DNA of 64,000 bases from a virus. Under the pieces are notes generated by a model, which was not told where the DNA came from, did not search any database, and saw nothing but the letters and a program-made list of their open reading frames with translations. The stretch spans positions 1 to 64,000 of IMG/VR virus record IMGVR_UViG_3300050821_005528; one strand, 5' to 3'. Below are positions 1 through 64,000 of the stretch, piece after piece. How positions within the stretch are numbered: position 1 is the stretch's first letter; each line of letters begins with the position of its first letter. The position numbers were made by a program, and so were the translations under genes.

Positions 1-20
1 AACACGAAGGGAGCGGTTTC

Positions 21-290
21 GTGACGCATGACGAAGCGATTGCCGCCTGCAAATCTGCCGATCCATTATGGCCGGTCGGTCGAATGGAGAGCAGCGAGCA
101 GATGGTTGCGGAATTACGGATCGCTGGTGACCGCATGTTGATCCAATCCGGCGTCATGAAGGATTGGTCGGACCGTTTCTATGCTCTCGCTTTGTCGCTT
201 GAGCAGAGTAAGAAGAAAAAGTACGGCCCCGTGGAGTGGTCTGATGAGACCATGAGGAAGGTCCATGAAATGTGCCGAGAGCAATCCTAG
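21..290 (+). CDS. hypothetical small early protein (89 aa)
   Basis: GTG start shortly after a GGGAGCGG Shine-Dalgarno sequence. First of a packed run of small same-strand ORFs. No recognisable domain. Confidence 0.5.
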   Translation: MTHDEAIAACKSADPLWPVGRMESSEQMVAELRIAGDRMLIQSGVMKDWSDRFYALALSLEQSKKKKYGPVEWSDETMRKVHEMCREQS

Positions 291-303
291 CGAAGGAGCG
301 GTC

Positions 304-504
304 ATGATTGTCCATCGAGACAACGACGCAGGGGACATTCGCGCGAAGCCCGGCTATCCGAAGGCAGGGCAGATAATCTACGTCGAGCCGAGGTGGCATC
401 CGGCAGTCCGTGAGCCGATGTTCCATTGCTCATGTGGTCGCTGGTTCGTCACGCCAGGCGGCATCCAAGAGTGTCTAGTGACCAATCACTGGCCGCGTAT
501 CTGA
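304..504 (+). CDS. hypothetical protein (66 aa)
   Basis: Start moved from 265 to ATG 304, which directly follows AAGGAGCGGTC. The same RBS-start junction recurs at 725 and 989. Contains CSCGRW...C cysteines. Confidence 0.5.
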   Translation: MIVHRDNDAGDIRAKPGYPKAGQIIYVEPRWHPAVREPMFHCSCGRWFVTPGGIQECLVTNHWPRI

Positions 505-514
505 GGGGCGCCCG

Positions 515-715
515 GTGACCGTCTATAGAAGCGAGTGCGGAAAATATCTCTGTCGGGTGTCATCGCGCGGCTGGGGGCATTTCGACGCATGGCTTGCCGA
601 CGGCTCAATCCATTGGCGGAAGCCAGAGCATCCCGGAGACGAGTTTTTCAACTTGCCACACATCAAAAATCCGTGGCTCTCGAATATCGATGAGCCGGAA
701 CCGATCAACATCTAG
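515..715 (+). CDS. hypothetical protein (66 aa)
   Basis: GTG start 11 nt after the previous stop, with same-strand packing. Confidence 0.45.
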   Translation: MTVYRSECGKYLCRVSSRGWGHFDAWLADGSIHWRKPEHPGDEFFNLPHIKNPWLSNIDEPEPINI

Positions 716-724
716 GGAGCGGTC

Positions 725-979
725 ATGACGGAAGAATTTTTGCAGCATAAACTGGCCGAAGTTATGGGTTGGCTTGATCGCGCGTTCACGGCGGGGAAAC
801 TCAAAGGTCTCGCCGTCGTTGCCGTCAATGACGATGGCTGTTTTCGTCAGAGCGTGGTTTTTGCTGGCGGTTCCAAGATCACGCTGATCGGAGCCATTGC
901 AATCATGCAGAACAACGCAACGCGGCTTGTTGCCGATCATCCCGAGAATGATGGCGTCTCGGAATATCACAACACGTAA
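725..979 (+). CDS. hypothetical protein (84 aa)
   Basis: ATG preceded by AGGGAGCGGTC. Confidence 0.55.
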   Translation: MTEEFLQHKLAEVMGWLDRAFTAGKLKGLAVVAVNDDGCFRQSVVFAGGSKITLIGAIAIMQNNATRLVADHPENDGVSEYHNT

Positions 980-988
980 GGAGCGGTC

Positions 989-1111
989 ATGCGGGCAATC
1001 AGAGAAGCGCTATTCGAAGTTGATGACGTTGATATCGGGGATGGTGTCTGGACGCTTGAAGACATCGCCTATCAGGAAATAGGCGATCCGTTTTCAATTT
1101 GGTGGAACTAG
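989..1111 (+). CDS. hypothetical acidic mini-protein (40 aa)
   Basis: ATG preceded by AAGGAGCGGTC. It is below the ORF-track size cutoff and was translated by hand as MRAIREALFEVDDVDIGDGVW... Confidence 0.4.
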   Translation: MRAIREALFEVDDVDIGDGVWTLEDIAYQEIGDPFSIWWN

Positions 1112-1206
1112 CAGGGGAGCCGACGTTGGAAACTCTCAGTGAAGAACTTAGGCGCCTTTGTTTGCAAATATCCGCCCGGTAGCCTTGGCCTTTGGGAAAT
1201 CGTCCG

Positions 1207-1407
1207 CTAACCCGACATCTTCAAGCCGAACTCGCGAGCCTTTTGCATCCGTTCAATCTCTTTGGCCAAGATGTAGGCCGCGACCGCGTTTTCCGTGAAG
1301 CCGAACGTCGTATGGCTCGCGAGATGTATCAACGCGCTGTACAGCGACGCGGGAACCGTGACTTCGAACGTCTCGGTATCCTGTCTTTTTGGCGGACGCC
1401 GCCTCAC
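1207..1407 (-). CDS. ribbon-helix-helix (CopG/Arc-like) DNA-binding protein
   Basis: The segment ETFEVTVPASLYSAL followed by TENAVAAYILAKEIERMQ fits a beta-strand plus two helices of an RHH fold. GTG start overlaps the upstream stop (GTGA). Confidence 0.55.
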   Translation of the reverse strand: MRRRPPKRQDTETFEVTVPASLYSALIHLASHTTFGFTENAVAAYILAKEIERMQKAREFGLKMSG

Positions 1408-1652
1408 GCTATTTTGCCGGAATGGCGTTCATCATTTTCTTCGGATTGAGCCAGAAGCATTTTCGTCGCCATGACAGTGCGGTGCCAATTGAATGAAAAG
1501 TTGCCAGAGGATTGCTTTTCCATCTCCCGCACGCACGCTTCAAGCGACGCCCGATAGTCGGCGATCTGCGCTTCAAGCTGCTTGATGCGATGGGCCGTAT
1601 CGACGGCGGAAGCGAGCTTATGGCCGGCGCTGGTGACGGGATCGTCGGACAT
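1404..1652 (-). CDS. hypothetical coiled-coil protein (82 aa)
   Basis: Start taken at the internal ATG (MSDDPVTS...) preceded by GGGGGAGAG. The longer ORF-track version lacks an RBS. Confidence 0.5.
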   Translation of the reverse strand: MSDDPVTSAGHKLASAVDTAHRIKQLEAQIADYRASLEACVREMEKQSSGNFSFNWHRTVMATKMLLAQSEENDERHSGKIA

Positions 1653-1956
1653 CACTCTCCCCCTATCTGTCTTCGCCGCATCGTCGCGCGATGCAATTCT
1701 ATCTGTGTGAAGCGCTCGACAACCTTGCCGGCGACGGTCTTTCGCCAATTGGATTCGCGGCCCGCAGGGAGCTTGGGGCCGCTCTCATTCTTGATCGCGC
1801 CCGATGTCCCAAGGATCAACCTCGGGAAGCCCGAAATAGCAGCCGTTCGTTTCAACGAAAAGCGCGGCGATCATTCCTTCCCATCCCTCACATAGAGCCC
1901 CTGATAAGCCCCGTGTCGTCGCAAGCGCCGTGATAGATACAAAGGTCCGGTGTCAT
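1653..1956 (-). pseudogene. decayed gene or stack of RBS-led mini-ORFs; coding signal is spread over three frames
   Basis: A strong RBS (GAGGGGAGG) precedes ATG 1956, but the frame stops after 22 codons. A second RBS (GGGAAGGA) precedes ATG 1874, giving 29 aa. A third frame continues to 1652. Confidence 0.3.
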
Positions 1957-1979
1957 GCTTCGCCTCCCCTCAACTTTCC

Positions 1980-2028
1980 GATGATTGCACTTGCCCATCC
2001 ATTGGCTCGGGTCCATGCCTGAATTAAA
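1980..2028 (+). promoter_or_regulatory. bipartite recurrent element, copy 1 (box1 GATGATTGCAC, 27-nt spacer, box2 CCTGAATTAAA)
   Basis: Direct reading. It points toward gene 2126 and lies in the divergent switch region. Confidence 0.6.
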
Positions 2029-2089
2029 TTATGCCTGAATGCGTATCATTCCCCTTATGCCTCCGTCAACAAAATAATCAATCCCCTTA

Positions 2090-2117
2090 TTGACACTGGA
2101 ATAAGTCCAGTTATAGG
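2090..2117 (+). promoter_or_regulatory. sigma70-like promoter TTGACA-N16-TATAGG giving a near-leaderless mRNA for the HTH gene
   Basis: Perfect -35 hexamer. The -10 hexamer ends 8 nt before ATG 2126, and there is no SD between them. Confidence 0.4.
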
Positions 2118-2125
2118 TTGCCTCC

Positions 2126-2365
2126 ATGAACTCGATGGCCCACATCCGCAAAAGCGTCCTAAAGCTTTCGCAGGCTCAGATGGCGGCAATTGCGTGTTGC
2201 ACGCAGGCTCTTGTTTCCTATTGGGAATCCGGCGAACAGTTTCCCAACAAGGAACACATGGGCCGCATTCGGTCATACGCCAAAGCCAGCGGAATCAAAT
2301 GGGACGATTCGTGGTTCTTCGAGGCGCCACCGCAAGAGCCCGCCCCGCAAGCAGAGGCTTCCTGA
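2126..2365 (+). CDS. XRE/Cro-CI-type helix-turn-helix regulator (79 aa)
   Basis: LSQAQMAAIACCTQALVSYWESGEQFP is a typical HTH_3 core. The gene sits just downstream of the repeat-rich intergenic region that separates it from the leftward genes. Confidence 0.75.
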   Translation: MNSMAHIRKSVLKLSQAQMAAIACCTQALVSYWESGEQFPNKEHMGRIRSYAKASGIKWDDSWFFEAPPQEPAPQAEAS

Positions 2366-3492
2366 TGGGCGAGCGGTCCAAAATCGAATGGTGTGATAGC
2401 ACATGGCCCGTCGTTCAAGGCTGCGATCCGGTGTCGCCGGGTTGCACCAATTGCTACGCCGTTCCCCTTGTACATCGCCTTGCGTGGAACACGAACCCAA
2501 AGATATCGGCGCCGATCAAAGGCGTCGTCGAGCATCATAAGGACCGTTTGCGTTTCACCGGCAAGGTGGCGCTTCGCGAAGATCGGATGGATTGGCCGCT
2601 GAAATGGAAAAAAGGCCGCATGATCTTCGTGCCGAGCCATGGTGATCTATTCCACGAAGACGTGCCCGACGCATTCATTGATCGTGTATTCGCCGTGATG
2701 GCGTTGACGTCCCAGCATACTTACCAAGTGCTGACGAAGCGGGCGGAGCGGATGCTCCGCTACATGGAGCATTCCGAGTGCGAGGCCCGATGGATGAATG
2801 CGGTCGCCAATCTCTTCGAAGTCGATCGCACGCTAATGAACAGGTGCTATCCGATCATGAACCGCCGCGAGCCGTGGCTACCGTTGCCCAACGCATGGCT
2901 CGGCGTGTCCGCCGAAGACCAGCAGCGCGCCGACGAACGCATTCCCTTGCTCTTGCAGACTCCGGCGGCGGTGCGGTTCGTGAGCTTGGAGCCGCTGTTG
3001 GGGCCGATTGATCTCAGTGTATGGCCCAGGCGAGATTGGCTTCGGACCACCGGGTATGATGGGGCTGCGACCCAGCCGGGCCTCGACTGGGTGATCGTCG
3101 GTGGCGAATCCGGCCCCGGCCCGCATGCGCGGCCGATGCATCCCGACTGGGCAAGGTCGCTGCGCGATCAATGCGCGGCTGCTGATGTGCCCTACTTCTT
3201 CAAACAATGGGGCGAGTTTTTACCTGTCGGCCAGCACTTGCCCGGATTTGGCAAAATCCATGGCGCAACGGTGGTCAAGCCCGGCCGCATGAAGCTCCAC
3301 TACGGCGGAACGCCGAAGCAAACCCCGCAGCACGCGTTCGCTGAAAATGGCGTCGCGTTCACATCTATAGCCGACGGGCGCCTGACCTTTCGCGTCGGAA
3401 AGCGCGCCGCCGGCCGCTTGCTTGACGGCAGAGAGTGGAACGGGATGCCAGAGGGCAATGTCGTGAAACTAGCCGGAACGCGCGCCGGATAA
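2365..3492 (+). CDS. DUF5131 (phage Gp37/Gp68 family) three-Cys protein
   Basis: N-terminus SKIEWCDSTWPVVQGCDPVSPGCTNCYA is the family hallmark. Start set at ATG 2365, overlapping the previous stop (TGATG). The ORF-track 5' extension was rejected. Confidence 0.85.
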   Translation: MGERSKIEWCDSTWPVVQGCDPVSPGCTNCYAVPLVHRLAWNTNPKISAPIKGVVEHHKDRLRFTGKVALREDRMDWPLKWKKGRMIFVPSHGDLFHEDVPDAFIDRVFAVMALTSQHTYQVLTKRAERMLRYMEHSECEARWMNAVANLFEVDRTLMNRCYPIMNRREPWLPLPNAWLGVSAEDQQRADERIPLLLQTPAAVRFVSLEPLLGPIDLSVWPRRDWLRTTGYDGAATQPGLDWVIVGGESGPGPHARPMHPDWARSLRDQCAAADVPYFFKQWGEFLPVGQHLPGFGKIHGATVVKPGRMKLHYGGTPKQTPQHAFAENGVAFTSIADGRLTFRVGKRAAGRLLDGREWNGMPEGNVVKLAGTRAG

Positions 3493-3533
3493 GCGCATGT
3501 TTCACGGGGAACAATCGCTAAAAGGCGTTTTGA

Positions 3534-4811
3534 ATGAGCGATCTAGACAAAGTGCGCGCCCTCCTCGGTAAGGGTCTGAAAGAAGCCGCCATTGCAACGC
3601 GGCTCGGCGTTACCCGCCATCGGGCGCGAGTACTAGTCGATCAGGCGACGCGGGGACAAGCCATTGCCATCATCCCGCCGGCCGGACTCCCCGTGCTATC
3701 TTTCTACGACACCGCCCGCCAGGCGCTTGCTCAGGCCAAAACTCTCGCCGAAGTCAAAGAGATCGCCGACAAGGCCGATGGCATCCGAGAATTTGCGCGG
3801 CGGGCCAAAGATCGCCAACTCGAAATCGACGCGGCAGAGATGCGGATTCGTGCGGAATATGAATACGGCAAGCGGCTTATTCATGTGAAGGAAACGACCG
3901 GCTTCGCCAAGGGCGGCCAACCGTACCAACAGAAGTTTACCGGTCCCGATCTGGAACCAGTAGAGAAAGCGCCGACTCTCGTGGACCTCGGGGCGGACAA
4001 GAAGCTTTCCGCCAGGGCGCAAAAACTCGGCTCGATTTCGGAACGCGCGATGGAGGCGCGAGTCGCCCATTGGCGCCAGACTGCCGAGCATGGCGCGGAG
4101 CGAGTGACGGCGGACATTCTCAAGCAGCGCCCCGCTCCCTCCCGCTCAATGAACCGCACCGAGCCGGCTGATTCCCTCGATCCGTTCTTCACTCCCCCAT
4201 GGGCCACCCGCGCCCTCATGGAGCGCGTTCTTCCCCAGCTCGGCATGCACCCCAAGAACCATACCGAACGAAGCATATGGGAATCTGCCTGTGGCGAAGG
4301 CCATATGACCGGCGTGCTACAGGAATACTCGGAAATGGTATTCGCCTCGGACATCCACCAATACGGCGAAAACACGGTGCAGGACTTCCTTATCTGCGAC
4401 GCCAAGCCCGGCGCATTCCAGTGGATCATCACCAACCCGCCCTTCCGTGGCGATATGGCCGAGCGCTTCGTTCTAAGAGCGTTGGAACTGGCTTATGAAG
4501 GCGTCGCGATGTTCGTGGCTCTCCAATTTCTCGAAACTGTGGGCCGCTTCGAGCGCCTTTTCAAGGACCGTCCGCCGACGCTGATTTCGTTCTTCGCCGA
4601 ACGGGTGAATTGCTGCAAAGGCCGATGGGACCCGGACGGCTCGACCGATGCCGCCTATGTATGGCTCGTTTGGAAGAAAGATTTGAAGCCGATGGCGCCC
4701 TACTGGATTCCACCCGGACAACGAATCGGGCTAAGCAAACCCGACGACCGCGCCAAATATGCCGCCTGGTCGATGCCCGAAAACAAGATCGCGGGGGAGG
4801 CCGCCGAATGA
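3534..4811 (+). CDS. SAM-dependent DNA N6-adenine methyltransferase (gamma-class motif order) with N-terminal HTH/helical domain
   Basis: Motif I-like SACGEGHMTGVL lies upstream of motif IV IITNPPF. The N-terminal part is helical and charged, as is common in phage MTases. Confidence 0.8.
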   Translation: MSDLDKVRALLGKGLKEAAIATRLGVTRHRARVLVDQATRGQAIAIIPPAGLPVLSFYDTARQALAQAKTLAEVKEIADKADGIREFARRAKDRQLEIDAAEMRIRAEYEYGKRLIHVKETTGFAKGGQPYQQKFTGPDLEPVEKAPTLVDLGADKKLSARAQKLGSISERAMEARVAHWRQTAEHGAERVTADILKQRPAPSRSMNRTEPADSLDPFFTPPWATRALMERVLPQLGMHPKNHTERSIWESACGEGHMTGVLQEYSEMVFASDIHQYGENTVQDFLICDAKPGAFQWIITNPPFRGDMAERFVLRALELAYEGVAMFVALQFLETVGRFERLFKDRPPTLISFFAERVNCCKGRWDPDGSTDAAYVWLVWKKDLKPMAPYWIPPGQRIGLSKPDDRAKYAAWSMPENKIAGEAAE

Positions 4812-5374
4812 CCATACTTTCGCCGCTCGAAAGATTCCGCAAGAACCCTCAGTCCGATTGGTGGAAGGGTGACCCTTCGCGCCTCGATCAGCTAAAAGCC
4901 ATCCTCGCACGTAAACCCATTCCAAACGTAACCGAAATCATGATCGAGATGGGTGCCCCGTCCCGCAATTGCATTATCGGCAAGGCGCGGCGGGAAGGAT
5001 TGCAGCTACGGCCGCCACATCGCACCAACAGGCCGAAGAGAGTGAAAACCAAGCCGAACCGCAAACTCTACGTGCCACGTGCGGCCATCGATCTCCCCGC
5101 CAATTTCATCGCCATCGAAGCCGAAGAACGCCGCGAGAAAGCCCGCGAGACGATGCTCGCGGACATTGCTGAGCGCCAGGCCGCAGACGAAGCCGCGGCG
5201 CAAACGGGCGGCATTCCATTCATGGAGATCGGGAACGGGAAATGCCGCTGGCCGCTGACGGAGGTCAAGCCGCTCGCGGACTTCCGGTTCTGTGGGGCGA
5301 AGTGCGATGGCGTCTACTGCGCCCCTCATACGCGACGGTCGATGAATCGGTTTGTAGCGGAGGCGGCGGAATGA
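4808..5374 (+). CDS. gcrA: GcrA-family cell-cycle regulator homologue
   Basis: SRNCIIGKARREGLQLR resembles the GcrA N-terminal HTH (TRNAVIGKVHRLGL). The C-terminus CRWPL...FRFCGAK...YCAPH matches the GcrA C-terminal domain. ATGA overlap with the MTase. Confidence 0.8.
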   Translation: MTILSPLERFRKNPQSDWWKGDPSRLDQLKAILARKPIPNVTEIMIEMGAPSRNCIIGKARREGLQLRPPHRTNRPKRVKTKPNRKLYVPRAAIDLPANFIAIEAEERREKARETMLADIAERQAADEAAAQTGGIPFMEIGNGKCRWPLTEVKPLADFRFCGAKCDGVYCAPHTRRSMNRFVAEAAE

Positions 5375-5844
5375 AGGCCCTCACCATCTACCAGCCTTGG
5401 GCCTCCCTGATCATGATCGGGGCGAAACCCAACGAATTCCGCCGCTGGGACTATCGCACCCGCGAGCGCGGCCTTGAGGGGCAACGCATCGTCATCCACG
5501 CCAGCGCGCGCCCCATTCGTCTGGCCGAAATAGAAGACATCACAGCCCGCTTGAACGACGGCATTTCTGCGCTGCGCGGCGACATCGCGTTACCGCTGCT
5601 TGAGCGCATCAGGGCGGCGTGCGAGAGCGGCGGCGTGGTGGAGCTCTCTGCCGGACTTGGCACCGCTGTTCTGGGAGAGCCCAAGAAGGTCGATGAGTTG
5701 TTCAACTCCCCGGCCGATTCCGATCGCATCGACCATGATATGTGGGCGTGGCCGCTCACCGACATCCAGCCGTTTGCCGCGCCAGTGCCATGCCGTGGTA
5801 TGCAAGGATTCTGGTCGTGGCCGATGAAGGCAGAGGCGGCGTAA
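5371..5844 (+). CDS. ASCH/PUA-like domain protein
   Basis: N-terminus MKALTIYQPWASLIMIGAKPNEFRRW is typical of the ASCH fold. ATGA overlap. Confidence 0.65.
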   Translation: MKALTIYQPWASLIMIGAKPNEFRRWDYRTRERGLEGQRIVIHASARPIRLAEIEDITARLNDGISALRGDIALPLLERIRAACESGGVVELSAGLGTAVLGEPKKVDELFNSPADSDRIDHDMWAWPLTDIQPFAAPVPCRGMQGFWSWPMKAEAA

Positions 5845-6044
5845 TGATATTTCCGATGCGGCTGATCGTCAACAAGCCGGATTCTCCGACAGTGACGGCC
5901 GTCGCGTCGGATTCCGAAGAACTGGCATTGCGGCGCTGCTGCTATGCGCGGGCTATCAGCTTCACTGATGATGGGACAAGTGCGATTTGCCGGACCTGCG
6001 GGACAATCATGCCGGCTAATTGGTTTGCGAGGGAGCAAAGATGA
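5844..6044 (+). CDS. small Cys-containing protein (66 aa)
   Basis: CC...CRTCG cysteines. TAATG overlap. Confidence 0.45.
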   Translation: MIFPMRLIVNKPDSPTVTAVASDSEELALRRCCYARAISFTDDGTSAICRTCGTIMPANWFAREQR

Positions 6045-6379
6045 GCGACACAGCAACAGCAATCCCCTTCAAACTCGTGCAGGAGCAGGATCACGGCGAA
6101 GGCTGGGAATCGGCCGTTGTCGAGATATTCGGCCACCGCACGCATGCCGGCTTCATCCGCGAGGAAGAGCGATTCGGTGCAAAGATGATCCGCATCGATG
6201 TGCCGACGAATGGCGATATCGATCATCCGGTTTGGGAAACGCATTGGTACGGCGGGGCGTCGATCTTCTCGCTTACGCTGACGGACGCGGCGAGCGTATT
6301 TGCAGCAAACAAAGTCCAGCGGGCGCCAGCTCGGGTATTCCTACCGTCGCCGGATGATTATGAGGACGAAGACCAGTGA
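6041..6379 (+). CDS. hypothetical protein (112 aa)
   Basis: ATGA overlap and good codon bias. No domain recognised. Confidence 0.6.
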   Translation: MSDTATAIPFKLVQEQDHGEGWESAVVEIFGHRTHAGFIREEERFGAKMIRIDVPTNGDIDHPVWETHWYGGASIFSLTLTDAASVFAANKVQRAPARVFLPSPDDYEDEDQ

Positions 6380-6816
6380 CCGCCGACTCCCGCATGAATC
6401 TCAATCTCGCCGACATGCGCCTTGAACTCACGCCATCAAGCGCGCCGCTGGGCTACCTCGCGACGCCCTATACGCGCTATCCTCGCGGCATCTGGCACGC
6501 CTTCGTCGACGCATCAACGCTCGCCGCAAGGCTGCTGGCGGCTGGCGTGAAGGTATATAGCCCGATTGCGCACACGCATCCGCTTGCGATCTTCGGCGCC
6601 CTTGATCCGCTTGACCTCAAGATATGGCTTCCATTCGATGAAGCCATGATGACGGCGGCGCATGTTCTTATCATCGGCCAGCTCGACGGCTGGGACACAT
6701 CGAAGGGCGTCGCGCATGAGATCGAGTTCTTCGAACGGCACGGAAAGCCGATCTTCGATCTTGATCCGGCGAGCTTGGTGATGACGAGGCGACGGCTAAA
6801 TGATGAACGCACATAA
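6376..6816 (+). CDS. DUF1937-like / nucleoside 2-deoxyribosyltransferase-like fold protein
   Basis: GYLATPYTRY...VYSPIAHTH...GWDTSKGVAHEIEFF follows the pattern I associate with DUF1937. GTGA overlap. Confidence 0.55.
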   Translation: MTADSRMNLNLADMRLELTPSSAPLGYLATPYTRYPRGIWHAFVDASTLAARLLAAGVKVYSPIAHTHPLAIFGALDPLDLKIWLPFDEAMMTAAHVLIIGQLDGWDTSKGVAHEIEFFERHGKPIFDLDPASLVMTRRRLNDERT

Positions 6817-6839
6817 CCCCGAACCTCTCCTGAATTGAA
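6802..6839 (+). promoter_or_regulatory. bipartite recurrent element, copy 2 (GATGAACGCAC, 16-nt spacer ATAACCCCGAACCTCT, CCTGAATTGAA)
   Basis: Direct reading. It overlaps the stop of 6376-6816 and ends 9 nt before ATG 6848. It encodes the mini-ORF MNAHNPEPLLN (6803-6838). Confidence 0.65.
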
Positions 6840-6847
6840 TCGAACCC

Positions 6848-7291
6848 ATGCCCCGCCTCCGTCACAAATGGTCCAAGAAAACAAGACCGTCATCCATTCT
6901 CTCAATCCGAACCTGTATCAAGTGCTCTCTTGTCGAACATTCGAATCACGATTGGACTATAGGTCCAAAAGGAACACATTGGATAACTTGGTTCGAAGAA
7001 CGGAATCCAGAAATGAGGCTTATGGTGATGCCGGAATGTATTGAAGAATTAAGGGATGATTCAACTCCCGCCGTACCGGACGTTCGGTCGAACCATCAGC
7101 CCGATATCGAGCCAGACTACGAAAAGGAAATGAAATTGCCGCCCGGCACAACTTGCGCCGATTGCCTTCATTCGAGACGGTGCATCGCGCTTGGATTCTC
7201 TGTCTTGATCTCAACTTCTTGCGATTTCCATCCGAGTCGTTTTCGGTCGAACCATCAGTCCGATCGGGTGCCGGGGGCGAAGGAAGCATGA
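6848..7291 (+). CDS. hypothetical Cys-rich protein (147 aa), lower-GC island
   Basis: CIKCS...CADCLHSRRC...C cysteines. Contains an in-frame 23-nt direct repeat. Confidence 0.5.
   Translation: MPRLRHKWSKKTRPSSILSIRTCIKCSLVEHSNHDWTIGPKGTHWITWFEERNPEMRLMVMPECIEELRDDSTPAVPDVRSNHQPDIEPDYEKEMKLPPGTTCADCLHSRRCIALGFSVLISTSCDFHPSRFRSNHQSDRVPGAKEA
7083..7105 (+). repeat. direct repeat unit 1: TTCGGTCGAACCATCAG(C)CCGAT
   Basis: Matches 7242-7264 in 22 of 23 positions, 159 nt apart and in frame (RSNHQPD / RSNHQSD). Confidence 0.8.
7242..7264 (+). repeat. direct repeat unit 2
   Basis: See unit 1. Confidence 0.8.
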
Positions 7292-7476
7292 GCATTCCGA
7301 TCACAAAAGATGCGGTGCTCTATCTCGCTGGCACACTCCGCAGCATCATTGCGATGGCTGAAAAGGATAAGAGCGACACATCGGCAAGGATCGCCGCACT
7401 TGCGCAAGCGGGATTGGACCTCGCTGAGCACGGGGAGGAAGGGTGCACAAGGATGCGCGGCGGGGTCTGGAGATGA
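7288..7476 (+). CDS. hypothetical protein (62 aa)
   Basis: ATGA overlap. RBS GGCGAAGGAAGC. Confidence 0.5.
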   Translation: MSIPITKDAVLYLAGTLRSIIAMAEKDKSDTSARIAALAQAGLDLAEHGEEGCTRMRGGVWR

Positions 7477-8201
7477 CGTTCCGCATCGAAACTCTTGCCG
7501 AAGGTGTGACGCTCTATCTCGGGGATTGTCGCGAAATATTGCCGACGCTCGGAAAAGTTGATGCCGTGGTGACTGATCCGCCGTATGGGATAGCCGATAA
7601 GCCAATGTTAGACCTTCCTGGACGCGGGGGTCGTGGAAACAACGATTATCATCCGCCGAGCGATTGGGATGCTGAGATCAATCCCGAGTGGCCGCGTTTA
7701 TGCGGGAAGGCCGCTTCATTAGTTGCGTGGTTTGGACATTGGCGTAAACGGGCCGATGTGGAAAATGCTATCGGGCTGCCGATCCGCGCTGAAATAGTGT
7801 GGGCTAAAGACACGCATGTTGGGCCGCCATGCCCAGTTGCGTCGCGCGATGAGCGCATATGGTTATTTTCGATAGCTGGGATTAAGGGTGATACGTTCGA
7901 AACCTCTGTTTGGGATTGTCCGATCATACCAACATGGTCATTTAAGCACCATAAGAATGAAAAGCCGGTTGCACTTATGCAACGGCTAATTCGATTTCTG
8001 GGCAGTGAAATCATCCTCGATCCTTTCATGGGCTCAGGCACCACAGGCGTTGCCGCCGTCAAGCTCGGAAGGAAGTTCATTGGTATCGAAAAAGATCCCA
8101 AGTATTTCGACATCGCCTGCCGCCGCATCTCCGAAGCCTTGAAGCAGCCCGATCTCTTTATCGAAAAGCCCAAGCCCTTGCGGCAGGAGAGTTTGCTGTG
8201 A
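7473..8201 (+). CDS. beta-class (CcrM/HinfI-like motif order) DNA N6-A or N4-C methyltransferase
   Basis: Motif IV VVTDPPYG is N-terminal and motif I ILDPFMGSGTTGVAA is C-terminal. ATGA overlap. Confidence 0.85.
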   Translation: MTFRIETLAEGVTLYLGDCREILPTLGKVDAVVTDPPYGIADKPMLDLPGRGGRGNNDYHPPSDWDAEINPEWPRLCGKAASLVAWFGHWRKRADVENAIGLPIRAEIVWAKDTHVGPPCPVASRDERIWLFSIAGIKGDTFETSVWDCPIIPTWSFKHHKNEKPVALMQRLIRFLGSEIILDPFMGSGTTGVAAVKLGRKFIGIEKDPKYFDIACRRISEALKQPDLFIEKPKPLRQESLL

Positions 8202-8659
8202 AGTACTCCACAAAGAAGATGAGCGATAGACAGTTAGCCGGCAATCGCAAAATCCTCAATATGACGGGTGGTCGCTGCTACTATTGCGCCTTCCCGCTCC
8301 ACTTGGAAAATCCTCGTGATTGGATGATCATAGGCGTCTGCCGAGATTTTGTACGGGAACACAAATTGCCACGGCAGCGGGGTGGCGAGAACCATCACAG
8401 CAATTACGTTCCGTCCTGTTGGAACTGCAATGGGATAAAATCAACATTCACTCTCGACGAATTTCGATTTTTACGGGGGCTTAGGTGCGGCGATCTTTCA
8501 TTCACCTTTCCATTTGAACAACCAAACACCGCCGGCCGCGACTGGCTTATCGTTCATAGCGAAAGTTTCGAAAAGACGTTGATCCTAAAAAACTTTCCAT
8601 TGGCGCGGTCTCGTTATCATTCGCGCGATGGATTTGTGTCATCGCATGGGCGCCGCTAG
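8198..8659 (+). CDS. HNH endonuclease
   Basis: CYYC...EHKLPRQRGGENHHSNYVPSCWNCNGIKS matches an HNH motif with flanking Cys pairs. Lower-GC island. GTGA overlap. Confidence 0.8.
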   Translation: MKYSTKKMSDRQLAGNRKILNMTGGRCYYCAFPLHLENPRDWMIIGVCRDFVREHKLPRQRGGENHHSNYVPSCWNCNGIKSTFTLDEFRFLRGLRCGDLSFTFPFEQPNTAGRDWLIVHSESFEKTLILKNFPLARSRYHSRDGFVSSHGRR

Positions 8660-9684
8660 TGACATCTCGTCCCACCAACATCATCAGGCGCCATCACACG
8701 CGTTTCTTTACGACGCTACCAAATGAAATTTTCAATGACGAGCGTCTGGCGCTGGACGAAATGGCGTTGCTGGGGTGGCTTCTTAGCCGCCCCCATGACT
8801 GGGAGGTAATCCCAGCCCAAATTCGCAAGCGGTTTAAGGTGGGCCGCGACAAGTTCTACCGGCTCATGACGAGCCTTTGTAACGCCGGCTATGTGAAGCG
8901 AGAGAAGGAACGCGCGAAAGACGGGACGATCTCCTGCATCCGCTATGTCGTAACCGATGATCCGGCCATTCCGGTGAGGCGGGTAACGCAGGAAGAAGTC
9001 GATTCCGAGTCCGATAGCGAGTCTGACAATCCCGCGGTGCCGAGTGCGAGTGTGGCGCCCTTACAACAGCCTGAAAAACCGGATACGGCTGATCCGGATA
9101 CGGTTTTTCAGGGGCCAGGACTAAGTAATGATATATACAAAACTCCCCCCTACCCCCCATTGGAACCTATGGCGAATCCGCAAGGCGCCGTCGAAGCAGT
9201 AAGAAAGATTCCAGAATTCAAGGAATTGTTGAGCAAGTGGCCGTCCGGAAGCATTCTCAGCAGCTCGGCAGCGGAGCGCCGATTTCTGCGCCTTGATGCC
9301 GATCGTAAGGCCGCCGCTGTGAACGGCATCGCGGGCTATCTGGCGGGCATGCGGCTTCGTGGTTGGAAGGTCTGTGATCTGCAAACCTATTTGCGTGATC
9401 GCCGATGGGAAAAAGTTGGGGGAAACACCGAGAAGGTGGCTTACCTGACCAAAGGCGGCACGCCTCAGGCGTTTCGGTGGCTTGAATATCGCAAGGGGCT
9501 CGGAGAACCGACCGCCTTCATGGAGGATTGTTGGAAATCGGGTCGCCCCTGGTACGCGCCTTCCGAGTGGCCGCCTCCGGTTCCGAACGATGATCGCAAG
9601 GGAGAGCCCGTGGAACGCCATCCCCCTCCTGAAAATAACCCCGATCTTTCCCCTCTCGCCGACGAACTGGAACGCACCAAATGA
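8659..9684 (+). CDS. winged-HTH replication-initiator-like protein
   Basis: N-terminus FTTLPNEIFNDERLALDEMALLGWLLSRPHDWEV...FYRLMTSLCNAGYV is typical of phage and plasmid initiator wHTH domains. A low-complexity linker is encoded by the ori-like palindrome. Confidence 0.55.
   Translation: MTSRPTNIIRRHHTRFFTTLPNEIFNDERLALDEMALLGWLLSRPHDWEVIPAQIRKRFKVGRDKFYRLMTSLCNAGYVKREKERAKDGTISCIRYVVTDDPAIPVRRVTQEEVDSESDSESDNPAVPSASVAPLQQPEKPDTADPDTVFQGPGLSNDIYKTPPYPPLEPMANPQGAVEAVRKIPEFKELLSKWPSGSILSSSAAERRFLRLDADRKAAAVNGIAGYLAGMRLRGWKVCDLQTYLRDRRWEKVGGNTEKVAYLTKGGTPQAFRWLEYRKGLGEPTAFMEDCWKSGRPWYAPSEWPPPVPNDDRKGEPVERHPPPENNPDLSPLADELERTK
9070..9145. other. candidate replication origin: palindrome with two direct 10-mers, followed by an AT-rich tract
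   Basis: The sequence is CCTGAAAAA-CCGGATACGG-CTGAT-CCGGATACGG-TTTTTCAGG (9070-9112; the outer 12-mers are perfect inverted repeats). It is followed by CTAAGTAATGATATATACAAAACT. It lies inside the linker of the initiator-like gene, a lambda O/ori-like arrangement. Confidence 0.4.
9589..9638 (+). promoter_or_regulatory. bipartite recurrent element, copy 3, degenerate (GATGATCGCAA, 28-nt spacer, CCTGAAAATAA)
   Basis: Direct reading. It lies inside the 3' end of 8659-9684, 69 nt upstream of 9707 and the packaging module. Confidence 0.35.
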
Positions 9685-9706
9685 CCCGCTCTAGGACAAT
9701 GAATCC

Positions 9707-9997
9707 GTGACCAGGAAATACACGCCCGAAGAGGCGGCGCGCGCGAAGGCGCGTGAACGTATCCGTGTTCGCGAATGGCGACGTTCCCGCCGCGCCGAGG
9801 GAAGCCTCAGCCACCCGAGCGCCCATTACGCAAATCATGTCCACGTTCCGCTGGAAGTGGAACGTGACCGTCAAAAGCGGCTCGCCTATTCCGCGCCCGA
9901 TTTGACGGCTGCCGTGATGGGCGACCCGCCGCCTGAGCGTTCGGCGCTCTATCTCCGTCACCTTGTCAGCGTTTGCGGTGGTGATAAATCTGGGTGA
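9707..9997 (+). CDS. hypothetical basic protein (96 aa)
   Basis: GTG start with a weak RBS. Confidence 0.4.
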   Translation: MTRKYTPEEAARAKARERIRVREWRRSRRAEGSLSHPSAHYANHVHVPLEVERDRQKRLAYSAPDLTAAVMGDPPPERSALYLRHLVSVCGGDKSG

Positions 9998-10034
9998 GTC
10001 GCATTGGTGGCTTGAATGAACGAGATGGAATCAA

Positions 10035-10694
10035 ATGGAATCGGTCGCGTTGGTGCCCGTGGATGTCGGATCGGAGCCGCTTGCTGGGAAGCTTGAGCGG
10101 TTTGCGCAGATGCTCGCGCTGCGCCTTCCGCCCGATGCGGCAGCGCGCGAGGCCCAATACCCGGCATCAGGTGAGCCGGTCACATTCGCGGCGAATGCCC
10201 GAAAGCGTGCACGGCTTGCGTCAGTGCGTAGCCGAGTTAAGTGGCTGGCGCGGCAGGAAGAAGAGGTTCTGGCGGTCAAGCGCGAACGGCTGGAAGAGCG
10301 GCTGTGGGCTTGGCACGAGAGCGATATCGGGGCGTTCTATCACATGGTTGATGAGATTGTGTTTGACGCCGATGGCATGCCGATTCTCGGCGCCGATGGT
10401 GAGCCAAAAACCCGCACGGTTGAGCGGTTGAAGCTTTTCAGCGAAATGCCGCCTGAGCAGCGCTTGCTCGTCAAATCGCTGCGTTACACCGAGCGCGGCA
10501 AGCCTAACTTGGAGCTTTACGGCGCCGACGACGCAAACCGCGAACTGCGCAAGCTGAACGGTCTTGATGTCCAGCGCACGGCTGGCGAGGCCAACTTCGA
10601 TCGCATGTCGGACGCCCAGATTTTCCACGAACTGGCGCGGCAGGCAAGCGAGCTGGGGGTGAACGTCACGCTGTCGATTGATGGAGGCGCGTAG
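10035..10694 (+). CDS. terS: terminase small subunit
   Basis: Positioned directly upstream of and overlapping terL. It has a helical N-terminus and a C-terminal part (LKLFSEMPPEQRLLVKSLRYTERGKPNLELYGADDANRELRKLNG) like Terminase_2-type small subunits. Confidence 0.65.
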   Translation: MESVALVPVDVGSEPLAGKLERFAQMLALRLPPDAAAREAQYPASGEPVTFAANARKRARLASVRSRVKWLARQEEEVLAVKRERLEERLWAWHESDIGAFYHMVDEIVFDADGMPILGADGEPKTRTVERLKLFSEMPPEQRLLVKSLRYTERGKPNLELYGADDANRELRKLNGLDVQRTAGEANFDRMSDAQIFHELARQASELGVNVTLSIDGGA

Positions 10695-12444
10695 CGTGCT
10701 TTCGCGCCGCTCCCTCGGGCAATTGCTGGCCGGCGTCGCGGCGCTTGCGATGTCGGGTGAAGCCGCGCCTGCGCGTGAAAAGCTCGAAAGGCTGCGGCGC
10801 ACGGCTGCGGAAGCATTACGCCGCATTGCTCGCGACGAGCAATCGCGTTATGGTTGGTATGATGAGAACGGTGTCCGCCAGGGTGGATTGATCGCCTTCG
10901 TGCGGTATTTCTGGCACGTGCTGGAACCCGAGACGCCGTTTGTCGATGGCTGGCCGCTGTGGGTGATGTGCGAGCACCTTGAGGGCGTCACGCGTGGGGA
11001 AATCACGCATTTGTTGGTCAACGTCCCGCCTGGCTTCATGAAGTCGTTGCTGGTGGATGTGTTCTGGCCGGCGTGGGAGTGGGGGCCGATGGACCTGGCG
11101 CATCTGCGGTATGTGGCGTTTTCGTATTCCGCATCCCTGACGGAACGCGACAACGGCCGCTTTCGCGACCTGATCACCAGCCCGGGATATGTCGCGCTGT
11201 ATAAGGGCGTTCGGCCTCGCAACAAGACCACGCTCAAGGTTCACAATACGCGCACGGGTTGGAAGCTCGCTTCGTCGGTCGGCGGCGTGGGCACCGGCGA
11301 GCGCGGCGACCGCATCATTCTCGATGACCCCCACAACGTGAAGGAAGCCGAATCTGATACCGTGCGCGAGGAAACCGTGCGGTGGTTTCGCGAGTCGCTG
11401 TCGTCGCGCTTCAACAACGAGAACACGGCATTCATCGTCATCATGCAGCGCGTCCACGAAGACGACGTGTCCGGTGTGATTCTCAGTGCGGGCCTCGGCT
11501 ATTGTCACGTTTGCATACCGTGGGAATACGAGTATGGCCGCTGCGTCGATGCGAAAGGCGATCCGGTGCCTAACAGCTTTGGGTGGGTCGATCCACGCCT
11601 CGCGCCGCTCGCGCCAGATGAATGCGAAGGTCTTCCTGCCTGGGAAGCGCGTTTCCCCCCCAAGGTGATCGATATGCTGCGCCACGCCCTCGGGCCTTAC
11701 GCCTGGGCTGGGCAATACCAGCAGGCGCCGAGCCCGCGCGGCGGCGGTATCTTCCAGCGCGATTGGTGGCAGTTATGGGAATCCGATGACGGCAAGTTCC
11801 CGACGCTCGAATATGTGGTCGCATCGCTCGATGGCGCTTTCACCGAGGACGAAGAGAACGATCCGTCAGCCCTGACCGTATGGGGGGTGTTCATCAATGA
11901 CCAGAACCGCCGCCGCGTCATTCTTCTGCATGCGTGGCGCAAGTTCTTGAAGTTCTCCGGGCCGCGAATCGCCATGGAGGGCGGTGAAACGAAGGCCGCC
12001 TATCGTCGGCGTTGCATGCCGGAATGGGGCCTGATCGAGTGGACCGCCGATACGTGTCGCCGCTTCAAGGTCGATCTGCTCCTGATCGAGGGCAAGGCGT
12101 CTGGTATGAGTGCCGCCGATGAATTGCGCGGCCGGTACGGGTTTGAAGGATGGGGCATTCACATCATGCCTGTCAAAGGGGATAAGGTAGCGCGTGCCCT
12201 TGCGGTACAGCCAATATTTTCCCAATTTACGGTCTATGCGCCGGATCGCGACTGGGCCGAAATGGTGATCGACGAGATGGCGGTATTTCCGAAAGGGAAA
12301 TATGATGACCTGACCGACTCGGCCACTCAAGCTATGGGGTATCTGCGTGGCGTGGGGATGGTGCAAAGCGATGAGGAGGCTGCGGCGGCTGAAATCGAGC
12401 CGGCCGTTCACAAGCCGCGCCAGCGGGCGCTTTATCCGGTGTAG
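10681..12444 (+). CDS. terL: terminase large subunit
   Basis: Walker A-like VNVPPGFMKS, Walker B IILDDPHN and coupling motif VIMQRVHEDD. The C-terminal nuclease half has ASLDGAF...DPSAL and DDLTDSATQAM. Confidence 0.9.
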   Translation: MEARSVLSRRSLGQLLAGVAALAMSGEAAPAREKLERLRRTAAEALRRIARDEQSRYGWYDENGVRQGGLIAFVRYFWHVLEPETPFVDGWPLWVMCEHLEGVTRGEITHLLVNVPPGFMKSLLVDVFWPAWEWGPMDLAHLRYVAFSYSASLTERDNGRFRDLITSPGYVALYKGVRPRNKTTLKVHNTRTGWKLASSVGGVGTGERGDRIILDDPHNVKEAESDTVREETVRWFRESLSSRFNNENTAFIVIMQRVHEDDVSGVILSAGLGYCHVCIPWEYEYGRCVDAKGDPVPNSFGWVDPRLAPLAPDECEGLPAWEARFPPKVIDMLRHALGPYAWAGQYQQAPSPRGGGIFQRDWWQLWESDDGKFPTLEYVVASLDGAFTEDEENDPSALTVWGVFINDQNRRRVILLHAWRKFLKFSGPRIAMEGGETKAAYRRRCMPEWGLIEWTADTCRRFKVDLLLIEGKASGMSAADELRGRYGFEGWGIHIMPVKGDKVARALAVQPIFSQFTVYAPDRDWAEMVIDEMAVFPKGKYDDLTDSATQAMGYLRGVGMVQSDEEAAAAEIEPAVHKPRQRALYPV

Positions 12445-12452
12445 GAGAAACC

Positions 12453-12743
12453 ATGACATCACCAACTTTACTCAAGCCGTCAATGCCGTTGACCGACGAT
12501 CAGGCCTATTGCCGCGATCTATTGCGCGAGGCGCTCGCGCTGGCCGATGCCGGCAAGGTCAATTCGTTGTGCATGGTGGTGTGCATGGAGGGCGGTTTTG
12601 CGACCGTGATGGGCGGGCGCCGCGGCGCCGATCTGCATGTGGGCTGCCATGACTTGCAGGCGAAGATTCTTGCAGAATTGACTGGCGGCAATGTGGCGCG
12701 GCCTAAACCGCGCGGGTCGAGCATCATTCAGGTGAAGCCATGA
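12453..12743 (+). CDS. hypothetical protein (96 aa)
   Basis: RBS GTAGGAGAAACC followed by ATG. Confidence 0.6.
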   Translation: MTSPTLLKPSMPLTDDQAYCRDLLREALALADAGKVNSLCMVVCMEGGFATVMGGRRGADLHVGCHDLQAKILAELTGGNVARPKPRGSSIIQVKP

Positions 12744-13033
12744 TCGAGTCGCGTGATATCTGTGAGCGGTTGGAAGAGATCGCGCACTATGCGGATGTAG
12801 ATGTAATCGGAGGTGGCGACACTGCGGAGACAATTCGCGAAGCCATTGCCACCATCAAAGCCTATCGCGCCGTGGTCGGCAGAGCGCAAGGAAATCCGTC
12901 CGATGCCTTCCAAGACATCCGCCGGCAAGCGAAAAGCATTGCGGAAGCGCCCGACGTGCGTGAAATGCGGCCGGTCGATCATAGCGTTTCGCCCCGGTTG
13001 GCAGAGCCTCTATCGCCCGAGCAGAGATCATGA
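12740..13033 (+). CDS. hypothetical protein (97 aa); 3' part conflicts with the next call
   Basis: ATGA overlap with the upstream gene. The last ~130 nt overlap a better-looking alternative frame. Confidence 0.4.
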   Translation: MIESRDICERLEEIAHYADVDVIGGGDTAETIREAIATIKAYRAVVGRAQGNPSDAFQDIRRQAKSIAEAPDVREMRPVDHSVSPRLAEPLSPEQRS

Positions 13034-13106
13034 CCTCTGCCGGCGTTGCTTCAAGGCGGAATGCGACAGGAACCGATTGAATGGCATCGGCGACGGCACA
13101 CGGTAA
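12903..13106 (+). CDS. small zinc-ribbon protein (67 aa)
   Basis: CVKCGRS...(22 aa)...CRRCF gives two CxxC pairs. Third-position GC is visibly higher than in the overlapping frame. Confidence 0.45.
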   Translation: MPSKTSAGKRKALRKRPTCVKCGRSIIAFRPGWQSLYRPSRDHDLCRRCFKAECDRNRLNGIGDGTR

Positions 13107-13112
13107 AAACTA

Positions 13113-15389
13113 ATGGCTGACGCCGCAGCGGCTTCCGATATCGTCGTTCATATCGAGGACGAGGACAATGCCACGCGGGTTGATCCCGCTACCGGCACTA
13201 TCGAAATTGACCAGCCTGACGGCAGCGTGGTCGTGCAACTCGACGCCAAGCGGCAATCGAAGCCTGACGGCGACGAGGGCGATAAGTTCTACGCTAATCT
13301 GGCGATCGATATTCCCGGCATCCGGCTCGGGCAGATCGCGAACGATTTGATTGACGCCATCCAGGCCGACGACCGCTCGCGCGGGCAATATCTGCAAATC
13401 AGGGCGCGCGGTCTCGACTTGTTGGGGCTCAAGCTCGAAGAGCCGAAGTCGAGCGTGGGCGATTCGGGCTCGTCGATCGATGGCATGTCGAGCGTGACAA
13501 ACCCGCTGCTGCTTGAAGCTGTATTGAAGGGCTGGGCCAACGCCCGCGCCGAGCTGCTGCCAGCGGAAGGGCCGGTCAAGATCAGCGACGAAGGCGACGA
13601 GACGGCGGCAGAAGACGAGCAAGCCGAGACGCTGGAAAAGGATTTCAATTACTATCTGACAAAGACAGCGACCGAGTACGTCCCCGACACTTCGCATATG
13701 CTGTTGTGGGGAACATATTTCGGTGGCTCCGGGTTCAAGAAGGTTTATCGCTGCCCGATGCGGCGGCGCCCGGTTTCCGAGTCGATCGATGCCAAAGACC
13801 TGATCGTTTCCGATACCACCAAGGATCTGAAAGCCTGCGGGCGCGTCACGCACGTGATCACCATGCGGCCGTCCGTGATGAAGCGGATGAAGCTGCTCGG
13901 CGCCTACCGCGACGCAACGCTGACGCAGCCCACGCCGCAGCCGAACGTGGTCGATGCTAAGATCGCCGGCATCCAGGGCACGCAGCCGACCCGTGACCGC
14001 CCCGAGGATGAGCCCTTTACGCTTTATGAGACGCAATGCGAAATCGATCTTGAGGAGGGCTTTGATCATCCTTCCATGAGCGGCAGCCAGTTCAAGGACG
14101 CCGGCATTCCGCTTCCGTATCTCGTCACTATCGATAAGGATTCGCGGGAAATCCTGCAATTGCGTCGCGATTGGGAAGAGGGCGACGAGGAGTGCGAGCG
14201 CGATCGCATGTATGTGAAATACCCTTACGTTCCAGGCCCTGGTTTCTACGGAACCGGGATGCTCAACATTCTCGGAAATTGCTCGGCCGCGATGACGGCG
14301 GCATGGCGTGAGGCGCTTGACTGCGGCATGTTCGCGAACTTTCCGGGCGGACTGATCACGAAGCTTGGGTCGCGGCAGAACACCAGCAATTTCCGGCTTG
14401 GACCCGGAGAGTTCGTGCCGGTCGAAACCAACAACCTGCCGATCGACAAGGTGGCCATGCCGCTGCCGTACAAGGATGTAACGAGTGGGCTGCTCAAGCT
14501 GATCGAGTTGATAACCGGGCAAGCAAAGGAATTGGGCGGCTCTGCCGAAATCCCCGCTGGCGAAGGGCTGCAAAACATCCCGGTCGGAACCATGTTGGCG
14601 CAGATCGAGCAGGCCACGAAGGTCATGGCGGCGGCGCACAAGGACATGCACCAAGCGCAGGCCGAAGAAATCGACCTGTTCACCAAACTCTTCCGCCGCC
14701 ATCCGGAGGATTTCTGGCGCAGCAACAAGCGGTGTGCGCCGAATACATGGGACGAGCAGAAATTGCTTGCCGCGCTTGACAATTGCAAGCTGGTGCCGCG
14801 TTCCGATCCCAACACGCCGTCGCACCTGCATCGCATCATGAAGGCGGTCGCATGGGCTAACCTCATCGTAATACCGGCGTTTGCGCCATTTCTCAACGCC
14901 AAGGAAATCCTGCTGCGTATTGTGAGGGCGATGCGCGAGGACCCGGCCGGCGTCGTAGTCGATCCGCCGCCCTCGCAGCCGCAGGGCGATCCGGCCGCGA
15001 TGGCGACCGCTAATGCCAAGGTGTTGGACGCTCAGACCAAGGCGCAAAAGCTTCAGATCGACGCCGCCAAGGTCGGCAACGATGCCCAGATCAAGGCGGG
15101 CGAGCTCGCTGCCGAAACCGGTATCGAGCAGTTGCGTCTCAAGCGCGAGGAGATTATCCATCGGGGCGATGCCGCGCAGCAGGCGCAAGATACCGCTCTC
15201 GATGTGCGCAAGCAGGCGCTGGCCGAAAACCAGCATTCGCTCGAACAGGCGAAGGTTGGACACGAGGCTTCGATGGGAATGCGTGAACATTCGTTGGACC
15301 AGGCACGTCATGGCCTTGACGTTGAGAAAGCGAGGCATGATGTTCGCATGGATTTGACGCCAGAATCGCCCAAACCTCAGAAACCTTGA
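13113..15389 (+). CDS. portal protein with long C-terminal helical (barrel-like) extension
   Basis: 758 aa, immediately downstream of the terminase, with an acidic N-terminus. The last ~130 aa are A/Q/K/E-rich with heptad-like spacing, as in P22-type portal barrels. This is a synteny and size call. Confidence 0.75.
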   Translation: MADAAAASDIVVHIEDEDNATRVDPATGTIEIDQPDGSVVVQLDAKRQSKPDGDEGDKFYANLAIDIPGIRLGQIANDLIDAIQADDRSRGQYLQIRARGLDLLGLKLEEPKSSVGDSGSSIDGMSSVTNPLLLEAVLKGWANARAELLPAEGPVKISDEGDETAAEDEQAETLEKDFNYYLTKTATEYVPDTSHMLLWGTYFGGSGFKKVYRCPMRRRPVSESIDAKDLIVSDTTKDLKACGRVTHVITMRPSVMKRMKLLGAYRDATLTQPTPQPNVVDAKIAGIQGTQPTRDRPEDEPFTLYETQCEIDLEEGFDHPSMSGSQFKDAGIPLPYLVTIDKDSREILQLRRDWEEGDEECERDRMYVKYPYVPGPGFYGTGMLNILGNCSAAMTAAWREALDCGMFANFPGGLITKLGSRQNTSNFRLGPGEFVPVETNNLPIDKVAMPLPYKDVTSGLLKLIELITGQAKELGGSAEIPAGEGLQNIPVGTMLAQIEQATKVMAAAHKDMHQAQAEEIDLFTKLFRRHPEDFWRSNKRCAPNTWDEQKLLAALDNCKLVPRSDPNTPSHLHRIMKAVAWANLIVIPAFAPFLNAKEILLRIVRAMREDPAGVVVDPPPSQPQGDPAAMATANAKVLDAQTKAQKLQIDAAKVGNDAQIKAGELAAETGIEQLRLKREEIIHRGDAAQQAQDTALDVRKQALAENQHSLEQAKVGHEASMGMREHSLDQARHGLDVEKARHDVRMDLTPESPKPQKP

Positions 15390-15403
15390 AAGGCGCGCCC
15401 GCC

Positions 15404-16129
15404 ATGGCCCATCCGCATCAGGAACACCGCGCCCATAAGGTCGAGCAGCGCCGCATTGCCCATATCACCAAGGGTTATGCCGGCGGCGGTTCTGTTCATT
15501 CCGATGCCCCGGCCGACAAGAAGCTGGTGCGCGGCATGGTCAAGCCGGCAGCCCTCAAGATGCACGGCGGCAAGACCAAGCATCGCGCCGACAAGCCGCA
15601 CCGCGCCTCCGGTGGGCGCGTGAAGCACGGCAAGAAGCACGGCACCAACGTCAATGTGATCGTCGCGCCCCAGGGCGGCCATGCTGGCCTTGGTGGCGCC
15701 CCGATGGCTGCGGCTCCTCCCGCCCCGCCTCAAGGCGCTCCCGCGCCAATGCCGCGGCCCATGATGCCGCCTCCGGGGGGCGCGTCTCCTCCGGGGGCGG
15801 CTCCGATGCCGTCTCCCGGAATGATGGGGCCTCGCGCCCGCGGGGGACGCGCCTATGCGGCGGGCGGTCGTGTCAAGAGCGGGCCGGCGTGGGAAGAGGG
15901 CAAGCGCAACGGCACGCAGGTCCAGCACAACGAATCCGGCAAAACGGCGAATCAGAAGGATCAGCCGAGCCAATTGAACCGCGGCAAGGTCGTTACCTTC
16001 ATGACCGGCGGCGCTGTCGAGCATCCCAAGAAAGGCGGCATGGCGCCGAAGCTGGCGGGCGGCGCGGGCGGCGGCGAGGCGCGGTTGCAGAAGCCCGGCA
16101 AGATTATCATCAAGAGCGGCAAGAAGTGA
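15404..16129 (+). CDS. highly basic Gly/Pro/Lys/His-rich low-complexity protein
   Basis: Repeated GG-x-V-K/H...R-A-D-K-P motifs and a poly-Pro/Met centre. Shares a motif with 27964 and 28309. Confidence 0.6.
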   Translation: MAHPHQEHRAHKVEQRRIAHITKGYAGGGSVHSDAPADKKLVRGMVKPAALKMHGGKTKHRADKPHRASGGRVKHGKKHGTNVNVIVAPQGGHAGLGGAPMAAAPPAPPQGAPAPMPRPMMPPPGGASPPGAAPMPSPGMMGPRARGGRAYAAGGRVKSGPAWEEGKRNGTQVQHNESGKTANQKDQPSQLNRGKVVTFMTGGAVEHPKKGGMAPKLAGGAGGGEARLQKPGKIIIKSGKK

Positions 16130-16335
16130 GTGACGCCATCAAATTCTACGCGGCCGAGTCGCCGCATCAACTGCGGACGTTGCGTGCGCGACTGACCAAA
16201 CGGTACGGCGATCTGGTCGATGCGGTCGGCAAAGGCACCGCAACGGATTGGGCGGATTACCGGCATCGGTGCGGCGTCATAGCCGGTTTGGCGGATGCAA
16301 TCGTGATGCTGGATGCGACCAACGAACGGGAGTGA
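16126..16335 (+). CDS. hypothetical protein (69 aa)
   Basis: GTGA overlap. Confidence 0.5.
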   Translation: MSDAIKFYAAESPHQLRTLRARLTKRYGDLVDAVGKGTATDWADYRHRCGVIAGLADAIVMLDATNERE

Positions 16336-16339
16336 CTGA

Positions 16340-16762
16340 ATGCGGGCAAAGTTGCGTGAAGTGGCAGCGGCGGCGCTCAATGATCCGCGCCAGGCGTTGC
16401 TTGATTCCATCGGCGACATCAGCGGGATCGAGGTGTTTCACAACCTCGTGCTGGTCGCGACCTATATCCGGCCGGAGAAGACCGCGGGGGGCATCATTCT
16501 CGCCGATGTGACGCTCAAGGAAGATCGCTTTCAAGGCAAGGTGGGGCTGGTGCTCAAGTGCGGCCCGCTGGCGTTCAAGGACGACAATATCGCGAAGTTC
16601 GGCGGCGTCACCATCAATCCCGGCGAGTGGGTGTGGTATCGCCCGGGCGATGGTCATGAGCTATTCGCGATCGATAAGGGCAAGAGCGAGGGCACCTCCT
16701 GCCGGTTCTTCGAGGATACGCAGATCAAGGGTCGGCTCGCCGATCCGTCGCGGATGTGGTGA
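16340..16762 (+). CDS. GroES/Cpn10-like co-chaperonin
   Basis: LVLVATYIRPEKTAGGIILADVTLKEDRFQGKVGLVLKCGP parallels GroES VIVKR..ETKSAGGIVL....K...GEVLAVG, and the downstream GEWVWY parallels GDIVIF. Confidence 0.7.
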   Translation: MRAKLREVAAAALNDPRQALLDSIGDISGIEVFHNLVLVATYIRPEKTAGGIILADVTLKEDRFQGKVGLVLKCGPLAFKDDNIAKFGGVTINPGEWVWYRPGDGHELFAIDKGKSEGTSCRFFEDTQIKGRLADPSRMW

Positions 16763-16768
16763 AGTCGC

Positions 16769-17740
16769 ATGGCTGACGATGACGACACGATCGTAGTTCA
16801 GATCGAGGACAGCGCTAAGGCTGATGGCGCTGCCGGCGGCGATGAGGCGGTCGAGGCGCTGAAAGCGCAATACGCCGAATTGCAGGCTCGTGATGCCAAG
16901 CGTGACGAAGAGTTGGCGGCGGCCCGACGGCGGGAAGCAGACGCGACGGCCGCTGCCGAGCGCGCCCGCAAGGAAGCGACCGAAGCCAAGACGGAAGCGG
17001 CGGACAGTCAGTCCGATGCGGTATCGACGGGACTACAATCCGCGCAAGCGGAGGCGGATTCCGGGGAAGCCGAATATGCCGCTGCCATGGAGAAGGGCGA
17101 CTTTGCCGCTGCTGCGAAAGCGCAGCGCAAGATCGCCAAGGCGGAAGCGCGAATACTGCGACTGGATGAAGCCAAAACCGATCTCGAAGCCCGCAAGGCT
17201 TCGCCCGACAGGGCCGCGACGCAGACGCGGACGGAGCCGCCGCCCGATGCTTTCGAGGCCCACGTCTCGAAATTCACGGAACCAACGGCGCGCTGGATGC
17301 GCGAGCATCGCGACTGGGTGACGGACCCGAAGAAATCTGTGCTGCTCACGCGCGCGCATAATCATGCGCTCGGTGAGGGGTTGGACCCGGACACGGCGGA
17401 ATATTTTGCGCACGTCGAAACCCGGATCGGGCTTCGCAAGGATGCGAATGTTGCCGGCAACGGCAAGACGCCGCCGCGCCGCGGTGCCGCGCCTCCGGTG
17501 GCGCCCGTCAATGGCGGCGGCGGTGCGGGATCGAGCGGAGCGCGCATGAGCGACAACGAGGTGACCTTGAGCCGGCGCGAAGCGGCTGCGGCGACCGATG
17601 GCACGCATATCTGGAATTACGATGATCCGTCGCCGCAGAAACGGTTCAAGAAAGGCGAGCCGATCGGGGTGCAGGAATTCGCGCGCCGCAAGCGCGAGCT
17701 GACGAAACAAGGGGCCTACGACAAGAGCTTGATGGAATGA
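16769..17740 (+). CDS. scaffolding-like protein
   Basis: Ala/Glu/Arg/Lys-rich coiled-coil N-terminal half. Located between the portal and the capsid genes. Confidence 0.55.
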   Translation: MADDDDTIVVQIEDSAKADGAAGGDEAVEALKAQYAELQARDAKRDEELAAARRREADATAAAERARKEATEAKTEAADSQSDAVSTGLQSAQAEADSGEAEYAAAMEKGDFAAAAKAQRKIAKAEARILRLDEAKTDLEARKASPDRAATQTRTEPPPDAFEAHVSKFTEPTARWMREHRDWVTDPKKSVLLTRAHNHALGEGLDPDTAEYFAHVETRIGLRKDANVAGNGKTPPRRGAAPPVAPVNGGGGAGSSGARMSDNEVTLSRREAAAATDGTHIWNYDDPSPQKRFKKGEPIGVQEFARRKRELTKQGAYDKSLME

Positions 17741-17804
17741 GGCTATGAGTGCGAGGCCGCCCGCGCCTGCGGTGGCTCTATAAGTTCATCACGAAGGAAT
17801 AGCC

Positions 17805-18461
17805 ATGACCACACTCAACATCGATCCCGCCGACGACGTGCAAGCGGCCGGCGTTCCCGCTCGCGGGGTGCCGCGCCGCGGCCCTCGTTCCGGCCTGCGC
17901 GAGCCTGGGCGCGATCCGTCGCGCGGTGAAGCCGTGGTGCGGGGCCGCGATGGCGAAATCCTCACTCGCAAGCGAACTGGCGTCGGCGACATATTCGCGA
18001 TCCCGCCTGAACTGATCGAGCCTGGCTGGGAAATGCAGTGGAACGCCGTTACGGTGGTCGGCGATACCGAAGTGCTGACCGATCAGAACCTCATGATGGC
18101 AGAGAACGGGTGGCGCCCCGTCAATGCGGATCGCGAGGGATTCGCCGGGCGCTTCTCCCCGGTCGGCACCAAGGGTGCGATCATCCGCGGCGGCCAGCGG
18201 CTCGAAGAGCGGCCAAAGGTGCTGTGCGATCAGGCTCGGGCGGAGGATATCCGCAATGCCAAGCGGCTGATCAGCGACCGCAACGAATCCCTGAAACTGT
18301 CGGGCGTCACCAAGGGCACGGCTTTCGAAATGGGCGGCCGTTATCGCGGCACGGGCGGCAACGTGAACATGAATCTTGGGCGTGGCGTCTACGCGGATGA
18401 AGGCGGTAATATGGTCGAGGCGCCGCGGCCGGCCCATCAACTGGCGGAATCCGGTGAATGA
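17805..18461 (+). CDS. hypothetical head-module protein (218 aa)
   Basis: RBS GAAGGAATAGCC. No domain recognised. Confidence 0.6.
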   Translation: MTTLNIDPADDVQAAGVPARGVPRRGPRSGLREPGRDPSRGEAVVRGRDGEILTRKRTGVGDIFAIPPELIEPGWEMQWNAVTVVGDTEVLTDQNLMMAENGWRPVNADREGFAGRFSPVGTKGAIIRGGQRLEERPKVLCDQARAEDIRNAKRLISDRNESLKLSGVTKGTAFEMGGRYRGTGGNVNMNLGRGVYADEGGNMVEAPRPAHQLAESGE

Positions 18462-19402
18462 GGCTCGCGATCACGCTCGCCACCCGCGGCCGGCCGCAAC
18501 AGGTCGTCGATACCATCTCGCGCTCCGTCGCGCTGTGGTCGCTGCCTGATACCCAATTGTGGGTGATGGTGGACGCCGATGATGCCGCGACGATTGCGGC
18601 CGTTCATGAAGCGCAGCCGCTGTGGAACGATGCTGGCCGTCTCGTATTCATCGATGTGCGCGAGCGCGAGGACACCATAGCGGCCAAATGGAACCGGATC
18701 GTCGAATTACGGTCGGAGGCCGATGTGTACCTCGTGGTAGGCGATGACGATCCGTTCGTGACGCCTGGTTATGACGAGCGGATCGTGGAAGCAGCGGCGC
18801 GTTTTCCCGACGGAATCGGAATGGTGTACGGCCACATGGCAAATGCCTCGTTCTCCGGCGTGATCGCGCCGACGCGCGGCTTCGCGCGTGCGCTCGGGCA
18901 TCTGTGCCCGCCGTATTTCCCCTATTGGTTCTGGGATCATTGGACCGACGACATTGCGCGTTTGATCGGGCGGATTTCGTTCGCCGATGTGCGCACGGAT
19001 CAATCGGGCGCCGGCCATACCCAGGAAATGCGCGAGCCCAGCTGGTGGGCGACGTTCTTCGATGCCGCAAAGTGCATGCGGCGGACGCAGGCGAGAAACA
19101 TCATCGATTCCGCCGGATTCATGGAACCGGAATGGCGCAAGGAGTGCCTGCGGGCGCACTATCCACTGATCGAGCATCGCTCGAAGTGGATCAACGACAG
19201 CGTGCGGGCGACCGGCCGCCATCATGACATGCGCTCGGGCCTCTCGCTCGCCGATGCGCGCTATCAGCGCGTCAAGCAATCGGCAATCGCCATGATCCCG
19301 CATCTGCTTGACGATTACGGCATGGACAAGAGCGAAGCGGCGGCGTTCCGCGACGTGTTGATACCGCAGCCGTTCATTCCGGCGCTGGCGAGGCTGGGAT
19401 GA
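18458..19402 (+). CDS. GT-A-fold glycosyltransferase-like protein
   Basis: ITLATRGRP...VMVDADD...LVVGDDDP fits a Rossmann-like GT-A start with DxD motifs. ATGA overlap with the upstream structural gene. Confidence 0.5.
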   Translation: MRLAITLATRGRPQQVVDTISRSVALWSLPDTQLWVMVDADDAATIAAVHEAQPLWNDAGRLVFIDVREREDTIAAKWNRIVELRSEADVYLVVGDDDPFVTPGYDERIVEAAARFPDGIGMVYGHMANASFSGVIAPTRGFARALGHLCPPYFPYWFWDHWTDDIARLIGRISFADVRTDQSGAGHTQEMREPSWWATFFDAAKCMRRTQARNIIDSAGFMEPEWRKECLRAHYPLIEHRSKWINDSVRATGRHHDMRSGLSLADARYQRVKQSAIAMIPHLLDDYGMDKSEAAAFRDVLIPQPFIPALARLG

Positions 19403-20817
19403 CGGCGCTGTTGGAAGCAGACTGGCGCGAGGCAGTTCGGGCGGTTGACATTGCCTACGATGTATTGCCGCAGCGGGTCGTTCTCGCGCACGGCTGCTTC
19501 GATCTGCTCCACCTCGGTCACATCCGTCACCTACGGGAAGCGCGCTCGCTCGGCGATCAGCTTGTGGTCAGCGTCACGGCTGATCCCCACGTCGGCAAGG
19601 GCGTAGGTCGGCCCCATTTCACGGCAGAGCAGCGCGCCGAAGCGTTGCGGGCACTCGATTGCGTCGATAAGGTTGTGATCACGGACGAGCCGAACGCCGT
19701 CGATGTGATCAAACGCTTGCGGCCGGCTGTGTATGTCAAGGGGCCGGATTACAACGGCAGCGACGATCCTGTGCTCGCGCGGGAGGCTTCGGCTGCGCTG
19801 GCCTGCGGCGGCCGCATTCATTTTACGGCCGGTGAGCGTTGGTCGTCGTCGCGCCTGATCAATATGGAAAGGTTCCCTGATGGGGTGCAAGATTATCTTC
19901 AAGCCGCCCGGCAGCACGAGTTTCTCCCTCGAATACTTGAGGCTTTTGAACGTGCCGATTCGCTCAATATCGCCTTCGTCGGCGAAACCATCATCGACGA
20001 ATACCGGTACGTCGAAGCCCTCGGCAAAGCCTCCAAGGAATTCGCCCTCGCAACCGTCGAAACCGGCAAGGAATCCTTCATAGGCGGCGTCGTCGCGGCG
20101 TCGAAGCAGGCGGAATGGAAGAAGGTCACGCTGGTCACGCCGTCCACGTCCATCAAGAAAACCCGCTTCGTCGATCGGGACTTCAACCGCAAGATTTTCG
20201 AGGTGTATGACCGGCGGACGATCGAGGTTCACCCGCTGATTCATGCCGAGTGGGAATGCAGGCTCGCCGGTGAGGTCAATGCGGCTGATGTCGTTGTGGT
20301 GTTCGATTTCGGTCACGGTCTCATTACGCCGCAGCAGCGTAGCGTGATCGAGCGGAACGCCGAGTTTCTGGCAGTGAATGCGCAAACGAATGCCGGAAAT
20401 TATGGGTTCAACCCGATCACGCGGTGGGCGCGTGCCGACTTCGTGTGTCTTGACGAACCGGAAGCGCGGCTTGCGACCCGTATGCGGGAACAGACGTTGC
20501 GCGAGGTGGCGGCGGCCATCCGCAATGGATTCGACGATGTGCCGGAGGTGCTGGTTACGCGCGGTCGGTATGGCTCCTATTGCTTTGGCGACGACGACGG
20601 CGAATGTCCGCCGTTCGTCACAAACGGCATCGATACCATGGGGGCCGGCGATGCCGTGATGGCGGTCGTTGCTCCCCTGCTGGCGGCCGGCCTTGACCTT
20701 GAAGCGGCAGCGTTCGTCGGCAACGTGGTCGGCGCCATCAAGGTTTCGATCGTCGGGCATCGCCGGCATGTCGAGCGCAAGGAGATACTGCAAACCGTCG
20801 AGGCGCTACTGAAATGA
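19399..20817 (+). CDS. bifunctional nucleotidyltransferase (HIGH-motif cytidylyl/adenylyl-transferase) plus PfkB-family sugar kinase; HldE-like activities in reversed domain order
   Basis: The N-terminal domain has AHGCFDLLHLGHIRHL...VSVTAD. The C-terminal domain has the PfkB signature GIDTMGAGDAVMA. ATGA overlap. Confidence 0.8.
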   Translation: MTALLEADWREAVRAVDIAYDVLPQRVVLAHGCFDLLHLGHIRHLREARSLGDQLVVSVTADPHVGKGVGRPHFTAEQRAEALRALDCVDKVVITDEPNAVDVIKRLRPAVYVKGPDYNGSDDPVLAREASAALACGGRIHFTAGERWSSSRLINMERFPDGVQDYLQAARQHEFLPRILEAFERADSLNIAFVGETIIDEYRYVEALGKASKEFALATVETGKESFIGGVVAASKQAEWKKVTLVTPSTSIKKTRFVDRDFNRKIFEVYDRRTIEVHPLIHAEWECRLAGEVNAADVVVVFDFGHGLITPQQRSVIERNAEFLAVNAQTNAGNYGFNPITRWARADFVCLDEPEARLATRMREQTLREVAAAIRNGFDDVPEVLVTRGRYGSYCFGDDDGECPPFVTNGIDTMGAGDAVMAVVAPLLAAGLDLEAAAFVGNVVGAIKVSIVGHRRHVERKEILQTVEALLK

Positions 20818-20853
20818 TCAAATGGCTGCACGCGATCTTGAAGGAGGCGGTCC

Positions 20854-21057
20854 ATGGCTGATATCCTCGCGCCGCTTCATGTGCTGGTGCGGTTCGGCGA
20901 AGCCATTCCGGCGAGCGTGCAGGGTGTGGCGCTGCTGGATTTTGAGCGCAGTATCCGGGCGCAATCCGGGCTTCGTGTCGAGGTGTTCAAAGAGGCCAAG
21001 GGCGATGATTCAAAGCTGCGCAGCGCCATGACGGCGCAACAGAGGGCGAAGCTGTGA
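20854..21057 (+). CDS. hypothetical protein (67 aa)
   Basis: Strong RBS GAAGGAGGCGGTCC followed by ATG. Confidence 0.55.
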   Translation: MADILAPLHVLVRFGEAIPASVQGVALLDFERSIRAQSGLRVEVFKEAKGDDSKLRSAMTAQQRAKL

Positions 21058-22211
21058 CCGCATCTCTTCCTGAACTGACTGATCACATCGTTGGCGCCAA
21101 ACCGGGCGGCTCCGTCCACGATCTCCAATTAGACGGCACCAAGATCGGGTGGTATCGCGAGCGGGTCGAGGCATGGCGTCGCGGCGAGAAGATCGCGCCT
21201 ATAACCATGGATGTAGCGTGGACCCGCAAGTGCCAGGCGGCTTGCAATTTCTGCTACGCGGCGCTTCAAGCGAGCGAAGATACCGTCATCACCAAGAAGC
21301 ACGCATTTGAGTTTCTTGAAGATGCTGCGGCGCTCGGCGTAAAGGGGGTTTCTCTGATCTCGGACGGCGAATCGACGGGCGTGCCGTGGTATGCCGAATC
21401 AATTCAGTACGGAGCCAAGCTAGGTTTGCAGCTCGGCATCAGTTCGAACGGCGTTGCTCTCACGCGCGACGTGCTCGAAGCCATCATGCCGTCGCTGTCT
21501 TATCTGCGCTTCAACTTCTCAGGCGGCGAGCGCAAGCGTTGGGCCGGAATCATGGGCCTGAAGCAAGTGTGGTTCGATCGCGTCATCGCCAACGTGAAGG
21601 CGGCGATGGAGATCAAGCGGCGCGATAACCTCGGCTGTAACGTGAATATGCAGTTCGTGGTAATGCCGCAGGATGGCGACCAGATTTTGCCTTTCGCGCG
21701 ACTGGCAAAGGAAATCCGGCCCGACTATGCCATCATGAAGCATTGCGCCGACTCGGCCGATAAGGCGCTCAACGTCGATTATCGGCGCTATAGCGATCTA
21801 TTCCCATTGTTTGCCGAAGCGGAGGCGATGGGAGATGACACCTTCCGCGTTGCGGTGAAGTGGTCGCGTATTGCGGACGAGGGGCGGCGCGACTATCAGC
21901 GTTGTTACGGGCCGCCCTTCATCCTGCAAATGTCGGGAAATGGTCTGATCGCTCCGTGCGGCCAGAAATTCAACTCCCGCTATGCCAAGTTTCATATCGG
22001 CAACATCACGCGCGATCGGTTTCGGGAAATCTACGACAGCGAGCGCTATTGGGATGTGCTCGGATATCTAGCAAGCGAAGAGTTCGACGCAAGCAGGGAT
22101 TGCGGGGAGAATTGTTTACAAACAAACAGTAATTCGTGGCTCGACAAGTATGTGAAGGGCGCGGTGTCGTTTCATACATCGCCGCCGCCGCCGCACATGG
22201 GTTTTGTGTAA
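21054..22211 (+). CDS. radical SAM enzyme
   Basis: CQAACNFCY is the CX3CX2C cluster. SLISDGEST is a GGE-like SAM-binding motif. C-terminal cysteines (CGQK...DCGENC) suggest an auxiliary cluster. Confidence 0.85.
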   Translation: MTASLPELTDHIVGAKPGGSVHDLQLDGTKIGWYRERVEAWRRGEKIAPITMDVAWTRKCQAACNFCYAALQASEDTVITKKHAFEFLEDAAALGVKGVSLISDGESTGVPWYAESIQYGAKLGLQLGISSNGVALTRDVLEAIMPSLSYLRFNFSGGERKRWAGIMGLKQVWFDRVIANVKAAMEIKRRDNLGCNVNMQFVVMPQDGDQILPFARLAKEIRPDYAIMKHCADSADKALNVDYRRYSDLFPLFAEAEAMGDDTFRVAVKWSRIADEGRRDYQRCYGPPFILQMSGNGLIAPCGQKFNSRYAKFHIGNITRDRFREIYDSERYWDVLGYLASEEFDASRDCGENCLQTNSNSWLDKYVKGAVSFHTSPPPPHMGFV

Positions 22212-23995
22212 TGAAAGTCTCCGAATACGTCGCTGGGTTCCTAGCCGATCTGAGTAAGCGCGGAAGCCCTTACGCGCCTGCGTTGGCGCATCGCACCCGC
22301 GTTTATATGGTGTGCGGCGCCGGCGCGATGCACCTCAATGATTCGATCTGCCATCATCCCGGCATCGACGTGATGGCGTTCCATCATGAGCAAGCCGCGA
22401 CCTTCGCGGCGGAAGCCGACGCCCGTGTGACGAACGATATCGCCGTCGTGCACGTCACTGCGGGTCCCGGCGGCACCAATACGGTGACGGGCCTCGCCTG
22501 CGCCTATGTGGATTCGATCCCGTTACTGGTGATCGCCGGCCAGGTCACGAGCCACACGATGGTCAAGCACACCGGCTGCCGCCAGCTCGGCATGAACGAG
22601 CTGGACATGGTGTCGATCGTGCAGCCGGTCACCAAGTACGCCATCACGGTACTCGAACCGTTTATGATCCGGTATCACCTCGAACGTGCAGTGAGTGCTG
22701 CGATGAGCGGGCGCCGCGGACCTGTGTGGGTGGAAATCCCCCTTGACGTACAGGCGGCCGAAATCGATTCCGAGCGCCTGACTGGCTTCAACGATGCCGA
22801 AGTCGCCGTTATCGGCAACACGACTTACCTTCGCGAGAAAGCCGCCGAAGTCGTCGCGATGCTCGACCGAGCTGAGCGCCCGTTGTTGCTGATCGGCAAT
22901 GGCGTGCGGCTCGCCGGCGCGTGCAGCGAAATGCGCGAGTTGGTCCAGCGCCTCGGCATTCCGGTCGTGTCGTCATGGAACGCGAGCGATATCATTCCGA
23001 CCGATCATGGCTGCTATATCGGCCGCTGCGGGATATTCGGCGACCGGATGAGCAACAGTGCTGTGCAAAACGCCGACTTGATTCTTGCGATCGGGACGCG
23101 GTTGTCGGTGGCGCAGATCGGGCACCATGCGAACCTGTTTGCTCCGAAAGCCAAGAAGATCATCGTTGATATTGATCGCAATGAGAGCGACAAGCCGACG
23201 GTGCGCGCCGATCTCGTGGTGACGGCGGACGCCCGGGATTTCCTGGTGCGGCTGCTCGAACGCGCGGTGCCGCGGTTGGAGGAGTTCTGGTTTGATAAAC
23301 CGTGCCCGGTAGGGCGCTGGGTAGATACGCCGGCCGGCGCTGGCGTTGACGCCTATCGCTTCGTCGAGCTGCTGAACGAGCACCTTGACGACGGTGCGAT
23401 CGTGGTGACGGACGTTGGTTTTAGTTTCATTCCGGCGATGCAGCGCCTTCGCCTGAAGGAAGGCCAGCGGTTGTTTCATTCATCCGGTGTGTCTCCAATG
23501 GGCTGGGGTCTGCCGGCGGCGATCGGTGCCTGCCGGGCGGCGCCTTCGCGGCAGATCATTTGCCTCACTGGCGACGGCGGCTTGATGATGAATCTGCAAG
23601 AATTGCAAACGATCGCGCATCATCGGTTGCCGATATCGATCTTCGTATTTGCAAATGATGGCTACGCGACCATGCGAATTGCGCAGAATAACCATTTTGG
23701 GCGGGAGAGCGTAGCGGGAGTGAAGTCCGGCTTGTCTATCCCGGATTTGGTTGACCTCGCGGAAGGTTTTGGATTGTTTTGCAAGGTGCTCCCGAGCGCA
23801 GAATCCCTATCGTGGTGGGCTGCTTGGGATGTTCTGCCAGAATTTGTCATTCTTGAGATGGCGCCCGGTCAAGTGATCGCCCCTCGCGTCCAGTCCCGCA
23901 CGAGGGACGGCAAGTTCATTCCGACGCCGCTCGACGACATGTGGCCCTATCCAACCGAGTCCGAATCTCTCCACAAGGAACCTGTCCATGGTTAA
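22211..23995 (+). CDS. thiamine-diphosphate-dependent enzyme (acetolactate-synthase/YerE-like)
   Basis: HEQAATFAAEA, TAGPGGTN and the ThDP motif GDGGLMMNLQEL...ANDGY. About 594 aa with three-domain length. TAATG overlap. Confidence 0.85.
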   Translation: MKVSEYVAGFLADLSKRGSPYAPALAHRTRVYMVCGAGAMHLNDSICHHPGIDVMAFHHEQAATFAAEADARVTNDIAVVHVTAGPGGTNTVTGLACAYVDSIPLLVIAGQVTSHTMVKHTGCRQLGMNELDMVSIVQPVTKYAITVLEPFMIRYHLERAVSAAMSGRRGPVWVEIPLDVQAAEIDSERLTGFNDAEVAVIGNTTYLREKAAEVVAMLDRAERPLLLIGNGVRLAGACSEMRELVQRLGIPVVSSWNASDIIPTDHGCYIGRCGIFGDRMSNSAVQNADLILAIGTRLSVAQIGHHANLFAPKAKKIIVDIDRNESDKPTVRADLVVTADARDFLVRLLERAVPRLEEFWFDKPCPVGRWVDTPAGAGVDAYRFVELLNEHLDDGAIVVTDVGFSFIPAMQRLRLKEGQRLFHSSGVSPMGWGLPAAIGACRAAPSRQIICLTGDGGLMMNLQELQTIAHHRLPISIFVFANDGYATMRIAQNNHFGRESVAGVKSGLSIPDLVDLAEGFGLFCKVLPSAESLSWWAAWDVLPEFVILEMAPGQVIAPRVQSRTRDGKFIPTPLDDMWPYPTESESLHKEPVHG

Positions 23996-24893
23996 CAAGG
24001 TTTTTGTTTTTGTTCCTGCGTTCGGTCAGCAAGTGTCCGCCACCACGTTCCTGACGACGCATGCCGTGCAGGCGGCCTTGGCGTCCAAGGGCATCGGCGG
24101 CGGCATTTCGACGCTTTCGTTTCCAGACATCGCCGAGTTGCGAAGCATGGCGACGACGATCTGGTATGACACGCTGCTGGATTCCTCGCACATCCTATTC
24201 GTCGATGCCGATATGGGATTCGCGCCCGATCTCGTCTTCGACATGCTTACCTTCGGCGAGCCCGTGATCGGCGCTATCTATCCTCAGCGCAAGATGCCGC
24301 TGTCGTGGGCGGGCTCCGGGACCGGCGAGAACCAAGCGGAACGTCGTGGTAATTTCATGCGGGTCGAAGGCGTCGGCATGGGGTGCACGCTGATTCATCG
24401 CGATGCCATCCGCATCATGCTCGATAAGTTTCCCGAAATGGTCGATACGCGGCTCGAACTGCATCCGGCGGCCGGGATGCTCCGCGATACCGGCGCAAAG
24501 CGTTTGATTCGCTGCTTCGACAAGATCGACATTCCAGAGCGCGGCCAGGTGTCGGAGGATTTGTCATTCTGCATGCGTTGGAACAAGTGCGGGGGCACCG
24601 TCTGGGCGGCTGTCGGTCATCGGATCAGCCATGTTGGGCCGTTCGACTACTGCGGACGGTATCTCGACATGGTGGAAGCGCAGCAGGCGCAGGCCAACGC
24701 GGCTGCGAAAGCAGAGGCGGCGGCACAGAAAGCGGCGGAAGCAGAGCGTGTTCGGCTCGTCCATGATCAAGAGGCATTGCATACGGCTAGCGAAGCGGCA
24801 AAAGCGGAGCGCGACGTTGCCCAGACGGTAGTGGCCGTTGCCTCGGCGAAGCGCCGTAGCGGGCGCAACGGGCGGCACGCGCGAGCGGTGTAA
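23988..24893 (+). CDS. GT-A-fold glycosyltransferase with Ala-rich coiled-coil tail
   Basis: FVPAFG...ILFVDADMGF (DxD)...GMGCTLIHRD...SEDLSFC. Confidence 0.6.
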   Translation: MVNKVFVFVPAFGQQVSATTFLTTHAVQAALASKGIGGGISTLSFPDIAELRSMATTIWYDTLLDSSHILFVDADMGFAPDLVFDMLTFGEPVIGAIYPQRKMPLSWAGSGTGENQAERRGNFMRVEGVGMGCTLIHRDAIRIMLDKFPEMVDTRLELHPAAGMLRDTGAKRLIRCFDKIDIPERGQVSEDLSFCMRWNKCGGTVWAAVGHRISHVGPFDYCGRYLDMVEAQQAQANAAAKAEAAAQKAAEAERVRLVHDQEALHTASEAAKAERDVAQTVVAVASAKRRSGRNGRHARAV

Positions 24894-24912
24894 GATTTAT
24901 TCACATCGCCCC

Positions 24913-24940
24913 TTGACAGCGTTTTGCGCCCCTCTAATCA
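24913..24940 (+). promoter_or_regulatory. candidate sigma70-like promoter TTGACA-N16-TAATCA ahead of the capsid genes
   Basis: Located in the only sizeable intergenic gap (216 nt) of the head region. Would give a ~170-nt leader. Confidence 0.3.
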
Positions 24941-25109
24941 TGATCAGATATTTCCTCCCGTGAGTCACGAGAGGTCGAGCGAAGAGCGAAGATCAGCGGT
25001 GCCCGCGATCTGACGCTGAATATCCGCAGCGAGCCGTTGCGAATTTCCCCGGACTTCGGACCTTGGCAGAGCCTGCCTGGACGAGCCCCATCGTGGAGCT
25101 TGTTCGCGC

Positions 25110-25724
25110 ATGGCCAATACGCAGGCCCAATTCGGCTTCAGGCACATCGGGTTCTTGTCCGGGGGCGCTCCCGACTACCAGATGTCCACCTATCCGATTC
25201 AATCGACCTATTCGACCTTGATCGGCTTTGGCGATCCGGTCATCCAGAATTCGACGGCCGCCGCGACGGCGCCTTTCATCATCCAGGCAACCGGATCGCT
25301 TGCGACGGCTGGGCCTATCGTCGGCATCTTCGTCGGCTGCGAATACGTGGCCGCGAACGGCGTCACACAGTGGTCGCCGTATTGGGTCGGGTCGGCATCC
25401 ACCACGGCCATCGGCTACGTGATCGACGCCCCGAACGCCAAGTTCCTGGTGGCGTCGCTTCAGACCGCCATCACGTCGGCGAACATCGGGTGGGTGGCGA
25501 ATTTCACCACCGGCGCGCCGGCGACGACCGGCGGCGCTTTCTCCATCGCAACGCTCGACCAATCGACCGCAACGGCGGCCGGCGGCACGTCCGCGAGCGC
25601 GCTGCCGTTCAAGATTGTCGGTCTCTATCCCGGCGTCGGCAACGGCTCCGATCCGACCACCAACTACAACTGGGTCGTCGTCACCTTCAACAATCAAATC
25701 TTCAAGTCGCCGGTCGGCTGGTAA
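25110..25724 (+). CDS. virion structural protein, possible capsid decoration/cement protein
   Basis: 204 aa, Ser/Thr/Ala/Gly-rich and beta-rich, directly upstream of the major capsid gene. Confidence 0.6.
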   Translation: MANTQAQFGFRHIGFLSGGAPDYQMSTYPIQSTYSTLIGFGDPVIQNSTAAATAPFIIQATGSLATAGPIVGIFVGCEYVAANGVTQWSPYWVGSASTTAIGYVIDAPNAKFLVASLQTAITSANIGWVANFTTGAPATTGGAFSIATLDQSTATAAGGTSASALPFKIVGLYPGVGNGSDPTTNYNWVVVTFNNQIFKSPVGW

Positions 25725-25739
25725 GGGGAGACTCACTAA

Positions 25740-26654
25740 ATGCCCGTCGCATTGGCAAATATCCGCTCCGAGTTGATCCCCGGACTGTTTGATGTCCGCG
25801 GCTCATACGACATGATCCCGCGGCAGTGGGATAAGGTGTTCAAGACGCACACCTCGAACATGGCGGTCGAGCGCTCGACGCAGATGGCGTTCGTGGCGCT
25901 GCCGTATCTCAAGGACGAAGGCGCCGCGACGCAGTTCGACAATAACGCGGGCGAGCGCTTCACCTGGGCGTTCGTGCATATCGAGGTAGCGCTCGGCTAT
26001 GCCATCACCCGCAAGGCGATCGACGACAATCTCTACAAAGCCCAGTTCAACCCGACCAATCTCAAGCTTCAGGAAGCCTTCGCGCAATTCAAGGAAATCC
26101 AGGCCGCGAACATCCTGAATCTCGGCACAACCTACAATGCCGCACAGGTCGGCGATGGCGTCGCTTTCTTCTCGACGGCGCACCCATACGACGGCGGCAC
26201 GTGGCCGAATACGTCTTCGACGCCGAAGAGCCTGAACGAGTCGACACTCCTCGCCGACATGACGAACGTGCGCACGCAATTCGTCAACGAGCGCGGCCTT
26301 CGCATTCTCGCTCGCGCCCGGCGACTGATCGTGCCGCCAAACCTCGAAGCCATCGCCATCCGGTTGAGCAAGACCGAGCTGCGGCCCGGCACGGCCGACA
26401 ACGATGTCAACGCCATCCTTACCTTGAGCGGCGGTCTGCCGGAAGGTTTCATCGTTCTCGACTTCCTCACCTCGAACTTCGCGTGGTTCCTCACCACGAA
26501 CATCGAGGGGATGATCCACATGATGCGTATTCCCTACGAATCTGACATGTGGGTCGATAACGTCACTGACAATCTTCTTGTCAAGGCATACGAACGTTAC
26601 TCATTCGGCATCAACGACCCGCGCGCCGCGTGGGGCGAATTCCCGACCTCGTAA
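25740..26654 (+). CDS. major capsid protein (HK97-fold type, inferred)
   Basis: 304 aa with RBS TAAGGGGAG. The position and the sequence pattern (WDKVF...ERSTQ...LKDEGAA...ITRKAIDDN...) resemble phage major head subunits. Confidence 0.7.
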   Translation: MPVALANIRSELIPGLFDVRGSYDMIPRQWDKVFKTHTSNMAVERSTQMAFVALPYLKDEGAATQFDNNAGERFTWAFVHIEVALGYAITRKAIDDNLYKAQFNPTNLKLQEAFAQFKEIQAANILNLGTTYNAAQVGDGVAFFSTAHPYDGGTWPNTSSTPKSLNESTLLADMTNVRTQFVNERGLRILARARRLIVPPNLEAIAIRLSKTELRPGTADNDVNAILTLSGGLPEGFIVLDFLTSNFAWFLTTNIEGMIHMMRIPYESDMWVDNVTDNLLVKAYERYSFGINDPRAAWGEFPTS

Positions 26655-26669
26655 CCGGGAGCACGGCAG

Positions 26670-27950
26670 ATGGCCGATTCCAATTTCCGCGGTCCCGTCA
26701 ATGCGATGGGATCACTTGAGAACGCGAATGCTACGACCTCGCCGGGGTCGCAGGTTCCGATCGATCCGCTCGACGGGCCGTCCTCGTTCTATCAAGGTAT
26801 CTGCTGGCCTGATCCGCGCAGCGTGCCGTTTCCGAAGGATGGCTTCCGGCCTGGGCAGTTGCCTGCGATCCTCTATCTAGGCGACATGTGGACGGTCGAT
26901 GCCATTCCCCAGGCGACCAGTTCCACCACGCTTGCGGCCGCTCAGGCGGTGACGGCCAACGTCGCCATGGCGTTGTCTACCGTTGCGGTGACAAACTTCT
27001 CGTCCGGCGCCGCCTCTGTTGCCTACGGGGTGCCGATCCCGGTCGGGACATCGTTCACGATTGCGCCGATCGCGCTCGACTTCGGGTTCACGACCGGCAC
27101 CACGGTCGCCAATTCGTCGGCGGTCACCGTTCCCGACAGCACGAAGTTCACGGTCGGGCAGTGGGTCATCCTCGGCAACGTCGCGAACGCCGCCGGCACC
27201 GCGAGCCTGATCACGCAGATTCAATCCACCTCCGGGACGACCACGGTCTATGTGGGGTCGAACCTGCCGGCGACCGCGCTCGGGATTCCGATCGGGGCCG
27301 CCAATCTGTTCGGCGGCAATTTCCTGCCGCCCGCGACGCAGTTTGGTCCTTCGGCGGTCAGCGCCATAGCGGCGGCGAATCGCCTCCAGGCGGGCTTCAC
27401 GCGTGTCCTCAATCCCAGCGAAATGCTCGCCCGCAACATCTGGGTGAGCATCGCGACGGCCGCGAATACTGCGGTTGCGGTCCTGGTCAGCGGATGGGAC
27501 GCCTGGTTTACGCCGATGACGGAGTTGATCACGCTCAATGCCACGACGAGCGTTACGTCGTCCTTCGGCAAGAAGGCGTTCAAGTACATCAACTCGCTCG
27601 TTCCGACCACGACGGTGGCGCAGAACGTATATGCCGGCATCGGCGATACTTTCGGGTTCCCGTTCCGCGCCGATGAATGGGTCCAGGTGCAGGTTTACGC
27701 CGGCGGCACCGCCGTCAGCAATTCGGTCGGCATCACCACGGCGCTTCTCAATACGGCCGCGACACAGACGACCGCCGACGTGCGAGGCACCATTCAGGTC
27801 AACGTCAATGGTGCCGGCAGCGCTATCAGCAATGTGATGACGACGAACAACGTCAACCGGCTTGCCATCATACAGAATCCGGGTGTATGGAATCAGATAT
27901 CCTGCACGCCCAACAATCTCGCGCCGATGTTCGGCACCGCTCAGGTCTGA
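26670..27950 (+). CDS. Ser/Thr/Ala-rich virion structural protein (426 aa)
   Basis: Beta-rich composition within the structural operon. Confidence 0.65.
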   Translation: MADSNFRGPVNAMGSLENANATTSPGSQVPIDPLDGPSSFYQGICWPDPRSVPFPKDGFRPGQLPAILYLGDMWTVDAIPQATSSTTLAAAQAVTANVAMALSTVAVTNFSSGAASVAYGVPIPVGTSFTIAPIALDFGFTTGTTVANSSAVTVPDSTKFTVGQWVILGNVANAAGTASLITQIQSTSGTTTVYVGSNLPATALGIPIGAANLFGGNFLPPATQFGPSAVSAIAAANRLQAGFTRVLNPSEMLARNIWVSIATAANTAVAVLVSGWDAWFTPMTELITLNATTSVTSSFGKKAFKYINSLVPTTTVAQNVYAGIGDTFGFPFRADEWVQVQVYAGGTAVSNSVGITTALLNTAATQTTADVRGTIQVNVNGAGSAISNVMTTNNVNRLAIIQNPGVWNQISCTPNNLAPMFGTAQV

Positions 27951-27963
27951 AGGAGACCCCATC

Positions 27964-28302
27964 ATGAAGGGTGGACACAAGTCCCATCACCACGGCAAGA
28001 AGGGCGGCGGTCGCGTCGGGCTCGTCGCGTCGGGCAACCCCGATGTGCTCAAGGAAGCCAAGGGCGAGGAGCCCTACGACAAGGGCGACGAGAAGAAGAA
28101 GGGTGGCGCCGTCAAACGCAAGGATGGCGGCCATGTTCACGGCAAGGCGACGAGGCATCGCATGGACCGGCCGAAGCCGGGGCGCAAGCGCGGCGGGGGC
28201 GTCGGAGCTGATCGCTCGCCGCTCAGCTCGGCGCATGCGAGCCACGGCGGCGGCGGAAAATCGCCGTCGTCCGAGGACAGCTACGGTGGGCATCCCGACT
28301 AG
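27964..28302 (+). CDS. highly basic Gly/Lys/His-rich protein (112 aa)
   Basis: RBS GAAGGAGACC. Starts MKGGHKSHHHGKKGGG and contains DGGHVHGKATRHRMDRPKPGRKRGGG. Confidence 0.6.
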   Translation: MKGGHKSHHHGKKGGGRVGLVASGNPDVLKEAKGEEPYDKGDEKKKGGAVKRKDGGHVHGKATRHRMDRPKPGRKRGGGVGADRSPLSSAHASHGGGGKSPSSEDSYGGHPD

Positions 28303-28308
28303 GCGGCC

Positions 28309-28563
28309 ATGTCGAAACTGACCGCCAAGCGACGTAACGCGCTTCCCGGCAAGGATTTTGCCGGGCCGGGCAGGTCCTTCCCGATCAATGATGCAGCGCA
28401 TGCGAGGAACGCCATCGCGCGGGCCTCGCAGTTTCATCCGGAGTTGAAAGCGGAGATTCGCGCCAAGGTGCATCGCAAGTTTCCTGGCATCAAGCAGCAC
28501 GAAGAAATGCGAATGGACGGCGGCGCCGTGCGCCACAGGGCGGATCGGTCGCGCCGGAAATAA
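28309..28563 (+). CDS. small basic protein with FPINDAAHARNAIAR motif
   Basis: I associate the motif with a phage DUF (DUF6582-like, from memory). The C-terminus is MDGGAVRHRADRSRRK. Confidence 0.55.
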   Translation: MSKLTAKRRNALPGKDFAGPGRSFPINDAAHARNAIARASQFHPELKAEIRAKVHRKFPGIKQHEEMRMDGGAVRHRADRSRRK

Positions 28564-28572
28564 GGAGCCTCC

Positions 28573-29220
28573 GTGTCCCTGCCGATCGTCGTCACCTACA
28601 ATCTCGCGGCTGCGGTCTCGACGAACATCGTCAACGTCGCGCCGATCCAGGGTCCAGGCATTCTGCCGCTCATCACCACGACCGGCGTGAGCCTCGATAC
28701 GCAGCGTCGCCTGCTCGTCACCACGACCGGAAACGAAAGCAGCAACACGTTCACCGTCAAGGGTACGAACCTCGCGGGATTTCCGATCACGGAGGTCATC
28801 ACGGGGCCAAATGCCTCAACGACGCAATCAAACCTCGATTTCAAGACGGTGCTGAGCATCACGGCGCTGGCGACGACGGCGGGAACGACATCGTTCGGCA
28901 CGGACGGCACGGGTTCGACGCCGTGGTATATCATGAACTGGCATGCGACGCCCACGAACATCGCGCTGTCGGGCGTGGTGACGAGTTCCAACACGACCGT
29001 CACATGGGGTGCGCAATATACCTATGATGATCCGAACAATCTGCCGGCCGGTGTTCTATTTCCCAATCCATTTCCGCATCCGGTGCTCAACGGCATTGCC
29101 GGCACCTCGTCGGTCGATGGCACGATCAACGATCCGGTGACGGCGATCAGGTTCATCGTGACGGCGGGGACCGGAACCATTCGCGGGACCATCATACAGG
29201 CGGGGATCGGATCGCCATGA
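28573..29220 (+). CDS. Thr/Ser-rich virion structural protein (215 aa)
   Basis: RBS AAGGAG followed by GTG. Confidence 0.6.
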   Translation: MSLPIVVTYNLAAAVSTNIVNVAPIQGPGILPLITTTGVSLDTQRRLLVTTTGNESSNTFTVKGTNLAGFPITEVITGPNASTTQSNLDFKTVLSITALATTAGTTSFGTDGTGSTPWYIMNWHATPTNIALSGVVTSSNTTVTWGAQYTYDDPNNLPAGVLFPNPFPHPVLNGIAGTSSVDGTINDPVTAIRFIVTAGTGTIRGTIIQAGIGSP

Positions 29221-29609
29221 AATCATTATCGACATTGTTCTGGCTGGTCGCGACGATCATCGTGCTCGGCGGCGGTCCGGCGCTCAATCAGCAGCGGGTC
29301 GCAACTACCGTGTCGGCACCCTCCGGGGCATTGACGCTTGCGAGCGGAGCGACCGCGCAGACGTTGTTCAACGCCAACGAAGTCATCAACGGCTGCGCCA
29401 TCATTAATCCGCTCACGGCGACGGAGCAGGGCATCGGCGCTGCGGAATCCATCACGATCTCGTTCATCACCACGGCGGTGGCGGGCGGCGGGCGGCCGAC
29501 ATCGATCCTCGAAGCCGGTCAGGCGATTGCGTGTCCGCAAGGGCTGACGCAGCCGGTGTCATGGATCGCGACGACCACGAGCCACGCAATCAACGTCGTG
29601 AAATGGTGA
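29217..29609 (+). CDS. protein with N-terminal hydrophobic segment (130 aa)
   Basis: ATGA overlap. Starts MKSLSTLFWLVATIIVLGGG. Confidence 0.55.
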   Translation: MKSLSTLFWLVATIIVLGGGPALNQQRVATTVSAPSGALTLASGATAQTLFNANEVINGCAIINPLTATEQGIGAAESITISFITTAVAGGGRPTSILEAGQAIACPQGLTQPVSWIATTTSHAINVVKW

Positions 29610-29613
29610 GAAG

Positions 29614-30336
29614 TTGTCGAGTGGCACCTACAACTATTCCTTGTCGAATGCAGAGGCGGTATTAGCCGCCTTCGAGCGTGTACAGATTCGCGCGCCGGAA
29701 ATCCGCCAGGAGCACATGCTCACGGCGCGGCGGGAGTTGAATGATCTTTTCGTTGAGCTTAGTAACCGCCAGGTGAACTTGTGGAGTGTGCAACAGCTTT
29801 CCATCAACCTGGTGCAGGGAACGGCAACCTATTCGATCCCGTCGAACGTGGTGATGATCCTCGATGCCTATCGGACACTCAATAACGGCACTACATCGCA
29901 GACCGACAGCTACATCGAGCCCATGAGCCGAACGCAGTGGGCGTCGATCGCCAACAAGTTCACGCAAGGGCCTCCGACGTCCTATTGGTTCGACCGCACC
30001 ATTACGCCGACGGTAACGCCGTGGCCGGTGCCGGATGGCAACGGGCCGTATGTATTGAATTATTTCGCATGCTCGCAATTGCAGGATGCCAGCCTGCCTA
30101 ACGGCGAGACGCCGAATCTGCCATATCGGTGGTTGGGCGTCATGGTGGCGGGGCTCGCCCTGCGGCTGGCGCGAGTTTATCCGCCGGCTGGCGGCGATCC
30201 GATCGCCTTCAAGGCCGATCGCAAGGCGGACTATGACGACGCCTGGAAATGGGCGGCCGAGCAGGATACCGAGAACGTGAATTTCACGATCGCGCCGAAT
30301 ATCTCGGCTTACTACAACAGGGGGCGCGGCTCCTAG
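29614..30336 (+). CDS. virion protein, possible head-tail adaptor
   Basis: TTG start. 240 aa. The function is guessed from position only. Confidence 0.5.
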   Translation: MSSGTYNYSLSNAEAVLAAFERVQIRAPEIRQEHMLTARRELNDLFVELSNRQVNLWSVQQLSINLVQGTATYSIPSNVVMILDAYRTLNNGTTSQTDSYIEPMSRTQWASIANKFTQGPPTSYWFDRTITPTVTPWPVPDGNGPYVLNYFACSQLQDASLPNGETPNLPYRWLGVMVAGLALRLARVYPPAGGDPIAFKADRKADYDDAWKWAAEQDTENVNFTIAPNISAYYNRGRGS

Positions 30337-30693
30337 ATGCGCCCCCATCCGCGATATTCTGAAACCGATTCGAGTGCTCCGCGGGGCTGGGCGACTTGCG
30401 AGCGTTGCGGATTTTTGTGGAACCTCTATCGGTTGCAGTATCAATTTGAATGGCGGGGGACACAGCTTGAGAATACGCGGCACCTTGTCTGCAACATTTG
30501 CCTTGACGTGCCGCAGCGCCAGCTCGGGACTGTGATCCTGCCGCCCGATCCGCTGCCGCTTCTCAATGCGCGTCCGGAAAACTATACGATCGACGAGGAG
30601 ACCTTCCGCGAGTTGATTGGCGGCAAGCAGCGTTACCTGATCGGCGGCGTTGCTCGGGTCGAGTCGAACCTTCAAAGCGGATCGGGTCGGTAA
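30337..30693 (+). CDS. small Cys4 (zinc-binding-like) protein
   Basis: CERCG...CNIC. Confidence 0.55.
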   Translation: MRPHPRYSETDSSAPRGWATCERCGFLWNLYRLQYQFEWRGTQLENTRHLVCNICLDVPQRQLGTVILPPDPLPLLNARPENYTIDEETFRELIGGKQRYLIGGVARVESNLQSGSGR

Positions 30694-32378
30694 TGGCGAC
30701 GCCCGCGCCAGGCACGATTCCGGCTCTCACGCCTTACCAGCCCGGCGCCCTGCCGATCAGCGGGCAAGAGCTTGTCGAGATAGCTTCATCGGGTAATGCG
30801 ACCACTGCGGTCTCTGCCTCGATGCTGATCACCGATGTGGTCGGCAAGACGCCGAGTGCGTTGCCGTTGCATACGCCGCTCGCCAACGATCTGCTGTGCG
30901 GCTACAGCGTTGCGAGCGGGACGCCGTTCTCGTTCAATGTCGGAAGCATCGCGGTCACGGCGGGCAATCTTCCGGCGGGGGGCACGGCCGGCCAGATACT
31001 CGGCAAGAATTCCGCGACGGCCTATGACGCCTCGTGGGATAATCTCAGTTCGTTTGTGACGGCCAGCACGGGGGTCATCATTGCGGGTTCCACAAGCCTC
31101 GTGGTGGGGCTGGCCACGGCCACGCCATTGTCGGTGCTTGGTGTGGCGGGTGCCGCGACGGCGGCGCCTCTTCCGATCGTCGGGACCGGCGCGCAAGTGC
31201 TTCGTGTCAACGAAGCCGGCAATGCGCTGGGGTTCGGGGCGGTTAATCTCGGGTCGGTCGCCGCAGTGATAGGCGTTCTACCGGGCGCGAACTATTCGGC
31301 GGTCAATCTCGCTGCTGCTGGGGCGGGTGGTGTGCAGGGCGTTCTGTCGATCGCCAGCGGTGGCACCAATACTAGCACCCTGACGGCCAATGCCGTGCTG
31401 CTTGGCGCTGGGGCGGCGACATTGCAGTTTGCGACGGTCGGCACGCCTGGGCGGCTCCTGATCGATCAAGGCGCGTCTAATCCGGCGTTTACGGTTGTGA
31501 CAGGCGATGTCACGATTTCCTCGAACGGCACCACGACCATCGGCGCCAATGCGGTCACTTACGCCAAGTTCCAGCAGGTTGCCGGGCTGTCGATCGTCGG
31601 AGTGACGGGAACTGCAACGTCGAACGCCGCTGCGATCACGGCTGGCACATCGCAGGTTCTTTTCGTCAACGCTGGTGGCACGACGCTCGGCTTTGGCAGC
31701 GTCAGCCAGCTTCTCGATAACGTTAACACCACGCAGGGGTCGATCCTTTACCGGAGTGCGTCAAGCTGGGTGGCGCTCGGCGGTGGCACCAATGGGCAGA
31801 TTTTGCAGACCCAGGGCACCGCGGCCAATCCCCAATGGGTCGGCGGCATGGTGCTCCTGAATACGCTGAGTCCAAACGGTGTTGCCTCGACGAGCGACAC
31901 TACGAGCCTGACGGCCGTATACCGGAATTACATGGTTACGTTCGAAAGTGTCAATCCGACTATCAGCGGCGCGACGTTTCAGATGCTGCTGGCGACGACT
32001 GGGACGGCCTTCGTCGCCGGCACTTATATCTCCGTGGTGCAATGCAACGTTTCATCCATCCTCATCACGGATACATCGACCAGTGCTATCCTACTGTCGG
32101 GCCTGCGCGCGACTGCCCAGGTGGGCACCGCAGCGTTCCCGGACTATGGCGTGAACGGGACGATGCGGTTTTTTAATCCTTCGCTGAACGGCACAAAAAA
32201 AATGTTTATCGGAGAGACGACATATATGGCGGTTGGATCGGAATCCACCTCAACCCTGGCTCTCGTGTCGTTTGCGGGGGCCAACGATGGCTTCGCGAAT
32301 CCGGTGACGGGACTTAATTTTGCGTTTTCCACCGGAAACATCGCGACCGGCACCATCAGGGTCTACGGGATTTACTGA
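30693..32378 (+). CDS. tail fibre protein with repetitive Gly/Ala/Thr units
   Basis: Recurrent units GQILGKN..A..DASW, AQVLRVNEAGNALGFG, SQVLFVNAGGTTLGFG and GQILQTQGTAANPQW. Confidence 0.7.
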   Translation: MATPAPGTIPALTPYQPGALPISGQELVEIASSGNATTAVSASMLITDVVGKTPSALPLHTPLANDLLCGYSVASGTPFSFNVGSIAVTAGNLPAGGTAGQILGKNSATAYDASWDNLSSFVTASTGVIIAGSTSLVVGLATATPLSVLGVAGAATAAPLPIVGTGAQVLRVNEAGNALGFGAVNLGSVAAVIGVLPGANYSAVNLAAAGAGGVQGVLSIASGGTNTSTLTANAVLLGAGAATLQFATVGTPGRLLIDQGASNPAFTVVTGDVTISSNGTTTIGANAVTYAKFQQVAGLSIVGVTGTATSNAAAITAGTSQVLFVNAGGTTLGFGSVSQLLDNVNTTQGSILYRSASSWVALGGGTNGQILQTQGTAANPQWVGGMVLLNTLSPNGVASTSDTTSLTAVYRNYMVTFESVNPTISGATFQMLLATTGTAFVAGTYISVVQCNVSSILITDTSTSAILLSGLRATAQVGTAAFPDYGVNGTMRFFNPSLNGTKKMFIGETTYMAVGSESTSTLALVSFAGANDGFANPVTGLNFAFSTGNIATGTIRVYGIY

Positions 32379-33094
32379 TGCCGCTGACCTACGCCACCTA
32401 TCAAGCGTCGATCGCGAACCTGATGCCGGTTCAGGCGAGCGATCCTGGCTTCCTCACCATGTTTCCGAACATGATCGACGATACCGAGCAGAGGCTTTAT
32501 CGCGAGCTCGACTTGCTCAATACCGTCGCGCGGGATTCCTCCTCCACTTTGACCATCAACACCCGCACGTTCAACCTCCCGACATCGATCGGCATCTTCG
32601 TGGTGACGGAGCAGTTCAACGTCATCACGCCGGCCGGCACCACGAACCCGGAGAACGGCTCGCGCAACGGCTTGGTGCCGTGCTCGAAGGAAATGCTCGA
32701 TGCGCTGTGGCCGTCCGTGAACGGTTCGACGGTGCCGCAGTACATGGCGCCGATCACGCAATCGACGTTCATCGTGGGGCCGTGGCCGGATCAGGCTTAC
32801 ACCGTCGAGGTGGTGGGCACGCAGCGTCCCCCCGCGCTCTCGACCACCAATGTCACGTCACTGCTGTCGGTCTACTTCCCCGATCTGTTCATCGCGGCCT
32901 CGATGGTGTTCGCTTCGGGCTATATGAAGAACTTCGGCGCCGCAGTCGATGATCCCAAGATGGGCGTGACCTGGGAGCAGCATTACGGCGCGCTGTTTGC
33001 GTCCGCCAGCACGGAAGAGAACCGCAAGAAATTCGCCATGGCGGGATGGTCGAGCAAGCAGCCGGCGCCGCAGGCGACGCCGCCGCGCATGTGA
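32378..33094 (+). CDS. virion/tail-associated protein (238 aa)
   Basis: TGATG overlap within the structural operon. Confidence 0.6.
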   Translation: MPLTYATYQASIANLMPVQASDPGFLTMFPNMIDDTEQRLYRELDLLNTVARDSSSTLTINTRTFNLPTSIGIFVVTEQFNVITPAGTTNPENGSRNGLVPCSKEMLDALWPSVNGSTVPQYMAPITQSTFIVGPWPDQAYTVEVVGTQRPPALSTTNVTSLLSVYFPDLFIAASMVFASGYMKNFGAAVDDPKMGVTWEQHYGALFASASTEENRKKFAMAGWSSKQPAPQATPPRM

Positions 33095-33101
33095 GGATAA
33101 G

Positions 33102-34067
33102 ATGGCCGAACCCACAACCGTCAATCGCGGTTTTATCATCCCGAATACGGGCGATCTCGTGGGGCAGTGGGGAACTGCCGCCGTCAATCCGAACATGCAA
33201 TCGCTCGATGGTCTATTCGGCGGCGCCGTGACGATCCCGCTGTCGGCCGCGACGACGCTTGCGTTGACCAATTCGACCGGGGCGCCGACCGCAAGTGCGG
33301 GGCCGTTCCAGCAGCAGAACGCCCTGATCAAGTTCTCGGGCACATTGACCGGCAATGCCGTGATCCAGTTCTCGGCGCCGGGGTTCTACATCGTCCATAA
33401 TGCCTGCACGGTCGGGTCGTTCTATGTGCAGCTCGCCCCCTCGGCTGGTACTGGCAACGCCATCGGGGCGCCTCCGGGGAGAAAATGCCATGTGTTCTTC
33501 GATGGCACGAACATGGATTACGTCAACATGCCGGAAGTCGGCGCAGCACTTGACCTGCATGGAGCGACGGCCGTGCCGGCTTGGATGAGTGCATGCACGG
33601 TCGCGCCTTATCTGGTCAAGGATGGCCGCACCTATACGGCGTCGGTGTATCCGGCGCTGAGCGCGCTGCTGGGCTCGACGTTCGGCGGCAACGGGGCGAG
33701 CACGTTCGCGGTCCCGGATGAACGCAGCCGGGCTCGCATCGGTCTCGATACCAATGGGCCTGGAACCTTTGCAAACCGCGTTACGGTAGCTGGCAGCGGC
33801 ATCAATGGCACCACTATGGGGGCGGCGGGTGGCGATCAGTTGCTTCAGCAGCATACCCACACCTACACCGACCCGTCGCACGCACATGGACTGCCGTCCA
33901 GCGGCGGTGGAAGTGCTGGCGGCGGCGGCAACTTTATTGGTGGTACGATCGGGGCGTTTGTATCCAATACCGCTTTGATCGGCATCATTATCAACAATGC
34001 CGGCACGGGCGCCGGTCAGAACATGATGCCCACGATTGTTTCGTTTCTGCCGCTGATCAAGACATAG
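33102..34067 (+). CDS. tail fibre protein with phage tail-collar domain
   Basis: KDGRTYTASVYPALSALLGSTFGGNGASTFAVPDERSRA...GGDQLLQQHTHTYTDPSHAH matches the Collar domain pattern (Y.aLf..iG..yGG.g.ttF.lPD.R.R...H.H). Confidence 0.85.
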   Translation: MAEPTTVNRGFIIPNTGDLVGQWGTAAVNPNMQSLDGLFGGAVTIPLSAATTLALTNSTGAPTASAGPFQQQNALIKFSGTLTGNAVIQFSAPGFYIVHNACTVGSFYVQLAPSAGTGNAIGAPPGRKCHVFFDGTNMDYVNMPEVGAALDLHGATAVPAWMSACTVAPYLVKDGRTYTASVYPALSALLGSTFGGNGASTFAVPDERSRARIGLDTNGPGTFANRVTVAGSGINGTTMGAAGGDQLLQQHTHTYTDPSHAHGLPSSGGGSAGGGGNFIGGTIGAFVSNTALIGIIINNAGTGAGQNMMPTIVSFLPLIKT

Positions 34068-34078
34068 GGGGGGCGGTC

Positions 34079-36142
34079 ATGCCCTATGGCGAAGTCACGC
34101 TCGTCCCGGGCGTCAATGTCGAGCGCACCGCGACGCTTCTCAAGGCAGGCTACAACCAAAGCCAATTGATCCGCTTCAAGGACAGCTTGGGACAGAAGCT
34201 CGGCGGCTGGCAGCGGTACTATCCGAATGCCGTACCAGGCGTGCCGCGCGACCTGCACGCATGGCAGGACTTGAACGGCACCGATCATCTATCGGTTGGC
34301 ACCACGACGCAGCTCGCCGTCATCACCAACAACTCGTATCAGGACATCACGCCGCAGACGTTGACGACCAATCCGGCGCCGAATTTCACGACATCGGCGA
34401 ATTCTCCTGTCGTTACCGTGACCGATCCGAACATTTCGAACGTTACGGTCTATGACTCGGTCCTGTTCAATACGCCGATTGCCGTCGATGGGATCATACT
34501 CTCCGGGCTCTATGCGATCACGGAGATTACCGGGACGCATTCCTACGAAATCACGGCTGCCGACAGTGCGGTGTCAGGCGTCACCTCGCAAGGCGTGGTG
34601 CCGGTATTCACGACCGTAAGCGGTTCGGCCGTGGTCGAGGTGGCGTTGCCGCTGCACGGCCTTTCGACCGGAAGCACGGTCGTCTTGCCGGCCACCACGA
34701 CCGGCAACGGCGTCACGATCCAAGGGGCCTACACGGTGGCGTCCGTGGTCGACGCCAACGATTTCAACATCACGCTGCCGAACCAGGCGAACGCCAGCGG
34801 TTCATTCAGCATGAACGGCGGCAATGCGCAGTTCGTCTATTACATCAATATCGGGCCACCGGCTGTGGGCTCCGGGTACGGCATCGGCGGTTATGGAACG
34901 GGCGGATACGGCACCGGCACAACGTCGTCCGCGCAAACCGGCATGGAAATCACGGCGACCGATTGGACCTCCGACAACTGGGGCGAAATCCTGCTTGCCT
35001 GCCCGGCCGGCGGCGGGGTCTATCAGTTCGATCCGACCGGAGGATTCAAGAACGCGGGCCTCGTGGCGACGGCGCCTCCGTTCAATGGCGGCCTGTTCGT
35101 GTCGGTGTCGCAGCAGATTCTCTTCTGCTGGGCGTCAACGGCGGATCACTCCCTCGATGCCATTCCGGGGCTTGGGATCATTCAGGACCCCTTGCTGCTC
35201 AAGTGGTCGAACGTGGGTGATTTTACCAATTTCGTGCCGTTGACGACGGATCAGGCGGGCGATTTCCGGATCGGGATAGGGTCTAAGATTGTGGCCGGTG
35301 CCGCGGTGCAAAATCAAGACCTGTTCTGGACCGATCTCGACCTGTGGGCCGCGAACTATCAAGGTCAACCGTTCATATTCGGGTTGAATCGCATAGGCGT
35401 CGGGGCGGGAGCGATCTCGTCGCATTCGGTGCAGTCGTTGCGCGGCAACGTCTACTGGATGGGACCAAGCAATTTCTATGCCTATGACGCCAACGGCGTC
35501 CATGTGCTGCCGTGCTCGGTGTGGGACTTCGTGTTTCAGAACATGACGAGCAATGTCGCGTTCCAAAAGAACGTGCGCACGCTCCCGAATACGCCCTTCA
35601 ATGAGGCCGGGTGGGCGTTTCCGTCCGCCGCGAGCGCCAACGGGGAATGCGATTCCTACGTCAAGGTGAATATCCTCGAACCTAATCAGCCGTGGGACTA
35701 TGGGTCGCTTCCGCGTTCGGCCTGGATTGATCAGACCGTGCTCGGCCCTCCGATCGGGGCGACGCCGACGGGCGTCATCTACCAGCACGAAACTGCCCCC
35801 GACGCGGACGGACAGCCGCTCAATGCCTCGTTCACGACGGGGTATTTCTACATCGCGGAGGGCGAGGATTACGCCTTCGTCGATCGCATCATCCCGGATT
35901 TCAAGTGGGGCACCTATGCGGGCGCGCAGGGCGCGCAAGTGCAATTGAGCTTCAATGTGGTCAATTATCCTGGCGATGCCGCGACCGTCTTCGGCCCCTT
36001 CACAGTGACGGCGCAGACGGAGTATGTATCGGTGAGGTTCCGCGGCGCCCTGATGTCGATCACGGTGTCGTCTGACGACGTGGGGAGCTTCTGGCGGCTC
36101 GGCAAGGTGCGGTATCGGTATGCTCCCGCTGGGAGAAGGTGA
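34079..36142 (+). CDS. large tail/baseplate-like structural protein (687 aa)
   Basis: Size, position and beta-rich composition. RBS-start junction GGGCGGTCATG. Confidence 0.65.
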   Translation: MPYGEVTLVPGVNVERTATLLKAGYNQSQLIRFKDSLGQKLGGWQRYYPNAVPGVPRDLHAWQDLNGTDHLSVGTTTQLAVITNNSYQDITPQTLTTNPAPNFTTSANSPVVTVTDPNISNVTVYDSVLFNTPIAVDGIILSGLYAITEITGTHSYEITAADSAVSGVTSQGVVPVFTTVSGSAVVEVALPLHGLSTGSTVVLPATTTGNGVTIQGAYTVASVVDANDFNITLPNQANASGSFSMNGGNAQFVYYINIGPPAVGSGYGIGGYGTGGYGTGTTSSAQTGMEITATDWTSDNWGEILLACPAGGGVYQFDPTGGFKNAGLVATAPPFNGGLFVSVSQQILFCWASTADHSLDAIPGLGIIQDPLLLKWSNVGDFTNFVPLTTDQAGDFRIGIGSKIVAGAAVQNQDLFWTDLDLWAANYQGQPFIFGLNRIGVGAGAISSHSVQSLRGNVYWMGPSNFYAYDANGVHVLPCSVWDFVFQNMTSNVAFQKNVRTLPNTPFNEAGWAFPSAASANGECDSYVKVNILEPNQPWDYGSLPRSAWIDQTVLGPPIGATPTGVIYQHETAPDADGQPLNASFTTGYFYIAEGEDYAFVDRIIPDFKWGTYAGAQGAQVQLSFNVVNYPGDAATVFGPFTVTAQTEYVSVRFRGALMSITVSSDDVGSFWRLGKVRYRYAPAGRR

Positions 36143-36478
36143 ATGGCATCCCTCGACGACGCGGTATCGACTCTCAAAGGGCTGGTGCAAAACCTCTCCC
36201 AGGTCATCACCACCCTGAACAACGTGTTCCCGCGTACGGTCGGGAGTTTCACTATGCCGGCGGCGGCTACCGCCACGGTGACGCAGCCGGCTGTGAAGGC
36301 GAACAGTGACGTGCTGCTACAGGCGACCAACGCCTCGGCGGCGACCTTGATGGGCAGCGCTAAGGCGCTTTACATCTCGACGATCGCAGCGGGGTCGAGC
36401 TTTACGGTGGCGACGGCGAGCGGGGGAAATGCAGCCGGGACCGAAACGTTTGCGTACATCGTGGTCAGTCCGTCGTAG
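36143..36478 (+). CDS. small structural protein (111 aa)
   Basis: TGAATG junction. Confidence 0.55.
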   Translation: MASLDDAVSTLKGLVQNLSQVITTLNNVFPRTVGSFTMPAAATATVTQPAVKANSDVLLQATNASAATLMGSAKALYISTIAAGSSFTVATASGGNAAGTETFAYIVVSPS

Positions 36479-36554
36479 GCTTCTGACGCGGCTGCTGGTC
36501 GAGGTCGAGGGCGTTTATCTGTTGCATGCGGCAAATTGGATCGGAGTGAGGGGA

Positions 36555-36836
36555 ATGGCGGCGAATTTCGAAATCAAGGGCCTGAAAGAGCGCGTCGCCG
36601 CGGCGCGTTCGCAGATTGCCACGTTACGGCTGGCATCGGCGGATTTCGAGACCGAAGCGGCTTCGCTCGCGGCTGACCTGGCGCTCGGAACGGAGCAATT
36701 GAAGGCGCTTCACAGCGATTTCCTGTTCGATGCGCAGACCTTGGGAAACTCGCCCCCGCCATCCGCTGGGCCCGTCAATGGCGGCGCGGTATCGGCGCAA
36801 CCCAGTGAAAACGCGGCGCTCCCGGAGGTGAAGTGA
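36555..36836 (+). CDS. coiled-coil protein (93 aa)
   Basis: Start at ATG 36555 after GGAGTGAGGGGA. Confidence 0.5.
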   Translation: MAANFEIKGLKERVAAARSQIATLRLASADFETEAASLAADLALGTEQLKALHSDFLFDAQTLGNSPPPSAGPVNGGAVSAQPSENAALPEVK

Positions 36837-36837
36837 C

Positions 36838-37500
36838 ATGCCGCTCGCCCATGGAAGCAGCCGGGAGGTTTTCGAGCGTAATGTCTCGGAGATGGTGAGG
36901 GCCGGGCATCCGCGTGACCAGAGTCTCGCCGCGGCCTACCGGATGAAGCGGAAGGGGTACGCCTTCGGCGGCCCTCCCGCGCCGTGGTTCGTCAGAAACG
37001 AAGCCCGTGGCATGGTGCATAGCGGGCCGATATCGAGCATCGTGCCGGGGCGCACGGATCGGCACAACATGGCGGTCGGCGCCGGGTCGTACATCATGCC
37101 GGCCGACGCGGTATCGCACCTCGGGCAGAACAACAGCCGGGCCGGGCAGCATGTGCTCGGCAAGATGTTTTCTTCCTCGCCCTACGGGGCCGGCAGTCCG
37201 ATGGGCATCAAGCACGGCGCCGGCGCTCCGCGGCCGCCTGCGGCGAAAGGCGTGATGGCGCGCGGTGGCAACGCAGACAAGGGCGGCGCACGCGGCGAAG
37301 CGCTCGGGAATCCGGTCGAAATCGTGACGGCGGGCGGCGAATATACGATACCGCCGCATGAGATTTTGAATTGGCTGCAACGTCATGGCTATCCGCGGGA
37401 CATCAAGTTTGGGCACAAGATGCTTGACCAATGGGTGAAGAGCTTGCGCGCCGAGCACATCAAAACGCTCAAGAAATTACCGGGGCCGGCAAAAGCATGA
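36838..37500 (+). CDS. hypothetical virion-module protein (220 aa)
   Basis: Contains a PGRTDRHNM motif similar to those in the basic proteins. Confidence 0.6.
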   Translation: MPLAHGSSREVFERNVSEMVRAGHPRDQSLAAAYRMKRKGYAFGGPPAPWFVRNEARGMVHSGPISSIVPGRTDRHNMAVGAGSYIMPADAVSHLGQNNSRAGQHVLGKMFSSSPYGAGSPMGIKHGAGAPRPPAAKGVMARGGNADKGGARGEALGNPVEIVTAGGEYTIPPHEILNWLQRHGYPRDIKFGHKMLDQWVKSLRAEHIKTLKKLPGPAKA

Positions 37501-37769
37501 CCGACAAGCCAAAGATCGTTGTTACCGATCCGCACCAAATCCCGGTGACGTTCGTCAGTTCGCTCGTCAACCACGGGTACGGCAATGGCGTGGTGAACCT
37601 GTCCTTCGCGACGGCTCGCTATGTGCCGGATGCCGATGGCGCGATCGTGCCCGATCTCGTGCTGTCGGCGTTGCTCCGCATGGACATGGCATGCGCCGTG
37701 CAATTGCGCGACGCTCTGAGCGGCGTCATCGAACAGCATATGAAGCCAGCGAACGGAACCACGCATTGA
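37497..37769 (+). CDS. hypothetical protein (90 aa)
   Basis: ATGA overlap. Confidence 0.55.
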   Translation: MTDKPKIVVTDPHQIPVTFVSSLVNHGYGNGVVNLSFATARYVPDADGAIVPDLVLSALLRMDMACAVQLRDALSGVIEQHMKPANGTTH

Positions 37770-38332
37770 GCGATCTGCCGCAGGTGCGGGTGGCGACGCC
37801 CGCCGACGAAGAAGAGATCATGATCCTCGTGCGCGAATTGCACGGGGAGAATGGCTTGTTTTCCTTGAACGAACAGAAGGTCCGCGAGAACCTGCATAAG
37901 TGCTTCGAGCGCAAGGGCGCAATCGTCGGCGTCATCGGCGAGGCGGGCAAGATCGAGGCTTCGACGTGTCTCCTATTCTCCGAGATGTACTACACGGACG
38001 AATGGCACATCGCTGAACTGTGGAATCACGTCGCGGTGCCTTATCGCAATTCCCGCAACCTGGAAGCGCTGATCGCCTTTGGTAAGAAGTGCTCGAATGT
38101 GATCGGGTTGCCGCTGATCACGGGCGTCATCACCAACAAGCGCGTTGAAGGCAAGGTGCGGCTTTATCGCAAGCTGCTCGGTTATCCGGCCGGTGCGTTC
38201 TTCGTCTATAACGGCAAGTGGAGCGCGAACGTGCAGCCGAGCGTGGAGGATTTCTGGCGGCCGTTCGAAGGGCGGACGGAAGCGCGCAAGCGGTTGCGGC
38301 GCGAGGCGGCTATCAGCGGAAAGGTGACTTAG
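37766..38332 (+). CDS. GNAT-like acetyltransferase-fold protein (start uncertain: TTG 37766 or GTG 37784)
   Basis: VRVATPADEEEIMILVRELHGENG...AIVGVIG...AELWNHVAVPYRNSRNLEALIAFGKK fits the GNAT beta-alpha pattern. This is a weak call made by eye. Confidence 0.45.
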   Translation: MSDLPQVRVATPADEEEIMILVRELHGENGLFSLNEQKVRENLHKCFERKGAIVGVIGEAGKIEASTCLLFSEMYYTDEWHIAELWNHVAVPYRNSRNLEALIAFGKKCSNVIGLPLITGVITNKRVEGKVRLYRKLLGYPAGAFFVYNGKWSANVQPSVEDFWRPFEGRTEARKRLRREAAISGKVT

Positions 38333-41263
38333 GTGTGCAAATCAAACACGAGCACCACCGCCACCACGTCGCCGAATCCGCAGGCGCTCAACGCCTATTC
38401 GAATCTCCTCGGCCAGGCCGGTTCCGTCGCATCGACGCCTTATCAGGCCTATGGTGGCCAGCTCGTCGCGCCCGTCAACCAGCAACAGAATCTCGGCATC
38501 GGGAATATCAATCAGAATGCGGGTTTTGCATCGCCGTTCATCGGGCAGGCTGCGCAATACGCCAATCAGGCGGCGCAACCGGTCACGGGAGCGCAGATCG
38601 CGGGCTTCCAAAGCCCTTACACGCAGCAAGTCGTCAACGCCACGGAAGCGCAGTTCAACAACCAGAATGCGCAGCAGCAAAGCCAGCTGACCGGGAACGC
38701 GGTTGCGGCGGGAGCGATGGGGGGCGATCGTGCCGGCGTCGCTGCGGCGAATCTCGCCGGCCAGCAGCAGACGGCGGAAGCGCCCGTCATCGCGGGGTTG
38801 GAAAATACCGGCTATCAGAACGCCTCTCAGATGGCGCTTGCGGAGCAGCAAAATACGGCGCAAGCGGCCTATTCCCTCGGCAATCTCGGCGTCGCCGGGC
38901 AGAATGCGGCATTGACCGGAGCGAACGCGCAAGTCGGCGCCGGCTCGCTCGAACAGCAGACACAGCAAGCCCAGGATACGGCGGCCTATCAGCAGTTCGA
39001 ACAGCAGTTGGCCTATCCGTTCCAGACGACGCAGTGGTTGGCGGGCATCGATACGGGCGTTGGGTCGCAGATGGGGGGACAGAGCCAGACGACGGCACCC
39101 CCTCCGAATCCATATGCGCAATATGCCGGCCTCGGATTGGCTGGGGCCGGGCTGTTGCTCAAACGCGGTGGCCGGGTGCCAGGGTTCGATCTCGGCGGGG
39201 CGACAGATTTCATCGCTGGAACGCCTTATTCGGGTGTTCAGGGATGGGTGCCGACAAACAACATCACGGCTGGAAAGGGCGCTCCGAACCCGCCGAGTGT
39301 GGCCGGTCAAGCGGTGCAGAATCCGTTGCAACAGGCCAATCAGGCATTGACGCTCGGCAAGGCATTGCAGGGCAAAGGTTTAGGCCTTGGCGATAGCGGA
39401 ATCCTGACGGGTGGCGATGCGCTCGGGCTGACGCCAGATCAATACGCGGCGGCGTCCGATGCCGGGGTCTCCGGGCTATCATCGCCCGATGAAGGTTCCT
39501 ACCGCCGCGGCGGCTTCGTGCGAGGCTATGACAATGGCGGGGATGTGGTGGGCGATGGGGGCGCCTTGATGCCGATCATGGGGCCGGATGGGCTCATGAG
39601 CGGCCTTGGCGGCAGCGACACGCCGCCTCCGTTCACGTTCCGCCGCACGCCTGATTTTGGGGCGGATGAACCGGCGATGTTCGGGGCGCCGTCGTCCGGG
39701 CAAGTCGGCTATGCGGCGCCGAACATGTCGCTTGCGGAAAACTCGTTTGCGCCCTCGCAGCCTTCCGACGCGGGCGCGATCGGGGATTACGACTTCACGG
39801 CCAATCGACCTGCGACCGTGATGGCGGCGGGCGACGACGTTCCGCTGCCGCGCCCGCGGCCCGACGATACGTCCGATATCGGCACACCTGTGGCCTATGC
39901 GCCCGATTCCCGCGATCCTGACCGGCTGGCAGGCTTTGCGCCGGTCCCGGGCACCAACGGGGCTCCCGCGCTTCCGCCTTCCAGCGGGGCTAATTCGCGG
40001 TTCTCTGGGCTCGGAAACCTGTTAAGCTTCTCGCCGGCCGCAAAGCAAGGATTGCTGGCGGCCGGGCTTGGAATGCTGGCGTCGGGCTCGCCTCATTTCG
40101 GGGTGGCTGTTGGGCAAGGGGGCTTGCAGGGGCTCAATGCCTATGCGGGGGAATTGAAACAGGAAAGCGCCGACAAGAAAACGGACGCCACGATCGAGCA
40201 TGCCAGAAAGCAGCTCGAACAGCATGCCAAGGAAACGGCTGATAAGTTGGCGCTGGAAACCAAGAAACTGTCGCAGGCTCAAGAGTTCCATCAAGACACG
40301 GTGAAGCATCAGGATCAACTCGCGGCGGAAGCGCAGCGGCTTCACGATATCCAGATGAAGCGGATTGAGGCGCAGATCGAGCAAGGAAACTACAGCGCGA
40401 CGCCCGGCAGGGGGCAGGATGAAAAAGGCAATCCCGTCGAGGGGTCGTGGCTCCTCAACAAGAAAAGTGGGGAAACCAAGTTTGTGCCTGGGATGGTGCA
40501 GACCCCGAAAGCGACCGCGGCCGGTGAACCGTCGTTTGATAAGAACACGTTGACGAAGATGTCGGATCAATATCTTGCGGGAGACAAGTCGGTTTTGGTT
40601 AATCTCGGTCGCGGCGCGCAAGGCGCAACCGATCTGCGGGCGCTGCGCCAGCGCATCGCCGAGCGGATGGACGAAAAGGGCGTGTCGCCGGAACAGCAGG
40701 CCGTCAAGATGGCGGAATTCGGCGGTCTTGCGGCCGGCGAGCGGGCGCTTGGGACGCGCACTGCGACGATCGAGATGGCGGCAAACGAAGCGCGCAACAT
40801 GATGAAACCCGCGCTTGAAGCCGCGGCGGCCGTACCGCGCTCAAGTTGGGTGCCGGTCAACAAATTGATCGAAGGATGGCAGTCGGGCGTCATCAGTGAT
40901 CCGGCGCAAGCGCGCTTTGCGGCGGCGAATTTCTCGCTCGTCAACACTTATGTGCGCGCCATTGCGCCGACTGGCGTGCCGCCGGAATCCGCCCGCAACC
41001 ACGCCATGCAGATGCTGTCCGGTGCTATGAGCCACGAATCCTATAAGGCCGTGGTCGACCAGATGGACATCGAAATGGATGCGGCGTTGAAATCCCCCGG
41101 CCAGGTGCAGCAGAAATTCCGTGAGATGTACGGCGGCGCGCCTGCGGCGGCGCATAGCGCCGCTCCTGCCGGCAATCAGAACGCCCAAGCCATTCAATGG
41201 GCCAACGCCAATCCGAACGATCCGCGAGCGGCTGAAATCAAGCGGCGCCTTGGGGTGCAGTGA
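38333..41263 (+). CDS. giant virion-associated (internal/ejection-type) protein, 976 aa
   Basis: Gln/Ala/Gly/Asn-rich N-terminal third, a hydrophobic GLGLAGAGLLL segment, a Pro-rich middle and a helical C-terminus. Confidence 0.75.
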   Translation: MCKSNTSTTATTSPNPQALNAYSNLLGQAGSVASTPYQAYGGQLVAPVNQQQNLGIGNINQNAGFASPFIGQAAQYANQAAQPVTGAQIAGFQSPYTQQVVNATEAQFNNQNAQQQSQLTGNAVAAGAMGGDRAGVAAANLAGQQQTAEAPVIAGLENTGYQNASQMALAEQQNTAQAAYSLGNLGVAGQNAALTGANAQVGAGSLEQQTQQAQDTAAYQQFEQQLAYPFQTTQWLAGIDTGVGSQMGGQSQTTAPPPNPYAQYAGLGLAGAGLLLKRGGRVPGFDLGGATDFIAGTPYSGVQGWVPTNNITAGKGAPNPPSVAGQAVQNPLQQANQALTLGKALQGKGLGLGDSGILTGGDALGLTPDQYAAASDAGVSGLSSPDEGSYRRGGFVRGYDNGGDVVGDGGALMPIMGPDGLMSGLGGSDTPPPFTFRRTPDFGADEPAMFGAPSSGQVGYAAPNMSLAENSFAPSQPSDAGAIGDYDFTANRPATVMAAGDDVPLPRPRPDDTSDIGTPVAYAPDSRDPDRLAGFAPVPGTNGAPALPPSSGANSRFSGLGNLLSFSPAAKQGLLAAGLGMLASGSPHFGVAVGQGGLQGLNAYAGELKQESADKKTDATIEHARKQLEQHAKETADKLALETKKLSQAQEFHQDTVKHQDQLAAEAQRLHDIQMKRIEAQIEQGNYSATPGRGQDEKGNPVEGSWLLNKKSGETKFVPGMVQTPKATAAGEPSFDKNTLTKMSDQYLAGDKSVLVNLGRGAQGATDLRALRQRIAERMDEKGVSPEQQAVKMAEFGGLAAGERALGTRTATIEMAANEARNMMKPALEAAAAVPRSSWVPVNKLIEGWQSGVISDPAQARFAAANFSLVNTYVRAIAPTGVPPESARNHAMQMLSGAMSHESYKAVVDQMDIEMDAALKSPGQVQQKFREMYGGAPAAAHSAAPAGNQNAQAIQWANANPNDPRAAEIKRRLGVQ

Positions 41264-44200
41264 TGGCTGACGCCTTCGATCCCGATGCCTTTCTCAGTGG
41301 TCCGGCGGTGCCATCTGGCGGCTTCGATCCCGACGCGTATTTGAAGACCGCTCCCGCCGAATCCTCTGCCGCCGCCTATTATCGCCAGCAGCATGCCGAT
41401 CTGGTTGCCGCTGCCAAGCAGAAAACCGCCATCGGTCCTGATCAATCCGCCAGCATTTTCGGCACGCCGATCGAGAAGCAGGGCAAGGACTACGGCGAAA
41501 ACCTCGATTTATATTATGATGCCGCCGCGAAACGCGTTCATGAGGGCGTCGAAGGATTGCTGCGCAAGCCACAACTCAATCCGAGTCCGGGGCCATTGAG
41601 CGGCCCGTTTGCCGGGCCTTCGGTCGGCTCCAACCTGTTCGATATCGCGGCCGGCGTCGGGCAAGGCATCGTGGCTCCGGTAACGGCGGCGCTCAATCCG
41701 ACCTGGGAGAAATATACCGGAATTCCGGGCGGGGAAGCCGTTGATGCCGTGCTTGGCGGCCGCAGCCTCAAAGGCGTCGCAGCGATGCGCCAGATTGCCG
41801 GGCTTCCGGCCGAAGCGGCGGCGGCTGCGCGTGCGCCAGCGACCGGAAATGCCCTGACATGGACCGGGGCGAATGCGGGTCATAGCCCGCCAGTCGATAT
41901 GGGCGCGCTCGAAGGAGCGCTTGCGCCTGGGGAACTGCCGTCAGGAGGGGCGCCCGCGTTGCTGCCGGAAGCGGGGGCGCCTGCCGCCATCCCGCAAGCC
42001 GCGGAAGCCGCACCCGCTGCAACGCCGCGTCCCGGTCAGAACGACAACGTGCGCCTGCTTGGTCCAACCGTGCCCCATGCGGGCCGCGCCAGCGTTGGGG
42101 CGGCGGCGGCCGATGTCGATCCGCTCGCCGGCTACGCCCCGGAAACCATCGCCAAGGCGCGGGCCTCCCTCGCTGAGAACGGGCTCGACAATCCGCACGT
42201 TCTGGAACAAGTGTTGGACGAAACATCGCAACACCATACGCTCGGCGAATTGGCGCCGGGCCTCGAAACCAAGATGGGCGGCATAGCGGCGGCCGATACC
42301 GGGGAGGCGCGCAATACGATCGTGCAGACGATGCGGGAACGTGCCCGCGAGGCGCCGCAGCGCATGGCGGCGGTGTTTGATCGCGTGTTCGGCGAGCCGC
42401 AGAACCGCGCTGAGCTACAGCGGTCGATCGAGGCAGAACGCGCCAAGACCGCGACGCCGCTATGGCGTACTTTCACCAACACGACGGTTGCCCCGACCCC
42501 TGAAATCCGTTCCCTGCTGCCGCGCCTCGATGCGGCCGGCGCCCTCAAGGCGGCCAACAAGGCGATGCGCGAGGAGGGCTTGCCCGCGCAACAAGGCTTT
42601 GGCCGTATGGTGACGGACGAGGCCGGCGAATGGGCGCAAGAGGTCGAGCACGTTCCGACTGCCGCGGCATTCCAATATGCCAAAGAGCATCTTGATTCCC
42701 TGATCGAAAAGAGTCTCGCCGAGCCCGGCGGCGCCAAAGCGGCGCGGCGCTATACGCTGCTCAAGAACGATCTCGTGAACGCAATCGACAATCATCCTGA
42801 TCCGAATGTGGCTGGTGTCTGGCAGGAAGCCCGTCAGGCGTGGCAGCGTCCAACCGAGTTGATCGAGGCGCAAAAGCTCGGCAGGCGGATGCTGACGAAC
42901 AACATCGATCGCGACGACGTGCTGCACCTGACGGCAGGGTGGTCGCCCGAACGGTTGGAACACCTCGAAATCGGTTTGCGGGGCTACCTGGAAGACCTGG
43001 AAAAGGCGAACCGCAATCCGCGCCGCGTTAGCAATCGGCTGATGGATGCGGTCCTTTCGCCCGGAAATCAGGAAAAAATCCGCAGCGTTCTCCGGGAAGA
43101 TCGCGCCAATGAATTGATCGATTCGATCCGACACGAAGAGGCGATGCACGGGGCGCCTGATCGTGTCTATGGCAATTCTGCCACCTCGTCGCGCCAGACT
43201 GCCAAGGCGGAATTCATGGCGCAGCCTGGGCCGCTCGAAGGCGTGTCGCTTCATGATGTCATGCACCCGAAGACCTCGATGCTCAAGGGCGCGGCGAATT
43301 TCGTATTCAAGAAGCAGGTCGCGAAGCGCGAAGCGGAAGCCGCCAAGCTGCGTGAAGAATTGGCCCGCATGTTTACCACGCAGGGCGCCGAACGCGACGC
43401 GGTAGCGCGGGCGCTGATCGGTGCCGAGTCGCCGCCGGCTGCGGGGTGGTCGCGCCCGCCTGGTGGTCCCTCGATGCCGTCGCCTGGGGTGGCGGCGGTG
43501 CAGCAGCGGCCCGGCGGCGCAACGAGCGTGCCCGGCGGCTGGCGTGCGGTAACGCCCCAACAGATTGCCGCCGGTGCCGTAAAGCCACCAAGGCCAGCGC
43601 CGATTCCGGCGGAAGCCGCCGCCCCGAAGGGGCAATCGCTGCTCGAATTCCTCGCCTCGAAAGGCGGTGTCGAGCCTACGCCCGAAATCATGGGAATCCT
43701 CGGCAAGAACAAGTTTCTTGGCTCCCACGGGTGGATTCTGCGCAAGGGCGGCCTGAGCGAGGATAGAGCCCGCGCGCTGGCTGCGGAATCCGGCTACATT
43801 GCGAATGAAGGCCGCGGCGGGGTCGAGAACCGCGGCGGCGGCACCTCCACGATCCGCGATCTTCACGAAGCGATTAACGACGAGGCGCGGGGTCGCAAGC
43901 GCTACGCCATGGGCGAAGAGCGCATGCAGGAAATGAGCCCAGAGGAGCAACGCTATCGCTTCGAAAACGATGTGATGGAGCATTTCGATCGCGAAGGCGT
44001 CGCCGAACCGGATGGCAAAACCCGCTCGCGTGTGCTAGAATTGGTCGAGAAGGAGGGTATGGACCCTCTCGACGCGCACGAGCGCGCCATCATGGAGGAT
44101 CGGGATGCTGGACAGGACGAGGGGCTTCCCGCCCCTCCACCCGCCGGAAAGAGGGGGAAAGTCTATCCTGACGCCAATGCAGCACCGCAGGGAAGCGCAC

Positions 44201-45003
44201 AAGCTGCGAAAGGTGAAGGGCAACCCAAGGGCGGAATATCTGGCCAAACATCACGAGTCCCTGGCGAGGCTGCTGCAAGAGCGGCAGAACGCGCGCAAGG
44301 CCGCGCCCCCAACGTCGAGGCCCTGAAGCAAGCCTCGGCCGTGCGCCTGGCGGATCGCATGGGCTTAACGCCTGGAATTCAGCATCTCGCCATGATCGGC
44401 AAGACGGATGCCGAAATTGCGGCGATGACCCGCGGTCGGTTGCCTGTCGATACCGTGCGCATGGTGCGGCAGCATCTTGGCATCGGGGCGCCGAGTTCAT
44501 TGATGCGGGCGGATGAGGATATACCGTTTGCGGCGGGTGGCGCCGTCCCGACGCCGGCGCAGAGGGAAGCCGGCAACTATAAGAAGCACCACGGGCGCAT
44601 TCACGGCCTCGAAATCGCTGTCGAAAACATGAAGGGCTCCGAGCGTTCCGGCGTCGGCCGCGACGGCAAGAAGTGGTCCGTCAACATGCCGGCGCACTAT
44701 GGGTACATCAAGCGAACGGAAGGCGCCGACGGCGATCACGTCGATTGCTATATCGGCCCGCATACCAAGTCGCGCAAGGTGTTTGTTGTCGATCAGTACG
44801 ATGCGGATACCCGCAAGTTCGATGAGCACAAGTGCATGCTGGGCTTCGGCACGGCAGCGCAAGCGCGGCAGACGTATCGTCGTGGGTTCTCGGATGGCAA
44901 GGGCGCTCAACGGCTGGGCCATATGCGCGAGATGTCGATCGAGGAATTCAAGGACTGGCTGCGCTATGGCAATACGTCCCGACCGATCAAGGAGGTTGCC
45001 TGA
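41263..45003 (+). CDS. giant multidomain virion-associated protein, 1246 aa
   Basis: The longest ORF in the window. The C-terminal domain is AGNYKKHHGRIHGLEIAVENMKGSERSG...GYIKRTEGADGDHVDCYIG...VVDQ...FDEHKCMLGF. Confidence 0.8.
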   Translation: MADAFDPDAFLSGPAVPSGGFDPDAYLKTAPAESSAAAYYRQQHADLVAAAKQKTAIGPDQSASIFGTPIEKQGKDYGENLDLYYDAAAKRVHEGVEGLLRKPQLNPSPGPLSGPFAGPSVGSNLFDIAAGVGQGIVAPVTAALNPTWEKYTGIPGGEAVDAVLGGRSLKGVAAMRQIAGLPAEAAAAARAPATGNALTWTGANAGHSPPVDMGALEGALAPGELPSGGAPALLPEAGAPAAIPQAAEAAPAATPRPGQNDNVRLLGPTVPHAGRASVGAAAADVDPLAGYAPETIAKARASLAENGLDNPHVLEQVLDETSQHHTLGELAPGLETKMGGIAAADTGEARNTIVQTMRERAREAPQRMAAVFDRVFGEPQNRAELQRSIEAERAKTATPLWRTFTNTTVAPTPEIRSLLPRLDAAGALKAANKAMREEGLPAQQGFGRMVTDEAGEWAQEVEHVPTAAAFQYAKEHLDSLIEKSLAEPGGAKAARRYTLLKNDLVNAIDNHPDPNVAGVWQEARQAWQRPTELIEAQKLGRRMLTNNIDRDDVLHLTAGWSPERLEHLEIGLRGYLEDLEKANRNPRRVSNRLMDAVLSPGNQEKIRSVLREDRANELIDSIRHEEAMHGAPDRVYGNSATSSRQTAKAEFMAQPGPLEGVSLHDVMHPKTSMLKGAANFVFKKQVAKREAEAAKLREELARMFTTQGAERDAVARALIGAESPPAAGWSRPPGGPSMPSPGVAAVQQRPGGATSVPGGWRAVTPQQIAAGAVKPPRPAPIPAEAAAPKGQSLLEFLASKGGVEPTPEIMGILGKNKFLGSHGWILRKGGLSEDRARALAAESGYIANEGRGGVENRGGGTSTIRDLHEAINDEARGRKRYAMGEERMQEMSPEEQRYRFENDVMEHFDREGVAEPDGKTRSRVLELVEKEGMDPLDAHERAIMEDRDAGQDEGLPAPPPAGKRGKVYPDANAAPQGSAQAAKGEGQPKGGISGQTSRVPGEAAARAAERAQGRAPNVEALKQASAVRLADRMGLTPGIQHLAMIGKTDAEIAAMTRGRLPVDTVRMVRQHLGIGAPSSLMRADEDIPFAAGGAVPTPAQREAGNYKKHHGRIHGLEIAVENMKGSERSGVGRDGKKWSVNMPAHYGYIKRTEGADGDHVDCYIGPHTKSRKVFVVDQYDADTRKFDEHKCMLGFGTAAQARQTYRRGFSDGKGAQRLGHMREMSIEEFKDWLRYGNTSRPIKEVA

Positions 45004-45212
45004 TGCCAACGAAAATGCCTGCGTACTATGTAATGAGTACGTTGCTTGCGGGCGGCGATACGAATCGCAGGACGATCTACCGCGGGTCAGATAATGAGCC
45101 AGTATGCGTTTTCAATCAACGAATGAGAGATTGGACGGTCGGTGATGAGCGGCTGTTGAATATCTGCCTCTCGGCTCTTTTGGCGGATGCGGAAAACCAG
45201 AAAGATGACTAA
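45003..45212 (+). CDS. hypothetical protein (69 aa), lower GC
   Basis: TGATG overlap. Confidence 0.5.
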   Translation: MPTKMPAYYVMSTLLAGGDTNRRTIYRGSDNEPVCVFNQRMRDWTVGDERLLNICLSALLADAENQKDD

Positions 45213-45277
45213 TGCAGATTCCCCAGCCATCCGATGAATGGCCTTCCATGACGGCGAAGCCCGTGGAGGCGGCTTGA
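45212..45277 (+). pseudogene. 21-codon remnant (MQIPQPSDEWPSMTAKPVEAA) duplicating part of the N-terminal region of gene 45870
   Basis: TAATG-coupled to the upstream gene. Contains repeat copy 1. Confidence 0.35.
45225..45251 (+). repeat. 27-bp perfect direct repeat, copy 1 (AGCCATCCGATGAATGGCCTTCCATGA)
   Basis: Identical to 45919-45945. Confidence 0.9.
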
Positions 45278-45302
45278 AAGGGCGAAGCTTAACGCATATT
45301 TG
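45274..45302 (+). promoter_or_regulatory. weak candidate promoter TTGAAA-N17-TATTTG for the moron
   Basis: Lies inside the repeat-bounded segment, 24 nt upstream of ATG 45326. Confidence 0.2.
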
Positions 45303-45325
45303 AGGGCAACAACAGGAGAAGCACC

Positions 45326-45868
45326 ATGCAAACCGAAACACTTAGCTCGACTGTACCGCCACCTGCGCTTCCCCCTCCTGATCATCCTCCTTCCGACCCC
45401 GCTGTTGGCGCGTCAGTGTTCCCTTGGAGCGCGGCGCCGAGCGTCGCGGCGAGCGCCCATACTCACACCGAGTCAGCACCCGGTACGGACACAGCCGCCG
45501 CGCCTGCTCCTAGACATGAGTCTGGTACGGTCACGCTGACTTGGACCCTGCCAACAACCCGCGCCGACAATACTGCGCTTCCTGCCGATCAGATCGCTGG
45601 AACCGATATCTACGATTCCGCGTCCGCGACGGCGAGTGTTCCCATTGGAAGCGTGGAAGGCACAGCAAACACGTTCACCACCGCTGTTCTTGCCGTGGGC
45701 GTTCATGATTTCACGGTTATCGTTCGCGATACGAAGGGTCTTTCTTCCGGTGTCTATCAAGATGTACGACGGCAAACTCCGTCGTCGAACGTCGCGACTG
45801 TTACGGTTACGACCACGGTCGCCAACCCGTCGCACGTCACCGATCTCAAGGCTGTGCTGAATCCGTAA
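45326..45868 (+). CDS. FN3/Ig-like domain protein (moron)
   Basis: RBS AACAGGAGAAGCACC. Pro-rich N-terminus, then GTVTLTWTLPTTRADNTALPADQIAGTDIY...FTTAVLAVGVHDFTVIVRD, which is typical of an FN3-like beta-sandwich. Confidence 0.6.
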   Translation: MQTETLSSTVPPPALPPPDHPPSDPAVGASVFPWSAAPSVAASAHTHTESAPGTDTAAAPAPRHESGTVTLTWTLPTTRADNTALPADQIAGTDIYDSASATASVPIGSVEGTANTFTTAVLAVGVHDFTVIVRDTKGLSSGVYQDVRRQTPSSNVATVTVTTTVANPSHVTDLKAVLNP

Positions 45869-45869
45869 A

Positions 45870-46103
45870 ATGCCGGCACACATTCCTCAAGGCGCTCTCG
45901 CCAACGCCATCACGCATGAGCCATCCGATGAATGGCCTTCCATGATAGAAATCGTCGCTTATTGGGGCGACAAGGGAAGGAAGGGCAAGCGGCGATCGAT
46001 CGAGATTCCGGCCGATCAGTTCTTCGGGCGAGGCGAATACGGAGCGCCGATGTCGGGCGATGCGCTTATCTGGATGGTGCAGCGGTTGCGGCGGGAGAGG
46101 TAG
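45870..46103 (+). CDS. hypothetical protein (77 aa)
   Basis: Last rightward gene of the long structural arm. Confidence 0.5.
   Translation: MPAHIPQGALANAITHEPSDEWPSMIEIVAYWGDKGRKGKRRSIEIPADQFFGRGEYGAPMSGDALIWMVQRLRRER
45919..45945 (+). repeat. 27-bp perfect direct repeat, copy 2
   Basis: Lies within CDS 45870-46103 and encodes EPSDEWPSM. Confidence 0.9.
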
Positions 46104-46251
46104 CTTCCTTAGCGGCTTCGATCACGTTGTTAAAATCGAGGCAGGCCACGGTCTTAGTTATGCTGATCTTCTCATGAAGGCGAAGCCGACTGGTGAGTTT
46201 GCGGGAGAGGCGAAGGGCCTCCATCACGGTTTCGAGTTGCTGCTTTGACAT
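46066..46251 (-). CDS. hypothetical protein (61 aa)
   Basis: Start at the internal ATG after GGAGAG. Converges on and overlaps 45870-46103. Confidence 0.4.
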   Translation of the reverse strand: MSKQQLETVMEALRLSRKLTSRLRLHEKISITKTVACLDFNNVIEAAKEATSPAATAAPSR

Positions 46252-46366
46252 CGTGGCTCTCCGTTGGATGAACAATCGGCGTAGCAACCTGCCGCGCCAC
46301 CTCGGCCAACGGGGCGAATGGATTGACTCCGATCAGCGAGATGGCGCGCATGGGGTTGGCTTTCTA

Positions 46367-46819
46367 TTATCCGTGCGCCACTCTGGCAGCGCCGGACGTG
46401 AATGTGTTGCGTTCCTCGAAAGCGTAATCATAGAGTCGCTTTAGCATGTTCGTGGCGTCGGCGAGCGAACGCGGATCAAGCTCCACCTTGCCGGCGGCGA
46501 TGAATTCCTTGAGCAAGGCGCACACGAAAATCTGCTTCTCCTTGTTCACAAAGCTGCTCGCTGCCGGCTTTGCTTCCGCTATCGGGCTTGCTGCCGGTTG
46601 CCTGTTGAATACCTCAACCGCGTTCTTTACGTTCTTCAATGTGCGGTCGCCATAGGGAACCTCAGTGTATTCCACGTCGTAGCTTTTGCCGGGTTCGAAC
46701 AGCTTGGCTTGCTCGGCAAAGACGCCAAGGCGCTGGCCATCGGTGCCGACGATGCTGCCGCGCCTCTTGGCGGGAGTGGGAGGGTCGATCATCTTTATCG
46801 TGATTGTGGTTGTGGGCAT
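46367..46819 (-). CDS. hypothetical protein (150 aa)
   Basis: RBS AGGAGCGAGTACC. Recurrent element copy 4 lies upstream. Confidence 0.65.
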   Translation of the reverse strand: MPTTTITIKMIDPPTPAKRRGSIVGTDGQRLGVFAEQAKLFEPGKSYDVEYTEVPYGDRTLKNVKNAVEVFNRQPAASPIAEAKPAASSFVNKEKQIFVCALLKEFIAAGKVELDPRSLADATNMLKRLYDYAFEERNTFTSGAARVAHG

Positions 46820-46846
46820 GGTACTCGCTCCTGTTACGTAGGTTGA

Positions 46847-46892
46847 TTTAATTCAGGTGAGAATTCCCGGGGTAATGGCGCGTGCGATCATC
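46847..46892 (-). promoter_or_regulatory. bipartite recurrent element, copy 4 (minus strand: GATGATCGCAC, 24-nt spacer, CCTGAATTAAA)
   Basis: Direct reading of the reverse complement. It ends 28 nt upstream of start 46819. Mini-ORF MIARAITPGILT (46891-46853). Confidence 0.65.
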
Positions 46893-46895
46893 GGT

Positions 46896-47075
46896 CTACG
46901 CGGTGACTTTGATCCGCACGAACTGTTCAAGTTGGCCGTCATACAGCGATTGCACTTCCATCTTGCGGAAGTCCTCGCCGTCGATCTCGACCGTGAACGT
47001 AACGTCATCGGACACGCCTTCGAGCGCTTGGCGCAGCTCGCCGATCGTCTCGATGTTGGAATACGTGAAACCCAT
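46896..47075 (-). CDS. hypothetical acidic protein (59 aa)
   Basis: Start at the internal ATG after GAGGAGG. Confidence 0.5.
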   Translation of the reverse strand: MGFTYSNIETIGELRQALEGVSDDVTFTVEIDGEDFRKMEVQSLYDGQLEQFVRIKVTA

Positions 47076-47890
47076 CACAGCCTCCTCTCGTGCGTTGCTT
47101 CGATGCCTGCTGGCAGTTCCCCGAACGCCGTGCGATAAGTCCGTGCCAGCTTGCACAGCATGTCGCTAAGCTCCTTCGGAAGCCGGAAGGGTTCCTGTGG
47201 ATCATCATTGATGCCGATGGCCTCGATCGCGGCTTTCCAGTCGGTCACGATGAGCGTTTCGACATTGCGCAAGGCCAGCGCATTGGCATTGCCGCCGACG
47301 AGGCGGACTTTGGTGTCACGTTCGGCCCTCGCCACAGCGCGGTCGGCTTGCTGAAAGCGGGCGAAGCTCGCATCCGCTGCCGCAGCGGCAGAAGCAAAGT
47401 CCTCGTCGCAGATGCCCTGCGCAGCGTTTGCTGCGGCTTCCCGGGCGGCTTGGTCGGCAGCACGGGCTTTGCGTTCGGCTTCCTCAAGCACGCGCTTGGC
47501 GGCGGCCAGGGCGGCTTGGCGGGCGGCTTCCTCGGCGGTGGCGTAGCGGGTGAGGCGGATACGCAATTCCCGGATGAGGGTGTCCCATAGGCCGGGCTTT
47601 TTGGCCTTCGGGTCGGCGTTGTGCCATTGGTGGTAGTCCGCGTTGATGGCGCGGACTACCTCATTCAGTGGCCGCACCTTGGCGTCGCGCTCGTCCTCGA
47701 TCGATTTTAAGGTGGTGGCGACGCGATCATGGATTTCCTTGGCGGCGCGGCTTTCGGTCTCGTTGGTGATGACGGGATAGTCGGACAGGAACTTGCCCAG
47801 TTCGGCTATGGTGGGCTTGGCGAGCTCGATCAAGCTCGGCGGCGCGTTATTGCCGATGACGGCGCGGGGGTTGGTGGCGAGTTGGTTCAT
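47075..47890 (-). CDS. coiled-coil protein (271 aa), recombination/replication-accessory-like
   Basis: Start at MNQLATN. Long Ala/Arg/Glu helical centre. Function unassigned. Confidence 0.6.
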   Translation of the reverse strand: MNQLATNPRAVIGNNAPPSLIELAKPTIAELGKFLSDYPVITNETESRAAKEIHDRVATTLKSIEDERDAKVRPLNEVVRAINADYHQWHNADPKAKKPGLWDTLIRELRIRLTRYATAEEAARQAALAAAKRVLEEAERKARAADQAAREAAANAAQGICDEDFASAAAAADASFARFQQADRAVARAERDTKVRLVGGNANALALRNVETLIVTDWKAAIEAIGINDDPQEPFRLPKELSDMLCKLARTYRTAFGELPAGIEATHERRL

Positions 47891-47897
47891 GGTGCCC

Positions 47898-48110
47898 TCA
47901 GAATAGCAATTCATCATCGGAAGCCGCGATCTGCGGCAGTGGCGGCCGCTGCGGTATCTCGCAGCAAGCGTCACAAGCGTAAAACTCGATCCCGCAAGTC
48001 CATCCGTGATTGAGCGGCACGTCCCGCGCTTCGCAGCAATCGCATGAGCCGAACGGGCCTTCCGGCTCGTAATCGCGCGGGTCGGTCGTCTTCCATTGGT
48101 CGTAGGTCAT
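47898..48110 (-). CDS. small Cys-rich protein (70 aa)
   Basis: CDCC...C...CDACC cysteines. Confidence 0.5.
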   Translation of the reverse strand: MTYDQWKTTDPRDYEPEGPFGSCDCCEARDVPLNHGWTCGIEFYACDACCEIPQRPPLPQIAASDDELLF

Positions 48111-48122
48111 TGTGTTTGCCTC

Positions 48123-48227
48123 CTAGAACGGCAAGCTTGAATTGGTGAGGATGAGCCACATCAGCAGCACCGCAACGAATGTGGCAATCACGATGAAGTC
48201 GCGAAGCGCGGTAAAGGCTTCGCGCAT
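48123..48227 (-). CDS. 34-aa single-TM peptide
   Basis: Hand translation gives MREAFTALRDFIVIATFVAVLLMWLILTNSSLPF. TGATG overlap with the upstream gene. Confidence 0.3.
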   Translation of the reverse strand: MREAFTALRDFIVIATFVAVLLMWLILTNSSLPF

Positions 48228-48592
48228 CACGCCGCATCGCGTCGGCAATAGCGGGCCTCGGCGGCTTCGTCCTGGACCCAGCATTCGATCCGAACCGAAT
48301 ATTCGTGCATGATGGCGTCCATGATCAGGAGCATGAAATGTTCATCAGTATCGCCATCAAGGTTGACCATCTCGCCCCTGGCGTGCGATCCGAGCTTGCC
48401 GTTGTCCATGGCAACCCAAAGATCGGAGATTTGCCAGGCGCCCCCGTCCACGTCCATATCGACGGAGATTTCCATCTTGCCGTCGATCAAGCCGGTGAAC
48501 ATCGCTTCGCCCCGGGCGTATTTCCACAGGAGGGCGACTTGGAATTCCTTGGTGATGGTGAATGTGCTATTAGTGGTGATAGCCTTGGGCAT
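48227..48592 (-). CDS. hypothetical protein (121 aa)
   Basis: Start at the internal ATG after GGAG. Confidence 0.55.
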   Translation of the reverse strand: MPKAITTNSTFTITKEFQVALLWKYARGEAMFTGLIDGKMEISVDMDVDGGAWQISDLWVAMDNGKLGSHARGEMVNLDGDTDEHFMLLIMDAIMHEYSVRIECWVQDEAAEARYCRRDAA

Positions 48593-48621
48593 GGGTAGAC
48601 TCCATGTTTTGAGGTCTAGGG

Positions 48622-48651
48622 CCTTGGAGGTGGCTGGTCCTGCCTCCAAGG
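48622..48651. terminator. 9-bp perfect-stem hairpin (CCTTGGAGG ... CCTCCAAGG, 12-nt loop)
   Basis: Lies between leftward genes 48725 and 48592. No clear U-tract on the minus strand; there is a T-rich run on the plus strand. Confidence 0.3.
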
Positions 48652-48724
48652 TCTGTCTTCCTTTGGGCTGAGGCCCGATAGGCTCGCCGTAACGAGCCCG
48701 TCGCGCATCAGGTGCTTACGCTGT

Positions 48725-48892
48725 TCAAATGAAGTCGCGTCGGGCGATCGCCTCTGCCCTCTCGACCGATGCCAACCGGTCCCATGCGGTTGCATACGGA
48801 ACGATCACGCATCCCACCACTTGGCTGTCGCGAAGCACCTCGTAGTGTCCGTGTTTTGACAAGCGGTTGCCCAGAAATCTGACTGTGATCAT
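48725..48892 (-). CDS. hypothetical protein (55 aa), divergent partner of the XRE regulator
   Basis: Start ambiguous (48892 or 48940). Confidence 0.4.
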   Translation of the reverse strand: MITVRFLGNRLSKHGHYEVLRDSQVVGCVIVPYATAWDRLASVERAEAIARRDFI

Positions 48893-48910
48893 GTCGCTTG
48901 CTCCGTGCTC

Positions 48911-48939
48911 TTGCGTTGTTCGTGGGATTGAGTTATACA
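48911..48939 (+). promoter_or_regulatory. sigma70-like promoter TTGCGT-N17-TATACA giving a leaderless mRNA for the XRE regulator
   Basis: The -10 hexamer ends 7 nt before ATG 48947, with no SD. Confidence 0.4.
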
Positions 48940-48946
48940 CGGCCGT

Positions 48947-49276
48947 ATGGCCACGTCAAGCACAAAGCTACAAGATCGTACAGATAATTCTTTCGGCGAG
49001 TACGTGAGGGCTGGCCGGGAGAAGTGCGGTTTGAGCCTCAGCGAGGCTGGCGAGCTTGTGAATTGCAGCAAGGCGCACCTGTGGGAAATGGAACGTGGCA
49101 GTTCGCGCAACCCGTCGATCGTGATCCTGGCGAACATCTCGTGCGCCTATGATCTTGATCTTGGGGAGTTGGCGCGGTTGGCGGCCCTAAGTGCCCCCGG
49201 GACAGCGCATCGGCTGGCGGTCGCCAATTGGCGAGATGCGAAGATGAAGCTTCGAACACTGAAAAGCGATCGATGA
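48947..49276 (+). CDS. XRE-family HTH transcriptional regulator (CI/Cro-like)
   Basis: FGEYVRAGREKCGLSLSEAGELVNCSKAHLWEMERG is a canonical HTH_3 sequence. Confidence 0.8.
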   Translation: MATSSTKLQDRTDNSFGEYVRAGREKCGLSLSEAGELVNCSKAHLWEMERGSSRNPSIVILANISCAYDLDLGELARLAALSAPGTAHRLAVANWRDAKMKLRTLKSDR

Positions 49277-49319
49277 TCGCACTTGCCTTTCCCCATGTCC
49301 GTCATTCTCCTGAATTAAA
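49272..49319 (+). promoter_or_regulatory. bipartite recurrent element, copy 5 (GATGATCGCAC, 26-nt spacer, CCTGAATTAAA)
   Basis: Box1 overlaps the regulator's stop codon. It ends 25 nt before ATG 49344. Mini-ORFs are MSVILLN (49295-49318) and a 24-aa ORF (49273-49347) ending in ATGA with 49344. Confidence 0.65.
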
Positions 49320-49343
49320 AGCCTTGGGCGGGAAGAAAGCGAA

Positions 49344-49640
49344 ATGACCGAACGCGAGCAAGCTCTTCTGACCGCCAACAAGTGGCTTGAATTCGACATG
49401 AACGCGCTGACCCAGATGGTCCCGGGCGATCCTGACTGCGATGCATGCGTTTTGGCACGTCAGTTCATTCGAGCCACGGATGCGGTGCTGCCCATTCCCA
49501 GCAAGGTCGATGCCGTCGAGCTCGCCAACGCGATGATGGCAATGGGCATGGTTCCGGCGATCCTTCGCGGCGCTTCTCGTTGGTCGTGGGCAGTGAAACG
49601 CGGCGAAGAATTGGCAAAGCGATTGAATGAGGTCCGCTAG
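49344..49640 (+). CDS. hypothetical protein, paralogue of 63339-63578
   Basis: Shared segment ANKWLE...VPGDPDCDACVLARQFIRA versus ANRWLE...VPGDPDCAGCVLARSYLRA. Confidence 0.6.
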   Translation: MTEREQALLTANKWLEFDMNALTQMVPGDPDCDACVLARQFIRATDAVLPIPSKVDAVELANAMMAMGMVPAILRGASRWSWAVKRGEELAKRLNEVR

Positions 49641-49642
49641 CC

Positions 49643-49864
49643 ATGCCGCCCTATGCCATCAACTGGGAAGCCGAGAACGCCAAGAAAGCAGCTCACATCC
49701 GCGAACTGCTAGGATTGCTGGAACGCTGCCGCACCGTACTCGGCAATATGGCGGCGGAAAACGAGGGCCATGCACGTATATTCCGCCGTTGGCAGATCAG
49801 CGATGAGCCTCTGCGGGCCGACGCAAAAGGATTACTCCCGCTGCTAGATGAGGCGTTGGACTGA
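49643..49864 (+). CDS. hypothetical protein (73 aa)
   Basis: Close packing with neighbours and a helical composition. Confidence 0.5.
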   Translation: MPPYAINWEAENAKKAAHIRELLGLLERCRTVLGNMAAENEGHARIFRRWQISDEPLRADAKGLLPLLDEALD

Positions 49865-50166
49865 TGACCGCCGCCGGCCGCCACATCCGCCCCGTTCCCC
49901 CGGCTTCCGCCGTCATAGATCAGTTCCCGTATCCGGTGCTTGTAATTCACCGGCCAGCCTTTATAGAAGGACATGCGGCACACGCTGCTGGCGGCTATCG
50001 TTCCGACAATCCTTGCATAAGGGGAACGATAGAGCGGCATGAGTGGAGAGCGGGTTGGGACTATGGGGATAGACTTCGAATGCGGTAAGTGCCCTGCGCC
50101 GTTCTCGCTCGCGGCGGGTGCTAACGCTAGGCACTTCGCAAGCCGCCGAGACGGGCCGCGCTTTTG

Positions 50167-50424
50167 CTAGCCGATCACAAACATCAGCCGTCCTTGTCGA
50201 TCCGTAGCAAACGCTCGCCTCGTGTTTCCCTGCGCCATGTATCGTTTCTCGGACTTGTCGTACACCATCGCCCCTGGATACAACCGCTCGAAAGCTGCGA
50301 AGTCGGCGGAAGCCTGCGGCATTGAGATTTCGAACGCGGTCATGAGGTCTAGCCGGCGGATGGAGCCTCCGTGGTGGAGGCGCCATGCAATGAAATCGAG
50401 GCGGCGGTCGCTAGCCCAGGTCAT
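50167..50424 (-). CDS. small HTH-like protein (85 aa)
   Basis: DRRLDFIAWRLHHGGSIRRLDLMTAFEISMPQASADFAAF resembles DeoR/HTH_11-type N-terminal domains. ATGA overlap with the upstream ORF. Confidence 0.5.
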   Translation of the reverse strand: MTWASDRRLDFIAWRLHHGGSIRRLDLMTAFEISMPQASADFAAFERLYPGAMVYDKSEKRYMAQGNTRRAFATDRQGRLMFVIG

Positions 50425-50588
50425 GCTTTGCGCTCCGCAATGATATGTCGGAAACATTCATCGGAAATGGCAGCAAGTTCTCGCTTGAGTTCCTTCACTT
50501 CCTTGGAGTGTTTCCCATGCTTTCGCTCGGCGCGTTCTATCAGAACGGCATAAGCCGCGCTTGCACATTCAAGGTAATGTCCATCCAT
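50421..50588 (-). CDS. hypothetical helical protein (55 aa)
   Basis: Hand-translated. RBS GGGAG. Confidence 0.4.
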   Translation of the reverse strand: MDGHYLECASAAYAVLIERAERKHGKHSKEVKELKRELAAISDECFRHIIAERKA

Positions 50589-50618
50589 TGACGACTCCCG
50601 AAAAATGGAAAGGACGGC

Positions 50619-50891
50619 TTATGCCGTCCGCCCCTTGTTGAGCCACCGATAAGCTTTCCAAGCGAGCGTTGCCGCCTCATCCTTGGTGTCGTGAGTATGG
50701 TTGAACCAAAAGCCTTCATTCGCGCCATCTACCCAACCATCCTCTTGCGAGCACCCGAGGACTTCGCGATAAGTGCCGGTCTTTTCGTTGCGGGCGAAGG
50801 CGCGGAAGCCGACAATGCCGCCTTCGTTCTTGATACCAACCTTGCCGGTGAACCCTTTGAAGTTGATCTCTGCGCCGAGTTGGTAGGTCAT
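50619..50891 (-). CDS. hypothetical protein (90 aa)
   Basis: Start at the internal ATG (MTYQLGAE) after GGAGC. Confidence 0.5.
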   Translation of the reverse strand: MTYQLGAEINFKGFTGKVGIKNEGGIVGFRAFARNEKTGTYREVLGCSQEDGWVDGANEGFWFNHTHDTKDEAATLAWKAYRWLNKGRTA

Positions 50892-51076
50892 TTGCTTGCT
50901 CCGTTCCTGATGTACGGAGATTAGCATATTTCTTTAATGGGTCAAGAAAGCAATCGAACTATCTCAATCACGAAATGTTACAGCCTCTCCCACCCTTGCA
51001 CGGTTGCCCGTTCCGATTCACAATCGCCCGCAACTGATTCGGTCTCGTGAGCGGAAACGGCATCCGTACTGGTAGT

Positions 51077-51124
51077 TTTAATTCAGGAGGACGCACCGCT
51101 TGCTGGCTCTATCCTGCCATCATC
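51077..51124 (-). promoter_or_regulatory. bipartite recurrent element, copy 6 (minus strand: GATGATGGCAG, 26-nt spacer, CCTGAATTAAA)
   Basis: Back-to-back with copy 7. It points to the leftward block (start 50891, 186 nt away). Confidence 0.55.
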
Positions 51125-51148
51125 GTTCTATGATAGGCGAACCCACCC

Positions 51149-51185
51149 GATGATCGCACGTAACCCCAAATCTCTCCTGAATTGG
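51149..51185 (+). promoter_or_regulatory. bipartite recurrent element, copy 7 (GATGATCGCAC, 16-nt spacer GTAACCCCAAATCTCT, CCTGAATTGG)
   Basis: The box1 ATG is the start codon of CDS 51150. Box2 reads TGG where other copies read TGA, so translation continues. Confidence 0.65.
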
Positions 51186-51554
51186 CTCTATCTTCTCGCC
51201 GCCTCCATCCTCATCTTCTATGGGGCAACCCGAGCCTTCGCCTTCGACAACGGCCAATATGGTGATGTCCCCGACAATATCCGTTCATGGTTCAAGGGCG
51301 TTCATTCGCCCAACGGAGTCCCTTGCTGTGATATAGCCGACGGCCACCGCACCACTTGGGAAAAGCATCCCGGCGATGACCGTTACTGGGTTCCGATCGA
51401 AACCGAATGGTTTCCCGTGCCATCCGAAGCCGTCATCCACAACGCCGGCAATCCGACCGGAGAGGCCGTCGTCTGGTACGTCATGAAGGATGCGACGGCG
51501 CCGTTTCCGGGGAAATATCACATCCGGTGCTTTGTGCCCGGAGAGGGAGTTTAA
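51150..51554 (+). CDS. secreted protein (134 aa)
   Basis: Signal-peptide-like LLNWLYLLAASILIFYGATRAFA followed by FDNG. Contains a CC pair. Confidence 0.6.
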   Translation: MIARNPKSLLNWLYLLAASILIFYGATRAFAFDNGQYGDVPDNIRSWFKGVHSPNGVPCCDIADGHRTTWEKHPGDDRYWVPIETEWFPVPSEAVIHNAGNPTGEAVVWYVMKDATAPFPGKYHIRCFVPGEGV

Positions 51555-51556
51555 TT

Positions 51557-52240
51557 ATGCTTCAACCCGTGATGTTCGATTGCAACCACGACAACGCCAT
51601 CGATTGGGACGCGGTAGCGACCTGGGCCTGGGGATGTTCGCTCAAGGTGAACCAGGGACTCGGGATGACCGACCACACCTTCGCGTCGCGCCGCGCCGAG
51701 GCCGAGAAGCGCGGCATCATGGTCGGCGGCTACGACTTCTCGACCGACGATAACGTGGCCGCGAATGTGGCGCGCTATCTAGGCCTCCTCAATCCCGGCC
51801 CGACGACGCAAGCCGATTTGGACTTCGAAGACCTGACGCACCACGCCATGTCGGGCGACCATGCATACGAATGGCTCGATCGCGTCAACCAGAAGATGGG
51901 GCGCGCGGCCACGCTCTACGGCGGCAACCGCATCCGCGAGCACATTCGCTCCCAGGATAAGAAATGGATTGATATGGCGGCCGTCACGCCGCTGTGGCTG
52001 TGTCAGTACAAGGACGTTCAGGTAGACACGCTGGACGAGCTGGACCGGCACATCAGCGTGCCGCCACCGTGGAAGCGCTGGACCTATCTGCAGTACGCGG
52101 CGGACGGCGCTGGTCCCGCTCCGCACAAGATGCCGGGCGTCGAAAACAAGGCGGACCTGAACGTGTACCGGGGCGACCGCGCGACGTTCGCGGCGGGGTG
52201 GCCCGGGGCGTCGCTGCCAGCGCCGGAGGCGGTCGCGTGA
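51557..52240 (+). CDS. GH25-family lysozyme (muramidase) endolysin
   Basis: FDCNHDNAIDWDAV...KVNQGLGMTDHTF...GIMVGGYDF...LWLCQYKD...WTYLQYAADG...ADLNVYRG follows the GH25 pattern (DxS..qg.idw, KateG, GaYhf, WlaqY, WqYs, DlN.f). Confidence 0.8.
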   Translation: MLQPVMFDCNHDNAIDWDAVATWAWGCSLKVNQGLGMTDHTFASRRAEAEKRGIMVGGYDFSTDDNVAANVARYLGLLNPGPTTQADLDFEDLTHHAMSGDHAYEWLDRVNQKMGRAATLYGGNRIREHIRSQDKKWIDMAAVTPLWLCQYKDVQVDTLDELDRHISVPPPWKRWTYLQYAADGAGPAPHKMPGVENKADLNVYRGDRATFAAGWPGASLPAPEAVA

Positions 52241-52245
52241 TGACC

Positions 52246-52264
52246 GCGAGCGACGGGCGCTCGC
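52246..52264 (+). terminator. 7-bp-stem GC hairpin after the lysozyme gene (GCGAGCG acggg CGCTCGC)
   Basis: Direct reading. No U-tract. Confidence 0.2.
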
Positions 52265-52285
52265 ATAGACACTGATGAGGCCGTG

Positions 52286-52558
52286 ATGTTTTTTAGACTG
52301 ATCGGCGCTGCGGCGCTCGCCCTGGCACTCATAGGAACCGCGTGGACGCAGGGTATCCCCGGCGGGGGCGGCCCCGGCATACCAACGGCGAACTTTTGTT
52401 TCTTGTTTTTCAATCCCGGGATTCCGGGATGCCCTGGACCTGGCATGCCAGGCGTTAACCCCAACCCGGGACCGCCGCCGACCAACTGTTCGCCCGTTAA
52501 TGGTCTCGATTACACCAAGGCGTGCGATGTGGTCTACCATATGGGGATTTTTCAATGA
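52286..52558 (+). CDS. small secreted Gly/Pro-rich protein, tandem paralogue A
   Basis: Signal peptide, and C-terminus CSPVNGLDYTKACDVVYHMGIFQ. Confidence 0.55.
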   Translation: MFFRLIGAAALALALIGTAWTQGIPGGGGPGIPTANFCFLFFNPGIPGCPGPGMPGVNPNPGPPPTNCSPVNGLDYTKACDVVYHMGIFQ

Positions 52559-52773
52559 GGGTGCTTTTAGCCGCCATCCTTGTGCTTGCCGCCTCTGAAG
52601 CTTCACCGCAAACAACTTTGCTCGGAAATTGCGGTTCCGATATCACGGGAATACAGTTGAGCACGGGGAACGTCTACTGCGTCGCACCGCCGCCAGGAGC
52701 GTGCTCTCCTGTCGATGGCCTTGACTACACCAAAGCATGCGATATCGTTTATCACACGGGGATTTTTCAATGA
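52555..52773 (+). CDS. small secreted protein, tandem paralogue B
   Basis: MRVLLAAILVLAASEA, and C-terminus CSPVDGLDYTKACDIVYHTGIFQ. ATGA overlap. Confidence 0.55.
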   Translation: MRVLLAAILVLAASEASPQTTLLGNCGSDITGIQLSTGNVYCVAPPPGACSPVDGLDYTKACDIVYHTGIFQ

Positions 52774-53006
52774 GGATAATTCTGCTTGGTACTGCTATGC
52801 TCTTCTCGACGGCTGTTTACTGCGCTGATGTCGTCGTGGTGTTCGATGAACCGTTGCAGCGCGATATGATCGCCGTTCTGAATGCGGCCAAAGCTCAAGG
52901 ACTCGACCTTGCGGCTCCAGTCGGGCGCGTGTGGGAAAAACTCAAAGCCGCACCTGTGCTCAAACCCGATCCGCCGCCGCCCGCTCCATCGGAGAAACCA
53001 CAATGA
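52770..53006 (+). CDS. small secreted protein (78 aa)
   Basis: MRIILLGTAMLFSTAVYCADV. ATGA overlap. Pro-rich C-terminus. Confidence 0.5.
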   Translation: MRIILLGTAMLFSTAVYCADVVVVFDEPLQRDMIAVLNAAKAQGLDLAAPVGRVWEKLKAAPVLKPDPPPPAPSEKPQ

Positions 53007-54253
53007 AGAAACTTATCGCAGGACTTGCGCTCTCGCTGCTGGCAACAGCCGCATTCGCGGGTGCCGGGACCATAACGGTGCTCGACAGTACTGGCGCAAC
53101 CAAAACATACGATGTCATCACGGACGGATCGGGCAATTTCCTGTCCAAGATGGGCATCTGCGATGGAGCGGCGGGGGCCACTTGCGCTTCGGTTGGTACG
53201 GCAGGGTCCCCCTCCACCAACGCTCTCACGGTGCAAGCGGTGACGCTGGGGCACGGCACGGCCGCCAATGCGATGCGGGTGGAGCTGCCCACGGACGGGA
53301 CGGGCGTTGTTACGGCGGCCCAAGCGACCGCTGCCAATCTCAATGCGACGGTGGTCGGCACCGGCACATTCGCCACGCAATCGACTTTGGCGGCCGAAAC
53401 GACAAAGAACATCGGAACTATTCGCGCCACCGGCAACGTTGGCGGCGTCTTCGATGCGATCGTGGCTGGCACCTATCCGGCGAACGCGCTTGCTGTTGGC
53501 GTGCTCAACGGCAGCGCCATCGGCCGGCTGGTAGGCGACGAAACCAACGGCCTGTGGGTCAACATCAAGGCCGGTGCGGGTTCGGGCGGTACGGCGCTTG
53601 CTGACGAGGCCACGTTCACGCAGGGTACAACCAACTTCACCCCGGCCGGTTGCACCTTCAACAATTCGATCACGAACCTGACGAGCGGCCAGGGTGGCGC
53701 ATTCTCCTGCACAGCGGCCCGCTCGTTGCACACGACGGTCGATAACACCAACGCCAACGGCCAAGCCGCGATGGCGAACAGTTCGCCTGTCGTGATCGCG
53801 AGCAATCAATCAAATATTCCTACGAATACGGCTCAAATTAATGGCGTCACACCGTTGATGGGAAATGGCGTTAGCGGTACTGGATCGCAGCGCGTCAACA
53901 TCGCTTCCGATAATACCGCATTTCCAGTCAACGCAACCGGCCCCGTGAACGTAACAGCTACAGCGTGTTCTGGGACGATCACGAGCGGCGGCACCGCACA
54001 GAATGCTTTCACCGCGCAAACGACTTTGCACGGCTTCACGGTCGCCAACATCGACACAACCGAACCGCTATGGATTTCGTTTACTACTACCGCTGCGGCG
54101 AGCGGCACGGATAGCTACCCTCTCCCAGCCGCAACCGCGACAACCTTCGCGGGTTTTGGCTCGTTCACGACGCCGCCTGGGTTAGGACTTAACCACGCAC
54201 TATCCGTCATTGCGGCGACAACCTCACACAAGTATAGCTGTACATGGTGGTGA
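53003..54253 (+). CDS. secreted Thr/Ala/Gly/Asn-rich beta-rich protein (416 aa)
   Basis: Textbook Sec signal MKKLIAGLALSLLATAAFA followed by GAG. ATGA overlap. Confidence 0.7.
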   Translation: MKKLIAGLALSLLATAAFAGAGTITVLDSTGATKTYDVITDGSGNFLSKMGICDGAAGATCASVGTAGSPSTNALTVQAVTLGHGTAANAMRVELPTDGTGVVTAAQATAANLNATVVGTGTFATQSTLAAETTKNIGTIRATGNVGGVFDAIVAGTYPANALAVGVLNGSAIGRLVGDETNGLWVNIKAGAGSGGTALADEATFTQGTTNFTPAGCTFNNSITNLTSGQGGAFSCTAARSLHTTVDNTNANGQAAMANSSPVVIASNQSNIPTNTAQINGVTPLMGNGVSGTGSQRVNIASDNTAFPVNATGPVNVTATACSGTITSGGTAQNAFTAQTTLHGFTVANIDTTEPLWISFTTTAAASGTDSYPLPAATATTFAGFGSFTTPPGLGLNHALSVIAATTSHKYSCTWW

Positions 54254-54257
54254 GAAA

Positions 54258-54752
54258 ATGCCCAAAAATAATAGATGGTTTCCTATTGGAGCGGTGCTGC
54301 TACTTCTTTCTTTCCTGCATCCGCTCTACGCGCAATGGGGTGGGGGCGGCGGTGGAACGGTAAATAACAGTAGCACCGCCGCTAGCACCAATCGCGCGCT
54401 ATGCTCGATCCGCGCCGCCAATTTCAACATTACCACCGATCAGGCCTGCGTCATCCCCGGCACCGTCACCGCCTGGGTTCCGACCTCGATCATAGTCACC
54501 AATTGCTCCGGGAGCTTCACGCTTGCTGCCGGTGGCGTCTATCCGGCTGCCAGTAAGGGCGGCACGGCGCTGGTGGCCGCCGGCCAAGTCTACACGGCGC
54601 TGAGCGGATCAACCGTGGTGCTGGGGCTCACGCTCGCGGCCAACATCGCGACGACGCGGCAGACAGCGGGTACAGTTTACCTGTCGCTGACGACTGGGAC
54701 GGGATCGGCGGCAACCTGCGATTTCTATGTATGGGGAAACGACCTGACATGA
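54258..54752 (+). CDS. secreted protein (164 aa)
   Basis: Signal FPIGAVLLLLSFLHPLYA followed by QW. Gly run. Confidence 0.6.
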   Translation: MPKNNRWFPIGAVLLLLSFLHPLYAQWGGGGGGTVNNSSTAASTNRALCSIRAANFNITTDQACVIPGTVTAWVPTSIIVTNCSGSFTLAAGGVYPAASKGGTALVAAGQVYTALSGSTVVLGLTLAANIATTRQTAGTVYLSLTTGTGSAATCDFYVWGNDLT

Positions 54753-55924
54753 AGCGCTTTCTTATTGCGGTAGCATTGCTATTGATAGCAGGTGAGGCGC
54801 CCGCGCAGTTTAATGGGTGTTCGGCTGGGTTCTGTGCGCCGGTTGTTAGCGGCGGCGGAAGCTGCACCATCAACAGCGTCAGTTTGGGCGGCAATACCTT
54901 CACGGGTGGCGCATCCAGCGGAACGGTTGTCGGAGCCATCACGGTCAGCACAAGCGGTACATGCGGCACCGACACTCTGAGCGTCACAGGCACGAATGCC
55001 AGTGATTTTCAGATTAGCGGGACCAATCTCGAAACCAATGGCGTGGTAGCGGGCGGAAGCTATAGCATTAATATTGTCGCGACAATATCCGGGGCAACGG
55101 GGTCGCCGTTCACGCAGGCGGAAGTAATTTGCGGTGCTGGTAGTCATGCGGCAACCTTTATCGCCCGCACCAGCGGCATGAGCAATACCGAGACGACGGC
55201 CTACTGCAATTTGATCAACGGCCTTGACACCGATAGTACCTACGCTCTGTTCGATGCGCTATATATATTCGCAACAAATACCACAACCACGGCCGATCTC
55301 AACCTCGTCAGCACCAATTTTACGCTCACTTCGCACGGCAGTTGCACATTTACCGCTGATCACGGATATACCGGCGACGGTTCTTCTTGCTATCTTGATA
55401 CCGGGCTTGATCCGCAATCATGTACAGGAGTGACATGTAATTTCGCCAACACAACCGCAATGCATGGCGTTTATGTGCTTACCAATAGCACTTCGACGCC
55501 AGGCGCGCCCGAAATTGACATTGGAGCAGTGAATGACTCCACAGTGTTCAACTATATTCTTCCTATATTTACTGATGGTAAAAGTTACTGCTCAATAAAT
55601 AGCACTTCAAACAACGGGCCTGTCACGGTCGGGAACACTGACGGCTCGTGGATGTGCGTCGGTAATTCGACCAATAGCGTGTTTTATAGAAACGGGTCGT
55701 CTATTGGTTCTGGCACGGCAAGTGCCGGTGCGGTTCCAAACGTCAATTATTACATCTTGGCAAGAAATGATTCCGGCTCCGGTGGTGGGAGTTCTCCTGC
55801 TGAATTTTCGCCTCATCAACTATCCGCAGCGTGGATTGGGCAGATGCCAAATAGCACGCAGGCGGCTAATATCCAATCTCGCATTAATACGTTCATGACT
55901 TCGCAAGGTATCAATACATATTGA
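54749..55924 (+). CDS. secreted Cys-containing protein (391 aa), possible lectin/LamG-like C-terminal half
   Basis: Signal MKRFLIAVALLLIAGEAPA followed by QF. ATGA overlap. Lower-GC 3' half. Confidence 0.65.
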   Translation: MKRFLIAVALLLIAGEAPAQFNGCSAGFCAPVVSGGGSCTINSVSLGGNTFTGGASSGTVVGAITVSTSGTCGTDTLSVTGTNASDFQISGTNLETNGVVAGGSYSINIVATISGATGSPFTQAEVICGAGSHAATFIARTSGMSNTETTAYCNLINGLDTDSTYALFDALYIFATNTTTTADLNLVSTNFTLTSHGSCTFTADHGYTGDGSSCYLDTGLDPQSCTGVTCNFANTTAMHGVYVLTNSTSTPGAPEIDIGAVNDSTVFNYILPIFTDGKSYCSINSTSNNGPVTVGNTDGSWMCVGNSTNSVFYRNGSSIGSGTASAGAVPNVNYYILARNDSGSGGGSSPAEFSPHQLSAAWIGQMPNSTQAANIQSRINTFMTSQGINTY

Positions 55925-55937
55925 CAGGGGGATTCTA

Positions 55938-56468
55938 ATGTTCAACCGTATCCTCATTAGCCTCGGCCTCTCGCTCATGCTGGTTCTGTCGCCTCTCGCG
56001 GCGACACAGAAATGGGTTGCCGGCGCACTCACGGGCTACAGCACGACGGTTTGCGGGGCCGAACTCAATTCCCTCGCGAACGGCGACTCGGTCCTGTGCG
56101 GCACTGCCGTCACGACCAACACCGATCTGTACGGCACCGCGTCGTTCACGTTCGGCTCCGTCACCACGATGGGCGGTTCGCCCTATGTGCAACTCGCGAT
56201 CTATCAACTTAACCAGGACGGCAGCACGTATGGAGATGGCACCTTTGCGTCTGCGGCTGCCGGCAGCCCCGCCGCTCAGTATCTCGTCAACTGCATCATT
56301 CCTGCGCCGGCAAGCGCCACGGCGGCGTTCAAGGGCGAGTGCGGCCCGTTCCCGCTGCCGCCGGGCACGTTCAAGTTCGTGCTCTATGATAACCTAAACA
56401 CCACTGGAAATGCCGCTTCCAGCGGCAACGCCGTCTATCTCAACACATGGAATTTCCAGATCAATTGA
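55938..56468 (+). CDS. secreted protein (176 aa)
   Basis: Signal MFNRILISLGLSLMLVLSPLAA followed by TQ. Confidence 0.6.
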   Translation: MFNRILISLGLSLMLVLSPLAATQKWVAGALTGYSTTVCGAELNSLANGDSVLCGTAVTTNTDLYGTASFTFGSVTTMGGSPYVQLAIYQLNQDGSTYGDGTFASAAAGSPAAQYLVNCIIPAPASATAAFKGECGPFPLPPGTFKFVLYDNLNTTGNAASSGNAVYLNTWNFQIN

Positions 56469-56475
56469 GGTCGTC

Positions 56476-57543
56476 ATGCTCAAATTCCTGACTGTCCTCT
56501 GGGTATTGCTTGCGCCGCTGCCGGCATGGTCGCAGGCCATGTTCGCGCCGTTCATGGCTGCAAGCAGCGCAAGCAACTCGGTCACGGGTGCGATCCCGTC
56601 AGCGCCCGCCGCATTTTATGGGCAAATCAAGCCGACCGGGCCGATCGAGCTTAATCGGCAATCCCCGTTCGCGCCACTGGTCTCGATGTACGACCGCGGC
56701 GACGGCGTTTACATCAATGGTGCTTACGGGAATGCGGCCGACAATGGGCCGACTTTCGCGACCTATAGCGGCGGCGCTTCGACCAGCGCGGGTTTTATTC
56801 AAGGCGTCAACAGCACGCCGCGTGGCACAGCCGGATTGTGGCCTGGGGCGAGCATCACCAATGGGTTCTCCGGCAATGGGCTCGGCGCTTGGATCGTCAC
56901 CGGGGTGGACACCGGAGGCGGCGTTCAGACCGGGCTCGATATCAACGCTGCAAGCAATCTGACGGCGCTCGCGGCCGGGGCCGGATACTCGGTTGCGGTC
57001 CAGGTCTATCGCGTTCCCGGCACCATATCGGCCGATTTCGAATGGTACGGCGGCCGCACTTGGATATCCAACGGGGAGGGGTGGGAACAAGCCAATTCCT
57101 GCGCGGCTCCCGGCGTGATGTGGGGGTTCGTGGAGAACGCCGGTTGTGGCGCTTCGGGAAATTATGTCGTCGGCGCCTATGTTGTCACGGGCACCGTCGC
57201 ATCGCCCACGCAAAAAACACTGGGCTCATTTACGATTGCCCCGAATGCCTATTACGAACTCGGCATTGATTGCGTCAACACCAGCAGCGGCAGCGCTTCC
57301 TGCGAATGGCTTATCAACTCCGCGGTTCAGAGTTGCAGCAGTTGCACCGGCCTGTCGCTGCCGTCCACGACCAATACCGGAGAGACGTGGATAGAGGCCG
57401 GCGCAACGCGGCATGCTAGCGGACTGAGCAATCACACCTGTTACTGCTATGTCTACAAGATCGATTTTTATTCGCGCAAGCTTTCTCTGAGCGAGTGGTC
57501 GTTCCGCTGGAATAACCCGTGGAGCATGTACAAGCCGAAGTGA
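56476..57543 (+). CDS. secreted protein (355 aa), possible concanavalin/LamG-like fold
   Basis: Signal MLKFLTVLWVLLAPLPAWS followed by QA. Confidence 0.65.
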   Translation: MLKFLTVLWVLLAPLPAWSQAMFAPFMAASSASNSVTGAIPSAPAAFYGQIKPTGPIELNRQSPFAPLVSMYDRGDGVYINGAYGNAADNGPTFATYSGGASTSAGFIQGVNSTPRGTAGLWPGASITNGFSGNGLGAWIVTGVDTGGGVQTGLDINAASNLTALAAGAGYSVAVQVYRVPGTISADFEWYGGRTWISNGEGWEQANSCAAPGVMWGFVENAGCGASGNYVVGAYVVTGTVASPTQKTLGSFTIAPNAYYELGIDCVNTSSGSASCEWLINSAVQSCSSCTGLSLPSTTNTGETWIEAGATRHASGLSNHTCYCYVYKIDFYSRKLSLSEWSFRWNNPWSMYKPK

Positions 57544-57586
57544 CGTTCCAAACGCCAGCGTTCCTATCGAGGTAAGGAGTGATATC

Positions 57587-57733
57587 ATGTGGTGGCTCGT
57601 GTGGGGAGGAAGTTTCCTCGTCATCGCGGTTCTGGCGATCGATAGTTACCTGGTCCGGGTGCTGCGGCTCCCGGTACCAAGCGAAAGCACGAAATGGGAG
57701 GCTCTTCGGGGCCTCCCCTCTTCCCGTAAATAA
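57587..57733 (+). CDS. 48-aa single-TM protein (holin/antiholin-like candidate)
   Basis: Strong RBS GGTAAGGAGTGATATC followed by ATG. Starts MWWLVWGGSFLVIAVLAIDSYLV. Confidence 0.45.
   Translation: MWWLVWGGSFLVIAVLAIDSYLVRVLRLPVPSESTKWEALRGLPSSRK
57696..57717 (+). terminator. hairpin GGGAGGC-tcttcggg-GCCTCCC inside the 3' end of the 48-aa ORF
   Basis: Perfect 7-bp GC-rich stem. Followed by a C/T-rich stretch rather than a U-run. Confidence 0.25.
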
Positions 57734-57746
57734 GGCGAGAAAGACC

Positions 57747-58526
57747 ATGACCAACCCCCACGGCGGCTACGGCTGGCGGCGTTCCCTGCCGGATCATCGC
57801 GACGCGCCTTTCACCGCCGCCCTCATGGCGCGGCTCCCCACGACGTTGCCTGCGCACCGAGACGACCGGGGCACCAAGTATATGCCCCCGGTCTACAACC
57901 AGGGCCAGACTTCGAGTTGCACCGGCAACGGCACGGCCGGCGCCTTACAGTACAGGCGCCGCAAGCAGGGCCTCCCTGATTTCATGCCGTCGCGAATGTT
58001 CATCTACTACAACGGCCGCGCCATCGACGGCACCACAAGCTTCGATGGTGGTTCTCAGGTCCGCAACGTCATCAAAGCAGTGGCGACTCAAGGCGCGTGC
58101 GATGAAACCGAGTGGCCGTTTCGGACCGACCAGATCAATATGCGCCCGACCGACAAATGCTATTTCGATGCCAAGACCGACCTCGTGACCGGCTACGCGG
58201 CCGTCCCGCAGAACATCGACGCCATCCGGGCCTGCATCGCAAGCGACACGCCCGTCGTGTTCGGCTTCACGGTATACCCGCAGTTCGAGTCAGACGCGAT
58301 GGCGCGTAGCGGCATGATGGAGATGCCGGGCGACAGCGACGCGCCGCTCGGCGGCCACTGTCCGCTGGCGTGCGGCTATAGCGATAAGAGCAGAGTGGTG
58401 ATCTGCCGGAACAGCTGGGGACCGGACTGGGCGGACGGGGGTTATTTTTATATGCCGTATGATTACATCACCAACCCCGGGCTCGCCGCTGACTTCTGGC
58501 AGATCGACGTGGTGACGGGGCGATGA
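57747..58526 (+). CDS. papain-like cysteine peptidase (family C1)
   Basis: Oxyanion Gln and catalytic Cys in VYNQGQTSSCTGNG. Catalytic His in PLGGHCPLACGY. Asn/Trp in CRNSWGPDWADGGYFYMPY. Confidence 0.85.
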   Translation: MTNPHGGYGWRRSLPDHRDAPFTAALMARLPTTLPAHRDDRGTKYMPPVYNQGQTSSCTGNGTAGALQYRRRKQGLPDFMPSRMFIYYNGRAIDGTTSFDGGSQVRNVIKAVATQGACDETEWPFRTDQINMRPTDKCYFDAKTDLVTGYAAVPQNIDAIRACIASDTPVVFGFTVYPQFESDAMARSGMMEMPGDSDAPLGGHCPLACGYSDKSRVVICRNSWGPDWADGGYFYMPYDYITNPGLAADFWQIDVVTGR

Positions 58527-58738
58527 CCTGCGCCCGCTATCTCAACGGCGGCAAGTGGTGCGACCTCGGACCTCAGCCCGACTTGACTTGGCTCTACCTG
58601 CTGGCCTGCATCGCCATGGTCGTCTGCGGTGGGTGCGACGCAGCCGATGCCGGATGGCGCTGCCATCCCGAGGGACGAAGCAAGGCGTTCCTGGAGTACC
58701 GCAGGGCGTACCATGATCCGGGGCTCAGACTCAGATGA
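58523..58738 (+). CDS. small Cys-rich membrane protein (71 aa)
   Basis: ATGA overlap. Contains LTWLYLLACIAMVVCGGC. Confidence 0.45.
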   Translation: MTCARYLNGGKWCDLGPQPDLTWLYLLACIAMVVCGGCDAADAGWRCHPEGRSKAFLEYRRAYHDPGLRLR

Positions 58739-59265
58739 TCCGCCTACGCTTCGTCACCGGCGACGACTGGATATCCAACGCCATCCGCATCGGCGAGCGC
58801 GACGGATGGTGCACGCATGTCGAAGCCGTGATGCCAGACGGGACACTTCTCGGCGCGCATCTCGATGGCGGCGTGCAGGCGCGGCCGGCGGGTTACGATA
58901 AGGGGAAGGCGACGCGCGAGTTGATCGTGGACCTACATGAGGAGAACTGCTTCGGCGCGTTGTCGGTCGGGACTCCGCAGGATGTCGCCGCGCAGCAATG
59001 CCGCGAGAGCTTCTATGATTTCCTGCGCGCCCAACTCGGCAAACCGTATGATCTCACGGCCCTCGCCGGCGCCGCATTCGATCGCGACTGGCACCGCGCT
59101 GACTCCTGGTTCTGTAGCGAGTTGATTTCCGCCGCGCTTGAGCATTGCGGTTATCTCCATTCGCTCGCCGCCATCGACAGTCATATATCGCCGCGAGACC
59201 TGTTATTGGTGTTAAGTGGACGAATCGCGATTCCCAACATGGCAGGCGTTTCGCTGACGACATAG
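58735..59265 (+). CDS. permuted papain-fold (YiiX/C92- or NlpC/P60-like) hydrolase
   Basis: His precedes Cys: WCTHVEAVMPDG...GVQARP...DSWFCSELISAAL. ATGA overlap. Confidence 0.6.
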   Translation: MIRLRFVTGDDWISNAIRIGERDGWCTHVEAVMPDGTLLGAHLDGGVQARPAGYDKGKATRELIVDLHEENCFGALSVGTPQDVAAQQCRESFYDFLRAQLGKPYDLTALAGAAFDRDWHRADSWFCSELISAALEHCGYLHSLAAIDSHISPRDLLLVLSGRIAIPNMAGVSLTT

Positions 59266-59274
59266 GAGCGCGGA

Positions 59275-59586
59275 ATGGACGAAGGTGAGCAATGGTTAAA
59301 CGATCAGATGCCGGGAATCTACGCCGAAGTTCCCGAGGTGGTGCGAGAAATCTTCGCGCGCATCCCCTATGGACAGGAATTCACGCTAAGTAACGGCCGC
59401 GTCGGTCGTTTCAAAAAATTCATTGAACCTCGTCAAAACGACGGCAAATGGGAGTTCGGATTCGACATTGTATTTGACAAAGGATCGCCAGACCACCTTG
59501 AGTTTTTTGTGAAGCACACAGGAGGCGGCGGATTAGTGGCAGTGCCAACCGTGCCAATCGTAGAATTTTCATCGACCGCGAGCTGA
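59275..59586 (+). CDS. hypothetical protein (103 aa), low-GC; possible cognate inhibitor/immunity
   Basis: The function is a guess from adjacency only. Confidence 0.5.
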   Translation: MDEGEQWLNDQMPGIYAEVPEVVREIFARIPYGQEFTLSNGRVGRFKKFIEPRQNDGKWEFGFDIVFDKGSPDHLEFFVKHTGGGGLVAVPTVPIVEFSSTAS

Positions 59587-59596
59587 GGAACAATCT

Positions 59597-60031
59597 ATGG
59601 CCTTTGATATCTCTCCCTATCTATCGAGTGGACGCAACGTCGTGAGCGCGATTGCCGGAGTTGCCCTCGGCGTCGGGATTACATCGGTCGGCGGCGTCTC
59701 GACCGGCGATCTGGTTGCTGGCTTTGATCATATCTTCAAGGGCCTCAATGAAATCGCGATCGGCGTGGGAATCATCGCCCCGGCCGCAATGAGTGCATGG
59801 GCCTTTGCCAAAGGGCGGCTATCGTCCAAGGTCGCCGACGTGCATGCCGCTGCCCCGCATGAGCTTGTGAGCGCCGTCAACCAGGTGGACCATCCGCAAC
59901 TCGTGGCGGCCGTCGCCCGGGTCTCGCCTGCCACACTCGTCAACGCCGCTGCCGAGCTTCCATCGGTTCAACAGATCATCGCCACCCCGGCGATGGAGAA
60001 AGCAACCGCGAGCCAAAAGGTGGTCTCGTAA
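59597..60031 (+). CDS. two-TM holin-like protein
   Basis: VVSAIAGVALGVGITSVGGV and IAIGVGIIAPAAMSAWAFA, followed by a hydrophilic tail. Confidence 0.5.
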   Translation: MAFDISPYLSSGRNVVSAIAGVALGVGITSVGGVSTGDLVAGFDHIFKGLNEIAIGVGIIAPAAMSAWAFAKGRLSSKVADVHAAAPHELVSAVNQVDHPQLVAAVARVSPATLVNAAAELPSVQQIIATPAMEKATASQKVVS

Positions 60032-60048
60032 GAAAGAAGGAAAACACC

Positions 60049-60501
60049 ATGTCCGGTTCAGGATTGATGGATTTTCTTATCGTCGTCGTTGGACTCTGCA
60101 TTATTGTCGGAATGATTTTTGCCGCGTTGGAGTTCATCTCGCCCGATGTCAGGTTTAAGACAATTGCGCGATATGCTGTCGGAGGCGCCGCGCTCTTGGC
60201 GTTTCTGGTGGCAATCAAGAACGTGCTATTCGGCGGCAGTGGCGCTGGTGTGGCGATTTCCCCCGTTGGCGTGATCGAGTTCGCTATTGGTATCATCGTG
60301 ATACTGGTGGTGCTTTTCATCATCTTTTGGGCGTTGGATTTCTTTGCGCCATCGGCAGGATTCCTTGTTCCGATCAAATATGTCATCGGCGCTATTGCTC
60401 TGATCGCTATCCTGGTGGTGGCGGAACAGGTGCTGTTCGGAGGCGGATTGATGCGGGGCGGCGGCATATCGTTCCTACCGCACCAGCAGCCGACGAGATA
60501 A
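60049..60501 (+). CDS. four-TM membrane protein with internal duplication
   Basis: The two halves align: MDFLIVVVGLCIIVGMIFAALEFISP...IARYAVGGAALLAFLVAIKNVLFGG versus IEFAIGIIVILVVLFIIFWALDFFAP...IKYVIGAIALIAILVVAEQVLFGG. Confidence 0.65.
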   Translation: MSGSGLMDFLIVVVGLCIIVGMIFAALEFISPDVRFKTIARYAVGGAALLAFLVAIKNVLFGGSGAGVAISPVGVIEFAIGIIVILVVLFIIFWALDFFAPSAGFLVPIKYVIGAIALIAILVVAEQVLFGGGLMRGGGISFLPHQQPTR

Positions 60502-60505
60502 CGCC

Positions 60506-60619
60506 ATGGGTCTGATCCTTCTTGTTATCGTTGTTCTCGTCCTGTTCGGCATAGGACACTTTGGTGCAGCGACCGGCCGACCGATGATCGCACATAACCC
60601 CGGCTCTCTCCTGAATTGA
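60506..60619 (+). CDS. 37-aa single-TM peptide ending in the recurrent-element mini-ORF
   Basis: MGLILLVIVVLVLFGIGHFGAATGRPMIAHNPGSLLN. Confidence 0.35.
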   Translation: MGLILLVIVVLVLFGIGHFGAATGRPMIAHNPGSLLN

Positions 60620-60620
60620 A
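60583..60620 (+). promoter_or_regulatory. bipartite recurrent element, copy 8 (GATGATCGCAC, 16-nt spacer ATAACCCCGGCTCTCT, CCTGAATTGAA)
   Basis: Ends 11 nt before ATG 60631. Confidence 0.65.
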
Positions 60621-60630
60621 AGAACTTCTC

Positions 60631-61302
60631 ATGAAACTATTCCCCATCCTCACCGCGCTTCTACTTACCGCCACGGCAGCACAAGCGCAGAATCCGCGAC
60701 CACGCCCCGAAGCCGCGCCACGCTTCGATCATACCGACGAGCCACGCGAGGGCGCGGTGGGCTTGACGCCCCTCATCTGCGATCCGCTCAATCTGCTCCC
60801 TGGCTGCAAGAGCCCCGTCACAGGCCAAACCGTCACGTCCGATGCCAGCAAGGCCATCACCCAGGTATTCACGAGCCTCGCCGCATTCATCGATCAGGGC
60901 GTGGTGGAAGCCGAACAGCTTGCCATGGCGATTCCCGATCTGCCCGATGGCGTGGGCCAACAGTGCTGGATGCAGATGCGCAAGACATCAGCCGTGTTCA
61001 AGGCACATCCGGTGCCGGTCACGCTCCAACTACCGCTCGATCTCCAGGCGATCCGCCTGTTGGTGATGTCGGCCAACGACCTGTGCGCCAGCTCGGCGTG
61101 CACGCAGCTTTTCTCGGATGCCGCCAACCTCGCGACCGCAGCGGCTGGCGCCGGGGGGTTTTCGATCCCAATCCCCAGCCTCGCGAGCGTGTGCAGCAAG
61201 ATTCCGGTGATCCGCTCCACCCCGACCGTGGCCGACCCGACGCTCCCGCCGGTTACGCCGGTGCCCGTCGTGCCGGCGCCTGCACCAACGCCGCCTCCGT
61301 AA
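60631..61302 (+). CDS. secreted protein with Pro-rich C-terminus (223 aa)
   Basis: Start moved to ATG 60631. Signal MKLFPILTALLLTATAAQA followed by QN. Confidence 0.6.
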   Translation: MKLFPILTALLLTATAAQAQNPRPRPEAAPRFDHTDEPREGAVGLTPLICDPLNLLPGCKSPVTGQTVTSDASKAITQVFTSLAAFIDQGVVEAEQLAMAIPDLPDGVGQQCWMQMRKTSAVFKAHPVPVTLQLPLDLQAIRLLVMSANDLCASSACTQLFSDAANLATAAAGAGGFSIPIPSLASVCSKIPVIRSTPTVADPTLPPVTPVPVVPAPAPTPPP

Positions 61303-61880
61303 TGGTCAAGCCTGCGTCCATCGTCGCGGCGCTGTGGCTAGCCCTTGCCAGCGCAGCGCCGGCCCAGGCGCCGCCCCCCGCGGTATCGCCTCCGGTACAG
61401 ACCCAGCCATATATCGCTCCGACGCTGCCTGACCTACCGCGAGGGCTCAGTTCGGGCGACCGCGAGCTGATCCTGCTGCTGGTCGCCGAGCGCGACCGAC
61501 AATACAACCAGCGCTTCCATGCCCAGGAGATCGCGGTCGCCGCCGCCCTGGCCGCTGCCAAGGAAGCCGTCGCCGCCGCGCTCACCGCTGCCAAGGAGGC
61601 CGTGGACAAGGCCGCCGCAGCCAACGACAAGCATTTCGACAGTGTAAACGAATTCCGCAAGACCTTGACCGATCAGACAGCTTCATTCCCGACCCGCAAT
61701 GAGGTAGATATCAAGTTCAAGGCGATCGAGGACAAGATCGGTCTCCTCATCACGCGCGACAACCAACTGGCAGGACGCAGCGAAGGATACTCGTCACTGT
61801 GGAACGGGATCATAGCAATCATCGGCGTCTTGATCGGCGGCGGCATGCTGGCGATGGCCTTTCGACAAAGGGGAAAGTGA
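61302..61880 (+). CDS. envelope protein with N-terminal signal, coiled-coil and C-terminal TM anchor
   Basis: ASIVAALWLALASAAPAQA, then an AAALAAAKEAVAAALTAAKEAV repeat, then IIAIIGVLIGGGMLAMAF. Confidence 0.55.
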   Translation: MVKPASIVAALWLALASAAPAQAPPPAVSPPVQTQPYIAPTLPDLPRGLSSGDRELILLLVAERDRQYNQRFHAQEIAVAAALAAAKEAVAAALTAAKEAVDKAAAANDKHFDSVNEFRKTLTDQTASFPTRNEVDIKFKAIEDKIGLLITRDNQLAGRSEGYSSLWNGIIAIIGVLIGGGMLAMAFRQRGK

Positions 61881-61884
61881 TAAG

Positions 61885-62361
61885 ATGCCCAAAGTCTACG
61901 CCGTAATGATCATGGGCCAGGGTGGCTACCTCACTAGCTACGGCGTGGTCCGCATGGCCGCAGCGGCCCGTCAGCTCGGCATCCAGGCCGACGTATTCAC
62001 CTACGGCTCGACCGACGCCATCGCCGCCGCTGTGGACGCACACCGCACCACGGGCTACCTCATCGCCGGCTTGGGCTATTCGCTGGGCGTCTCGGCGCTG
62101 ACCTATGCGCAGCGCACCCGCATGTTCGATCTGGTGCTCTGCGTGGCCGGCAGCAAGCTTGGGCAGAATTACCCGATCAATCACGCCAAGACCACACGTT
62201 CCGTCCTGTGGCGCGGACCTGGCGTGCTGTCGGGCGCTGGCGGCGATCTTGGATTCGACGTGGTGCACGACGTAGCGGGAGCGCCGCACCTGTGGATGGA
62301 TTTTGCGCCGGAAGTGGCAAGTGGCGTAGAATCTGAGTTGAACGCACTTCTTCGGCGATGA
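61885..62361 (+). CDS. small GxSxG (alpha/beta-hydrolase-like) protein
   Basis: YLIAGLGYSLGVSAL is a nucleophile-elbow-like motif. At 158 aa it is short for a full alpha/beta-hydrolase. Confidence 0.45.
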   Translation: MPKVYAVMIMGQGGYLTSYGVVRMAAAARQLGIQADVFTYGSTDAIAAAVDAHRTTGYLIAGLGYSLGVSALTYAQRTRMFDLVLCVAGSKLGQNYPINHAKTTRSVLWRGPGVLSGAGGDLGFDVVHDVAGAPHLWMDFAPEVASGVESELNALLRR

Positions 62362-62403
62362 TGGCAAGGGAGAACGATATGGCAATCCCTCTCCTGAATT
62401 GAA
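62357..62403 (+). promoter_or_regulatory. bipartite recurrent element, copy 9 (GATGATGGCAA, 25-nt spacer, CCTGAATTGAA)
   Basis: Box1 overlaps the stop of 61885-62361. Mini-ORF MMARENDMAIPLLN (62358-62402). Confidence 0.6.
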
Positions 62404-62462
62404 TAAAGCTTCAAAGCGCGGAGCGGGACCTATTGATCCCGTTGGTTACAACTGAGGAAGCA

Positions 62463-62753
62463 ATGTCGCTGGTTCCGCAGGTCGACTTCGACTTTACCGC
62501 AGGGGATTTGATCAAGATCGTGGTCCTGGTGGTCGGGTGGGTCGTGACCATCGTCAAGATCGACGGGAGGTTGAAGAACGTCGAGAAGGAAATCAAGGAC
62601 GTTACGGCTCTGACCCGCTGGAAGGAGCGCATTGAGGAGCGGATCATCACCCAGCGCCGCGACATCGATGATCTGCGGCGGGGCCGCGGTTTCATCCGCA
62701 ACGGTGGTGTGAACGGAGAATATACCAAGGACGGAAAATTAGACGACCGCTAA
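62463..62753 (+). CDS. N-terminal TM plus coiled-coil protein (96 aa; i-spanin- or holin-like topology)
   Basis: ATG after GAGGAAG. LIKIVVLVVGWVVTIV followed by a charged helix. Confidence 0.5.
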   Translation: MSLVPQVDFDFTAGDLIKIVVLVVGWVVTIVKIDGRLKNVEKEIKDVTALTRWKERIEERIITQRRDIDDLRRGRGFIRNGGVNGEYTKDGKLDDR

Positions 62754-62781
62754 ACAGGCCTCGCCCACGGTCGGGCGCGCC

Positions 62782-63108
62782 CTACGTGTTGAGAGCGCGT
62801 GCGCGTTCCAAGAGTTCCTTAGCGCGGTCGATTGCCGCTCGCGCCAGGCGCAAACAATATTCCCGATCCGTCTCGCTGCCCTCTGACCATTTCCGCTTGA
62901 GATCGGGCGGGTAGTCATCCGTATAGCGCGCGTTGTGGATCGCTTCCGCCATCAGGTATAGATCGGTGCCATCATCCATGCCGGCCTGATGGCATGCCTC
63001 CAAGGCAGCACGAAGGCGTTCAATCTCCCCAACAAATTCTTCACGCGTCGGACTGCTGTGTGCGCTGTGCCGCATGTGAAGCCGGTAGCGCTCGATGATG
63101 TCCGACAT
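62782..63108 (-). CDS. hypothetical protein (108 aa)
   Basis: Converges on 62463-62753. Confidence 0.55.
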   Translation of the reverse strand: MSDIIERYRLHMRHSAHSSPTREEFVGEIERLRAALEACHQAGMDDGTDLYLMAEAIHNARYTDDYPPDLKRKWSEGSETDREYCLRLARAAIDRAKELLERARALNT

Positions 63109-63123
63109 TGCGGGCGTCCGCTG

Positions 63124-63321
63124 TTATCGAAGGTGAAGGAAGGAACCGAGCGTGGCGTCGAGCGCTTTCGTCGGTTCGCGCTTCACATTCAGTTGGTGAT
63201 AGATTCTGATCGTTACGTTGTTCACGATCGCTGCCCGCGTCGCTTCCGAGAGACCCGGAGCGCCAACCTTCAAGGCGTGCTCGAAGGCGCCTCGCACGAC
63301 CTCTAGCTCGTATGTCGTCAT
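63124..63321 (-). CDS. hypothetical protein (65 aa)
   Basis: Start at the internal ATG (MTTYELEV). Confidence 0.45.
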   Translation of the reverse strand: MTTYELEVVRGAFEHALKVGAPGLSEATRAAIVNNVTIRIYHQLNVKREPTKALDATLGSFLHLR

Positions 63322-63338
63322 GATCGGGCCTCTTGTGT

Positions 63339-63578
63339 TCACTGGACAGCTGGCGGCCACTTGTCGGCCAATTCGGCTTGTCGCCGGTTAGGGTCAGGAA
63401 ACGTCACCTGCATCATCTCAGTCATGCGGGCGATTTTGTCGAGCGCCCGAAGATAGGACCGAGCGAGCACACATCCCGCACAATCTGGGTCGCCAGGAAC
63501 GAGATCGACGAATGCGCTAGACCGCCCCTCAAGCCAACGATTGGCTGTCGCCCAAGCTTCTTGCCGTTCTTCGGACAT
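63339..63578 (-). CDS. hypothetical protein, paralogue of 49344-49640
   Basis: Shares the VPGDPDC..CVLAR motif. Confidence 0.6.
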   Translation of the reverse strand: MSEERQEAWATANRWLEGRSSAFVDLVPGDPDCAGCVLARSYLRALDKIARMTEMMQVTFPDPNRRQAELADKWPPAVQ

Positions 63579-63586
63579 TCGGGGCC

Positions 63587-63805
63587 TCAGATGAGAACGT
63601 TAACGTTTTTGTCTTCCGAGGCGAACGCCGCCACCGGATAGTTGACTTTACGGCTGAACAGATGTGGTCGCATGCGCGAGCAATTTCCGTTCTCGTGCAG
63701 CACGTACACATTGACGCGAAGCACCTTGAGGACGCGGTAGTAGCCAGTGCCGTTCTTATCCGTATTGACGAGCGTATCGCCGGGCTTGATGTCATCGATC
63801 TTCAC
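63587..63805 (-). CDS. hypothetical protein (72 aa)
   Basis: GTG start after GGAGG. Confidence 0.5.
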   Translation of the reverse strand: MKIDDIKPGDTLVNTDKNGTGYYRVLKVLRVNVYVLHENGNCSRMRPHLFSRKVNYPVAAFASEDKNVNVLI

Positions 63806-63826
63806 GGCCGGGGCCTCCGGTGTTGA

Positions 63827-64000
63827 CTAGGCGGCTTTGCTGTCGGCGGTCGAAACAAGCGCCTGCTCGATGCCTCGCTGCGCGTTCTCAAGTCGCTGCA
63901 AAAGATTGTTCAGTTCACTGACAGTCGGCTTCGCTTTTGCGCCGTGCATTGCGCGCTGCCGAAGCGTATGGAGGCACTGACTGACCTCGCCATGCGCTCC
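63827..64000 (-). CDS. C-terminal fragment of a leftward gene that runs off the window
   Basis: Open frame to the window edge, ending ...VSTADSKAA followed by a stop. Confidence 0.35.
   Translation of the reverse strand, partial: GAHGEVSQCLHTLRQRAMHGAKAKPTVSELNNLLQRLENAQRGIEQALVSTADSKAA

Follow-up and report, generated by a model that had tools for sequence, protein, structure and literature searches.

In the Mor- or C-dependent promoters of phage Mu and in the MotA-dependent middle promoters of phage T4, an upstream box at or near -35 is read by a small phage protein together with the host RNA polymerase, and a recognisable sigma-70 -10 hexamer is retained. In the phiEco32 and 7-11 phages, lineage-specific promoter motifs, about 6-8 per genome, have been mapped experimentally; the middle/late, phage-sigma-dependent motifs are tAATGTAtA in phiEco32 and GTAAtg-N16-aCTA in 7-11 (PMC8948821). 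The stoperators of Cluster A mycobacteriophages are single contiguous asymmetric sites of 13 bp, bound by a monomeric two-domain repressor (PMC9283540). Finally, the SAS of Cluster K mycobacteriophages are located 3-7 bp before the start codon and contain a Shine-Dalgarno core, and the ESAS are 17-bp inverted repeats (PMC3203893).

Here we describe a two-box DNA element of 38-51 bp, present in nine copies in a 64,000-nt stretch of an uncultured phage genome (the window, i.e. the whole stretch of DNA analysed). The element most likely marks a phage-specific class of predicted transcription start sites, and we see about an even chance that the nine copies make up a family of phage-specific promoter cassettes. 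The observation in the original prediction was confirmed, and its interpretation was partly supported.

Nine directional copies at gene boundaries

The loose bipartite pattern GATGANNGCA-N15-30-CCTGAA was found nine times in the window, against 0.02 occurrences expected from 100 shuffles of the window, and the matches were exactly the nine copies listed in the original prediction; the copies are therefore not due to chance. When one mismatch was allowed, the single boxes were also in excess in the window, with 19 matches versus 6.7 expected for box1 (CGATGATSGCA) and seven versus 1.1 for box2 (CCTGAATTRAA). All eight occurrences of CCTGAATT fall within element copies, i.e. there is no orphan box2 of this form in the whole window. 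The element is directional: all nine copies are located at gene boundaries and oriented like the downstream gene, on both strands, as had been claimed.

Box1 is present in every copy, but it begins one base earlier than first written, so that the plus-strand copies start at 1979, 6801, 9588, 49271, 51148, 60582 and 62356, and the minus-strand copies end at 46893 and 51125. Likewise, the two spacer classes are real, but the distances between the two 11-mers are 17, 17 and 17 nt in the short class (copies 2, 7 and 8) and 25, 26, 27, 27, 28 and 29 nt in the others, instead of 16 and 24-28 nt. The palindrome CGATGATCG, attributed to six copies, was counted in five (9588, 46893, 49271, 51148 and 60582), and the spacer motif reported for the short class was found again, as CAC(A/G)TAACCCC, in all three of its copies.

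Copy 1 (1979-2028, plus strand; long class, spacer 28 nt) is composed of box1 CGATGATTGCA (1979-1989) and box2 CCTGAATTAAA (2018-2028); it has an internal TTGCCC 18 nt 5' of the -10-like hexamer discussed below, and its predicted transcription start (+1) is 2027. The first gene after it (2126-2365, plus strand) encodes a small protein of 79 amino acids which, judged from its sequence, looks like a Cro/CI-type helix-turn-helix (HTH) protein and is a candidate binder of box1. Copy 2 (6801-6839, plus strand; short class, spacer 17 nt; TGATGAACGCA-CACATAACCCC..-CCTGAATTGAA) overlaps the final 16 nt of gene 6376-6816, has its predicted +1 at 6838, and is followed by a gene starting at 6848 without a Shine-Dalgarno sequence. 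Copy 3 (9588-9638, plus strand; long class, spacer 29 nt), with a degenerate box2 (CCTGAAAATAA), lies within gene 8659-9684, the replication initiator, at its 3' end, and precedes the start at 9707, the small and large terminase genes and the 35-kb structural operon. A palindrome at 9070-9112, which had been related to the element, is real, but the relation is not supported because all it has in common with box2 is the hexamer CCTGAA, which occurs 34 times in the window.

Copy 4 (46847-46893, minus strand; long class, spacer 25 nt) is located between an exonuclease-like gene (47075-47974) and gene 46367-46819. Copy 5 (49271-49319, plus strand; long class, spacer 27 nt) precedes a gene start at 49344 and has an internal TTGCCT 17 nt 5' of TCTCCT; the TGA of its box1 is the stop codon of gene 48947-49276 (plus strand), whose product, a 109-aa Cro/CI-like HTH regulator, is another candidate binder, as repressor or activator. 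Copy 6 (51077-51125, minus strand; long class, spacer 27 nt) points at gene 50619-50927, the nearest minus-strand start being 50927 and not 50891. Copies 6 and 7 stand back-to-back, with 22 bp from box1 to box1, and resemble divergent promoters. Copy 7 (51148-51186, plus strand; short class, spacer 17 nt), whose box2 ends in TTGG and not in TTGAA, is partly coding, in that its box1 ATG (51150) is the start codon of gene 51150-51554. This is a real and separate gene for a secreted protein of 134 amino acids, and the endolysin start, formerly placed at 51407, is at 51557. Copy 8 (60582-60620, plus strand; short class, spacer 17 nt) has its predicted +1 at 60619 and is followed by a gene, starting at 60631, whose product has a signal peptide. 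Gene 61885-62361 ends with the box1 TGA of copy 9 (62356-62403, plus strand; long class, spacer 26 nt).

A sequence model of the short class found no additional copy of the window type in the window. It did find one of a sister-lineage type (24965-25003, minus strand; CTGATC-N17-CTCTCGTGAC), which lies antisense to its neighbours inside a 216-bp gap (24893/25110), with merely a tiny ORF downstream. The capsid gene beside it is 92% identical to that of the sister lineage, and this candidate tenth copy is probably a relic that came with the capsid module.

The window has a match to the SU10-type adaptor, and a portal match to the SU10 family that falls below Pfam's cut-off. The whole 64 kb may plausibly form one co-regulated element, given that the window is a phage genome and that its size is typical of the family (65-70 kb). 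The host is probably an alphaproteobacterium, because GANTC is depleted.

Conservation, a second lineage and mosaic joints

Copy 8 is identical at 39 of 39 nt to its counterpart in the metagenome fragment L205, and the flanks differ at 54 of 135 positions (40%); the element is therefore under selection. Copy 9 is conserved in fragment L210 with three substitutions, all of them in the spacer, and in L221 an element copy is found upstream of a homologue of the 51150 gene.

Another lineage of this uncultured, SU10-like phage family (lineage 2; loci L128-131 and L231-282) carries a homologous element, NTGACC-N16/17 or N24-28-CTCTCGTGACNCAAA, in 120 distinct copies that are likewise bimodal in their spacing, at a density of about one copy per 2-3 kb. 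Short-class elements of the window and of lineage 2 align from end to end, and 14 columns are invariant. Spacers in lineage 2 measure 16-17 and 24-28 nt (17 and 25-29 nt in the window), with none of 18-23 nt, a gap seen in the unbiased loci fetched through TerL as well as among all 120 copies. Positioning of the two boxes on the same DNA face, as originally proposed, fits the data because the difference of about 10 bp between the classes recurs independently in lineage 2. The element is kept at one syntenic junction, namely that of window copy 4, which corresponds to a sister-lineage element at L131 1539 (minus strand). On the other hand, most relatives found by terminase similarity are without any such repeat, and the element is therefore not a family-wide requirement.

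The similarity of the window to L205 and L210 starts or stops beside the element, and the elements are thus located at mosaic joints. Such homology breaks would suit the suggestion that the copies are conserved module-boundary linkers, which would mainly provide patches of homology for mosaic recombination and would regulate nothing themselves. The same suggestion would be consistent with a junction occupied by a short-class copy in L130 and by a long-class copy in L131, and with the sister-type copy adjoining the 92% identical capsid gene. However, neither the strict co-orientation with genes on both strands nor the discrete spacing classes would be expected of simple homology patches, the conserved block is only 9-11 nt long, and the two-box architecture was kept although the boxes diverged between the lineages. 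Regulatory sites are, moreover, known at mosaic joints anyway. A linker role is not needed to account for the data, and we regard it as highly improbable.

Promoter-like geometry and candidate readers

In the short class, box1 (NTGAYC) occupies positions -35 to -30, and is followed after 17 nt by TCTCST, i.e. TCTC(C/G)T, at -12 to -7. The gap between these hexamers is 17 nt in window copies 2, 7 and 8, and 17-18 nt in the short class of lineage 2. In both lineages conservation reaches 6 nt past the TGA of box2, which is one base beyond the predicted +1, an A in eight of the nine window copies.

Of the options in the original prediction, a phage-specific promoter class with an activator site is the best fit to this geometry. 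The nine promoters would be read by the host RNA polymerase, probably assisted by a phage-encoded DNA-binding protein. The core would consist of box2 and the preceding bases, (C)TCTCCTGAATT(A/G)AA, and would span about -13 to +2; TCTCCT would stand in for the -10 hexamer, and transcripts would begin at the A's that close box2. The role proposed for box1, (C)GATGATCG, is that of an activator site or a -35-like element, which would be used in either of two registers. In the short class it stands exactly at -35 to -30, with 17 nt between it and the -10-like hexamer; in the long class it stands about one helical turn farther upstream (about -45), and position -35 is held by other sequences. There, copies 1 and 5 have TTGCCY, and copies 3, 6 and 9 have AGGGAGA-like sequences. 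The spacer classes may have a temporal meaning, and may represent differently regulated promoter types with one common core.

It should be noted that the fit to sigma-70-type promoters is partial. Window box1 ATGATC matches the -35 consensus TTGACA at three of six positions; in lineage 2 box1 is (G/T)TGACC, most commonly TTGACC (63 of 120 copies). In TCTCCT/TCTCGT, T-12, T-10 and T-7 fit TATAAT, but position -11 is C, and sigma-70-type factors need A at -11. A scan with sigma-70-type consensus sequences gave no site at any of the nine copies, and we can name no known consensus that TCTCCT/TCTCGT fits. Box1 of the long class stands about 10 nt farther from the -10-like hexamer than 17 +/- 1 nt, and is too distant from box2 for contact by sigma region 4. 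Only copy 7 is at odds with a simple promoter reading: its box1 ATG is the start codon of the 51150 gene, which therefore cannot be expressed from a start after box2.

As for a specificity factor, none was detected: 89 ORFs of the window (Pfam; 40 also with PHROGs) and 63 ORFs of a lineage 2 genome gave no Sigma70 domain, although a very divergent sigma factor may have escaped these scans, and GcrA, NusG and RNA polymerase domains were likewise not found in the window (Pfam, PHROGs) or in the lineage 2 ORFs. The only DNA-binding matches in the window were two HTH_3 proteins and one weak winged-helix hit. The original prediction is supported in that the copies are functional, directional cis-elements of the phage which relatives share, in one case at a syntenic junction.

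Start codons in lineage 2 most often follow TGA at 5 nt (six cases); the distances range to more than 100 nt, and a single doubtful case, at 3 nt, falls below 5 nt. In 14 of 82 cases box2 precedes the start codon by 5-8 nt, most leaders are without a Shine-Dalgarno sequence, and none of the 18 genes at most 13 nt from TGA has one. These distances would fit mRNAs starting just past box2, i.e. leaderless or near-leaderless transcripts. The 14 cases at 5-8 nt, and the lack of a Shine-Dalgarno sequence in most leaders, would also suit a signal acting in the mRNA, either an unstructured C/A-rich leader or a SAS/ESAS-like translation-initiation signal, perhaps with a mini-ORF beginning at the box1 AUG. 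That AUG does begin a real gene in copy 7, in several copies the ORF beginning there stops inside box2, and SAS/ESAS, whose function is not known, also have one orientation, two parts and a variable spacer (PMC3203893). In the window, however, 10-151 nt separate box2 and its predicted +1 from the start codon, compared with 3-7 bp for SAS, and the element has no Shine-Dalgarno core (no GGAG in the box). The mini-ORF varies in frame and length, shifting frame between spacers of 26 and 27 nt; its first codon would be GTG, TTG, ATG or CTG in lineage 2, and all three substitutions between the window and L210 would be non-synonymous. Fold z-scores of the nine copies (-0.5 to +1.4) gave no structure and Rfam no match at gathering score, so a role at the DNA level is favoured, and an mRNA-level signal seems improbable to us.

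The main rival to promoters is that the copies are stoperator-like binding sites for a repressor or other regulator, which would serve as operators or would block elongation in an orientation-dependent manner, with a two-domain or dimeric protein contacting box1 and box2 on one DNA face. Like such sites, the copies are many, asymmetric, lineage-specific and placed at gene boundaries, with an orientation that follows transcription (PMC9283540), and the density in lineage 2 is about that in L5. Box1 is a partial dyad (CGAT-G-ATCG in the window, CGGT-G-ACCG in 37% of lineage 2 copies), and its two differences between the lineages fall at symmetric positions; the Cro/CI-like HTH gene of the window has its stop codon in box1 of copy 5, and the start-codon overlap of copy 7 would be unproblematic. 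Yet TTGACC, the commoner box1 of lineage 2, breaks the dyad, stoperators are single 13-bp sites whereas the element has two or three blocks over 38-51 bp, the promoters to be controlled would have only 22 bp between the two back-to-back copies, and the 35-kb late operon of the window has no copy. Repressor sites would also leave unexplained the -35/17 nt/-10 geometry of the short class, the end of conservation within one base of the predicted +1, and start codons that keep at least 5 nt from TGA, bar the doubtful 3-nt case. Altogether we consider them unlikely, and promoters remain the preferred reading.

It is also unlikely, though slightly less so, that the element represents an undescribed promoter or control architecture, or else the first stoperator-like, orientation-dependent immunity system outside actinophages. 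The former would imply that the host RNA polymerase reads a conserved core having C at -11 without a recognisable phage sigma factor, an upstream box in two discrete registers, one helical turn apart, that can be swapped at the same gene, and, often, leaderless mRNAs; either would imply that a phage protein redirects, or else blocks, the polymerase of a probably alphaproteobacterial host.

Comparison with known systems

Cluster K SAS/ESAS resemble the element in preceding only some of the genes, with nearly all copies oriented alike, and in having, beyond a variable spacer, a second upstream part, which differs between subclusters; unlike them, the window element stands 10-151 nt from the start, with neither a Shine-Dalgarno core nor inverted repeats. 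Cluster A stoperators of the L5 gp71 type share with it the many asymmetric copies in short intergenic spaces, a lineage-specific consensus and an orientation that tracks transcription (nine of nine in the window). The window element differs in its two obligately paired boxes, 17 or 25-29 nt apart in a promoter-like geometry, and the hosts are unrelated, that of the window being probably an alphaproteobacterium.

Promoters of the Mu Mor/C and T4 MotA type would explain a box1 centred near -33 or -43, but the window element is without a sigma-70 -10 hexamer, and no homologue of Mor, C or MotA was detected. With respect to the phiEco32-like podophages, the box sequences are unrelated; their promoters are mapped, have one fixed spacing and depend on a phage sigma factor that can be recognised as such, whereas the window, in which none was detected, has two registers (17 and about 27 nt) and starts predicted from sequence. 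In these structurally related phages too, however, a short lineage-specific motif, variable among relatives, occurs in some 6-8 copies per genome of 70-77 kb (PMC8948821), in front of gene clusters whose orientation it follows; the 7-11 motif is likewise bipartite, with a spacer of about 16 nt, and the SU10-type virion proteins are shared with the window, clearly for the adaptor and for the portal only below Pfam's cut-off. The kind of feature is already known, and what is unusual is its form, i.e. a promoter-like element in a new variant.

A bipartite element at gene boundaries

The window contains nine copies of a bipartite element made of box1, a spacer and box2, here numbered in coordinate order: 1979-2028 (+), 6801-6839 (+), 9588-9638 (+), 46847-46893 (-), 49271-49319 (+), 51077-51125 (-), 51148-51186 (+), 60582-60620 (+) and 62356-62403 (+). 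The pattern GATGANNGCA-N15-30-CCTGAA matches exactly these nine copies, as originally listed, against 0.02 expected. Both boxes are individually over-represented in the window, and every occurrence of CCTGAATT falls within a copy. The division into two spacer classes stands, with box1 starting one base earlier than first given and with spacers of 17 nt in each of copies 2, 7 and 8 (the short class) and of 25-29 nt in the rest (the long class). The short copies do share the spacer sequence CAC(A/G)TAACCCC, while CGATGATCG, believed to occur in six copies, was found in five.

All nine copies are directed toward the downstream gene, in agreement with the original observation. They lie at gene boundaries, yet they are not strictly intergenic: copy 2 overlaps the final 16 nt of the upstream gene, copy 3 is located within the 3' end of the replication gene, the TGA of box1 is the stop codon of the upstream gene in copies 5 and 9, and in copy 7 the box1 ATG serves as start codon for a genuine secreted protein of 134 aa. 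The latter emerged from an ORF called as 51407-52240, which is in fact two genes, one encoding the secreted protein (51150-51554; homologues with signal peptides are present in 11 viral contigs) and the other an endolysin, which starts at 51557 and is preceded by its own Shine-Dalgarno sequence. Copies 6 and 7 are back-to-back, with 22 bp separating their box1 sequences, in an arrangement like that of divergent promoters. Between them, at 51128-51136, is the 9-bp palindrome CTATGATAG, which yields a -10-like hexamer on either strand (TATGAT and TATCAT) and could serve as an operator or as the promoter of the gene at 51150.

The window is a phage genome with 60% G+C, encoding a large terminase (10678-12444), a portal protein (13113-15389, an SU10-type Pfam match below the curated cut-off), proteins with Pfam matches to the SU10-type adaptor, a replication initiator (8659-9684), two DNA methyltransferases, a GH25 endolysin and a Cro/CI-like HTH protein. 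GATC is slightly enriched, and GANTC is strongly depleted (177 sites vs 312 expected, about 7.7 sd), suggesting that the host is an alphaproteobacterium. No close cultured relative was found, the best terminase match being 42%; the terminase delimits a large family of uncultured phages, whose contigs measure 65-70 kb. The region 52283-57543 encodes a series of secreted Thr/Ser/Gly-rich proteins, which may be surface-modifying or receptor-binding; among them are small ORFs in tandem, and a pair of these share the ending ...GLDYTKACD(I/V)VYH(T/M)GIFQ.

The palindrome at 9070-9112 had been regarded as related to the element, but only CCTGAA is common to the palindrome and box2. It consists of a 12-nt perfect inverted repeat (CCTGAAAAACCG / CGGTTTTTCAGG) around two CCGGATACGG direct repeats within the replication-initiator gene, and is a plausible origin of replication. 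Other repeats were noted in related contigs. In L162, overlapping GCGGAATTCC repeats cluster at 5538-5640 and resemble replication-origin iterons. In the distant relative L193, about 45 units repeat in tandem at 8300-9870, just 5' of the terminase gene, with a period of about 36 bp, and such an array is also found in L190 and L197, likewise distant relatives; its unit, AGCGTGCCA-N11-AGCAACCCA-N8 (GAGCGAGCCA in L197), is itself bipartite.

Conservation and divergence among relatives

A metagenome scan gave two fragments truly homologous to the window, L205 and L210; most of the other metagenome matches, and also L001 and L002, are probably due to chance. The short-class copy of L205 is identical to copy 8 at 39/39 positions, and 54 of the 135 aligned surrounding positions differ; a second, divergent copy in the same fragment resembles copy 1. 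L210 differs from copy 9 by three substitutions, all within the spacer. In addition, the IMG/VR contig L221 carries a long-class copy with an identical box1 and with TCCTGAATCAAA as box2, located 35 nt 5' of the homologue of gene 51150. In species-representative genomes, the matches listed for the bipartite pattern were only single chance ones without homology to the window, and they carry no information on hosts. In the literature, a text search with the box sequences retrieved only unrelated primers.

A homologous element is present in a sister lineage of the same SU10-like family (lineage 2; L128-L131 and 52 further stretches, L231-L282), with the form NTGACC-N16/17 or N24-28-CTCTCGTGAC(A/C)CAAA. 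It can be aligned with the window short class from end to end; of the 48 columns, 14 are invariant and 6 nearly so. The expectation that relatives would carry the element at a syntenic junction was borne out at the boundary between the exonuclease-like gene and the next gene, where a copy is present both in the window (copy 4) and in L131. In the loci fetched by terminase similarity, a sample unbiased for the element, lineage 2 spacers are bimodal (16-17 nt in 13 copies, 24-27 nt in 18); over all 120 distinct copies they measure 16-17 or 24-28 nt, and none measures 18-23. Because the spacers of lineage 2 are bimodal too, the two-box layout with its two registers, offset by about 10 bp, is conserved although the box sequences have diverged. 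One gene has even switched class, its copy being short in L130 and long in L131. In most other relatives, including the closest by terminase, such a repeat is absent within 10 kb of the terminase gene.

The long class of lineage 2 has GANTC directly after box1 (GAGTC, GAATC or GATTC, the middle base being variable). No window copy contains GANTC, and five contain GATC instead. Together with the GANTC depletion of the window, this may point to a connection of the element with methylation.

Could the copies be pure recombination linkers? They do coincide with mosaic joints, to judge by L205 and L210. The last ca. 35 residues of the window protein encoded at 61885-62361 are common to an otherwise unrelated ORF of L210 (600-860), with at least 33 identical residues over the part of L210 read, and the joint lies about 130 nt 5' of copy 9; it marks a mosaic breakpoint, or perhaps the boundary between prophage and host. 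Moreover, the window contains one copy of the sister-lineage type, CTGATC-N17-CTCTCGTGAC, at 24965-25003 (-), in the largest gap of the structural module, antisense to its neighbours and with only a tiny ORF downstream. Since the adjoining capsid gene (25740-26654) shows 92% identity with lineage 2, this copy may be a relic of module exchange. A linker function, however, leaves both the orientation and the spacing of the copies unexplained.

Promoter-like geometry and competing readings

The element is most likely a set of phage-specific promoters, the reading that fits its geometry best. When the invariant T of the box2 TGA is set as -7, the short class shows TCTC(C/G)T at -12 to -7 and NTGAYC at -35 to -30, 17 nt apart, the same arrangement as in sigma-70-family promoters; TTGACC prevails as the upstream hexamer in lineage 2. 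In both lineages conservation ends 6 nt past the TGA, one base beyond the predicted +1, which is an A in 8/9 window copies. The distance from TGA to the start codon in lineage 2 has a mode of 5 nt (six cases) and is shorter in one uncertain exception only, and a Shine-Dalgarno sequence was found in none of the 18 lineage 2 genes starting within 13 nt of the TGA. This is the pattern expected if mRNAs started right after box2, in which case the transcripts would be leaderless or near-leaderless. In the long class, box1 is too distant from box2 for a -35 contact, and in the window other sequences occupy the -35 position, TTGCCY in copies 1 and 5 and AGGGAGA-like ones in copies 3, 6 and 9; box2 would therefore be the common core of the element. 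Box1 would be bound by sigma region 4 or, with greater probability, by a small activator of the phage able to act from about -33 or about -43, and the two spacer types could be regulatory classes.

It should be noted that three observations speak against promoters: the -10-like hexamer has C at -11, the specificity factor was not found, and copy 7, which includes a start codon, cannot be the promoter of that gene. As for the factor, neither the window nor 63 ORFs of one lineage 2 genome yielded a sigma factor or a domain of RNA polymerase, GcrA or NusG. A tblastn comparison of the window with lineage 2 detected no shared regulator; methyltransferases, DUF5131, an exonuclease module, lysis genes and virion genes are what they have in common. 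None of the consensus sequences for sigma-54, sigma-28, sigma-32, EcfG, E. coli sigma-E, Caulobacter sigma-73, CtrA, LexA or IHF is known to fit both boxes at the right spacing. An extended -10 register (TGn with ATTAAA or CACAAA) was rejected, as transcription would start inside the genes having ATG 5 nt past the TGA. Antitermination of the NusG/ops type was likewise discarded: the window has no NusG gene, and the relative L203 (NCBI GCA_040383985.1) has one but lacks the repeated element. The 205-aa NusG-domain protein of L203 (8559-9176) is encoded directly 5' of the terminase genes, which suggests processive antitermination of the late operon in some members of the family.

Copy 7 would be tolerated if the copies were instead repressor sites of the stoperator kind, acting as road-blocks. 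Such sites follow the same orientation rule as the element, have a similar copy number and are likewise specific to a lineage. Box1, for its part, is a partial dyad, and the two changes in it between lineages fall on symmetric positions. Yet repressor sites would explain neither the promoter geometry nor the limit of conservation at +1 nor the 5-nt start-codon rule.

A role at the mRNA level, like that of SAS/ESAS repeats, is made less likely by the distances of 10-151 nt in the window and by the lack of a Shine-Dalgarno core. In no copy is the fold better than that of shuffled sequence, the short class being essentially unstructured, and searches gave no Rfam match and no tRNA. Box C/D or K-turn motifs, hammerhead or other ribozymes and nut-like RNAs were thus dismissed, there being no flanking stems, significant folds or Rfam match. 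A mini-ORF starting from the box1 ATG often stops within box2, which has stops in two of the three frames. A leader peptide was nevertheless rejected, because frame and stop are not kept in lineage 2, where box1 carries GTG, TTG, ATG or CTG, and because the differences between the window and L210 are all non-synonymous.

Comparison with known systems

The repeats are real and functional, and are best described as phage-specific promoter or control repeats, a kind of feature already known, here in a new variant whose chief points of interest are the two-register architecture and the missing reader protein. If they are promoters, transcription could be mapped from them directly in a large family of SU10-like phages of 65-70 kb, none of them cultured, with nine units in the window genome and probably 20 to 30 in the sister genomes. 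Their lineage-specific boxes would also offer a search handle, and the element a defined DNA bait with which to isolate its reader. From the two-register design, from the change of class at one gene and from transcripts that are probably leaderless, rules could be drawn on the tolerance of a polymerase or regulator to a shift of 10 bp. If the copies are repressor road-blocks, stoperator-type immunity would extend beyond mycobacteriophages.

The closest experimentally understood analogue of the element is provided by the lineage-specific promoters of the phiEco32-like phages, a group with which the window phage has virion proteins in common but not, as far as detectable, the sigma factor. In one of these phages, 7-11, the promoter motif is GTAAtg-N16-aCTA and is present in eight copies.

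What the first reader, a model, noticed from the sequence alone, without database searches (positions are those of the whole stretch)
2365..8201. ATGA-chained epigenetic/host-takeover module: DUF5131 three-Cys protein, gamma-class MTase, GcrA homologue, ASCH, DUF1937-like, beta-class MTase
Seen in sequence:
- DUF5131 hallmark with a C-x5-C-x2-C cluster (GCDPVSPGCTNCY).
- An adjacent MTase (motif I, then NPPF).
- A GcrA-like protein (HTH SRNCIIGKARREGL; C-terminus CRWPL...FCGAK...YCAPH).
- An ASCH domain.
- A CcrM-like-order MTase (DPPY, then FMGSGTTG).
Nearly all junctions are 1-4 nt overlaps.
Established knowledge: in Caulobacter, GcrA is an RNAP-sigma70 cofactor favouring CcrM-methylated GANTC promoters, and GcrA homologues have been noted in phiCbK-like phages. 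DUF5131 (Pfam Gp37/Gp68) has no known function. From memory, it is often paired with a methyltransferase-like partner.
Inference: the phage carries both writers (two MTases, perhaps an Fe-S enzyme) and a methylation-sensitive reader or transcription factor. This could redirect host RNAP to phage promoters, possibly the GATC-containing recurrent element, and protect against restriction.
Basis: partly seen in the sequence, partly recalled or inferred. Interest (0 to 1): 0.65.

Follow-up and report, generated by a model that had tools for sequence, protein, structure and literature searches.

The report
Phage methylase coupled to GcrA reader
An uncultured phage of an alphaproteobacterium carries, in one tightly packed early operon, its own copy of both halves of the host's cell-cycle DNA-methylation switch: a likely GANTC adenine methylase, directly coupled to a GcrA-type RNA-polymerase cofactor that reads that mark.

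Summary
Positions 2126-9684 form one same-strand gene chain, mostly with 1-4 nt overlaps. It encodes DUF5131, an NPPF methyltransferase, a GcrA-family protein, an ASCH-like protein, DUF1937 and a DPPY (beta-class) methyltransferase.

The interpretation needs three corrections.

1. The likely CcrM mimic is the NPPF enzyme, not the beta-class one. Its catalytic domain is 45% identical (E 4e-56) to PhiLM21_p027, a phage enzyme shown experimentally to methylate GANTC. The beta-class enzyme's target is unknown.

2. The conserved unit is only the pair methyltransferase→GcrA. Six of nine lineages carrying a long-form relative (at least 50% identical) keep a GcrA gene beside it, five with overlapping stop and start codons. 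Three distant lineages have the reverse order. DUF5131, ASCH, DUF1937 and the beta-class enzyme are shuffled independently. DUF5131 is next to this methyltransferase type in only 3 of 80 of its own relatives.

3. The recurrent "GATC" element carries no conserved GANTC, and GANTC is not enriched between genes.

The GcrA homologue keeps every methyl-pocket and base-contact residue except one, the CCCH zinc finger and the main sigma-70 contacts.

Best reading: a phage-borne writer-reader cassette that imposes a methylated-GANTC, GcrA-active transcription state on the host. No function was tested.

The parts
2090..2117 (+). Candidate sigma-70 early promoter (TTGACA, 16-nt spacer, TATAGG) ending 8 nt before the first ATG of the operon. 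It contains no GANTC.
   Evidence: Read directly from the sequence. The consensus scanner did not report it. Inference only.
2126..2365 (+). 79-aa HTH (Cro-like) protein, first gene of the chain. It overlaps the DUF5131 start by 1 nt.
   Evidence: Weak HTH_3 hit (E 3.7e-4) and phrog_8 transcriptional regulator. Junction.
2365..3492 (+). DUF5131 (Gp37/Gp68) protein, 375 aa. It has an invariant C20-x6-C27-x2-C30 cluster and an invariant GGESG at 246-250. Probably a radical-SAM-type Fe-S enzyme with an unknown substrate. Not part of the conserved cassette.
   Evidence: Pfam 9e-92. Weak TIGR04471 radical-SAM hit over residues 237-281. Listed as a radical-SAM subgroup in PMC9477430. Invariant columns. 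AF2 model pLDDT 88. The highest-probability Foldseek matches are spore photoproduct lyase, but with TM only about 0.3.
3534..4811 (+). 425-aa N6-adenine DNA methyltransferase, gamma-type motif order (motif I ...ACGEGH..., then ITNPPF). It has an N-terminal helical/HTH extension (residues 1-185) and a catalytic domain (about 215-410). Predicted GANTC (CcrM-like) specificity: the 'writer'.
   Evidence: 45% identity, E 4e-56, over the full length of PhiLM21_p027, which methylates GANTC experimentally (PMC5537653). 27% identity, E 7e-9, to the GANTC enzyme Phi3LM21_p21. Matches phrog_799. AF2 pLDDT 84, with M.TaqI among the top structural matches.
4808..5374 (+). 188-aa GcrA-family protein, the 'reader'. 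It has an N-terminal HTH DNA-binding domain (about residues 17-65), a linker, and a C-terminal CCCH zinc-finger sigma-70-interacting domain (C146, C162, C171, H174). It shares an ATGA overlap with the methyltransferase gene.
   Evidence: Pfam GcrA 51.3 bits. HMMER against Caulobacter GcrA chain 7ye1_G, E 7.6e-6, covering both domains. Key residues tabulated against 130 family representatives, with functional roles taken from PMC5887438.
5371..5844 (+). 157-aa ASCH-like (PUA-fold) protein. ATGA overlap with the GcrA gene.
   Evidence: Pfam ASCH 19.3 bits, below the 21.2 cut-off. phrog_3193 at 3.7e-24. Only faint PDB hits to ASC-1 ASCH domains.
5844..6044 (+). 66-aa Cys-rich small ORF (CC...CxxC), function unknown.
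   Evidence: Called as a gene on four independent metagenome contigs. No family hit. Junctions.
6041..6379 (+). 112-aa protein, phage family of unknown function.
   Evidence: phrog_29525 at 1.8e-28.
6376..6816 (+). 146-aa DUF1937 protein (nucleoside 2-deoxyribosyltransferase-like fold family).
   Evidence: Pfam 4e-21. phrog_355. PDB 1t1j at 5.6e-10. Found next to NPPF methyltransferases in 14 of 160 loci.
6809..6837 (+). One copy of a recurrent element, GCACRTAACCCC-N3-YCTCTCCTGAATTG. It overlaps the DUF1937 stop codon and fills the 31-nt gap, splitting the chain into two overlap-coupled blocks.
   Evidence: Three exact matches to the degenerate pattern in the window against 0 expected. Repeat family D1.
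6848..7291 (+). ORF of 147 aa. Metagenome gene callers start it at 7028, giving 87 aa. Only the C-terminal part is conserved.
   Evidence: phrog_10154 matches residues 87-137 only. The 87-aa version is called on other contigs. Homologues are about 70 aa.
7288..7476 (+). 62-aa ORF, function unknown.
   Evidence: No family hit.
7473..8201 (+). 242-aa beta-class N6/N4 DNA methyltransferase (DPPY, then FMGSGTTG). Target sequence unknown. Not a CcrM orthologue.
   Evidence: N6_N4_Mtase 1.4e-24. CcrM equivalog 65 bits against a cut-off of 830. PDB matches cover only the SAM-binding region. Best phage relatives are 38-42% identical.
8198..8659 (+). 153-aa HNH endonuclease.
   Evidence: Pfam HNH 1.4e-5.
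8659..9684 (+). 341-aa replication initiation / DnaD-like protein. It places the methyltransferase genes upstream of the replication gene, as reported for other GANTC phage methylases.
   Evidence: phrog_270 at 2e-13 and phrog_186. Positional rule from PMC5537653.
9995..10001 (+). TGAGTCG, a perfect match to the Caulobacter GcrA-preferred site YGAKTCG. It lies 34 nt before the terminase small-subunit start (10035). Candidate phage target, speculative.
   Evidence: Consensus from PMC5887438. Not statistically compelling.

Best explanation
Positions 2126-9684 are the early (rightward) operon of a phage that infects an alphaproteobacterium. Its functional core is a two-gene writer-reader cassette.

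The 425-aa NPPF methyltransferase most likely methylates the adenine of GANTC. That is the target of the host's cell-cycle methylase CcrM, but the phage enzyme belongs to an unrelated protein family.

The next gene overlaps it in an ATGA and so is probably translated together with it. It encodes a diverged GcrA: a small protein whose C-terminal zinc-finger domain docks on region 2 of the host sigma-70. Its N-terminal helix-turn-helix reads m6A-GANTC.

Making both at once would free the infected cell from the normal timing. CcrM is normally present only late in the cycle, and GcrA only in S phase. The cassette would switch on methylation-dependent sigma-70 promoters: the host GcrA regulon, perhaps a few phage promoters, and perhaps also protect phage DNA.

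The other genes (DUF5131, ASCH-like, DUF1937, the beta-class methyltransferase, HNH) are accessory early genes that recombine independently among related phages.

What is shown: gene order, homology, conserved residues, and conservation of the pair across lineages. What is inferred: GANTC specificity, sigma-70 and m6A binding, co-translation, and the physiological effect.
For: Writer:
- The catalytic domain is 45% identical, E 4e-56, end to end with PhiLM21_p027.
- It is 27% identical, E 7e-9, to Phi3LM21_p21.
- Both enzymes were shown by HinfI protection to methylate GANTC. Family members only 33% identical to each other share that specificity. Their genes sit upstream of replication genes (PMC5537653), as here.

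Reader:
- Both GcrA domains align to Caulobacter GcrA.
- R53, N54, I57, G58, K59 and R62 correspond to the methyl-pocket and base-contact residues R33, N34, I37, G38, K39 and R42.
- C146, C162, C171 and H174 correspond to the CCCH zinc finger.
- W148, F159, F161 and Y170 correspond to the sigma-70 contacts W120, F130, F132 and Y142 (roles).

Coupling:
- ATGA overlap in the window.
- Nine lineages carry a long-form relative at least 50% identical for which context is available. Five have methyltransferase→GcrA with overlapping stop and start: the window, P0008, P0011, P0025 and P0028.
- One more has GcrA two genes upstream. Three lack it.
- Three distant short-form lineages have the reverse order, GcrA→methyltransferase, directly adjacent.
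- In those relatives DUF5131 is replaced by DUF2303 or is absent.
Against: - No activity was measured. Specificity is inferred at 45% identity.
- GANTC is depleted in the phage genome (177 against 274 expected) and YGAKTCG more so (32 against 74). Neither is enriched between genes relative to control palindromes. There is therefore no genome-wide sign of GcrA-dependent phage promoters.
- The early promoter region has no GANTC.
- The GcrA homologue is far from cellular GcrA (43 bits against the 280-bit equivalog cut-off). It differs at H41→R and Y151→M.
- Among 160 more distant methyltransferase loci, 24 have a GcrA-like ORF nearby and only about 8 of those are full length. A DUF5131-anchored control gives 4 of 80 (Fisher p = 0.03).
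Confidence: 0.6

Rival explanations
1. The genes are unrelated cargo. The two methyltransferases serve only to protect phage DNA from host restriction systems. The GcrA homologue is an independent host-takeover gene that happens to lie next to one of them. The operon is a mosaic with no writer-reader logic.
For: - Gene content around the methyltransferase is highly mosaic.
- Phi3LM21 has DUF5131 and ASCH in a different operon from its GANTC methylase.
- Three of nine close lineages lack GcrA.
- GANTC and several other palindromes are depleted, as expected under restriction pressure.
Against: - The methyltransferase→GcrA overlap is kept in five lineages while the proteins diverge. The methyltransferases fall to 51-77% identity and, in the one pair compared, the GcrA proteins to 41%.
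- The same two families are juxtaposed in the opposite order in three distant lineages.
- The methylase's predicted target is exactly the GcrA recognition core.
Confidence: 0.2
2. The pair is a timer for the phage's own middle and late genes. Phage DNA becomes GANTC-methylated only after the early methylase accumulates. The phage GcrA then recruits sigma-70 RNA polymerase to methylated sites in front of the late operons.
For: - Perfect GcrA-type sites lie in the gaps before the terminase genes (TGAGTCG, 9995-10001) and in the intergenic region before the GH25 lysin gene (TGATTCG, 51035).
- A GAATC follows the recurrent element at 6837.
- GANTC is densest inside the early operon itself: 29 sites in 2126-7291 against 14.3 expected.
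Against: - Overall there is no intergenic enrichment of GANTC.
- Only 2 of the 8 TGAKTCG sites are intergenic, which could be chance.
- No clear -35/-10 elements lie next to these sites.
- The density test was post hoc.
Confidence: 0.12
3. The GcrA homologue is an antagonist. It occupies sigma-70 region 2, or GANTC sites, in competition with host GcrA and so shuts down the host cell-cycle programme rather than activating it.
For: - It is divergent from cellular GcrA and has an N-terminal extension and changes at H41 and Y151.
- Related prophages encode proteins that are only the sigma-70-interacting domain.
Against: The DNA-reading residues are fully kept, which a pure sigma-70 blocker would not need.
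Confidence: 0.08

Closest known systems
Caulobacter crescentus CcrM/GcrA epigenetic module (GANTC m6A writer plus sigma-70 cofactor reader)
   Same: - The recognition core (GANTC) is the same by prediction.
   Different: - The writer is not CcrM. It is a gamma-type NPPF enzyme of an unrelated family (PMC5537653).
- In the window the two genes are overlapping neighbours in a phage operon.
Phage methyltransferases with CcrM-like specificity (PhiLM21_p027, Phi2LM21_p21, Phi3LM21_p21; Dziewit 2014, Decewicz 2017)
   Same: - Same protein family, NPPF motif and position upstream of the replication genes.
- 45% identity to p027 and 27% to Phi3LM21_p21.
- Like the Phi2/Phi3 enzymes, it is a long form with an N-terminal extension.
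   Different: - PhiLM21 and Phi3LM21 have no annotated GcrA gene beside the methylase in the regions examined.
- The coupling to GcrA was not described in the papers found.
GcrA homologues of phiCbK-like Caulobacter phages and Agrobacterium phage Atu_ph08
   Same: A phage-encoded GcrA-family protein, proposed to manipulate the host replication and cell-cycle state (PMC3556154, PMC6630229).
   Different: - Those are in large lytic phages. The passages read report them without a paired GANTC methylase.
- The window protein is too diverged to find any of them by tblastn.
DUF5131 (Pfam PF07505, phage Gp37/Gp68), a radical-SAM superfamily subgroup, sometimes paired with TcmP
   Same: - Strong family match, three invariant Cys and a GGE-type motif.
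- A phage and prophage early-gene setting.
   Different: - Its neighbour here is not TcmP.
- The Cys spacing is x6/x2 rather than the canonical x3/x2.
- No function is known for any member in the literature held.

Membership tests
GcrA family (Pfam PF07750) | Score above the Pfam gathering threshold | tested here: met
   51.3 bits against 26.9.
GcrA family (Pfam PF07750) | N-terminal HTH with methyl-pocket and base-contact residues R33, N34, I37, G38, K39, R42 (Caulobacter numbering) | tested here: met
   The equivalents are R53, N54, I57, G58, K59 and R62. H41 is R61, a variable position that is H in 78 of 130 representatives (roles).
GcrA family (Pfam PF07750) | C-terminal CCCH zinc finger and sigma-70 contact residues W120, F130, F132, Y142 | tested here: met
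   C146, C162, C171 and H174, plus W148, F159, F161 and Y170, are conserved. The spacing is x15/x8/x2 against x14/x9/x2. The G129 position is D/E in 77 of 130 representatives, so it is not diagnostic. Y151 is M here.
Cellular GcrA orthologue (NCBIfam NF050816 equivalog) | Equivalog score cut-off | tested here: not met
   43.4 bits against 280. It is a diverged paralogue, not the cellular orthologue.
GcrA family (function) | Binds sigma-70 region 2 and prefers m6A-GANTC DNA | not testable with these tools
   Needs two-hybrid or pull-down assays and EMSA.
Phage NPPF/W/Y m6A methyltransferases with CcrM-like (GANTC) specificity | Homology over the whole catalytic domain to an experimentally characterised member | tested here: met
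   45% identity, E 4e-56, to PhiLM21_p027 residues 1-209 of 215. 27% identity, E 7e-9, to Phi3LM21_p21.
Phage NPPF/W/Y m6A methyltransferases with CcrM-like (GANTC) specificity | SAM-binding motif before the NPPF catalytic motif; gene upstream of the replication module | tested here: met
   ACGEGH at 252-257 and NPPF at 301-304, invariant in 37 homologues. The replication initiator gene lies downstream at 8659.
Phage NPPF/W/Y m6A methyltransferases with CcrM-like (GANTC) specificity | Methylates GANTC | not testable with these tools
   Needs a HinfI protection assay or a SMRT/Nanopore methylome.
CcrM (beta-class, NCBIfam NF050803), considered for the 242-aa DPPY enzyme | Beta-class motif order (DPPY before FxGxG) | tested here: met
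   DPPY at residues 35-38 and FMGSGTTG at 185-192.
CcrM (beta-class, NCBIfam NF050803), considered for the 242-aa DPPY enzyme | Equivalog score and full-length match | tested here: not met
   65.5 bits against 830. Only profile positions 184-255 of 350 match. The protein is 242 aa.
Radical SAM superfamily, considered for DUF5131 | Canonical CX3CX2C cluster motif | tested here: not met
   The spacing is C-x6-C-x2-C, although all three Cys are invariant and followed by an aromatic residue.
Radical SAM superfamily, considered for DUF5131 | GGE-type SAM-binding motif and partial TIM-barrel fold | tested here: inconclusive
   GGESG is nearly invariant. There is a weak TIGR04471 hit over it. The highest-probability Foldseek matches are spore photoproduct lyase, but at E about 1e-2 and TM about 0.3. 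DUF5131 is listed as a radical-SAM subgroup in PMC9477430.
DUF5131-TcmP gene pair | Adjacent TcmP (TIGR04474) partner | tested here: not met
   The neighbouring 425-aa protein has no NCBIfam hit at E <= 0.01. The upstream neighbour is a 79-aa HTH protein.
ASCH domain (PF04266) | Pfam gathering threshold | tested here: inconclusive
   19.3 bits against 21.2 over residues 4-59 only. It has a strong PHROG family match. The DUF5131-containing operon of Phi3LM21 also holds a gene annotated as ASCH.
DUF1937 (PF09152) | Pfam gathering threshold | tested here: met
   76.2 bits against 23. PDB 1t1j at 5.6e-10.

The most novel reading that the evidence does not exclude
The methyltransferase-GcrA pair is a self-contained epigenetic clock for the phage. 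Its own GANTC methylation marks phage and host DNA. Its own sigma-70 cofactor then turns on methylated promoters, including those before the terminase and lysis genes. The neighbouring PUA-fold ASCH protein and the DUF5131 enzyme, whose best though weak structural matches are spore photoproduct lyase, act on the same modified DNA.
Probability: 0.15. Interest if true: 0.75.

Novelty: new variant of a known kind. Interest (0 to 1): 0.5.

Why it matters
Phage GcrA homologues and phage CcrM-mimicking methylases have each been reported, but the papers found discuss them separately. Here they form a conserved, overlapping two-gene cassette in several uncultured alphaproteobacterial phage lineages.

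That turns a loose idea, that phages tamper with the host cell-cycle epigenetic switch, into a testable two-gene unit. One can express the pair, read the methylome and measure GcrA-regulon transcription. It would be a compact example of a virus importing both writer and reader of a bacterial epigenetic mark.

The analysis also shows that DUF5131 is not part of that unit. Its function must be sought elsewhere.

Tried and rejected
- Single-protein scans of IMG/VR with the GcrA homologue and with the methyltransferase catalytic domain found nothing. An alignment-based query was needed.
- tblastn of the window GcrA against 50,697 phage records gave no hit. A more canonical GcrA query gave only 10 weak hits. 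Cultured phages therefore could not be used for synteny.
- The PDB sequence search for DUF5131 returned nothing. The fold search gave only weak TIM-barrel-like matches.
- The first 160-locus survey suggested only a 15% GcrA linkage, and many hits proved to be proteins made of the sigma-70-interacting domain alone. The strong conservation appeared only when close long-form relatives were looked up one by one.
- A test for intergenic enrichment of GANTC was negative.
- I rejected the idea that G129→D disables sigma-70 binding. D/E is the family norm at that position.
- I rejected the recurrent element as a GcrA target. It has no conserved GANTC.
- Literature searches for DUF5131, TcmP and PF07505 gave no functional study. 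Dziewit 2014 (PMC4249059) is not held, so its result is cited through Decewicz 2017.
- I could not assign a target to the beta-class methyltransferase.
- I found no integrase in the window. Relatives with the same cassette do have an integrase and a CI/Cro-type pair.

Full report
**What is there**

The window is a phage genome, or most of one. Terminase subunits sit at 10035-12444, long same-strand structural ORFs follow, and a GH25 lysin gene lies at 51407. Overall G+C is about 60%.

Positions 2126-9684 form a single + strand chain of 13 genes. Junctions were checked base by base. Two are short gaps, of 41 nt and 31 nt.

A plausible sigma-70 promoter lies just upstream of the first gene, a 79-aa HTH protein. 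It reads TTGACA at 2090-2095, a 16-nt spacer, then TATAGG. The chain ends with an HNH endonuclease and a replication-initiator homologue (phrog_270). It is therefore the early/replication operon.

- The DUF5131 cysteine cluster is C-x6-C-x2-C.
- ASCH falls just below Pfam's threshold but has a strong PHROG match.
- Several small ORFs were omitted.

**Which methyltransferase mimics CcrM**

The evidence points the other way.

The DPPY enzyme (242 aa) matches CcrM only over the generic SAM-binding segment. It scores 65 bits against the 830-bit equivalog cut-off. Its target cannot be inferred.

The 425-aa NPPF enzyme has a C-terminal catalytic domain that aligns end to end with PhiLM21_p027. The match is 45% identity, E 4e-56. 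It aligns more distantly with Phi3LM21_p21, at 27% identity, E 7e-9.

Decewicz et al. 2017 (PMC5537653) report several relevant points:
- These enzymes methylate GANTC, shown by HinfI protection.
- They are unrelated in sequence to CcrM, so the shared specificity is convergent.
- Members only 33% identical to each other share that specificity.
- The genes sit upstream of phage replication genes, exactly as here.

An AlphaFold model (pLDDT 84) shows a small N-terminal HTH, long helices and a Rossmann domain. M.TaqI, a gamma-class N6-adenine methylase, is among the best structural matches. GANTC specificity is thus a well-founded prediction, but not a measurement.

**The GcrA homologue**

It passes Pfam's threshold and aligns with Caulobacter GcrA (PDB 7ye1 chain G) across both domains. 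Wu et al. 2018 (PMC5887438) define three sets of functional residues:
- The methyl pockets and base contacts: R33, N34, I37, G38, K39, H41, R42.
- The CCCH zinc finger: C118, C133, C143, H146.
- The sigma-70 contacts whose mutation abolishes binding: W120, G129, F130, F132, Y142, Y151.

I aligned the window protein with 130 representatives found by an exhaustive HMMER search. That search gave 794 clusters at E <= 1e-3.

The window protein has the family-consensus residue at W3, R33, N34, I37, G38, K39 and R42. It also does at C118, W120, F130, F132, C133, Y142, C143 and H146.

The position of Caulobacter G129 is D or E in 77 of 130 sequences, so the window's residue there is not a defect. H41→R and Y151→M fall at variable positions.

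The protein is nevertheless far from cellular GcrA: 43 bits against the 280-bit equivalog cut-off. It also has a 17-residue N-terminal extension.

**What is conserved and what is not**

The same protein occurs on at least four other metagenome contigs with identical gene order.

I took the relatives of the methyltransferase and looked up the contigs of its closer long-form relatives, those at least 50% identical:

| Relative | Methyltransferase identity | GcrA context |
|---|---|---|
| P0008 | 77% | methyltransferase→GcrA, overlapping stop/start |
| P0011 | 62% | methyltransferase→GcrA, overlapping stop/start |
| P0025 | 56% | methyltransferase→GcrA, overlapping stop/start |
| P0028 | 51% | methyltransferase→GcrA, overlapping stop/start |
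| P0018 | 58% | GcrA two genes upstream, same strand |
| P0020 (locus L091) | 56% | none |
| P0026 | 54% | none |
| P0030 | 50% | none |

Including the window, six of nine lineages link the two genes.

In P0008 and P0011 the gene upstream of the methyltransferase is a DUF2303 protein, not DUF5131. Only the window and L091 have DUF5131 adjacent.

Among 160 more distant loci (80 GTDB genomes, nearly all Alphaproteobacteria, and 80 IMG/VR contigs), an iterated GcrA profile found 24 GcrA-like ORFs within 6 kb. All 24 are on the same strand. Alignment and Pfam show that about eight are full-length GcrA. In three of them (L158, L159, L165) GcrA lies immediately upstream of a short PhiLM21_p027-type methylase, the reverse gene order.

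The same two families are thus juxtaposed in both orders and with both long and short methylase forms. That argues for selection on the linkage.

As a control, I examined the 80 closest IMG/VR relatives of DUF5131:
- Three have an NPPF methylase nearby.
- Four have a beta-class methylase nearby.
- Four have a GcrA-like ORF nearby, three of them on the opposite strand.

For GcrA-like ORFs, 24/160 against 4/80 gives Fisher p = 0.03.

In Phi3LM21, DUF5131 and ASCH lie in the leftward operon and the GANTC methylase in the rightward one. The six-gene 'module' is therefore a mosaic. Only the writer-reader pair behaves as a unit.

**DUF5131**

The family is very large; the search reached its 8000-candidate limit. 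Three Cys and a GGESG motif are invariant or nearly so.

The evidence for a radical-SAM relationship is as follows:
- A weak match to the radical-SAM 'mobile pair protein A' model covers the GGESG region.
- RadicalSAM.org lists DUF5131 as a radical-SAM subgroup (megacluster 5-2), in the same megacluster as spore photoproduct lyase (5-3) (PMC9477430).
- The AlphaFold model is confident (pLDDT 88).
- Structural matches are weak. The highest-probability ones are spore photoproduct lyase, at probability 0.89, E about 1e-2 and TM about 0.3.

An Fe-S, SAM-using enzyme is the best guess. Its substrate is unknown. Its neighbour here is not the TcmP partner protein.

**Do GANTC sites mark phage promoters?**

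GANTC is depleted: 177 observed against 274 expected, z = -5.8. The extended GcrA site YGAKTCG is depleted more: 32 against 74 expected. Other palindromes, such as GGNCC, are depleted too.

Using my own codon-usage gene calls, GANTC is no more intergenic than control palindromes. After allowing for genes that the caller missed, the intergenic share is about what length predicts.

A few individual sites are suggestive but not significant:
- TGAGTCG lies 34 nt before the terminase small-subunit start.
- TGATTCG lies in the gap before the lysin gene.
- GAATC follows the recurrent element at 6837.

GANTC is densest inside the early operon itself: 29 sites in 2126-7291 against 14.3 expected. That test was post hoc, p = 4e-4.

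It reads GCACRTAACCCC-N3-YCTCTCCTGAATTG, with three exact copies against none expected. It has no conserved GANTC, and its GATC is absent from the copy inside this region.

**Mechanism and rivals**

The best-supported reading (about 0.6) is a phage-borne CcrM-mimic/GcrA writer-reader cassette. Made early, and probably co-translated, it would impose a fully methylated, GcrA-active state and drive methylation-dependent sigma-70 promoters.

The rivals are:
- Unrelated cargo, with the methylases acting purely as anti-restriction devices (0.2).
- A methylation-timed switch for the phage's own late genes (0.12).
- An antagonist of host GcrA (0.08).

**Novelty**

Phage GcrA homologues are known (Gill 2012, PMC3556154; Attai 2019, PMC6630229). 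Phage GANTC methylases are also known (Decewicz 2017). A 2022 paper mentions the two side by side as separate phenomena (PMC9437464).

I found no paper describing them as a coupled pair. The held library is incomplete, however. I therefore rate this a new variant of a known kind, of moderate interest.

Noticed in passing
window 6809-6837, 51156-51184, 60590-60618; partial copies at 62389-62401, 49305-49317 and 46849-46861 (- strand): A recurrent element, GCACRTAACCCC-N3-YCTCTCCTGAATTG, has 3 exact copies against 0 expected. In two copies an ATG follows 10-13 nt later (6848; 60632, which opens a signal-peptide-like ORF). The upstream CGATGATCGCAC carries GATC in two copies but reads AATGATGAACGCAC at 6797. 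It may be a promoter or a translation-initiation signal.
   Followed up: partly
loci L033, L037, L045, L047, L052, L057, L060, L139, L150 and L155 (1-3 kb upstream of the NPPF methylase, same strand), e.g. L045:3044-3457: Prophages of Bosea, Chelatococcus and related Alphaproteobacteria encode proteins of about 100 aa. These consist only of the GcrA sigma-70-interacting CCCH domain plus a conserved C-terminal QPELTEIFG motif, with no DNA-binding domain. They may be sigma-70-binding modulators. They fall below Pfam GcrA detection.
   Followed up: partly
window 2126-7291: GANTC is depleted genome-wide but densest inside the operon that encodes the predicted GANTC writer and reader: 29 sites against 14.3 expected from the window's average rate. 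There are no sites from 7235 to 9000. This is a post hoc observation of unknown cause.
   Followed up: partly
window 2090-2128: TTGACA-N16-TATAGG ends 8 nt before the ATG of the first operon gene. This suggests a leaderless or near-leaderless early transcript, as for some cI/cro-type genes.
   Followed up: no
window 6000-10000: This stretch holds the beta-class methylase, HNH, small ORFs and the replication initiator. Its G+C is about 55-56%, against about 60-64% for most of the genome. My codon-usage gene caller scored several of its ORFs poorly, which hints at a different origin.
   Followed up: no
loci L252-L255 (genes just upstream of the methylase, e.g. L252:6076-6882): In the closest relatives the slot occupied by DUF5131 in the window holds a DUF2303 protein preceded by a YfdP-family protein. 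L252 also carries an integrase and a divergent CI/Cro-like HTH pair, so this phage group includes temperate members.
   Followed up: no
window 57579-58526: A 315-aa papain-family cysteine protease (Peptidase_C1, E 5.6e-13) is encoded in the phage genome, a few genes downstream of the GH25 lysin gene.
   Followed up: no
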